A stretch of DNA of 33,923 nucleotides from Psammoneis japonica (lineage: Eukaryota), in contig QPGO01000390.1 of the NCBI GenBank assembly GCA_008632985.1, forward strand, positions 1-33,923, read 5' to 3'. This document shows positions 1 to 33,923 of the stretch, piece after piece (positions within the stretch are counted from its first letter, which is position 1; each line of letters begins with the position of its first letter). The position numbers were made by a program, and so were the translations under genes. The notes beneath the pieces were generated by a model. The model had not been told where the DNA came from. It worked only from the letters and a program-made list of their open reading frames with translations, and did no database searches.

Positions 1-2500
1 ATTCTGTGTGCAAGCTCTGCAGTGGGAAAATTTCATCAGTGTGTGTTTTTGTCTTCACTGTCAAACAAACACCAAAATTTGCAGTGCATTTTTTACACCT
101 GCCCATGCTCAAAGTTTTAGAAAATTGGCCTGCCCCACGCCAATCTTGAGGGGGGTCATTTGCCACTTTGTTCAGCTTGAATTCGGCCAAATGGCTCGTG
201 ATTTGCATGATTTTTTCTGAATTTGACCACAGTTCATCATGGCAAAAACATCAAGCCACAAGTCTGTGATGGAGGTGGGCCATCTGTCAACTCTCATTTG
301 TTTTACATTTGTTGTGTTTTAAAGGTCACACACTCATCAAATGTTTGAGGATGGACCACTGCATTTTGGGGAAATGCTGACATTGCCGTCATTCATCATT
401 CTTGTGCTTTGACCACTGTGTCTGATGCTCTCATTTTTGTGCACGATCAGGGGTGGATGCAAACAATTTTTGCACTCAAAAACAAAAACACTGCAAATGT
501 CCCCTTGTTCAAATGCAATGACAATTCCAGGACAAATGTGGGGATGACCCCCCTTGAGACATTTGCGAATGGCGCAGAAGAAAAAACATTGAAAGTTGTT
601 GAATGGATCGCCCAACAGTTGCACTGCAAAATGATGCAAAATTCCACAAAAGTAAAGTGGACATGCACGTGCATGACACACGGCGCAATCCAAAAAACTG
701 TCGACATCAGCACTTGTTTTCCATTGTTGAGATGGTGGATTTTTGGATTGTGTGCTTTGTGGCTGCACATGGGGTCATGCACAAACAACTCACCCCCCCC
801 TTGTTTCCCACACCTGACAAGGACAATCACATGATGCAAGCCCTGATCATTGCCACATTGTCAAAAATCCATGTCCAATGGCTGCAATCATTGGCTGGAA
901 TGTTTTGCATGGTCATTTGCAGCAGGAGCCTGGGAGCCTTCTTTTGAAGCCCTCATCTTGTGTGCACCTGAAGTGACAGAGGAGCTCATTCAATGCAAAT
1001 GATGGGCCCTTTGTTTTTCTGATGTCAAGCTTCTTCCCAAGACAAAATCCCTTTGTTGTTGTCTTTGTGGACTGCACCATGTGGTCACACAAACCAAGTT
1101 CTGTCTGCAGTCAAAGTTGTTGACAACCAGGCTCTCAGTTGCCCTCGTCAACTCCTGGAGCTTGTGCTCAGTTGTTGTTGCGCCATTGCACAAAACTGGG
1201 AGCTGTGTCATCTGCATCATCTGGCTGATTCTTGAAGTTCTCTTGTCAACAAAGCCTGTCACAGGACAGGAAAGTTGACAATGCATGTCTCTCCCCTTGG
1301 AGTCACATGAAACAGCAGACCCCCGCCTTTGTTTCCTCATGCCTCAAGACAGCGAGATCAATTTGTGAAACACAGGCAGGCCACCTCCTTGCACAACCAC
1401 CATCAATCCACATCAACTCTCCAAATCATCCAAAAAAGCATCTTCATTGCTTCAGCTCAACTCCCTCAAAAAAGCTGACAGTGCTGTTGGCCTCCTTTCT
1501 CTCCATGTCCTTGTTGAGGCTGATCACCACACAGAGAGGGCAGCTGCGGCAAAGCTTGAGAAGTGGGTCCACGTGCCTTGATTTGTTCCCAGCTTGGCAC
1601 ATGGCATCATGAGCATCTGGACAGGAGGCTGCAAAGAATGCTTCTTTGGACAGTCAATCTTGAAAATCCACACATGCCCATGCCTGGTGTTCTGTTTCTG
1701 CTTGGGGGGTTGCTTGCGTGGGCTGCAACGGTGCAGGTTGGCCCTGGAGGTGGGTGTGCAAGAGACCTCAATTGTGCTCCCTCCAGCACCTTCTTGAAAA
1801 TGCCATTGTTGACAGCACTGTTCCTTTCAAGATTGACAGCAGCAGCACGGGTTGCATGTTGCTTTCCTTTGGCCCAGCATTGCCAGGCCCAGGTGCAATC
1901 ATGCACTTGTTGATTTCCTTCAACTCTCATCCACACAGTTGGCCCATCCTTGAATTGGCGGTTTCCTCTGAGTTCAATGAAACAATTTGACCATTGAGGT
2001 GCCATTGTTCAAAGTCTTTGCAGACAAACAGAGAAGCCCAAGAACATTGTGGATGTCTTTCTCTCTAAAATTTTTGATCTTAACTCCATGTTCACACAGA
2101 CGATGAGACATCATGCACAGCCATCCAGCAAAAATGAAAACGTGCTGTTGCCAGGGGATTCCCATCTCTGAAGTGATTGTGACGTCACACGCAGAATCAC
2201 GTGCGCTCTGGCACAAAATCGAGTGATGATCACTCGACCCAATTCTCCTTTTGTCACACCAGGCATCACAGCTTTCTACAGAATTGTCATCCACTGGATT
2301 TCCGCTGCGTGATTTTTCCACATCGCTTGGTGCAAATGGGTTGAGCAGACTGCAGGCAACATGCAATCAACCGTTGCGTTGAGAAAACAGCCGTCAATGA
2401 ATGGACGTCTCTTCCACAAGTGCAACATTCTTTCCTTGCAAGGTCGTTTGTCAACAATCACTTGGCACATTTCTCCTCACAAAAAGTTAACAAAATTGTG
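1..2500. other. Unidentified degenerate, hypermutated sequence (probable repeat or gene relic)
   Basis: Both TA and CG are strongly depleted. Fragmentary minus-strand ORFs (447-839, 990-1340, 1607-2005) carry no motif I recognise. Confidence 0.35.
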
Positions 2501-2638
2501 GTTCTCAACACAACCGTTCATAAAAATTCACACAAAGTGTCTAAAAGAAGAAGACGATTGTACATTTAAGAGGATTCTTCTTGGTCTTCGTCATCAGAAT
2601 CACTGTCAGCCAAAGAGTTTTGAAGCTTTGATTTGAGG

Positions 2639-5424
2639 TCATTGAGGTCGCGCCTTTTTCTGAACGCAAATAGAGTCGAGATGTTCTTTGGTGACTTTCA
2701 TCTCTTTAAGGGCATCCTTCTTCACTTCAATGCTCTTCCCTGACAAACCGGTGTTTGGACAAACCAGCCGAATCAAGATCTTCAGCTCATCTCCCTTCAA
2801 CGTCTCGTGCGCACTGCACTGAGGCACAGTGGAGCGCAGTGCATCAAACTCATCGAGCACTTTCGATTGTTTGGCGATGTCAGCCTTCAGTTTCGTTTGC
2901 TCTGCCTCACCAACCTTGATCATCCTTGTCTTGGTGCGGCGCATGGCAACAATTGCATTCTCACCTTGTGCTGTCTTGACAACGGCTCCACGTCTCTTCT
3001 TTTTGGGCGGTTGCTCGGAAGCACCTGCTGCATCGGCAATCGCATCCTTTCGCTTGAAACCGGCAAGCACGTTGGACATCGTTGCATGCGTTGCGATGCT
3101 GACAGCATTTGCACCACTGCTGTTTACCTCTGCTTCAAAGCCGGCAATCAAGGCCACACATGGTTTCTCAATCATCTCTTTCAATTGCAAAAAATCCTGA
3201 AAAGAAAAGCTCTCACCAATTGTTTTCCCTTGCTCTTGTTGACACCAGACTCCAAACATTTCGTCGCGCTGTTCCGCAGCCTTCTGTTTTGCAGCTTCGA
3301 TTGATGCTGTCTGCTCTCTCTGTCTCTGTTGCCTTTTGTGGAGATGCTCTCTTCTGGTTGCAGCAGGATCTTTCAGAAATTTTTTGGGGTCGACGCGGCA
3401 GTTAGAAGCATCCAGCAAGTTGCTCTCGGCCACGATGCGCTCAGTCCCATCTTCCAGTGCCAGCTTCCAATTTTGATTGCCTTGGAGCGTGACAACTCCA
3501 TCAAAGGTTGCACCAGTGGGATCAAAAAATTGCACTTCAATGGCATCAATGAAAGGTTGCACCGAACACAGTGCCACTGCAGTCCAATCTCGCGCACGCT
3601 CCTCTTTCGTCTTTTCCACCGCACGAGGCAGTGATGCCGCATCAGGCAAGTGACATTGTACAAGTTGCATTGCCAGTTCTTCTTGTTTGCTTGTTGGCTC
3701 TGGTTTCTCACTCTTGCGCTCTTTGTCCTCTCTCCATTTTGCCAACATTGATTTTGCCACTGGCATCACGACATCCAGGTCATGCAGCAGCAGGTTGTCG
3801 TCGTCGTCGTCGTCGCAGCCCTCGCGGAGAATCTTTCTTGATCTCTCAGAAACGGCAATTCGGTTGTCAGGTGGGAGAGGCTCAATTTCCCACTCTCGTT
3901 TTTGTTGCTCTTGTGCTTGTTCTTCCTTTTCTCTTTGCGATTCTAGGGCGAGTTCGTGTGCGGTCCCCATTGTCTCTGGCACTTCCGTCCACGCAATGCA
4001 ATCAGGGTTGATTGGCTCGAGAGTCCGGTTTCCTTCCAGGCGCTTGTGCAGACATTGCTTCCTTTGGACAAGAGCTCAGCCTTCTCGGCTTCAAGGTGAG
4101 ATTTCCAAGCGGCGAGAAAAACTCGGTTTGTCAACCGCACTCCTTTTGCAAGACCGCTCTTGTGCCCAACCCTCTTTGCCTCTTCCTCGATCTTGGCATG
4201 CAGGCGTTTGTTGACACCTCGATCGTTTGGTTGCGTCCAGATGGATGTGTGAGATGGCAGAAAAAAAACAACAGACGTTGTGTTCCCAGAAACACTTGAG
4301 AGCAGCGTAGCACCAATGCGAGGCGTGTCCGTTGAGAAGCAGCATCGTGGCGTTCCTCATTCGTTCCTCGTCTGTCGTGTGGCTTGTTTTTCCTTGACCC
4401 TTGGGAAGGTTCTTGCAGTGATGAATGGCAAAATCGAGCATTGTGTCTTTCTCCATGCTTCCGTTTGTGGTGGTCCGGACATCAAAGCCGTGCGGGTTGT
4501 CGCTGAACTTGGCGTTGGGGTTGGGATTTGCTGGGGCGAGGCCGTCAAGATGCATTTCACCAACAGCAGTCTCGTCTTCTGGAGCATTGATGTGGTTGGA
4601 GTCATTGGTCTTCTTCTTGGATTTGGAGGCATGCACAAGGAACGGCGAGGCTCCTTCAATTTCTTGGCATGGAATTGCATTGATGCCTGTGGAGGCGGAA
4701 GGGCACAAGGCAAGTGCACTCAACAATTGTCCAGAGCAAGGCAGCAACAAGGATAAAGTGGCACCCCTTTGCTCACCATCTGCTCTAGAAGCAACACACA
4801 TGGCAAGATGATGGCTCATTTTCCCGTCACCCTCGGGAGTCCTCTGAAAAATCCGCAGCTTCTTCATCACCTCCTTGAACACTGGTGCTTTCTTGCGGCA
4901 TTTTGCAGTGTCCATTGCAACTTCATCCATGTTGCATTTTCTAAAAACCTCAAGCTTCTCAATGCAATCAACATCAATTTTACCTGCAGCATGGAGATGC
5001 TTCACAAAAGACTGCAACTTTGCAAAACATGCGTCCCGAACCTCTTTCGTCCCCTGCTCAGCACGAATTGGGTCCAAACTTGAAGCTGAAGCTAGTTTTG
5101 CTAGCTTTGGATGGCATTGGAGCATGGAGCACACAAAACAATCAGACACAGACGGCTTTTCACGCTCATCAATGAACTCATTTGTCAAGTCATTCACAAT
5201 CTCAAGAACAGTGTCCTTTGACACCCCGTGTCCCATCTGACCCAACCAGCAGCAAACTTCAACAACATGCTTCTCTTCGTCGTCAGCAAGAATCCCATTT
5301 CCCTTGTGCAAGGCAGTGATTGCCTCCTTTGCCTTCTTGTCTTTCACTCCAAAAAAGTTGCAAATGGCTTCTTGTGCTTTCTCCACTGAAGCTTTTTCTT
5401 GACAAAGATGACGAAGTCCACTTT
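2639..5424 (-). pseudogene. pogo/Tc1-mariner superfamily DDE transposase pseudogene (CENP-B-like HTH + DDE_1 + long charged C-terminus)
   Basis: Motifs in order: CNMDE (=YNMDE), ASRADG, NGSM, LLLNGHASH (=LLLDGHxS). After a frameshift in the A-run at ~4261-4268 come LPSHTSIWTQPND and AWKETGL; a second frameshift at ~4010 leads into ORF 2639-3982. Probable in-frame 90-nt GT-AG intron at 4776-4687. The N-terminus appears cut at the junction with the Penelope-like element. Confidence 0.85.
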
Positions 5425-5501
5425 TGCCATGGGGTTTACAAATGTACAACACACCTGTAGCACTGACAAGACTTCAGTTGTCTTGCCCAACTTGCAAAGC
5501 T
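5425..5501. repeat. 77-bp direct repeat, copy 1 (3' pseudo-LTR portion)
   Basis: TGCCATGGGGTTTACAAATGTACAAC...CTTGCAAAGCT matches 9357-9433 with 6 substitutions. Confidence 0.9.
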
Positions 5502-5547
5502 TTGACGACAACAAGCTTTCGCTTTCGCTTCATCAGTGCAGTTGGCA
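5484..5547 (-). ncRNA. Type I hammerhead ribozyme (extra A between A9 and G10.1)
   Basis: Minus strand reads ugccaac-ugca-CUGAUGA-a-gc(gaaa)gc-GAAA-gcuu..aagc-U-U-ugca-aguugggca. It has the conserved core boxes, a 2-bp stem II with GNRA loop, a 5-bp stem III and an extended stem I. Predicted cleavage is between 5497 and 5496. Confidence 0.75.
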
Positions 5548-5909
5548 TTTTTCCTTGCAAGCTAAAAAAGTCGAGATTGGCACTTTGAACGGTTCTGAGG
5601 GCGGCAGCTGCCGTGAGACCGTCAGGGAGATGCCAAGTGTGCATTTGCATGTGAAGCGCACAAAGCACGCTTGTCTTAGCCCAAAACTCCAGTGGAGAAA
5701 AAGTGGGAGTCCAGGTTTCAGGTGGTGTTCCTGAGCCCAGACACTGAGACAATAAAAAGAGACCAACTGCATGGTGGGTGGTGATTGGGGTTTGGTGTGA
5801 CCCCAATTCAAAAAAACTCAAATGGGCGCAAGCCGAAGTGCCGCAGGCACGGAAGGCAGCCCATTTGAGTTTTTTGCCGGAGGTGAGTCGTCGCGACGGC
5901 GTCGCCGAT

Positions 5910-8083
5910 TCAGTGCTCCGGTGTGAGCATCTCCATGTAATTTGATGCCCGCTGCCCTTCAGGTTCATTGAGGCATGTGTTCATGAGTGCATCTCTGAGG
6001 TTTGGTGGCCTGGAGTGTGCTGTCACGAACCTGCTGAATCCTGCACATCCTTCTAGAGTTGCTTTGTGGGCACGTCTAATGGATGCTCGGGGTGTTCCTC
6101 TTGGGTGATGTTCCCGGTGGAAGAACAAGGCTGAGGTGGGTTCGGCAGCGGCAGTGGAGGTGGGTTGCTGAGAGGGTCCGTCTGACCACTCTGCAGCTTC
6201 CATGAACAGCTTCTGGATGGTCTGCATGTTGTGTCCTCTTTGATGGAGGCGTGTGGCGAAGTTCTTTGCTGCGTTGATGCAGTCGCGAACGTCGGTGTTT
6301 TGCATCCAGAATCGTCGGAGGTTGCCATGCACAATGCTTTTCAACACTCCAGGTGCGTGTGCAGAGCTGGGTGGGATGTGTGGGAAAAGGTTCATTGGTT
6401 TTTGGCAGGTGCTGGCAGCCACTCGGTTGTCTGCTCCAATTCGGACATTTAAATCCAGGAAGACGCTTTGGTGGAGAGTGGGGAGGCAATCCATTGGAGG
6501 GGTCCTGAGTTGTTCAGTTCTTCTTTGAATTGCTCCCAAGTTTCGTCATTGTCTCCTTGTGCCATCCATGCACCAAGCATGTCGTCGATGAATCGTCCGC
6601 AGCAGCGGAGGTTTTCGGAGAACTGGGCTTGAAGCACTTGTCTTTCGTGGAGGGCCTTGTACAGGGCAGCGCACATGCAGGCTGTGCTCGTTCCCATTGC
6701 AGTTCCACTGGTTTGCAGCCAGCATGTGTCATCAAATTGGATGATGTTCCGGGTCATCACTGTCTTTAGGGTGGTGAGGAAGAATTGTTTTGGGAAGCCT
6801 GGGGGCATTTCATTTGGGCATTCCTTGAACCAGTCTTCAAAAACTCCAAGTGCATGGTTGGTGTCGATGTTGGCGCACATGCCAACGGCATCAACAGCAA
6901 ACAGTTTGGCGCCAGGTGGCAGCTCACCAAGTGCTCGTAGGTCGGACAAGACTTGATGTGAGTCTCGCATGTAGGACCGGGAGAGGGACAGCAGCTTTTT
7001 CATTTGTTTGTCAAGCCACTTCGAAAACATCTCATTGAAGCCACTTGCACAGCTCACGACAGGTCTTGTTTGCCAAGGGGTCTTGTGCACCTTAATCGTG
7101 ATGTAGAACAGTGGGAGACGGTGGGGCAGCTTGAAGCTGCGGGCAAAGTGGGTGCACTCTGCTGCGCTCAGATCGTGTTTTGCCGTGTTGCAGGCATTCA
7201 TGAGCTGGTGCTTGGTTTGTTGTAAGAGCTGGGTTTTTCTTGCTGGGGTGAGGCACTGGCAGTTTTGTTCGTTGAGAAGGTGGTCTTGCAGGGCTCTCGA
7301 CATGTGTGTCTTCCATTCCACAATGACAGGTCCGAGGTTTTTGTCACTCAGACAGACTGTAAAACGCGTGTCGTTCTTCAGGGCATGGAGCAGGCGGTGT
7401 TGTCTTGGGTTGAGGTTGTGCCATTTTCTGCCGGCCGCGGCTTGGTGGCTCATGCGGTCAATGCAGTTGGCAAAGTCCATCATTCGGAGTTCAACACTGC
7501 CTTCTTCAATTTGCGGCGGTTCCCAATGTGACTTGACGCACAATCCGGGGATGTGTCCATCATCGGTGGCAGGGTTTTCCGCATTGGCGATGAAGTGGCA
7601 CAGGCGGATGGAGCGTTGCAGCCGTTCTGTTCCATCTGCCTCCTTGGTTGAGGGTCGGGCTCGTTCTGTGCAGAACTTGTGTCCAAGGCCAAGGAGTGTT
7701 GCTAGACTGGGTGGTGGTTTTGTGGTCGTGCAAAGGTTGTGGTGGCCCAGGTCACTTGGGCGGCTGAAGCATTCGACTGGTTTTTGGTTGCCGAGGGCGG
7801 TGACAGCATTTTGCCAGGGAGTGCAGTTGGGGTTTGGCACAAAGCCGCAGGTGCGCAGGCAGCAGCTGTCGGATTGGGCGTTGGCGGTGTCAAGCGGCTG
7901 TTGGGCGTTTAAGCACGTGAGTTTCGCTTCCTTCGCTGCTTGTTGTTTCTTGATTCTTTTTGCCCGCCGTTGCGCGGTGCGCCTTGGTTTCCTTTTCCGT
8001 TTCTTTTTTGTTGGGAGGGCTTGTGGGTGCGCCATTGCTTCTTGCTTGGGGGACCGTTGTGCTTTGTTCCGGTGTTGCGGCAT
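5910..8083 (-). pseudogene. Penelope-like reverse transcriptase (ORF2), frameshifted near 6470
   Basis: DKNLG, KVHK..RPVVS, AVDAVGMCANI, QTSGTAMGT, GRFIDD, then FLDL, TCQKPMNLFPHIPPSSAH, RLHQRGH, HSRPPNLRD. Expected Tyr positions are occupied by Cys/His. Confidence 0.9.
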
Positions 8084-9341
8084 GGTGTTGTGGCATCTTT
8101 TCCGGCCGGCAGGGCTTTCCGGTCGCCCACATCGTTTTTTCGTTTCTGTCCTTTCTCTTGGTTTTGCTTTTGTTTCTTCACTGACTTTGCTGCATGCTTG
8201 GTGATGGCCGGTGGTTTTTGTTTGAATTTGTTGTCCACTGCTTGTTGCACAAGTTGCTGCAGAGTCGCTGGGGTTGCTGTCGGCTCTTGTTCCAGCGCGG
8301 TTGCTGTGGCCTGGGCGGCGGCTCGTTTCTCATGGGAGTTCCAGTGAGCCTTGACTTGTGCATCTGCTCAGCCAAGTTCATGCTCGTAGTTGATCTTGTT
8401 TTGGAGCGTCGTGGTCATCTCTTCGAAGGTGTTCTTGTAATTTAGCCACATTCTGATGCACTCGTAGATTCTCGTTTCTGAATCGGTGAATCTGCAGTCA
8501 GCTGGTTCGGCACGCGTGGTGTTCGTTGTGCCGGTGGCTGTTGCATCAGCACCTGCATTTGTAGTTTCAGCTGCTGCTGTTGTGGCGGCTGCTGTGGTTG
8601 GTGCTGCTTGGTTGTCTTCGGGTGCATCTGTGGTGAGGTGCAGCAGAATTTCTTGGAGAGTGCCTTCTCTCTGTGTTCTTGTGGGTGGGCAGTGAAGAAA
8701 GTGTCGGGTGGCAATTTTTTGGCGTGTCACAGTGGGCACAGGCCTCCCAGTTGTCGCCAGGTGTTCTTGGCAGCACCCTTTCCACGTGCCATGCAACAAA
8801 ACACGCAGTGTTCGAAGAGCTCAAGGCTGGCATGTGTGAATGTAGTTGCTCGCTCAGCTTTCGCTGTGTCGAGTTCACGTTCCGCCATTTTGTGCATGAG
8901 TTTCGCACCTTTCTCTTGGAAGTCCGAAAGTGGCTCTTGAAATTCACCAATGAGCTCCCCAGCTTTGGTGTCGTCGTTGAGCTTGTTGCCATGTTGCAGT
9001 TCAAGGTTCTCAAACCTTAGACTGCGAGGGACGAAGGGATTTTCTGGATCGCCGGTGAAGGCGGATGCGCTCTTCTCTCGAAGTTGTGCTTGAGTGCTGG
9101 CAGCGATCATGTGTGTCACCAGTGACTCGATGGCGTCCTGCAGTCCTGCTGGCTGCTTCTCAATCAATTCCCGGCATGGTTCGAGCATGTCTTTTTTGTC
9201 TTTTTTGCATTGCTCGGCTGCTGTTGGGGTTGCCTGCTGTGGTTGTTCTTGAGTGGCAAAGGTAACTGCACGCACCGCTGCCACGGTTTCGCTGTCTTTT
9301 GCAGGCGTGATGGGATTGGAAGCACTGGTGGTTGTCATCAT
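7909..9341 (-). pseudogene. Penelope-like element ORF1 (helical/coiled-coil, Lys-rich C-terminus), disrupted
   Basis: Chain of ORFs 8727-9341, 8368-8799 and 7909-8250. The last two are in frame across one TGA at 8368-8370. It overlaps the start of the RT ORF. Confidence 0.55.
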
Positions 9342-9356
9342 TCTTTGGACATGCAC

Positions 9357-9433
9357 TGCCACGGGGTTTGCAAATGTGCAACACACCTGTGGCACTGACA
9401 AGACTTCAGTTGTCTTGCCTGACTTGCAAAGCT
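9357..9433. repeat. 77-bp direct repeat, copy 2 (5' end of the Penelope-like element)
   Basis: Matches 5425-5501; all differences fall at pyrimidine-purine dinucleotides. Confidence 0.9.
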
Positions 9434-10022
9434 GCGCGATTGCAATTGACCAATTGCTGCTCCGCAGTGATGCAGTCGCCTGATTGCAATCTGATTGCTG
9501 CAGAAAACTTTGCAATTAGTTGACACTGGGATGAGAGATGGAGAGACCGGAGGGAAAGATTTTTCCCTCATCTGGAACTCGACAGCAAGCTTTACTGTGG
9601 CGATTTGAATGCTAATGCTCACATCTGTTAACAGATGGTAACATAAGTTGGTCGCGTTCTGATCAGAATTTCAGCACTAGAAAAATTACGTACAATTCTA
9701 CGTGATCACTTCACACCAAATTATCATTTCAGAGATGGGATGGAATCCCCTCTAGAGCTCGTTCGCTGCGAATCTTGAATCTTCATCAGATTGAAGATGC
9801 AGTTTCCATTCCGGGACGAGGCTATCTTGTTTCGCCTCCCCATCCACCTACTAGCCACAAACACAACACTGTCCGTGCGTTAATTAGCCGATGCTCCTTG
9901 AATCTAAATGCAGACAGTTTGCTCTCTTTTCTAGATTTTGCACGCGATCATACATCTCTTCCTGTCGAATCGGAAGCCTTGACGTTCATTGTTCATTCGG
10001 TGTGCGCCATTGTCAGAAGAGA

Positions 10023-10811
10023 ATGGCAAGCAAATCGCCCGGTAGTAGCTGGCACAATGCTGAAATTTGTTCCGTCTTCAAATTGACACCGACGACTGCT
10101 GGTGTCGAGTTGAAGGTTCAGAACCAAAACGAGAAACCGTTTTCCTTTCTGCCGGGTCAGTGGGTTGATTTTTTCATTCCAAGCATCCCTAGTCATATCG
10201 GTGGGTACAGCATTACAAGCATGCCGTCCGAGTTGCCAACGTTGAGATTGGCTGTGAAAGAGAGTGATGCCAATCATCCTCCCACCAACTGGGTGTGTCG
10301 TGAGGCCAAGGCAAAGGACAGTGTAAAGATTCGAGCAGGAGGACATTTTGTTGTTCCGTCCGTAAAAGATGGAGATGGCATTCTCTTTATCGCTGGAGGT
10401 GTTGGGATCAACCCGATTTATAGCATTATGAAGCAGCTATACAAAGACATTTCTGAACGGGAGAGTGAGTCAAGACTTGCTTTACTTTATTCAGCTTGTA
10501 CAATGGAAGAGCTTTTGTTCTGGCAAGATTTGATAAAAATGCAGACGACGCTTCCGGAGCGCTTTCGAATCCTTTGTACCGTGACTCGACAATTAAAAGA
10601 GGCAAAGAATCGAGAAGGGCCCCAACATGATATTATTAGAAGCGGACGGGTAAATCACGTCATGTTGAAGGAAGCTGTTGCGTGGCTCAACAATGATGTT
10701 TCTGCTGTGTATATGTGTGGTCCGCCTGGCATGATGGAAAGCATGACGACCGTATGCCAAAATGAATTTTCTATATCACGAGACTTGATTCACTTTGAAA
10801 AGTGGTGGTAG
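10023..10811 (+). CDS. OXNAD1: Oxidoreductase NAD-binding domain-containing protein (FNR family, OXNAD1-like)
   Basis: FLPGQWVDFFIP, GGYSITS, LFIAGGVGINP, YMCGPPGM and C-terminal FEKWW. First ATG in the frame is at 10023. Confidence 0.85.
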   Translation: MASKSPGSSWHNAEICSVFKLTPTTAGVELKVQNQNEKPFSFLPGQWVDFFIPSIPSHIGGYSITSMPSELPTLRLAVKESDANHPPTNWVCREAKAKDSVKIRAGGHFVVPSVKDGDGILFIAGGVGINPIYSIMKQLYKDISERESESRLALLYSACTMEELLFWQDLIKMQTTLPERFRILCTVTRQLKEAKNREGPQHDIIRSGRVNHVMLKEAVAWLNNDVSAVYMCGPPGMMESMTTVCQNEFSISRDLIHFEKWW

Positions 10812-11149
10812 GTCCTTACCCCTTATCATCTCAACAAAAACCGGACATTTGTTTGAAGATTTACTTATGCGTGGATGTCAGTGCAATGGTTTGTAGAGCT
10901 TCTCCATTCAACGACGGTTGTTCAGCAAGCAAAGACGGCTCTCATCCGCTAAGCCAAGCTCACGCAAACTTGCTGCATACAAAGTGGGCATCGCTTATCT
11001 TATTTCCGCTGATACGACAGCAAAACAAAAGGACATGCACTCAACATGCTCTATGGAACAACAAAAGGAAATCTAAAGCTAAAATGCATACTCTCTTCGC
11101 CCAGACCGTCAACGGCGCAACAAACATTTCTCCGTCTCGGTTAGTTGAT

Positions 11150-14100
11150 TCATACCGGGCTGTCTTCTTCATTAGAGGACGTATCCGACAACGTAGTCGC
11201 CGACGACTGGATTTTAGGAGGGATGCGAAGGACTGCACACATGGGTCCAGATTCCTCTTCCAACATATCAGCACCAACCGATACCCAAGTTCCCTCATGA
11301 ATCAAACCCGAAACACGCGATGGACCAAAAATCATCTCTTGGTACACAACTGCATGACCCGTCAGAAAAGCCTCATCTACGATGGTCTTGTCTCTGATTG
11401 TAAGGTACGGCGTGTCGTACATGCGGAGTCCAATGTAAAGCAGGCGACCTTCAATGGTTGCTCCCAAGAAGCGTGCCACAGCGTTAAAAAGAGGGGTGCC
11501 ATTGCAAACACTCAAAAAGGACCACGTTTGCGAAGCGAATGCGTAGGTCATATAGACAGCTTTCAAAGGAGATGCCGGCCCAACCTTCCAGCCTTTTGCC
11601 TTTCCAAAAGCAAGAAAGCGCAAAACATTTAGGATGCACATCCACACACCAGTTTGAATCACAAGGACGGCAGCAAGGACAGGTACTGCAACGTAGACAT
11701 TTCTCGGTTTAAAGACTTTCGACCAGAGCTCGTACACTGGGATAAGACTCGCAAAAACCACTCCAAGCATGACTGCATACATGGAGAGGACAACCGCTTG
11801 CATTCGAAATCCACTGGATTTTGAATACAATGACGCTCGTTCGTCGAGCTGCTTCTGCGAGATACTGGCAGTGACATGCGTCATGGGTGCAATAATCTTA
11901 CGCTCTATGGTCACGCCAGTTTCCACATGCGCCTTGAAGGCAATGCTTGAATCTACCACCTTTGTCTGTTGAAGCATCCCGTCTTTCTCGACGTCAAATG
12001 AAACCATTGAGATAAACGAGCTCTTCACACTCACCAAGTCCACAGTGGAAGGAAGAAAATTACCAACTTCGACTGCGGAATTCATATCAATATCCATACC
12101 CATGAGCTTCAGGATTAAATTCCAGAGGAGCGAGGAGTGACTGGTAAGAGATAAAAGTAGAGGGATCATCGTCTGATGGTGGTAGTCCGCTGCCCACAGA
12201 GCGAACCTCCTCATCAAATTTGTTCTCTTTGGACCGGGGCGACGTTTGCCCACAAGAAGCCATTTGAGAAGAATGCTCTCGACAACGAGCAATACGCCAG
12301 CAGTGGCAATATACAAGAACCGATAAGTTAGTGGGGCGTAACGCCAATCTTGCGGAAGGCGGTCAGAGTAAAGCATTTGGCCAACAAGAAGCAATGCGAA
12401 GAAATTGTATATCTCCATCACAAACCATACAAACTTGAGAACTTCGAACTTCCATGAAAACGAATAAGTGGATTCTACAGCAAGACCGGAGTGAAAAGCA
12501 GGACTTCCCTCCGCATGAGTAAAGGGTGGTACAAATGCACCCTCCGCGACAGCGGCGCATCTTTCAACACGTGCCCCGTCACCAACAGAAGCTCCCGGAC
12601 CCACAAGTCCGAGAATGGCACAGTCTCTGCCAATATAGGTGGGACGGAAACGAAGAACAAGGTTCTCGTCGCTGTTCCAAATACCGAATCTCCTGCATCG
12701 GATTTGGTTTCCGACCTCAGAGTTGGCGCCAACGTTGACCAAATCAAACTCGCGGATGAATGAGTTGATTTTGATGGAGCGGTGGAGTTTTGCGCCAAGA
12801 AGGCGGTAGAAGAGCCATAGAACAAATGAATCTTGTAAGAAGCGCCCAACCCAAAACTCCCACAACGCGACATATCGATCAACGAACCACCAGCGATAGT
12901 ACGCGAGTGACATGACGCGCATCTCGCATTCCTTGTAGCGACCAATAACGAGCCACTTTGCGCAAACCACGGTAAGTGTGAATGAAAGCATGAAGCAAGG
13001 AACGGTGACTGGAAGCCACATCCATACTAACCAACGAGATCCAAACTCGAACATGATGTCAGTGTCATCGTTTGAAAGCCACTGGTACATGTGCCAAGCT
13101 GGAATGATCGATACAGAAAACATCAGCAGGAGCAAGGCAACTCCAATCGTCTGAAGGATGCCCATGATAGTCCACGACAGTTTGGTGGACAACATGCATG
13201 GGAGCTCAGGTAGCTGGGTCACGAATGGGGTCCCGCTGTTATCATGCACAAACGATCTAAGCATCGACGGCGTTCTATATACCTCAAAGCAATGAGCGGG
13301 CAAGGCCACATGGAAGGAGTCGCTTATGGCGTCACTAAGCTGAATTGACAACAAGGATGATAACCCCAGAGTTTCCCAATCATCTTCATCCCCAAATCCT
13401 TCTCCAACGACCGATGCGACAACGGAATCAAAATTGGGAGGCTCAGCCTTCTCTTCGGCGGCACTAGTTGGCATTGGTAAAGGTAGGCCATCCGCCTGCG
13501 ACTTTGAAGCCTCCCAATGCTCAAGGATGCTTTTACGTGACCAGCTGTTACTGATGCTCCTTTTCCTCGTCTCGACACGACGAAGTTTTCCGCTCGTGGT
13601 TTTTGGGACAGAGGACTGTCTGAGGATATATATGCACTCAATATCAACATCGTGGACATCACGAACAAGACTCCGCACGATGGTTGGCGTAAGCGCTGCC
13701 ATGGATTTGTCGACGCGCGCGGTGTCTCGAATCTCCAAAACGATCCCAGCCGTAGTAGACGACCATTGAAAAGCAACCGAAGACCCAGGTCGAACAATTG
13801 AAGGATACTCATTGTCCAAAGTGCGCTCAAGATCCGTAGGATAGATGTTTTTTCCGTTGACGATTATGAGCTCTTTTCTGCGCCCGCAAACATACAAAAG
13901 GCCATCGACAATCCGACCAATGTCTCCTGTTTTGAAATACTTGCGACCATCAATGACAAGAGCAGAGAAGCTCTGGTTTAGCTCAGGCTTTGCCCAGTAC
14001 CCAGCAGCCAGACTTGGAGAGGCAATGTAAATCTCGCCTTCACGGCCGTCCTCAAAAAACTCCTTGGAATGAGGGTCCACAATAACAAAATGAATCTTAA

Positions 14101-15271
14101 AGGCCAACGAGCGTTGAATCAAACCAACACTCACGCACCCATCAAGGACTCTGACTTCATTCCCATGCGCCGACGCCACATACAGGCAATTCTCAGCCAT
14201 ACCGTAGCTCGTAACGATCGCGGACTTGGGTATTCCAATGTCTTGTATTACCTGAAGCGTCGCTGGGGCGATTGGTTCTGCTCCGATATTTGCATGCAGG
14301 CTCGTAGAGCAATCCATGATTCAATTTTTTGCATTGAGCCTCTTGGCCAGGAGATTGTAGGCAAAGTTCGGAGCGCCGATGTGCGTCCCTTGGAACTGCT
14401 CAATAACATCGGCCCAGAGAAGCGGATTTCGAATGAAGTCTAAAGGCGAGAACGCCACGAGAGAAAAATTTCGATAGACGACCGAGAAGAGAAATCCACC
14501 GATCAGACCAAAGTCATGCACGGCAGGGAGCCAGGATATAATCTGAAAGTAATCACGCTTATGGAATCTGGCATTAGATGCGTCGAACAAACACCCGAGA
14601 TTGTATATGATTGCCCCATGGGTAATAACGACGCCTTTTGGGGCGCTTGTTGATCCCGATGAGTATTGGATGAAGGCGACCTCCTCTGGTAGAGCCTTGT
14701 AGTCAGTGGTCTCTGAATGTGTTTCATTTTTATCCTTCAAGTCAAGATTGTCCGTTGTAAGCCACTTGACTGACGTGGTATTGCCGAGAATAGCAGCGCC
14801 CTTGATGGCTCGCTTGAAGCTTACGGTCGTCAGTGCATATTCAGCCTCGGCGTCGGAGGCTTGTGCGTTGAACTGAGCAAATGAGTGCTTTGATTTGTTC
14901 TTTTGGGGGTTTGGTGGGTACACGCTACAGGGGATCACACCGACTTTGAAACACCCAAAAAGAGCCGCCAAGAAATCGACTCCAGGCAAGTATGCAATCA
15001 TCACCCGAGATCCAGCTTTCAAGCCATAATGCTTCAGCATACGCGCCACTGCATTGGCAGAATTCCACAGCTCACGATAAGTCAAAGTTTCGGCGACTTG
15101 GCACTTGGAGTCGACCCACGTAAGAAATTGATGATGAGGGTCTTCCTTCAAATTTCGATAAAGTATCTCTGGCAACGTAGACCCTTTGACACTCCAAAAT
15201 TGGTCATCGTTTTCGAAATCTGCTGCTGCTGCTTCCTCCTCGCATGCCGCGGTATTTTTGGGACTCCGCAT
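11150..15271 (-). CDS. NRPS-like protein: fatty acyl-AMP ligase + acyl carrier domain + Pls/TIGR02353-type membrane C-terminal region; one in-frame TGA at 14321-14323
   Basis: FIQYSSGSTSAPKGV, SWLPAVHDFGLI, GAEPI, SYGMAEN, TGDIG, GRRKELIIVNGKNIYP, PKTTSGKLRR. Carrier motif LGLSSL. Repeated TM + KWLxxG + LGAK + hexapeptide-like segments. ORFs 14321-15319 and 11150-14317 are in the same frame (NAKN*IMD). Confidence 0.85.
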
Positions 15272-15597
15272 CTCTGCAAAAGGCAAAAGGTTGCCGAACC
15301 TTACAAAATGACTTGTCAAAATTAACCACCGTATTACTTTTATCTTGTGTGATGAGGAGTTCCCTGTTATTCTTTGGCGATAGCTGCAGAGCTAAAAACG
15401 GTAACGCTATCTACTTTATAAGTGTCTGTAGTTGGACATTGAAACTCTTAAAAGTGGAACGCAGTGAAAAGCGAGTGATCGTCTAGATTATGAGCTACTT
15501 TCTCGTGGTGGACTGAAAATGTGGCGAGGAACAAGGAACAAGGAAACCGTTAGCCGATTGGCGATTCATGTGCCAACGGTTAACGGTTTCTTGTGCT

Positions 15598-16212
15598 GGA
15601 ACACTAACGAAAATGTCGCCAAAACGGAAAAATGAGACATTTTGTATTATCTTGCGACAATCAAGAAATAATGCATTCTCGTTAGCTCGGCGCATCCATA
15701 TATACATGCTTTGCTTTTAATTGACTCCGTAGAACAATCATTTATCGCCAGTTTGATGAGACATTTCTGACAATGTCGCCAAAATCGCCAGTGGCACTTA
15801 AGTAACTAGTTTATACAATATTATGCAATATTCATACATGAATAGGTCTTAGCAAAGGAAGACACATGGAGACAACGTGAGACAAAGTGACTTGATCTCA
15901 CTTTGTCTCAAGTTGTCTCACTTTGTCTCACGTTGTCTTCATGTGTCTTCCTTTGCCAAAACTTGTGCATGCATTCATTGCATGGCATGTTGCACAAACT
16001 AGTTGCTTGAGTGCCACTGGCAATTTTGGCAACATTGTCAGAAATGTCTCATCAAACTGGCAACAAATGATTGTTCTGCGGAGTCAATTGAAAGCAAAGC
16101 ATGCACGCAGATCTGCCGAGCTGGCCAGAGAGAATGCGTTGTTTCTTGATTGTCGCAAGATGATGCAAAATGTCTCAGTTTTCCATGTTGGCAACATTTG
16201 TGTCAGTGTTCC
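15598..16212. repeat. ~295-bp inverted repeat (arms 15598-15890 and 15918-16212); foldback/MITE-like or two head-to-head element ends
   Basis: The reverse complement of the left arm aligns end to end with the right arm. Four 10-bp TCTCA(C/A)(T/G)TTG units lie at 15896-15935. Confidence 0.9.
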
Positions 16213-19200
16213 TGACTGTTGGATGACATCAGCTTGAATGAGCTCTGCTTTTGAGCCACCCAGAAAAGATGGCAAAGACCAGTGGTTGGCTTTTGACAAG
16301 ATGAAGATGAAAGCGGAAAATGGAGCCACGAGATTTTGATGAAGGATTTGTTGTGGGTTAGAGGAAAAGCATGGGTGCAAAAACCTGATGGTGAAAAATA
16401 AAAGAAAAAAGGGGATGGTTTGTTTTGAACCTTGAATTGATTTTTGTGCCAACTCCATTTTGGATTGGGCAGAAGATGGTGGTGTGGCGCATGGATTGTC
16501 GCATCGACAAAGGCTCACAGCCAGGACCAATTGTTGTGCGTGTGCTCATGTGTCAGAAGAGCAGACAACTGGGCTTCGGCAAGTGGATCTTGATGGACAG
16601 CATGAAACTGTGTGCTCACATGACATGAGAACGGCAGGTGGGATGGATTGTGGCTCGGTGCTTCATTTTTGCAATGCTCGGACAGTGAAGACAAGATTTT
16701 CCAATTGTGAGATGACATGCGATCACGTGTTTGTCTGCCGTTGATGGTGGCAAAATTAAATGGTCCATGAAGGAACATGTCTTGATGATGAATGTGTGCC
16801 CATTGGGAGAAGACGGTGAGTCGTTTGTGTCACGTGTGCAGCTGGTTTCATTTGGGGGAGGTTTGAGCAGATGAAAGTTGTTGTGAAGGACAAATTGTCC
16901 ATTGAGCTCATGGCACTCTTTCCAATGTTGCTGATTCAGGGCATCAAATTGCACATCATGTGGGTGCCGTGCGAAAAAGACGACGCAGATTTTACCATCA
17001 GAGAAGGCGTTTGGATTTTCCACCATGGTTCATTTGAGATTCACTTGAACAAGATTCCACTCAGTGCGAGTTGTGCCTGGTGCTCAACATGCCACAAAGA
17101 ACAGTTTGTGCTTGCTCTGGATAATGCGGGCCATGAGCTGATTCAGATTTGGTGCCGAGTTGGCTGGTTGCAGTTGTGCTGTGCTGCAGGCACTCCGATG
17201 TTGAACTGAGGGCCAGTCGAGGCCGTGCTGTCATTTGTGCTTGACACATTGCCTTCGAGCACCTTGATGAATGCTTCATTTGCTGATGTTTTAAGATCAT
17301 CCTTGGTTGCTGGCAAGAATCCTTCTTTGGTGTGCACCCTGTTGAGCTCATCTTTTAGCTCAGCAAGAGCAGGAAAGTGTGCAGCAGATTCAATGCATGC
17401 CATGTTGACTGTTGACAGCAGTGATTGGGATGTTGGCACACTGCTCTTGCAATGGGAGTCAATGCCAGCCTCCAAAAATGGATGCTTCTTTTGATGCCTC
17501 TGTTGATTTGCCCACAAGCATTGTCCGGTCCTGTGTCAGTTGGAAATGGAATGAGTTCTGTGGGGCAGGGGGACACATGATGTGAAGCATGCTTTTTGTT
17601 TTCTGCATTTGTCTTGCAGTGATGGATGCAACAGGAAGCTCCTGGTGGCTTCTCGATGATCTTCCATGGGCCTGCATGGTGACACATGATTGCTGTTGAC
17701 ACACTTGCAATGCATTGCTTGATGTTCTTGGATGAGTGCTCGGAACACCTCCTGGCACTTTGGAAGCAAGTGGCGCAAGCGCTCGGCACAGTTTTTGACT
17801 GATTTTGATGTTGGTTGCAAGTTGACAAAATTGGAGTCCGTGTGGTTGATTGGAAATCGGCGTTCACGTCTGATGGCAACAAGAGATCAACTGATGTCTG
17901 TGCCCACTGCTGGGGCAGAGTTCCATGCACATGCTGAAAGCTGGGTGCCTTCCACAGCTGTGTGGACTGAGTCACGCTCATTGCAGAAAATGCACAAAGC
18001 TTTGTTGAGGAATGAATGGCATTGCTCTGTGAGGATTGGATCGTGATTTCCTCTGGATGCTTGATGCAGATTGAGTTGAAGGAGGTTGATGGCTTGGATG
18101 AACACTCCACAAAATTTTGAATCTTTGTCGATTGCTGTCTTGTGACATGGGCCATGGTTGAGTGGTGCTTTCATGATGGCTTTGCTGAATGACTCCGCAT
18201 TGACTTCACCACAGATTTCTTCTGATGCTGCAAAAGTGCTCATGCCATCGACAACATGCATGCAGCATCTCTCCCCTTGGAAGCCTTGTTGATGTCCGAC
18301 CATGTGTGCATCTGCATGAATTAATTTGAGCAGCTCGTTGATGGGAAAAGAGCACACTGGTTCCGATTTCTGTTGACATCGAGCGTTGGCCAGGGTCCAA
18401 CCTGGGCACTTGTTGATGATGAGGCCAGCAATGTGCTTGCACATGGTCAGCCAAAAGAGTCTCAATCAGATCCTGTGAAAGGTGTGGCAGATGCTGAAGT
18501 GGCTTCCAATGGGATTGGCATGAAATGCAACGAACATGATGTTGTGAAGGGATGATGGTGCGATTCGGAGTTTTGCGAAATTGCTGACTGAGTGGACGGA
18601 TTTACAGATGACAAGCATTTTGCCTTCGACAGTGATGTTGCCTGCTGCTTGCATTGGCTGACAACAGCAGCAATGGATCTTTTGTAACTCATCCTTGTTG
18701 ATCAAGGCCGGGTTGTTGATCATTTGGACCATCAGGTTTATCTCTGGGTTGCAAGAGCACTCCTGGATCCAGGTGTCTCTGCCAGGCAGTCGCGTCATTG
18801 TTGAACCATTGAGAAAGGCTTGCGCAGTGGCTGCAGGAGCGGTTCCCTGTGATGTGTCGATGAGTTCCGTGGATGACAGCCGGGTGTTGGTTGACTTGTC
18901 ATGGACAGCTTGCAGCATGGCATGGCTTGTCTTGCCTGGAATTCCATTGGTCAGTGGGTCAAGCTGTCAAGGATTGGTGCACATTTTATGAGTGATGTTC
19001 CTTTCAAGCCCCCAACAGGAGATGGACTCGTGTGCTGAGATGCAACGGATGGAGTCTTGGATTCCTCATCTTGAAAGAATGTTCCAGAGGCTTGATCAAA
19101 TGGGTTGGAGTTGTGCTGACCGATTGGTGGGGCGGGATGATCCACGTCGTAGATGGCTGTGCCACATGGATTTGATGGTGTCAGTCCTTTTTTGACCAAG

Positions 19201-19800
19201 CAACTGATGACTGGGGCGTCCAACTGCTTGGGTGGCTGATTGGGCTCCACCTTGTTGAACACACATCTGTCTTCCTCAACCTCTTTGGTTGCAAGGGCTG
19301 AGGTGAGCACGCGGCTCAAGGAAGTGGTCAATCCCGCCCACTTGTGACTCAGTGCTTTCCCACGGTGAAAATTGCGCAGGAATCCAACGATGACAAAAAC
19401 GGTCAGATGACTTCCGATGACAACAACATCAACTGCATGTAACTTTCATTCTTTGCTTGTCAATGAATGTGTTGGCAACTTGAAGTATTGCGTGCAATTG
19501 CTTCCCTGAACTGTGATGGCAGCTCCTGAACCATTTGAATTGTTCTGCTCAAAGATGCTTGCGTGTCGCCAAGCCAAGACAGTGTCACTTCAATGCTTGG
19601 GCGGGATGCATCCTCATGCCATGACCATCATGTCAGCTCAATCGTGGTGTCCCTTGGCTCCCTCAAGCGACTCGATTCTGATCCAAATTATGAACGCAAA
19701 GCTGCACATGACTGCCACATTTGGATCTGTCTCTGCTCTCTAACATGTGCTGCAGAGCCACCAGAGAGGTGGAGGCCCTGCAGCAGATGCTGCATCTCCT
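15900..19800. other. TpA-depleted hypermutated domain 2
   Basis: Abrupt loss of TA from ~15900, with TG/CA excess; TA returns at ~19820. Confidence 0.9.
16515..19331 (-). mobile_element. Degenerate Ty3/gypsy-like LTR-retrotransposon pol 3' part (H2C2 zinc finger + integrase core + C-terminal region)
   Basis: FHANPIGSH...TFHRI*LRLFW...KCPG zinc-finger region; IHADA, VVDGMSTFA, IDKDSKF, EQCHSFLNK, AWNSAP core. Many stops and frameshifts; no RT or LTR pair identified. Confidence 0.7.
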
Positions 19801-20208
19801 GCCTCCGGTCGTTCCGCCTCTCTCTACTCTATTGTGCGTCCAGTAGACCTCCGAGCGATAACCATAGTCTACTCTCTCTCTCTAGCTACTAGGCCCCACC
19901 GAGAGGCTAAAATAAAGACAATGCGTTGGCATGCATTGGATCGCAGATCTATCTGTCTGTTCTCGCTCGTCGGTTCTGAACATTAAAAACTCTTCGTCAC
20001 CGATTACCTGAAATGAAATTTCAAAAAAGAGACCCGGAAGATCGCGTTTTTTGACGCGATTGTTCGACGGATCTTTTGTGTCATCGCTCATCATCGGCTG
20101 TCCGCTGATGATTGCCAATAAAATTGCGGGGACAACAACAAACTATCCTACGACAACACTAGAGCTATTGAACCGAACCGTATCTCATTGCTAACTGCCT
20201 ATCAGAAC

Positions 20209-20823
20209 ATGTGTATCTCTCAACTTTTGATTCTCACCGCGTGCGCTGCAACGACTTTTGCGTTTGTCGTCAAAGCACCAACGACGACCAGAAGTTTTTC
20301 TCCGCGCATCAGCCGCTCAGCCATTCGTTACCAGCACAAGCACTTGTCGGAAGTCGATGAAATGTGTGTCGAGAATGCTGCAGCGTACTGCCTCGAAAAC
20401 GACCTATCCGTAGACTGTGACTTGGAGGAGCACGATGCCTTGGTGCGCACACTTGAGGATCAGCGCGAATACCATCGAGAAGAGGTGCAAACCATCAATT
20501 CGCTCTTGTTCAAGCTTGGCCAGCGAGAATCAGAAGATGTCAATCACATTAAGCGAGGTTCCATTAGCCATCCCATTCGTCATCATCATTTGGATGAAAT
20601 TGACGAAATGTGCATTGAAAATGCGGCTCGCTATTGCTTGGAGGCCGACGCCGCTGCTTCTACGGAATGCGATTTGACCGAGATTGAGGCTTTGATCACG
20701 ACCCTTCAAGAGCAGGATGAATTCCACCTAGAACAGTTGGAGACTATCAATGATCTGCTTGGGAAGCTTGAAGCACCTCCTGGATACCTTGGCCCTTATG
20801 ATTACTCTTCCGTAGAGGCTTAA
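20209..20823 (+). CDS. Unknown small protein with signal peptide and transit-like region (probably plastid) and two Cys-containing repeats
   Basis: MCISQLLILTACAATTFA-FVVKAPTTTRS resembles the ASAFAP bipartite signal. Two copies of HLxExDEMCxENAAxYCLE...CDLxExxALxxTLxxQxExHxExxxTINxLLxKL. Confidence 0.75.
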   Translation: MCISQLLILTACAATTFAFVVKAPTTTRSFSPRISRSAIRYQHKHLSEVDEMCVENAAAYCLENDLSVDCDLEEHDALVRTLEDQREYHREEVQTINSLLFKLGQRESEDVNHIKRGSISHPIRHHHLDEIDEMCIENAARYCLEADAAASTECDLTEIEALITTLQEQDEFHLEQLETINDLLGKLEAPPGYLGPYDYSSVEA

Positions 20824-20837
20824 GATTGAAGATACTA

Positions 20838-21029
20838 TACCGCGTTGCCCAATTATTGTAGCTACCATCACCTAGATTGGATGAGCTATAAGCTACAGAA
20901 AAAGAAACCTAGAGAGTGCGAACTGCTATACTACCTGTACTGCTTACCGCGTTGCCCAATTATTGTAGCTACCGTCGCCTAGATCGGATGGGTTCTACTC
21001 TAGAAGCTACAGAAAAAAGAAATCTAGAG
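20838..21029. repeat. Imperfect ~80-bp direct duplication (20838-20914 / 20945-21029) between convergent genes
   Basis: TACCGCGTTGCCCAATTATTGTAGCTACC...AAGCTACAGAAAAAGAAA(C/T)CTAGAG occurs twice. Confidence 0.85.
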
Positions 21030-21228
21030 TAGAACGCGGGTATAGAACGTGCGATCTGCTTCGCACTTTTGGTTTCTCCGGAGTCTGAAGTGTGATGAGG
21101 TATCGGTTGACCCGGGATGGCTCACACTGTTGGTCCGGCAAGCCCTCTCTCGTTTGTCTATTGAATCAGGGCCTATCAAAATATTACTCCTAGAGACTAT
21201 TTTAAAACAGTGGTCAATTTCCACCCTC

Positions 21229-23655
21229 CTAACCTTTTCTAACTTTCTCCAAGCCACACAACAAGTACTTTTTACGCAAATCTCGACTTGATTTTGATTT
21301 CAAGTCCTTTTTAGCAACAGCATCCCACTCCCAATAAGGTACCGATAGTACGCGATACTTCTCTAGTTTCACCAGCTGGCGACGTTTTATTATCGTAGAC
21401 CCAGTTGGTGATCGATCAGAAAGAAAGTGGCTTGGTCCGTCCACTTCAATGGCAACGTCTCGGTTGTGACATCGAACTACTGCATCCAAGCTGTAGCCTA
21501 TATCCGTTCGGAATTCTTCCCTTGCGTTGAGTCCAAGGTCCGAAAGCGTCTTGACAACATCCTTCTGCAGCTTGGATGGATTGCCTTGTTTTTCAACAAA
21601 AGCCTCTCGACATCTCTGTTGTAAGTCGTAATCAAGCTGCAGCGAACTTCCATGCTCAAGACACCAAAGGCGCACTTGATGGAGTTGCCTTAAAGCCTCT
21701 ACAGATAAAAAGGCAGCATTTGAGCTGAAGGCCTTTATAAAGGGCGATGCATCTCCCATTAAAATGTCACTGCATTGGTCACAAACCGCGCATGCCCACA
21801 TCAAGTTTGCAAGGCCTTGCGGGGTGAAACTGCCCAATTTTGACACAGCTACTCCAGCTGTGGCATGAAAAAGCGACGGGGCCGAGTGTCCGACTGTGGC
21901 ACAGGCCCATGCCGTGTTTGCTATATCTTGAGGGTTGAAACTGTTTAAGCTTGACATTGCTTCTCCAGCTATGGCATCAAAAAGCGACGGCGCAGATTGT
22001 CCGACGGCAGCATAGGCCCATGCTGTGTTTGCCAGGGATTGAGGGGTGAAACTGTCCAATCTTGATATTGCTTCATCAGCAATAGCATCAAAAAGCGACG
22101 GGGCCGAGTGCCCGATGGTAGCATAGGCCCAAGCCGTGTTTGCTAGGCTTTGGGGGGTAAAATTGTCCCATCTTGGTATTGCTTCTTCAGCAATAGCATC
22201 AAAAAGTGACGGCGCAGATTGTCCGACGGTAGCATAGGCCCATGCTGTGTTTGCCAGGGATTGAGGGGTGAAACTGTCCAATCTTGATATTGCTTCTTCA
22301 GCAATAGCATCAAAAAGCGACGGGGCCGAGTGGCCGATGGTAGCATAGGCCCAAGCCGTGTTTGCTAGGCTTTGGGGGGTAAAATTGTCCAATCTTGGTA
22401 TTGCTTCTTCAGCAATAGCATCAAAAAGCGACAGGACCGAGTGCCCGATGGTAGCATAGGCCCAAGCCGTGTTTGCTAAGTTTTGGGGAGTGAAACTGTC
22501 CAATCTTGGTATTGCTTCTTCAGCAATAGCATCAAAAAGCGACGGGGCCGAGTGCCCGATGGTAGCATAGGCCCATGCCGTGTTTGCTAAGTTTTGGGGA
22601 GTGAAACTGTCCAATCTTGGTATTGCTTCTTCAGCAATAGCATCAAAGAGCGACGGCGCCGAGTGTCCAACTGTGGCATAGGCCCATGCCGTGTTTGCTA
22701 TTTCTTGCGGGTTGAAACTGCCCAATCTTGGTATTGCTTCTTCAGCAATAGCATCAAAAAGCGGCGGCGCCGTGTGTCCAACAGTGGCAAAGGCCCATGC
22801 CGTGTTTGCTATCGCTTGAGGGTTGAAACTGCCCAATCTTGGTATTGCTTCTTCAGCAATAGCATCAAAAAGCGGCGGCGCCGTGTGTCCAACAGTGGCA
22901 AAGGCCCATGCCATGTTTGCTATAGCTTGAGGGTTGAAATTGCTGATTTGTGTAACAGAGACATGAGCAACCTTGTCAAATAGTGTCGTCGACGTATGCC
23001 GAAACGTAGCAAATGCCCAGGCAATGTTGGAAATGTGTCTTGGAGACATGTCACCCAAAACAGAGAGCGTTCTCTCCTCCAAACTGTTCCATCCATCTCG
23101 GTCAATCGTGTACCTGCATGCTTTCGACATTTTGGAGATGCTGTGAATAGTCATCGCAAGCGATTTGGTATCAAAACCTCTGATGTTCTGAACGGAATGT
23201 TCGATCAGGCGTCGCAGCTGCTGCTCGTTCTCTCGAATACTTTTTCGCTCTTGCCTGTTGCTCAATGTAATAGTGCAAATTTGGTTCCAGCATATTGAAA
23301 TATCTCTTGGGCTCATTTTTGCTCCGTGAGCCTCGCGAACGTCCAGCACTTGTGAAACCCTGTCGAGATTTCTTAAATTTGGTAGCCTCCATTGATTTCG
23401 CTTTTTCTTCTGTTGTTTCAGCGGGAAGTAGAACGAGTCACCAGCAGAGCTCCCGGTCCGGTAATGTCGTTCAGTCGAAACAAGGTGCCGTGTTCTGTGG
23501 CTTGATGGCAGTTGTCGAGTTGCAGTAACGCTGCACGAATTTGGCAGCGAGACCAGGTGGATGGGATGGGCGAGAACAACTCCCACTTTTGTCGCGGCCC
23601 TTTGGCGAAACCCACAGCTAGTGTACACTGTGGAAGCTCTCGAGGATAGCATCAT
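21229..23655 (-). CDS. Helical-repeat (37-aa, HPR/OPR-like) RNA-binding protein with C-terminal RAP domain, probably organellar
   Basis: About 12 repeats FxPQxxANTAWAxATxGHxAPxLFDAIAEEAIPRLxx; RAP motifs GYSLDA, AIEVDGPSHF, KRRQL, VLSVPYWEW; Ser/Arg-rich N-terminus. Confidence 0.9.
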   Translation of the reverse strand: MMLSSRASTVYTSCGFRQRAATKVGVVLAHPIHLVSLPNSCSVTATRQLPSSHRTRHLVSTERHYRTGSSAGDSFYFPLKQQKKKRNQWRLPNLRNLDRVSQVLDVREAHGAKMSPRDISICWNQICTITLSNRQERKSIRENEQQLRRLIEHSVQNIRGFDTKSLAMTIHSISKMSKACRYTIDRDGWNSLEERTLSVLGDMSPRHISNIAWAFATFRHTSTTLFDKVAHVSVTQISNFNPQAIANMAWAFATVGHTAPPLFDAIAEEAIPRLGSFNPQAIANTAWAFATVGHTAPPLFDAIAEEAIPRLGSFNPQEIANTAWAYATVGHSAPSLFDAIAEEAIPRLDSFTPQNLANTAWAYATIGHSAPSLFDAIAEEAIPRLDSFTPQNLANTAWAYATIGHSVLSLFDAIAEEAIPRLDNFTPQSLANTAWAYATIGHSAPSLFDAIAEEAISRLDSFTPQSLANTAWAYATVGQSAPSLFDAIAEEAIPRWDNFTPQSLANTAWAYATIGHSAPSLFDAIADEAISRLDSFTPQSLANTAWAYAAVGQSAPSLFDAIAGEAMSSLNSFNPQDIANTAWACATVGHSAPSLFHATAGVAVSKLGSFTPQGLANLMWACAVCDQCSDILMGDASPFIKAFSSNAAFLSVEALRQLHQVRLWCLEHGSSLQLDYDLQQRCREAFVEKQGNPSKLQKDVVKTLSDLGLNAREEFRTDIGYSLDAVVRCHNRDVAIEVDGPSHFLSDRSPTGSTIIKRRQLVKLEKYRVLSVPYWEWDAVAKKDLKSKSSRDLRKKYLLCGLEKVRKG
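21785..23049 (-). repeat. 111-bp coding tandem repeat array
   Basis: Unit starts at 22938 and 21828 are exactly 10 x 111 bp apart; the units are near-identical at DNA level. Confidence 0.95.
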
Positions 23656-23899
23656 TGGTGATGGCTCTCTCTCTCTCTCAAGCAACTCTCATTGCCAAGA
23701 GGCCAAGATCAAAGTCTCGCTCGCTATTGCGAGACCTGAGATCTTCAATGCCGGTACAATCTGGAAAAAAAAAACCAAAAAATTGGGTGTCGCCACATGC
23801 AAGCAAGGAAAATCGCAGTGGCGGTCTGTCTGTACGATAATTTCTACGCATATTTTGTACTTTCGTCCGTCCATACCACCTTCCGTCCGCGCCGACCAA

Positions 23900-25400
23900 C
23901 CCGACTCCACGCCCATTTCAAACAATGTGGCTTCCATCAGCACGGGCGCAGCAACGGTTGCACAAGCTTTGAAACAGAAGATTGATGGCAGGAAAGAAAG
24001 CGACATCTTTTTGAAAGATTTTTATGTTCCTTCAGGTGAGCTGCACTTTGCTGCCAAGTAAAATGAAGCCAGGGATGTTTGGTGAGTGAAAAGAAAAGAA
24101 CTTGTTGACCAGATGAGAGAGCCAACACTCCCTCCTTGTCATGGTGTGCAGCACAAGAAAAAGCCATCAGCGGTTCTGTCTCACCACTGTGATTTCTCAA
24201 CATAAAAGTCTCTGTTTACAGTGTGATGAAGGAGCAGAGAAGCATCAGGCCACTGTGCCCACACCAGACGGAGCTCTCACACCAGCTGGGATGACTTTGA
24301 GCAGATGCTCGCCGAGCCCTTTGGTGGAGCCACAGGTGGTCATGTGCATGTTGCAGAAAATGTTCTAGATTTGCTCTCAAAATCTCTTTGCAACATTTGA
24401 TGAGTGATGAGAACAATGAAAAAAAGCACTTTTTACAAGTGCCATTTGTGAGAGCCTCTCCAAAATGGGGAGCTGACAAATGGAGCCCGTGACAAGGACA
24501 CGACTCTCATTGGGAGGTGACAGTTGTGGTTGTTCCTGATGTGTTCTCTGTGCACCAATCCAAGGATCAAGAAGTTGGCAACACACCAGCATCAGCAGTG
24601 GAAGCAAAAGACAGCCACAATCTTGGTTGACTCTGAACATGGTTGGGGATGTCCATTCAGATGATCAGAGCCATGTTGGTCACCCATTTGTGCAGAGCTC
24701 TTTGGCTGTGTGATTGACAAGAAAGTTGGTTGCGGGGTGCTGCACTCAGCAAGCAAGACTTTCTTTGTTTGTTTTGATGGGAAGGTTGTTGCCTGTCTGT
24801 GAAAGCAACCTGGCATGCATGGCACACGACGTGTGAGCAACGTCACCTCACAGCTTGGGCACTGTTCTTCTGAGCTGCTGAGTGAGATGCACATGGGACA
24901 AGAGGCAAAGAATTCTTGAAAGATTGGTGTGACCACACACCATTGCAGCATCCAAAGACCCAAACACAAAGCAGAGCAGCACATGTCCCAACTTGAGACA
25001 GTGGCAACGATGATGACCAGGGTGACAACACCGATGGCGGCAATGGAGATGAGAATGAAAACAACAGAGCTGAAAGCACTGGGTCCAACAGGTGACAAAG
25101 AACAACCGCCAGGGTCTTTGTTTGTCACAATGCATTCCTGGGAAATGCTTCAAGACACACAAAAAGGCGAGTGGGGCATCCAAAAGAGTCACATCGATTT
25201 GATGGCAATGAGCTTCAAGAGACAGCTTCACCAAATCTTGAGAGAATGGAGACCCCAAAGTTGATCTTTGTTGCTTATTTTGAGTTTGAAAAGCAGGACT
25301 TTTTCCCTTGTGACCCTTTGAGGATTTACGCGACAAACGGCATTTAGCCACCGGTCGCAATGGTGACGTCTTTGTGGTGTGTGTCAAAGGCAAAAAGCAC
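23900..25400. other. TpA-depleted hypermutated domain 3, unidentified relic
   Basis: No TA found by eye in ~24440-25270; broken ORFs; no recognised motif. Confidence 0.8.
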
Positions 25401-26088
25401 GCGGTGAAGAAGTTTGATTTGAGCAGAAATTACAAGTCCTGCGAGAGAGAGTGAGAGGTTCTCGCCTACAAAGTTCTCCGCGATGTTTGGGGCAAGTGTG
25501 TTCCCTCCCTCGAGTGCTTTAGTGCCTCTGTCTCCGGCAAAGTTCGATTCTTGGTAATGACACTGGGTCGTGAACCAAAGAATGTTCTATTGCGTACATG
25601 TCGAACGTTGATGGGTAAATTGGAGGAAGAATACGGATTCAGCCATCTCGACAATGACTGCAGGCGAAATTGTATTAAGTGAACGAAAGGATAAAATGTT
25701 AGTTGACTTTGAATCCTGGGAAGATACATCTGCTGTTGACTACGCTTGAGATGGCCCCTCGTCATCTAGCTATGGGCTACGCCGATGCCGTGGACTTGCG
25801 GGAGCCTTTGTTTGCGATAAAGACAGTACAGTACAGTGCAGAATTCAGAGAGAAAGCGCGGATTTGTAAACTTTTTTTGCTTAAAATCATCGGTACGTGT
25901 ACAAATCGATTGTCGCCGCTGTAAACAAGTGGTGCGGTAAGGGATACCTGAACATTTCGAAAAGCGTGTAAGATGTTTTTACGGAGGAAGCTTCATTCAT
26001 CAAACGATCCGGTGCTATACCTTGTGTCCAGGTTTCAATGCGCAACCGATACAACATCGTTTCCTCTCCTGTACGGTCTCCTTTCTCC

Positions 26089-28049
26089 CTATCCTACGTG
26101 AACGCTCTTGTCTGGTGCACTCGTCTGTAAAACAGCGAGAATACCCTCATCGTACAGCGCTTGAGCAATCGCCATTTTGTCTTCAATATCATTATGCACC
26201 AAGTCCTGAACTTGGATCCAGCGTGGTTCTACCGTGGTCAAGAGCGCCTCGAGTGCTGGGGCGTCGACCATTTCAAACTCCATGGGACTTAGAGGATTAC
26301 CTTGATAGACACGAGAGTTGTCCATGCAGTGATACAAAACAGCCTTGTCGTCCTCCAAGGCCAATCGAGCAATCCCCGGGCGGACCAGCCGACACAGAGT
26401 GTTGGGCCAAATCTTGCCCCCGGGAGAGTCTTCGTTTGTCATGGACGCCTCATTCGGAGTAAGAGCAGGAGGCAACCGGTCGGATATAAACCGTTTTCCA
26501 ATTTGTCGCATCCGCCGTCAAGCATGGACATGGCCTATCATAGGAAAGGATTCATAAGAAGCATTAGAGTACGGACTATGAATAGGCAAAGCCTACTACA
26601 GTAACCAACTTTGTGTACCACTCACCTCCATGCAGACTCTCATGATTCGTTTCTTGGCCTCTTGCCGAAACTCTTCCCGCAGTGCATTCTTTCTCTCTTG
26701 CTCTGATATTGCCCTAGTTCCTTCCTTCTCTGCTGCATCCATTTGATTATTTGTTTCATCACTACTGTGAATGATTCCCATGTAATTCAAAAAGTTTCGC
26801 GGTAACCCTTCCCGAAGACTGGTGGACGTTTCACTTTGTGCGGCAGATTCGAGTGCCTCAGGTAGTAACAATTCCAACAAGTCCACCCACGCCCACGTTT
26901 GCATGGCACTCACTGTCAAGTGCAACGAATGCTCATCAGCAGTGGTAGTACACGCTTGATGGATCCATCCCCGTGGCATGTAAAGCAAATCACCCGGTCC
27001 CAACGTGACGTCCAAAACGGGTTCGGCGGACTTTATTTCGTCTTGTGTATAATCCCGTGAACTCGTTCGGGGCAATGTCTCGGCACGATTCAGCGGAGGA
27101 TACACTTTCCATTGTTTGGATCCTCGATTGAAGGACAAAGGCTTCGATATCATCGTAATGAGGCGCAAATCCCTGAGACGACCGTGGCGGTGTCAAGTAG
27201 GCATTGGCACCGACCATGCAATTCCATTCCAATTCCAATGTCGACAATAAGGAATGAATGGCATCAAAATGCAAATGCGGACACAACAATCGTATCGAAC
27301 AACCATTGTCATTGTATTGGACCACACGTCCTTGGCGTCGGCCGCGACAAACGTATCTTGGTTATTGGAAACAAGATCCAACGTGACGCGTTGTTGTGTC
27401 CCGTCGTTTCGTCCACATTGTAGCGTGTCACATTTAAATCACGGCCATAACAGAGAGTTTCCGTGTCGAGTAGCTTGCGAATACCCTCCAAACTCATGAG
27501 GGGTTGAAAACGGCGTTGCTTGTCACCTTGTACCAAATATGGCTTTTGTTCCCAATAGTCGTTGTAAAATTCTTGTACGGAAATACCCAACATGGATTGC
27601 AGCAAACATCGTGCTCGCATGGTCGATGTGAGTTCGTTTTGTACTAAATGCGTACGGCGTGCACGTCCAATCGGATCCACGTCCTTTTCCTCAATTTCGT
27701 CTAGCAGCAAAAGTTGAGCAACAGACAGTTTCGAGACAATTTCTCAATCTCGGCTTCTGATGATCGTCATTCTGTTGGCTCTGTCTGCTGCTGGCAACCT
27801 CATCATCTGTTGCTGCTCCTCTTTTTCGGAGGATTCGTTTCTTGTTTTNTTGACAGTAGCATCGCTTGATTCATGCTTCTTTTTTTGTTTCTTCTTCTCG
27901 GTCGGCCGCACGTCCTGCTCCTCTACAATCACTTTATCGTTTGTTTCTTTTTCTTTTCGTTTCTGCTGTTTTTGTCGTTTCTTGGCACGCTTCTTGGCTG
28001 CTCGAGACATGCCACTGCTATTAACCGTTTCTTGCTTATTACTCTTCAT
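26089..28049 (-). CDS. RIOX1: JmjC ribosomal oxygenase NO66/RIOX1 (intron and several apparent frameshifts)
   Basis: Lys-rich N-terminus; [89 protein letters not shown] intron at ~26625-26535; N at 27849. Confidence 0.85.
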
Positions 28050-28409
28050 GGTGTTCGTTTTGTTACTACAATGGGAAGGCGTCTACTGCATCTATCATCT
28101 ATCAAATCGCAAATCGCCAAAAATCAAAAAATGAGTGGACCTCAGCATCATTGAAAAGTATTCGTCTGAATATATTTGGATTGAATTTTCAAAAAGACAT
28201 GCGTCGGAGGGAATTCCCGTAGCCACTCGTACGAATTCTACACAAAGATCCAACCACGTGTAAACAGCACGACAAAAACACACATATCCATACCGTACAC
28301 ACAGTCATCGCCGCATTGCTTGCCGTTTCATTCCTTCACCAACACGACTATCGGCGTTTTACCTATTGTCGGTTCATACTTACCGTCTAACACAACAACA
28401 ACAATAACC

Positions 28410-30501
28410 ATGGCTACGGTCGACGCTTCCAATTCGTGTATTCCTCCATCCCATCCCTTGGTGGCATCGGTACCACCTCTACCACTGGCAACCCGTGGTG
28501 AACCCCTCGTGTTGCACGGCAAACCGGGACGCATCAATTCCGAGCAATCTCTGTTGTTGTATACAAGTGGCAAACTCGTGGTGGTTCGTGATTTAACTAC
28601 TACAACACTTCCGTTGGTGTATCGAGGACACCAGGCTCCCGTGACGGTTGCCAAATTCAGTCCGTCCGGTGCGTACATTGCTTCGGGTGACGCCCGTGGC
28701 AAGTTGCGTGTCTGGTCCTATGATACAGACGAGCATTTGCCGAAACTCAATCTCCAAATCTTGGCGGGACCCAATTGCGATGTGGATTGGGATTTTGAAT
28801 CCAAACGAATTGTTGTCGTGGGACAAGCTCAAGGTGAATGTGCTCGTGTCATTCAATGGGATACGGGCGTATCATGTGGAACGTTGGGTCAATACAGTCG
28901 TGGACGTGCGTCCACGTGTGCGTTGAAACCCAATCGACCCATGCGTATCGTGACGGGTAGTGGTATGGATGATGCGACACTCCATCTCAATAGTGGTCCA
29001 CCCTTTCAACGAGTCTTATTGGACGAACAGTCGTCATCGGAACAACAAGCACAAGCACCACACACCAAGGCCATTAATTGTGTCCGATACAATCCGGATG
29101 GTACCATGGTGGCATCGGTATCCAGTGACAAGTCCGTTTGTTTGTTGGATGGCAAGACACTCGTGTTGCAAACCAAATTGCAACACGTTCATCATGCCAA
29201 CATTTATGCCTGTGATTGGAGCTCATGTGGAAAGTATCTAATCACGTGTTCGGCCGATGGGACGGTCAAGATTTTGAGTGTATCTACCGAACAACTATGT
29301 GTTGTTCATACCTATGAAAACATGTATTCTACAACCGATTCTTTCAAGGTACCCTTGGGTGGAATGCAAATGGGATGTGCCTTTTGCAAGGACAATGTAC
29401 CTGTATCGGTAGCACTCAATGGTCAAATTACAATTTGGCCCAAACCAGCGTGTCTTCTCATGGGTGGCGATGATTCTAGTGATCCAATTGNACGGGTCAA
29501 CGGCACCCATTGCGGATTTGCCATTTCTCAATCAAACTACATGATGTATACGGGTGATACAGACGGTGTCTTGGTCAAGTGGAATGTGGCAGATTGTCGT
29601 GCCATTTCGAGATTTGAGTTTCCAAAACGACGACGACGCCTTTTACAAGATTCACATGGGTGCGTTTCGGCCATGACGGTTGTGGGGGATGATACCGTAT
29701 TGAGTGTTGGATGGGATGATGTAGTGAGAGTATCGACCTTGGATGGGACAGTGTTGCCAGAAAAGACCTTGCAGTTGGAATCACAGCCCAATGCAATAGT
29801 TACGGGTACATCTGTTGTTGGTTTGTACCGTGGGTGGATTGCTGCTCATAAAAGGTAATGTGCTGATGCCTATATTCTGTGTATTGTAAGTGCGTACAAA
29901 TATTTGAGGGTCTCACTCAAGTTTTTTTTTTTCAGACGGCGCCATGGCATCCGATTTGATCCCATTGGACTATGCGGCATTGTCAGTTTGCTTATCGTCC
30001 GACGATACCACCCTCTACGTGGGTGGTGACGATTGCAAAATTCACGTTTACTCCGTGGTGGAATCCTATAGTAAATTGGAACAAGTCTTGGAGGAGGGTG
30101 GTCATTTAAAACCCATTCATGCCTTGGCCTTGTCACCCGATGGATCGAAATTGGCATCGGCCGATGTTCGAGATGTTTGTGTCTTTGACACTACCGGTGG
30201 CTTGTTGACTCCCATTGTTTCGAAATCCCGTTGGTGTTTTCATACACAACGTGTCACGTGTCTATCGTGGTACAATCAAGAACTCTTGGCCAGTGGTGGA
30301 GCGGACGATTCTATTTATCTATGGAATTTGGCAAGAAAGACCAAGCGCATTCATTATGCTTTTTCACATCGGGGTGGAGTGACGGGGTTGGAATTTTTGA
30401 CTACTAGCGACGATGATAGTATCAAGCTTGTTTCGGTTGGTGTTGATGCCTGTGTGAATCAGTGGGATGTTACCAAGGATGTTGCCGAGAAATTTGGGTG
30501 A
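28410..30501 (+). CDS. AIP1: Actin-interacting protein 1 / WDR1 (WD40)
   Basis: PLPLATRG, YRGH..VTVAKFSPSGAYIASGD, KPNRPMRIVTG, GPPF, INCVRYNPDG, SRWCFHTQRV, LASGGADDSIYLW. Intron 29855-29935; apparent frameshift at ~29815; N at 29491. Confidence 0.85.
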
Positions 30502-30619
30502 GGAAAAAAAAGTAAGGGAGCCTCCTCAATGCAGGGAATGCAATACTAGTAGTAATGGGCGTATTTGCGTCATTTGATTTCTTAGAAGTAAATCTAGTCT
30601 GAACTTGTTCTTATTGCCA

Positions 30620-31579
30620 TTAGGAAGGAGCATTCGTAGCGCCCGGAAAGGCCGTGGTGGCTCTGACGAGTCGCTGCGATAGAAACTTCATGACTACTTG
30701 CATTTCTGATTTTGTTGAAATCATGCCTTGTCCCTTGTTGGGTTCAACGTGAACTTGAACCTTGTCATTTCCATATGCTTGCTTGGCTTGTTTTGCCATG
30801 GTTGGTGTGAATGAAGTATTGTTGGATCCCACCAATAGCAGTACTGGTGTAGCAGCACTCTTGCTGTCTACTACAAAAGGCTCTCGTGATGTTTCGGCAC
30901 CATTCATCAAGCCGCCAGCGACACAAATCGCTCCACCAAGAGCTGGTCTGCTTTCTCGACACCATTCGTGGCATGTCGACATGGCCAAGGTAGCCCCAGC
31001 TCCATAGCCCAAAAGGAAGATTCGTTCTGCAACCCAACCCTCCAACAGTAACTCTACTAGCTGTATCATTTTTCTTGTCGCCTCTTGGAGAGATTCTATT
31101 CTTTCTCTACTATCCAGAGACAAGGGCTCGCCGGTATTGTAATTTATTTCGTGAAACCACGTACATCCCAAGCCCAACGGCAATTGCACGAAATGCTTGG
31201 CATTCCATGATAGTGTCGCTGTTTGTGGCAAGGCCATGGTTTGCCCCAGTCGATCAAACGAAACATGAGTATCACCCGCACCGTGCAACAATACCAAGAG
31301 ATTGGTATTAGGTTGATGAGCCGGTGCGTGGCGATACAAGTAGACCGACTTGCGTTCTTGTTTGGGAGTGCCCGACAGTAAGAATTTCTTGGCTGCCTTG
31401 GGGAGTTGTTGACGAGAGGGAGGATTGAGCACTTGTGCAGCAGCTGGGACCGACGATAATGAAGCTTCTTGTGGTTGATCGAGTAAGGAAATTGGGCCGA
31501 CGTCTTGCCACTGCTCTTCACCTGTTGATGACGTGCCTTTCTTAACTTCGAGATGGACTGTTCCTATGGGCTTTGACAT
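30620..31579 (-). CDS. Phospholipase/carboxylesterase-family alpha/beta-hydrolase-fold protein, probably non-catalytic
   Basis: NLLVLLHGAGD, MALPQTA, RIFLLGYGAGA, EMQVVMKFL. Confidence 0.75.
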   Translation of the reverse strand: MSKPIGTVHLEVKKGTSSTGEEQWQDVGPISLLDQPQEASLSSVPAAAQVLNPPSRQQLPKAAKKFLLSGTPKQERKSVYLYRHAPAHQPNTNLLVLLHGAGDTHVSFDRLGQTMALPQTATLSWNAKHFVQLPLGLGCTWFHEINYNTGEPLSLDSRERIESLQEATRKMIQLVELLLEGWVAERIFLLGYGAGATLAMSTCHEWCRESRPALGGAICVAGGLMNGAETSREPFVVDSKSAATPVLLLVGSNNTSFTPTMAKQAKQAYGNDKVQVHVEPNKGQGMISTKSEMQVVMKFLSQRLVRATTAFPGATNAPS

Positions 31580-31982
31580 GACAATATAGGTTCAAAATAT
31601 TGCGTTGCGCTTGCCATTGCGGAGTGGGGGAGGGAAAGTTATCAGCTCGCTCGCTCGCTCCCGCTCAACGCGACGACGTCATCATCTCACGGTCTACAGT
31701 AGGGCCCTATGTACCAGTATGTTGTCTTATTTTCTCTCTGATTGCTGAAGTTTGATTATTTACAAGCATTATCAGTATAAAATTTCTACGAAATGTATGT
31801 ACGAGTCGTGCGCTTATGTCCTAAGTTCCTAAATAATTTGAAATTTAACGGAAATCAATAAGTAATTACCTCGACCTCACAAAATCTTGGTCACCCTCGC
31901 TCTGTTGGTGTCACAAATTTGCGGTCGTGCAAAATAGCAAGACCAAAAATAGCGAACACCCCAAACGCGCCCAAGCAGCACG

Positions 31983-33645
31983 ATGGTCCACAACAAAGAA
32001 AGCAATCTTACCATAAGTGACGACTATAACCAGCAGACGACCTTTTGGAAAGCCGCTTCGAGACGAATGACGTTGTTCAACAGCAGAATCCTAGGTTCTG
32101 TCAATGATGGCGTTGCGCATGAAAACAATGTTGTGATTCTGTTGGATGACTTGGAAGAGACAACAGTTCAGACTACGCCTATTCGTCGTACATCGTTGAC
32201 TCATCGCACTCGTGGAGGTGCTTCTCTTGATGAGGAAGACAAATGCAGCTGTGACAGCGGCGACGATCGAGCTGCAGCTCCTGATACTCCTCTTGGTGTT
32301 CCCAAGAGGAAAGCAAGTGCTGATGGCGCAGAGAAGTTATTCTTGCTAAATATTGAGGACGAGCCCATGAAGATTGGAAGAGGATCATCACGACGAATGT
32401 CAAAGCTGCTACTGTCACTTTCTATCGTCATGCTTCTACTATGCTGCTGGCTGTCCTTGTTTCTATTGCTGCATTCTGGCACGCTTCGCCCACAAATGTC
32501 ACAGCCAGTATTTGTACGAGAAACAATCATGATATTGGACATGCTATTATGCAATAGGCCGATGATATCAACTGCCGGCGCCACCAACGACAAGAGTGAC
32601 GAGCAATTTCAAATTCCCTTTACCCTTTATCAGTCTTGGATGCGTCGAGATGTGTCTAATTTTCGATACAATGATATCGTCACGTTCTTTGAACACAATC
32701 CCAAGTGGACGTATTACTTGTATGCCGATGATAATCCAAATCCAAGCGAGACCATTGATGGATGGGTCGACGAGCACATTACTGCGGTTATAGACGATCA
32801 TGGTGACAATTTGAAGATGCGTCTACTGGGACCTCACTTTACGACGATTGAACAACACCAGCGCATTGATTGCGCCTATTCCATGCTGCAAAACGGAGCG
32901 AGCAAGGTGGATTTGTGGCGCTACTTGATTATCTATCACAGCGGAGGCTTGTACACCGACTTTGATGCCGTCTTGAGTGACGCTTATATGGACAGGATCA
33001 TTTCGGCAAATGACACATTCGAACCAGCATCCGTGACGAGATCGAAATGGATCAATACTATGTTCTCGCATCCAACACCATCCAATCCTGGCCCGAGCTA
33101 TCAATGAAACCACGGAAGCAATCTTGAAAATGGCACGTCTGTACAATGCTGCTAGAGGGAATTCATCCATGTTTCTGTCCTTGGGCTGCAACCAAATCTT
33201 GTCAAACTGGCAAACGCACGCCATGTATCCTCTGGACGATGCCGACTTTGGTGCAAAGTTGTGGAACGGGGACGAGTTACTCGCTGCCGTCAATGTCACG
33301 GCCTACCCATTTCGGTATTGTACATGCCACCATCTTGACCACCAAAATCCGCATTACTACAAGGACAAGCTGCATGCGGCATGCTTGACCGGGCCGAACG
33401 TATTCAAAACTGCCTTTGAGTGGACGCTCTACGACAATACTGAAGACCTCCATGGAATTCGTATTTTTCCTTCACAACTTGGTGGCCGTGTTCCATCCAA
33501 GTTTGTGCAGAGAAACGAATCCGTGTGGCAAAGTAATCGCATGGAGAAGGTAAAAGATGCTGGAAGAATGACTCCAACGTGGCCCAGTATGGGAGCACAT
33601 TTCATTGACTTTGAAAATACATGTTGGAAGAAATTTACCAACTGA
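31983..33645 (+). CDS. Type II membrane glycosyltransferase, GT32 (DXD sugar-binding) family; apparent frameshift near 33070
   Basis: Single TM helix, IPFTLYQSW, KVDLWRYLIIYHSGGLYTDFD, then in the next frame HHPILARAI and TGPNVF. Confidence 0.75.
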
Positions 33646-33923
33646 GAGATGGTCAGTAGAGCTTCTAGACCTATTCATGACATTGCATAGACGAAACTTC
33701 ATATGATTCAGTTCGCTCAGACGACAAGATGGCTCACTCGTCGTCTTCGTTGCACCAACCTATTGTCTAACGATTTCCCCATTCGTGTCGTCGTTGCATT
33801 CGAAATTCTATCGAACACCGATTACCACAAGATCTGTCGTCGTTACTGGAACTTTTGGCGCCGCCGCCGCGTCATGCTGCCTCCGCAATTTGCTCAGAGC
33901 TTGTGACGAAGAAAATTAGACAC

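Follow-up and report, generated by a model that had tools for sequence, protein, structure and literature searches.

Within the window (i.e., the whole stretch of 33,923 nucleotides that was analyzed), three domains almost lack the dinucleotide TpA, while the genes between them are ordinary in this respect, which raises the question of how TpA came to be missing from these domains. The original prediction had placed them at approximately 1 to 9600, 15900 to 19800, and 23900 to 25400. The ratios of observed to expected dinucleotide frequencies (o/e) calculated along the window confirmed these domains as three islands with sharp edges, as follows:

1 to 9516: island 1, a decayed mobile-element composite (TpA o/e, 0.09, i.e., 54 TA in 9516 bp; CpG o/e, 0.58)
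1 to 2640: sub-domain 1a of island 1, unclassified (TpA o/e, 0.07; CpG o/e, 0.30, which is among the lowest)
15905 to 19740: island 2, an unclassified decayed element (TpA o/e, 0.07, i.e., 17 TA in 3836 bp; CpG o/e, 0.42)
24060 to 25275: island 3, unclassified (TpA o/e, 0.05, i.e., 4 TA in 1216 bp; CpG o/e, 0.23)

The TpA o/e of the islands, including their sub-domains and a reverse transcriptase (RT) gene copy, was 0.05 to 0.14, compared with 0.56 to 0.62 for three blocks of flank genes. In 500-bp windows, the values were 0.00 to 0.24 (positions 1 to 9500), 0.00 to 0.13 (16001 to 19750), and 0.00 to 0.17 (24001 to 25500), while those of the flanks were mostly 0.4 to 0.8. The right edge of island 1 lies between a TA at 9517 and a run of TA starting at 9593. 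The islands contain TA-free runs of 1413 bp (653 to 2066), 966 bp (17356 to 18322), and 842 bp (24434 to 25276), for which the chance probabilities at a flank TpA frequency of 0.040 are 10^-25, 10^-17, and 10^-15, respectively; the first and third of these match the two stretches that had been read by eye as TA free (approximately 655 to 2065 and 24440 to 25270). When the 16 dinucleotides were compared, only TA and CG were depleted in the islands and only TG and CA were enriched (CA o/e, 1.66 to 1.96; TG o/e, 1.28 to 1.83; 1.81 and 1.40, respectively, in island 1). There was no depletion of AA (o/e, 1.07 to 1.45), AT, TT, or TC (o/e, 0.97 to 1.20). The co-located depletion of CpG is absent from the original prediction. 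In the flanks, the TpA frequency was 0.038 to 0.042 and the CpG o/e was 0.89 to 1.00. The host genes are themselves mildly TpA poor (o/e, 0.56 to 0.62) and are arranged on both strands. The best relatives of their proteins in collections including MMETSP and EukProt were 41 to 52% identical, and none was near-identical; of eight ORFs looked up there, none was present.

Island 1 carries the recognizable coding sequences, as follows:

2642 to 5473, minus strand: a frame of 944 codons that only two in-frame stops interrupt (CpG o/e, 0.70)
5425 to 5501, plus strand: the left one of two 77-nt direct repeats between which the RT element lies
5913 to 8329, minus strand: an RT gene of the TERT/Penelope-like family, in two frames (6452 to 8329 and 5913 to 6545) with one frameshift
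9357 to 9433, plus strand: the right one of these two 77-nt repeats

The RT had 123 homologs (top identity, 56%; E value, 2e-103), and its C-terminal frame aligned with residues 448 to 647 of the relative P0001 (47% identity; E value, 1e-59). The predicted fold of P0001 (pLDDT, 90.6; pTM, 0.87; from an alignment of 34 sequences) gave as top PDB matches telomerase reverse transcriptases (6zdq_A, E value of 5.7e-10; 7lma_A; 3du5_A) and the group II intron RT 6ar3_A. In this model, the reverse transcriptase fold is closest to that of telomerase. Pfam domains of any kind, including GIY-YIG, were absent from all six full-length RT relatives scanned; since Penelope-like members that lack the endonuclease exist, this result is compatible with membership in the Penelope-like group. 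The two copies of the 77-nt repeat are 92% identical, and all six differences between them are at TA/TG, CG/TG, or CA-versus-TG sites. One read-derived contig connects position 9405 to 5512, i.e., a head-to-tail form.

The neighboring 944-codon frame bears a DDE-like ...KCNMDEV... motif in its N-terminal part and is, at the motif level only, a putative DNA-transposon gene; three truncated relatives (34 to 37% identity) read I[YF]NMDEV. The label of transposase originally given to it keeps this motif-level support, while Pfam searches of the island open reading frames (ORFs) gave zero matches at an E value of ≤10. The motif CNMDE had been attributed to a 447-aa ORF; it is present but is located in the neighboring frame at 4094 to 5473 (minus strand), which, together with the frame at 2642 to 4075 (minus strand), makes up the 944-codon frame. 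In island 2, a D,D35E integrase-like pattern at 17358 to 18170 (minus strand) was read by eye, and it was without Pfam or atlas support. The claim of two retroelement classes is not supported: one RT is verified, by fold, and the island 2 element is without tool support.

The direction of the change can be read from the codons that contain TA. The predicted scarcity of tyrosine was borne out in both genes, with 0 of 478 residues in the frame at 2642 to 4075 and 3 of 626 in the RT frame at 6452 to 8329. Tyrosine makes up 0.9% of the window copy of the RT and 4.7% of its relatives. In the nine alignment columns with tyrosine in at least 60% of 60 aligned RT relatives, the window copy has cysteine (three columns), histidine (two), serine (one), and tyrosine (three). 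Single TA-to-TG (9) or TA-to-CA (4) changes account for 13 of 45 codon mismatches at conserved RT columns. The altered motifs MCANI, CCGRFIDD, TCQKP, and AHSRP were all located in the sequence, but the proposed change of RGY to RGH fails since ARGH is the native consensus of the RT family. Normal TpA contents were obtained for each of the 79 environmental loci of this family (o/e, 0.56 to 1.13; median, 0.81; compared with 0.14 for the window copy), in a search that used two peptide patterns and was biased against hypermutated relatives because one pattern requires an intact MYTNI. Tyrosine was conserved in the aligned RT relatives where the window has cysteine or histidine, which speaks against copies that are natively TA free.

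An inverted duplication at the edge of island 2 serves as an internal control that yields a clean mutation spectrum. Its two arms are as follows:

15598 to 15890: outer arm, the unmutated reference copy outside island 2 (22 TpA, 12 CpG)
15918 to 16212: inner arm, inside island 2 (1 TpA, 6 CpG)

The arms differ by 40 substitutions, including 21 TA to TG/CA, 7 CG to TG/CA, and 7 transversions, in a comparison of two sequences without an outgroup, in which the direction is read from the 22-versus-1 asymmetry of TpA. Transitions on the inner arm affected 21 of 43 A/T bases in a TpA context and 2 of 138 other A/T bases (odds ratio, 65; P = 1.3e-13), i.e., the excess of transitions at TpA that the prediction required, and 7 of 22 CpG bases were changed compared with 3 of 86 other G/C bases. 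On its left side, island 2 ends within about 30 bp of the center of the inverted duplication. This edge is sharper than expected of a chromatin boundary, and the outer arm may simply be a younger insertion. Together with the tyrosine columns, the codons, the normal relatives, and five sites at which another copy of the locus reads TA (described below), the arms support the predicted polarity, in which TpA loss runs from TA to TG/CA.

Both strands were hit about equally: the ratio of TA to TG over TA to CA is 9:12 for the arms and 9:4 for the RT codons. The prediction of A-to-G changes on both strands therefore stands as to the strands, but it can equally be read as T to C on both strands because TpA is self-complementary.

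Contigs assembled from public reads reproduced the TA-free sequence, with 0 differences in 3599 bp at 5869 to 9467 and 2 in 1540 bp at 23961 to 25500, although this support for the consensus is not fully independent, since the reads may come from a run with a link to the source of the window itself. The contigs also revealed a second copy of the locus. At 19729, 19771, 19780, and 19784, where the window reads TG/CA, the contigs spanning island 2 into unique flank carry TA, and another contig does so at 18210. Among the 18 island 2 differences listed, 5 are TA versus TG/CA and 9 are CG versus TG/CA in either direction; 40 of 140 differences between reads and window are listed, and sites at which the other copy is derived could be among the rest. 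Since the same insertion differs between the two locus copies at TA/TG sites, TA loss postdates the insertion. The five listed sites, from contig-level read data of one sample, are a hint only on the de novo rate. By these comparisons, the target of the process is DNA, both strands of it, and the change is made in place after insertion.

The loss of TpA also depends on the neighboring bases. Among surviving TpA, 2 of 75 are in ATAC, ATAG, or ATAT, compared with 290 of 757 in the flanks (chi-square test on the 3'-neighbor table, P = 4.5e-12), with the flanks as a null that matches the elements' original context only imperfectly. Relative to the flanks, the fractions of trinucleotides left are 0.03 for ATA/TAT, 0.10 for GTA/TAC, 0.16 for CTA/TAG, and 0.27 for TTA/TAA; thus, hardly any ATA/TAT is left, and the losses of TAA/TTA are comparatively mild. 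In contrast, CpG loss is nearly independent of the flanking base (ACG, 0.51; CCG, 0.64; GCG, 0.68; TCG, 0.51 of the flank frequency), and the island CpG o/e varies from 0.23 to 0.70 while the TpA o/e is uniform (0.05 to 0.14). The two losses are therefore separable. Overall, the analysis supports the predicted DNA-level, TpA-specific A:T-to-G:C process confined to mobile-element islands.

The explanation that we consider probable as a whole is that of old insertions later altered in place by two context-specific transition processes. The islands would stem from mobile elements that inserted long ago into the nuclear genome of a protist, with the TERT/Penelope-like RT element adjoining the DDE-like element and the other two islands unclassified. 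A near-saturating conversion of TpA to TpG or CpA on either strand would have removed approximately 73 to 97% of TpA, a share that varies with the flanking base, and would end within about 50 to 100 bp of the island edges. Ordinary CpG-to-TpG/CpA decay, as cytosine methylation of silenced DNA produces, would be the other step; its co-location suggests that the target is silenced, methylated chromatin. A base at TpA would presumably be edited by an enzyme targeted to silenced or foreign chromatin, and the element genes would be permanently inactivated. The leading candidate, to which we give about an even chance, is a TadA/ADAT2-like deaminase that converts adenine to inosine. The T-A-T preference observed here differs from the context of natural ADAT substrates (A34 tRNAs, in which U is not known to occupy position 35), which weakens an ADAT2-like candidate. 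On DNA, amphioxus ADAT2 is reported to favor A in GAA. Pol-eta-like synthesis, which had also been proposed, fits poorly, because AA is not depleted and only 7 of the 40 arm substitutions are transversions.

A thymine-based route is unlikely, though the least so of the other readings. The edited base would be the thymine of TpA, converted by a TET/JBP-type dioxygenase to 5-hydroxymethyluracil (5hmU) or a base-J-like product, with mispairing or misrepair yielding T to C on silenced elements. T to C before A is identical to A to G after T, and in dinoflagellates 5hmU is described as enriched on, and silencing, transposable elements; older work cited in the same source found T replaced preferentially in TA and TC (PMC11572971). 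However, TC is undepleted in the islands, a base-resolution map of Breviolum minutum is reported to have no sequence motif (PMC11071213), and the available text of neither article ties 5hmU to a mutational signature (PMC11071213, PMC11572971). A trigger resembling repeat-induced point mutation (RIP), whereby sequence repetition itself provokes mutation by a chemistry unlike that of fungi, seems somewhat less likely still. Mobile-element targets are or once were repeated, and parts of the islands are in high-depth read-contig bins (approximately 350 to 570, compared with approximately 55 for genes). The RT element, however, is found only on its own contig (depth, 34 to 38) with no second copy at ≥90% likeness, and self-comparison of the window detected no repeats shared between islands, although hypermutation itself erodes the identity between copies on which such tests at ≥90% depend. 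The restriction to repeats that the original prediction envisaged is not supported by the single-copy contig depth (at ≥90% likeness) of most island sequence or by the high-depth bin at 15506 to 16172, which includes the outer arm with its 22 TpA kept. The hypermutable giant-virus region of a recent preprint is likewise described as single copy (bioRxiv 10.64898/2026.01.13.699255).

Highly improbable is the ADAR-like A-to-I editing of element transcripts, fixed by reverse transcription and re-integration. One affected element does encode an RT, and ADARs are reported to prefer a U on the 5' side of the A that they edit (bioRxiv 10.64898/2026.01.13.699255). Against this route, the strands are about equally affected; the non-coding sequence, the DDE-like frame, and the unclassified islands are affected equally; and the TA/TG differences between the two locus copies imply that the change followed integration. 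To our knowledge, ADARs are known from animals only. We regard as scarcely credible a non-mutational origin, i.e., natively TA-poor or TA-avoiding elements, a general AT-to-GC bias (biased gene conversion), or an assembly artifact. Horizontally acquired DNA can have another composition, and the host genes are also mildly TpA poor; this origin is nonetheless refuted by the conserved tyrosine, the paralogous arm with 22 TpA, the dinucleotide spectrum (AA, AT, and TT undepleted), and the 79 normal environmental relatives, and the read-derived contigs, though not fully independent, give the same sequence.

Among known systems, fungal RIP acts by C to T, mostly CpA to TpA, is triggered by duplication before meiosis, and creates TpA. 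It resembles the pattern in the window in producing context-dependent transitions on mobile elements, sharply delimited from neighboring genes, with permanent inactivation, but the window loses TpA and gains CA/TG, and a duplication trigger is unsupported. The decay of methylated CpG accounts for the flank-independent CpG depletion and for TG/CA excess in the window but cannot remove TpA. APOBEC3 and ADAR enzymes share the deaminase-type hypermutation of genomic parasites and a nearest-neighbor preference. They edit cDNA or RNA, either before integration or in its course, with marks that are asymmetric between strands, whereas the islands of the window were changed in place and on both strands, non-retroelement DNA included. 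Dinoflagellate 5hmU is similar in marking silenced transposable elements with an older reported TA (and TC) preference, but the available text mentions no hypermutation signature (PMC11572971), TC is unaffected in the window, and the gene arrangement of the window, with genes on both strands, is not dinoflagellate-like.

Parasite-directed context hypermutation was previously known as C to T (i.e., fungal RIP and animal APOBECs). A chromosomal A:T-to-G:C counterpart was first reported in 2026, from a single alga, in which viral inserts were the main case (bioRxiv 10.64898/2026.01.13.699255), and the idea that this type of mutation had no formal description is thereby superseded. In that preprint on Bigelowiella natans, Mettrop et al. 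described hypermutation that affects integrated viral DNA and is specific to TpA; among the 231 de novo mutations of two viral inserts, 230 were A to G or T to C, all on TpA (bioRxiv 10.64898/2026.01.13.699255). They reported 124 clusters with a depletion of TpA along with an enrichment of CpA+TpG (cutoffs, Rho TpA of ≤0.43 together with a Rho CpA+TpG of ≥1.52), and TpA-depleted coding sequences that were enriched in DDE and RT Pfam domains (bioRxiv 10.64898/2026.01.13.699255). All three islands of the window pass these composition cutoffs, island 3 (1.2 kb) being shorter than three windows; in islands 1 (9.5 kb) and 2 (3.8 kb), the CA and TG o/e over the whole region are 1.40 to 1.81 and the combined TG/CA o/e is about 1.6 to 1.75 (500-bp TG+CA, 1.22 to 1.93). 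The two cases share an A:T-to-G:C change at TpA, giving TpG or CpA by strand, in foreign regions only, with the rest of the sequence ordinary. They differ in that the B. natans targets are giant-virus and virophage inserts, while those of the window are transposon-type (the RT verified; islands 2 and 3 unclassified), and in that the reported Rho of the giant-virus region is 0.45, while the o/e of 0.05 to 0.14 in the window is near saturation. CpG decay is co-located in the window, while the main text of the preprint has no mention of CpG, and an extended context hierarchy is visible in the window. The reported B. natans rate, approximately 1000-fold above background, comes from mutation-accumulation lines, while the window offers a sequence pattern alone. 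The flank TpA frequency is near the coding-sequence mean given in the preprint (0.041), which is weak evidence on host identity.

By analogy of signature only, the process in the window is probably of the same kind as that of B. natans. That the host is an organism other than B. natans and that TpA erasure is a wider protist defense, functionally equivalent to fungal RIP but opposite to it in chemistry, is a joint reading that we judge possible but somewhat short of an even chance. If it is true, this defense would act on silenced, CpG-methylated transposon islands and viral inserts alike, in place and near saturation, with a T-A-T/A-T-A preference and driven by a putative DNA base-editing enzyme, and another host would widen the known distribution of TpA hypermutation. 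The window adds a transposon-type end state, in which >85% of TpA is lost, and evidence of in-place change. Because TGA is the sole stop left and tyrosine codons vanish, such sequences present long spurious ORFs and domains are missed; the blank Pfam result for the island ORFs is an instance of profile searches missing hypermutated domains. Finally, the flanking-base hierarchy provides a requirement for any candidate enzyme.

In sliding 500-bp windows, the observed/expected (o/e) TpA ratio was 0.00 to 0.24 over positions 1 to 9500, 0.00 to 0.13 over 16001 to 19750, and 0.00 to 0.17 over 24001 to 25500, while it was mostly 0.4 to 0.8 outside these three blocks. Regional counts of the three mobile-element blocks (here, islands) and the host genes between them (flanks) agree, so the TpA-poor blocks of the original prediction are real.

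TpA content of islands and flanks
Island 1 (1 to 9516): 54 TpA in 9516 bp; TpA o/e, 0.09
Island 2 (15905 to 19740): 17 TpA in 3836 bp; TpA o/e, 0.07
Island 3 (24060 to 25275): 4 TpA in 1216 bp; TpA o/e, 0.05
Three flank blocks: TpA o/e, 0.56 to 0.62

At the flank TpA frequency, the longest TA-free runs (1413, 966, and 842 bp) have chance probabilities of 10^-25, 10^-17, and 10^-15, respectively. When all 16 dinucleotides were counted in the islands, only TA and CG were depleted and only TG and CA were enriched. The original prediction correctly described the TA loss, but it did not mention the co-located CpG depletion (o/e, 0.23 to 0.70 versus 0.89 to 1.00 in the flanks). The TpA content changes within approximately 50 to 100 bp at the island edges, where the adjoining host sequence has normal TpA. 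Contigs derived from public reads reproduced the TA-free sequence of the window and did not contradict it (0 differences in 3599 bp at 5869 to 9467 and 2 differences in 1540 bp at 23961 to 25500, in a run that is perhaps not independent of the source of the window).

Four independent lines of evidence agree that the direction of the change is TA→TG/CA. An inverted duplication of approximately 300 bp, centered near 15904, has its outer arm (15598 to 15890) outside island 2 and its inner arm (15918 to 16212) inside it. The outer arm contains 22 TpA and 12 CpG, while the inner arm contains 1 TpA and 6 CpG. The 40 substitutions between the arms include 21 TA→TG/CA changes, 7 CG→TG/CA changes, and 7 transversions. 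Transitions at A/T affected 21 of 43 bases in the TpA context versus 2 of 138 others (odds ratio, 65; P = 1.3e-13), an excess of TA→TG/CA over other A→G changes, and those at G/C affected 7 of 22 CpG bases versus 3 of 86 others (P = 4.8e-4).

The reverse transcriptase (RT) of island 1 was aligned with 60 relatives, and columns with Tyr in at least 60% of them were regarded as conserved. At the nine conserved Tyr columns, the window has Cys (three), His (two), Ser (one), or Tyr (three), while all conserved Asp (10/10) and Trp (6/6) residues are kept; the Tyr content is 0.9% in the window versus 4.7% in the relatives. The consensus of 34 sequences has MYTNI, YKRFIDD, TYQKP, YIPP, and AYSRP; the corresponding motifs in the window are MCANI, CCGRFIDD, TCQKP, HIPP, and AHSRP. 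These motifs are thus derived, as had been proposed (with HIP for HIPP), while the proposed RGY→RGH change was an error, since the family consensus is natively ARGH. The 45 codon mismatches at conserved columns consist of nine TA→TG and four TA→CA changes (each a single change), 2 CpG changes, 21 other single changes, and 9 codons with two or more changes. In environmental DNA, RT-family loci were collected with two search patterns, one of which required an intact MYTNI. All 79 loci have a TpA o/e of 0.56 to 1.13 (median, 0.81; none below 0.3), while that of the window copy is 0.14; the relatives are therefore not natively TA free. The ratio of TA→TG to TA→CA is 9:12 for the arms and 9:4 for the RT codons; this near balance indicates that both strands are affected, as originally claimed.

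The loss depends on the flanking bases. ATAC, ATAG, and ATAT account for 2 of the 75 surviving island TpA versus 290 of 757 in the flanks, and the survivors are enriched for TTAA, CTAA, CTAG, and GTAA (3'-neighbor table, survivors versus flanks; chi-square P = 4.5e-12). The frequency left relative to the flanks is 0.03 for ATA/TAT, 0.10 for GTA/TAC, 0.16 for CTA/TAG, and 0.27 for TTA/TAA; expressed as T-A-N, the order of loss is N = T > C > G > A, with the flanks only approximating the original context of the elements. Across sub-domains, the TpA o/e is uniform (0.05 to 0.14) while the CpG o/e is spread (0.23 to 0.70), with roughly concordant ranks, as two clocks of very different speeds would give. 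NCG contexts occur in the islands at 0.51 to 0.68 of their flank frequency, with hardly any dependence on the 5' base. This fits 5-methylcytosine decay and argues against a single 5'-T-preferring deaminase as the source of the T[A] loss as well as the T[C]G loss; amphioxus ADAT2 prefers TCG and GAA in DNA (PMC10354150). The co-location of TpA and CpG loss suggests that the TpA process is directed at methylated, silenced chromatin.

Since TAA and TAG are impossible without TA, only TGA stops are left and long open reading frames (ORFs) occur in many island frames, so ORF length alone says little. The frames considered were as follows:

2642 to 5473, minus strand: 944-codon frame, putative DDE-type transposase
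5913 to 6545, minus strand: continuation of the C-terminal third of the RT past one frameshift
6452 to 8329, minus strand: RT frame
17358 to 18170, minus strand: integrase-like pattern in island 2, read by eye

A Pfam search of all island ORFs, at E ≤ 0.01 and at E ≤ 10, gave no transposase, RT, or integrase match, and Rfam and tRNA scans gave no match. A search of public protein collections recovered 123 relatives of the RT frame (best, 56% identity; E = 2e-103), and its C-terminal continuation is 47% identical to one of them (P0001; E = 1e-59). In six of six full-length relatives scanned, no domain was recognized with the Pfam copy searched, which is without PF28514, a precomputed family of unmutated RT relatives. 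A sequence-profile search of the family against solved structures produced one chance-level match, and a fold search was needed. The model of one relative (34-sequence alignment; pLDDT, 90.6) is confident, and its best fold matches are telomerase and group II intron reverse transcriptases (E = 5.7e-10 to 1e-8), so the RT call of the original prediction was right. On the basis of this model, the family appears to be TERT/Penelope-like. The element is bounded by copies of a 77-nt direct repeat, and a head-to-tail junction of its two ends is present in one read contig. The family is common in the environment (i.e., 587 metagenome stretches encode a relative). Among the 120 relatives listed, P0056 has 1.4% Tyr (median, 4.3%) and Cys raised to 2.7%; partial hypermutation of this environmental copy may explain the composition. 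The contig depth over the element (5501 to 8835) is 34 to 38 (approximately 88 in the first bin) versus approximately 55 in neighboring genes, and the element may be missing from part of the sampled chromosomes.

The 944-codon frame has two in-frame stops only. Its KCNMDEV corresponds to I[YF]NMDEV in its three relatives, all truncated and too few to test polarity; the transposase call therefore stands at the motif level, with no Pfam match even at E ≤ 10. The integrase-like pattern received no support from Pfam or the protein atlas, where the best score of an island 2 ORF (0.79) was uninformative. Islands 2 and 3 are elements of no assigned class.

The depletion is the same in non-coding DNA, the RT gene, the DDE-like frame, and unclassified sequence. 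At no fewer than 18 island positions (among 40 of 140 differences listed), the window disagrees with the read contigs that run from island 2 into its unique flank. Nine of the 18 listed are CG↔TG/CA exchanges, and five have TA in the contig and TG/CA in the window (18210, 19729, 19771, 19780, and 19784). The presence of both states at one insertion indicates that it kept changing in place.

This kind of hypermutation is already in print, contrary to the original statement that no formal description was known. In mutation-accumulation lines of Bigelowiella natans, two viral inserts received 231 of the 302 single-base mutations of the nuclear genome (Mettrop et al., bioRxiv 10.64898/2026.01.13.699255). 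A→G/T→C changes, always at TpA, made up 230 of these 231, with a rate of approximately 10^-7 per site per generation. The same preprint describes 124 TpA-depleted, CpA/TpG-enriched clusters in the genome and an enrichment of DDE and RT domains in TpA-depleted coding sequences, and it proposes an ADAT2-like adenine deaminase. Its B. natans coding mean TpA frequency is 0.041, compared with 0.038 to 0.042 in our flanks; this closeness is weak evidence on the identity of the host. From its 211 mutations, 6169 TpA, and 3132 generations, we calculated a rate of approximately 1e-5 per TpA per generation, at which a 90% TpA loss would take on the order of 2e5 generations. Our literature search for other descriptions of TpA→TpG/CpA hypermutation found this preprint alone. 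CpG is absent from its main text, while CpG decay is co-located with TpA loss in the window, which also adds saturation on transposon-type elements, a substitution spectrum with the inverted duplication as internal control, and the ranking of flanking bases.

The TpA hypermutation signal of the islands is real and well characterized. It is quite probable that silenced mobile-element DNA undergoes TpA-specific base editing in place and at the DNA level, with ordinary CpG decay acting alongside. Adenine deamination is the favored chemistry. Since TpA is its own reverse complement, modification of its thymine would be compatible with the same pattern, and dinoflagellate transposable elements carry 5hmU as a mark (PMC11572971); this route is unlikely, given that TC is untouched in the islands. 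RNA editing, native composition, artifact, and a duplication trigger are disfavored or refuted, the second by the normal TpA of all 79 environmental RT loci. As for duplication, the change had been described as repeat restricted. At ≥90% likeness, the contig depth over most of the islands is that of a single copy, the unmutated outer arm falls in the high-depth bin at 15506 to 16172, and self-comparison of the window found only three paralog pairs already known and no repeat common to the islands. A RIP-like trigger is therefore unsupported. The summed contig depth from a public run (X1) is 350 to 570 in bins 8836 to 10169, 15506 to 16172, and 18841 to 19507 versus approximately 55 over genes, and loose contig ends are grouped at 9431 to 9740 and 15589, which places short multi-copy repeats at the island edges.

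The host genes between the islands are as follows:

Ferredoxin-reductase-like oxidoreductase
11150 to 14317 and 14321 to 15319, minus strand: AMP-binding/carrier-protein (NRPS-like) enzyme
21232 to 23688, minus strand: FAST/RAP-domain repeat protein
26092 to 27743, minus strand: RIOX1/NO66-like ribosomal oxygenase (JmjC_2 and RIOX1_C_WH)
WD40 protein, hydrolase, and glycosyltransferase

An in-frame TGA at 14321 to 14323 interrupts the AMP-binding/carrier-protein frame (approximately 1390 codons; minus strand). Position 14323 is G in contigs of two public runs (X1 and X2), where the stop becomes CGA (Arg), so the window sequence is either in error here or carries a nonsense allele created by CpG→TpG. 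The FAST/RAP protein belongs to a very large family (1478 public representatives below E = 1e-30); its best representatives are 49 to 52% identical, the named ones being only a pelagophyte (52%) and a dinoflagellate (40%). Within its gene, at 21805 to 22939, a 111-bp (37-residue) unit is repeated in tandem 10.2 times with 88% matching. The best relatives of a second host protein are 41 to 42% identical, and its named cnidarian, diatom, and MMETSP matches are 33 to 38% identical. Exact matching of eight window ORFs against the protein collection gave none (0/8), and the absence of a near-identical protein tends to speak against B. natans as the host. Short introns cut the RIOX1-like gene into at least three pieces, so the host has spliceosomal introns; several neighboring genes are long single ORFs. 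Isolated N bases occur at 27849 and 29491, the latter within the WD40 ORF. The TA-richest stretch of the window is intergenic (20750 to 21250; TpA o/e, 1.12) and holds a direct duplication (20838 to 20914 and 20945 to 21029; spacing, 107 bp).

Follow-up and report, generated by a model that had tools for sequence, protein, structure and literature searches.

Two copies of one sequence, each of about 300 bp, face each other across some 30 bp of DNA and have met opposite fates. The copy on the left retains an ordinary complement of TpA dinucleotides, the copy on the right has lost nearly all of its TpA to TpG or CpA, and the edge of a much larger region in which TpA has almost vanished runs through the place where the two meet. 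I propose that this is the result of hypermutation in situ, limited by chromatin domain and directed by position and not by similarity of sequence, an explanation on which I would bet, if cautiously. The DNA in question is a stretch of 33,923 nucleotides, called here the window, and its features are collected in Table 1.

Table 1. Features of the window bearing on the loss of TpA (coordinates are those of the window; a point in the strand column means that no strand applies)
Feature	Position	Strand	Remarks
TA-free domain A	1..9517	.	55 TA in 9520 bp; continues past the left end of the window
pogo-like DDE_1 transposase remnant, putative	4094-5473	-	within domain A; a lead only
Penelope-like reverse transcriptase remnant	5865-7975	-	homology in domain A, with one frameshift
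Host AMP-ligase gene beside the left arm	11150..15391	-	two adjoining open frames; AMP-binding, DIP2-like AMP, and PP-binding domains; normal TA and CG
Left arm	15598..15890	+	unmutated state; 22 TA, 12 CG; probably the terminal sequence of the right-hand element, present as an inverted solo copy
TA-free, CpG-poor domain B	15851..19824	.	16 TA in 3650 bp (15951-19600); TG+CA enriched
10-bp phased repeats with GAGACA	15869..15948	.	opposed across the palindrome centre
Palindrome centre	15891..15917	.	CTTGATC as a 7-bp spacer (15891-15897), followed, on the right side only, by two additional 10-bp units
Right arm	15918..16212	-	hypermutated state; 1 TA, 6 CG; within the non-coding 3' end of the element that bears the integrase
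Ty3/gypsy-type integrase remnant	16548..19163	-	frameshifted; H2C2 zinc finger, core, and C-terminal region
Edge of domain B differing between window and run X1	19728..19784	.	TG/CA in the window where X1 has TA, at 19771, 19780, and 19784
TA-free domain C	23875..~25430	.	6 TA in 23900-25270; approximately single copy in run X1

The existence of an imperfect palindrome at 15598-16212 is confirmed both by an inverted-repeat search and by blastn comparison of the window with itself. Its arms are made up of three collinear pairs of 117, 83, and 57 nt, with complementarities of 91, 87, and 88%, respectively, and the blastn self-hit aligns 15598-16212 with 16212-15598 at 81% identity over 630 columns. 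Folded as single-stranded DNA, the palindrome attains -242 kcal/mol, as against -80 +/- 4 for 20 shuffled versions (z = -38). The sequence GAGACA, carried by the phased repeats near the junction, is found at 32 sites in the window, 9 of them inside the palindrome: the left arm has 4, all on the + strand, and the centre and right arm have 5, all on the - strand.

The fate of the 22 TA sites of the left arm can be read from their counterparts in the right arm, where 8 are TG, 11 are CA, 1 is CG, 1 is still TA, and 1 falls in a gap. In other words, 19 of the 22 appear as TG or CA. The reverse pattern, TA in the right arm opposite TG or CA in the left, is found at no site in the arm alignment. As for the 12 CG sites of the left arm, 5 have become TG and 2 CA, while 5 are unchanged. 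Differences between the arms affect 21 of 43 bases that lie in TA, 7 of 24 in CG, and 12 of 222 elsewhere (by Fisher's test against the last class, p = 1.8e-11 for TA and 8e-4 for CG), and the split of TA between the arms, 22 against 1, has a binomial p of 6e-6. Sorted by context, TpA accounts for every one of the 9 A>G changes and for 12 of the 15 T>C changes, and CpG for 5 of the 6 C>T changes. The ratios of observed to expected dinucleotides are 0.77 for TA and 1.18 for CG in the left arm and 0.04 and 0.43 in the right.

These figures agree with the original prediction, made from the sequence, in its coordinates, its TA counts, and the examples of change that it gave. It had also stated that there are few other differences. 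This is roughly right, yet 5.4% of the bases outside of TA and CG do differ, and to these must be added several small indels and the two 10-bp units present only on the right. Finally, it had drawn the boundary of the domain through the centre of the palindrome, and there the boundary lies: the last TA on the left side is at 15850, the next are at 16000, 16359, and 16399, and there is none between 15850 and 16000. Since the inner 38 bases of both arms contain no TA, the edge can be placed only within 15851-15955.

Which of the two states came first? The proteins once encoded by the TA-free domains serve as outgroups. There are 11 columns in the alignment of the reverse transcriptase remnant of domain A where Tyr is found in at least 70% of 9 homologues. 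At these columns the window has Cys in 5 cases, His in 2, Tyr in 3, and Lys in 1. Control columns have been kept (Phe in 15 of 17, Trp in 7 of 7, Leu in 27 of 30), as have columns of Cys and His. In the integrase remnant of domain B, none of the 7 Tyr columns has retained its Tyr, 4 now reading Cys, 2 His, and 1 Phe. The share of Tyr is 0.5% in the reverse transcriptase of domain A, compared with 2.9-4.7% in its homologues, and 0% in the integrase of domain B, compared with 3.3-5.8% in 13 homologues. Tyr is encoded by TAY, so its change to Cys (TGY) or His (CAY) amounts to the change of TpA to TpG or CpA. It follows from the columns of both proteins that the TA-free state is the derived one and that TA has been lost. 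Both strands have been altered, as judged by the occurrence of TG together with CA in the right arm and of Tyr>Cys (9 instances in the two proteins) together with Tyr>His (4 instances).

Each arm agrees with its own side in both measures. The gene region beside the left arm has observed-to-expected ratios of 0.56 for TA and 0.96 for CG, and domain B beyond the right arm (16213-19600) has ratios of 0.07 and 0.42. The claim that the right arm is mutated and the left arm is not is therefore upheld, by the loss of TA evident from the protein outgroups and by the fit of each arm to the DNA that adjoins it. That the left arm is pristine, as it was called, is true in a relative sense, the outgroups being proteins of the TA-free domains and not of the left arm.

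Domain B is one of three TA-free domains in the window. They contain 0-6 TA per 500 bp, where 20-42 would be expected, and TG+CA counts of 81-121, where about 61-67 would be expected, and their edges are sharp at a resolution of 100 bp. CpG is low in domains B and C and in the first 2 kb of the window. Through most of domain A it is mildly depleted (324 observed, about 485 expected), though TA is gone, so the loss of TA and the loss of CpG are not strictly coupled. Those TA that survive in the domains are seldom found in the context ATAB (2 of 77, compared with 299 of 778 in normal DNA) and are enriched in TTAA, CTAA, CTAG, and GTAA. This hints at a preference for certain flanking bases, but as the baseline is gene-rich DNA it should be regarded as a lead. 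There are 509 TG and 302 CA in domain B, a trend opposite to that of the ratio of Tyr>Cys to Tyr>His, and I draw no conclusion about strand bias.

The DNA between the domains is occupied by ordinary genes of normal TA and CG content, encoding a ligase with AMP-binding and carrier domains, a FAST/RAP protein, and a WD40 protein. The named homologues of the WD40 gene are all from diatoms, with 40-51% identity, and the best named homologues of the AMP-ligase gene are likewise from diatoms. The protein collection searched contains nothing nearly identical, which makes the source a diatom or something closely related that is absent from that collection, and not Bigelowiella natans.

What can be recognized within the domains is of another kind. 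An open frame at 6452-8329 on the - strand in domain A has 123 homologues, which carry PF28514 and PF26215 and which, from a reading of their motifs, have the look of Penelope-like reverse transcriptases. In domain B, an open frame at 17890-18465, also on the - strand, has 330 homologues with E values down to 4e-42. Among the integrase homologues that were scanned, 6 of 11 contain Integrase_H2C2, and 3 of these are polyproteins that also possess RVT_1 and RNase H. Both the reverse transcriptase and the integrase were detected by searches for homologues only and not by Pfam on the open frames. Pfam found nothing credible in the 77 open frames of at least 90 amino acids within the TA-free domains, the best match (E = 0.0027) falling below the cut-off, and in domain C the same approach revealed no recognizable repeat or mobile-element gene. 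An Rfam search of the complete window, with E values up to 1 admitted, gave 0 matches, hence no hammerhead or other known RNA in the arms.

The integrase remnant provides a likely identity for the arms. Upstream of it the window shows no homology to reverse transcriptase or RNase H, so the 5' part of the element seems to be missing. At its other end, where integrase homology stops (16548), there follow about 640 non-coding bases that reach to the palindrome centre. The right arm, read from 16212 to 15918, is the last 300 of these, in the position of a 3' LTR and at the end of the domain. To judge by this layout, the arms are probably the terminal sequence, about 300 bp in length, of a Ty3/gypsy-type retroelement, that is, its LTR. 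A second copy of the arm in direct orientation was found in the window neither by blastn nor by a transition-tolerant Smith-Waterman search (best off-target score 38, compared with 35-42 for shuffled sequence), and loss of the 5' part of the element could be responsible. The arms do not have TG...CA termini, their ends reading GGAAC...AGTGA, and by eye there is no convincing target-site duplication. The 4 bp CTTG, present on both sides, was considered as one and rejected as a chance match, for the left copy would have to start at 15594, 4 bases beyond the arm homology.

Relatives of the integrase were sought in a metagenome collection, where an exact 24-nt pattern from the arms had 0 matches. 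Terminal direct repeats of 123-278 bp are present in 9 of the 36 relatives' loci that are at least 4.4 kb long, with units of about 9 kb. This fits either LTR-type or tandem units, and the single relative that was aligned does not fix the length of an LTR. All 80 of the relatives have unexceptional TA, with observed-to-expected ratios of 0.48-0.96, a sample biased against hypermutated copies insofar as it was fetched with two peptides, one of which contains Tyr. Since TA is ordinary in 80 of 80, its depletion appears to be a property of the host and not of the family of elements.

If position determines which DNA is mutated, then the edges of the domains should bear some relationship to what lies outside of them, and they do. 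Each of the five edges lies upstream of a gene, at 220-580 bp from its first ATG (9891, 15271, 20209, 23655, and 25938), and every one of these genes is directed away from the domain. Counted back from the first ATG of the AMP-ligase gene, the left arm takes up bases 327-619, within the spared zone, even though it is repeat DNA. The original prediction had offered two reasons why the left arm might have escaped, protection by the neighbouring promoter or insertion at a later time. The positions of the five edges, and the one edge that varies between the window and run X1, favour protection by position. The opposite fates of homologous arms some 30 bp apart also speak against a simple aiming of the process by small RNA or by pairing.

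Run X1 is the one public sequencing run found to contain the sequence, with no RNA run among the matches listed. It was used in the form of contigs and may represent the source sample of the window itself, another strain, or a second haplotype. The TA-free domains recur in its contigs, with 0-13 differences from the window in each. An artefact confined to one assembly is thus an unlikely source of the domains, bearing in mind that X1 is not independent support. The bin that contains the palindrome has a summed depth of 375 in X1, as against about 55 beside it, so the arm sequence is multi-copy there. In one contig, 15796 is linked to 15948 with a switch of strand, and among the 16 of 339 X1 contig pieces listed, none bridges 15493-16288. 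Three contigs that diverge from the window after 15589 were considered as a possible empty site leading to the far side of domain B, and were set aside, for their continuation is absent from the window. Domains A, B, and C are approximately single copy in X1 at an identity of at least 90% (depth 34-97), a result that heavy mutation could produce by itself.

Where domain B ends on the right, the window and X1 disagree in an instructive way. Three sites within 14 bp are TA in X1 and TG or CA in the window, and close by, at 19728-19729, an adjacent double difference replaces CA (X1) with TG (window). Normal TA density resumes in the window at 19825. In domain B, 8 of 13 differences between window and X1 are at CpG (among the 40 of 159 differences listed). 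The difference at the edge is what one would expect if DNA already integrated were being mutated, recently and by a process that creeps outward.

The proposal of hypermutation limited by chromatin domain may now be put in full. The right copy would be the 3' end of the integrase-bearing remnant and the left a solo copy that came to lie upstream of the AMP-ligase gene. Within a domain, TpA would be converted almost completely to TpG or CpA through transitions of T:A to C:G on either strand, and CpG would decay to TpG or CpA alongside. The mutations would be made in place, on integrated DNA, wherever the state of the domain permits, most likely the state of methylated, silenced chromatin, as the decay of CpG suggests. 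The domain would come to an end where it meets promoter-proximal active chromatin, a few hundred bases short of the genes. Should that end happen to fall at the junction of two copies of the same sequence, one would become saturated with mutations and the other would remain untouched. What the analysis demonstrates is the repeat, the kind of change and its direction, the domains with the mobile elements in them, where their edges lie, and the disagreement with X1 at one of these edges. The chromatin basis of this scheme, its enzyme, and the standing of the arms as LTRs are matters that I infer.

In the literature searched, one organism, Bigelowiella natans, presents a comparable phenomenon, and for its agent, as for that in the window, there are only candidates. 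TpA is its own complement, and for that reason A>G on one strand is indistinguishable from T>C on the other. One candidate is a deaminase that attacks adenine in DNA at TpA, by analogy with the proposal made for B. natans. An enzyme that modifies thymine could yield the same products and is offered here as a further candidate. Whether diatoms or a close lineage possess a defence that erases TpA almost entirely from silenced foreign DNA, that is aimed by position in chromatin, not by homology, and keeps its edges sharp to within less than about 100 bp, and that is the same as the system of B. natans, is a larger question. I take this to be a serious possibility, though not one on which I would bet.

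There are other ways to account for the palindrome. The left arm might simply be younger, a second copy of the family or a terminal repeat that landed head-to-head against the first after the mutating episode had passed. I consider this unlikely, but there are points in its favour. With the family multi-copy in X1, unmutated donors may exist. The 5.4% difference outside of TA and CG and the indels are what one would find between separate members of a family. The process is episodic in B. natans, having been active in some lines only, 11 of 15 (10.64898/2026.01.13.699255). The coincidence of the domain edge with the junction would be explained equally well. Against this, the process seems to have been recent at the other edge of domain B, yet all 22 TA of the left arm are intact, and the left arm has kept its CpG as well. 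Moreover, a landing exactly against the end of the older copy is an additional coincidence, and it has left no target-site duplication to be seen. A different way to spare the left arm is suggested by RIP, which requires a minimum length of repeat. A trigger that depends on homology but has such a threshold would ignore a 300-bp solo copy as too short. The original prediction, that homology alone does not provoke mutation of both partners, fits the data, but a process of this sort would spare the left arm just as well, a fragment of 300 bp, while attacking the right arm, which belongs to a unit of at least 3.7 kb. It is also true that everything identified within the TA-free domains is mobile-element DNA. 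Nonetheless, I judge a length threshold to be improbable. The edges follow distance to genes, domain C has no recognizable repeat or mobile-element gene, and all three domains are close to single copy in X1 at 90% identity or better (heavy mutation, again, would give the same result). The giant-virus region that is hypermutated in B. natans is present once in the genome, and the signature arises de novo in such single-copy integrated viral DNA (10.64898/2026.01.13.699255).

It is harder still to believe that the mutations preceded integration, introduced by an ADAR- or APOBEC-like editor into the RNA or cDNA of the element, so that the edge of the domain is no more than the end of the insertion. 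An editor of RNA or cDNA intermediates works on a single strand, and its changes should be confined to that strand, while the right arm presents 8 TG and 11 CA and the proteins 9 Tyr>Cys and 4 Tyr>His. A putative remnant of a DNA transposon and the single-copy domain C are affected no less, and the edge at a fixed locus differs between the window and X1. What speaks for editing is that the domain stops where the element is inferred to end and that ADAR prefers a 5' U, as noted in the preprint (10.64898/2026.01.13.699255), and it strikes me as very improbable nevertheless. It would strain belief to suppose that the TA of the left arm were made by RIP-type mutation of CpA to TpA, or that the palindrome is an artefact of assembly. 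Differences of TA versus TG or CA are symmetric when taken by themselves, and the centre is unbridged among the X1 contig pieces listed. The outgroups, however, show loss of TA in the TA-free domains, the level of TA in the left arm is in keeping with that of the normal DNA around it, and RIP could not create the excess of CG in the left arm over the right. An artefactual fold-back would be perfect, but these arms exhibit 40 patterned substitutions, indels, and unique flanks on both sides, and the X1 contigs, though possibly from the same sample, reproduce the TA-free domains.

The window represents a new occurrence, in another major lineage and far more saturated, of a phenomenon described once in the literature searched. 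That literature yielded no report of TpA-to-TpG/CpA hypermutation in diatoms, and its sole precedent is the preprint on B. natans. If the phenomenon operates in diatoms, an ecologically dominant lineage, then what had been a curiosity may prove to be a widespread defence of eukaryotic genomes. If, beyond this, it is real and shared with B. natans, then the defence would be old and SAR-wide, similar to RIP but opposite to it in chemistry (T:A to C:G), and served by an enzyme specific for TpA. To the account given in the preprint the palindrome adds a pair of homologous sequences, about 30 bp apart, which a domain edge separates and which have fared in opposite ways. It is a natural control, from which the direction and spectrum of the process can be read without recourse to an outgroup, and it marks a precise spot at which to look for a chromatin boundary. 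There is also a practical consequence: domains without TA have no TAA or TAG stops and so harbor long, spurious open reading frames that may mislead gene prediction.

Among the systems that invite comparison is RIP in Neurospora and other fungi. It converts C to T, turning CpA into TpA and thereby enriching TA, and it mutates both copies of a repeat. The events in the window resemble RIP in consisting of dense transitions, with a preference for certain dinucleotides, that wreck mobile elements in place and within sharp limits. The contrast with classical RIP that the original prediction drew is nevertheless justified, for the change here, T:A to C:G at TpA, is the reverse. TA is destroyed (Tyr has given way to Cys or His at 7 of 11 and 6 of 7 columns in the two proteins), and of the two homologous copies that lie side by side, one has been left alone. 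Decay of CpG driven by methylation matches one part of the pattern, the loss of 7 of 12 CG in the right arm and the ratio of 0.42 for CG in domain B. It accounts for that part only, and I know of no methylation pathway that removes TpA. CG methylation of transposons, involving DNMT5a, is established in diatoms (PMC9998398).

Editing by ADAR or APOBEC likewise produces clustered transitions with a preference for the neighbouring base, but in the window both strands of integrated DNA are changed, and the targets extend beyond retroelements. With regard to structure, the palindrome calls to mind inverted pairs of LTRs or foldback-type elements, having long inverted arms, phased 10-bp sub-repeats near the junction, and membership in a multi-copy family. 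It differs from them in that neither a target-site duplication nor TG...CA ends are seen.

The closest parallel is a hypermutation aimed at TpA that strikes viral DNA integrated into the genome of B. natans (Mettrop et al., bioRxiv 10.64898/2026.01.13.699255, 2026). In mutation-accumulation lines, 231 mutations arose within a giant virus and a virophage that are integrated there, 230 of them being A>G or T>C, all at TpA, and the genome contains 124 clusters depleted in TpA and enriched in CpA and TpG, in which reverse transcriptase and DDE domains are over-represented (10.64898/2026.01.13.699255). An ADAT2-like DNA adenine deaminase is put forward there as a hypothesis and not as a demonstrated agent (10.64898/2026.01.13.699255). 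The window shares with what is described the nearly exclusive change of TpA to TpG or CpA, on both strands, in foreign DNA organized in domains on the scale of kilobases. It also shares the presence of reverse transcriptase and DDE domains in DNA depleted of TpA, here in the form of a Penelope-like reverse transcriptase, a gypsy-type integrase, and, as a lead, DDE_1. There are differences. B. natans is a chlorarachniophyte, hence a rhizarian, and the host of the window is a diatom-like stramenopile. The targets in the window are remnants of transposons between genes, and decay of CpG accompanies the loss of TpA. The evidence from the window is comparative, while that reported for B. natans includes mutations arising de novo in experimental lines. 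In degree, the window has gone much further, with an observed-to-expected ratio for TA of 0.04-0.07, compared with the 0.45 given for the giant-virus insert of B. natans.

Loss of TpA does not require decay of CpG. Over most of domain A, the first of the three TA-free domains (A, B and C), from 2001 to 9520, TA is down to 50 in 7520 bp, yet CpG is largely retained (324 observed against about 485 expected); in domains B and C, unlike most of domain A, both dinucleotides have been lost.

The TA that survive in these domains differ in their flanking bases from the TA of normal DNA in the window. ATAG, ATAC and ATAT account for 2 of the 77 survivors, as against 299 of 778 in the window's normal DNA, while TTAA, CTAA, CTAG and GTAA are over-represented by the same comparison. 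The sole TA retained in the right arm of the palindrome (at 16000) lies in CTAG. The mutator, the agent that turns TpA into TpG or CpA, may thus favour certain flanking bases, as judged against a normal-DNA baseline that is itself biased by coding sequence.

Then there is the matter of strand. Over 15951-19600, within domain B, plus-strand TG greatly exceeds CA (509 vs 302), and GC skew over the same interval runs from +0.10 to +0.28; the TG excess is absent from domain C and from the first 2 kb of the window. Original composition and a strand bias of the process are both candidate causes; the ratio of Tyr>Cys to Tyr>His changes points in the opposite direction.

With TAA and TAG lost, TGA is the only stop that remains, and so long overlapping open frames (626, 478 and 460 codons, for example) crowd both strands of all three domains, which span 1-9517 (A), 15851-19824 (B) and 23875-25430 (C). 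Remnants of mobile elements excepted, these frames are not genes.

Not all repeat DNA in the window has lost its TA. The stretch immediately left of the palindrome, which contains an (AGGAACA)n run and a short inverted repeat, GAAACCGTTA...TAACGGTTTC, is repeated in X1 (bin depth 134), a public sequencing run compared as contigs, three of which part from the window after 15589. Its TA content is normal, making it a second piece of repeat DNA beside the gene to be spared by hypermutation. Within TA-free domain A, two copies of a direct repeat lie on either side of the dead Penelope-like reverse transcriptase (RT). The sequence around 9431-9528 is present in X1 at very high copy (summed depth 1076 vs about 55), with six contigs beginning at 9431 and six stopping at 9528. 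Either a terminal repeat belonging to the Penelope-like element or an independent short repeat could account for it.

Single Ns stand at 27849 and 29491, one of them within the frame of the WD40 gene.

Features and repeats of the window
Feature	Position	Strand	Description
77-bp direct repeat	5425-5501, 9357-9433		92% identity
High-copy stretch	~9431-9528		
Repeat left of palindrome	15500-15597		
FAST/RAP-domain gene	21229-23688	minus	
Tandem array within FAST/RAP-domain gene	21805-23028		about 11 copies, 80-88% identity

The FAST/RAP-domain gene carries an internal repeat of its own, whose 111-bp unit encodes 37 residues; the array matches Pfam DUF1601, likewise a 37-residue repeat.
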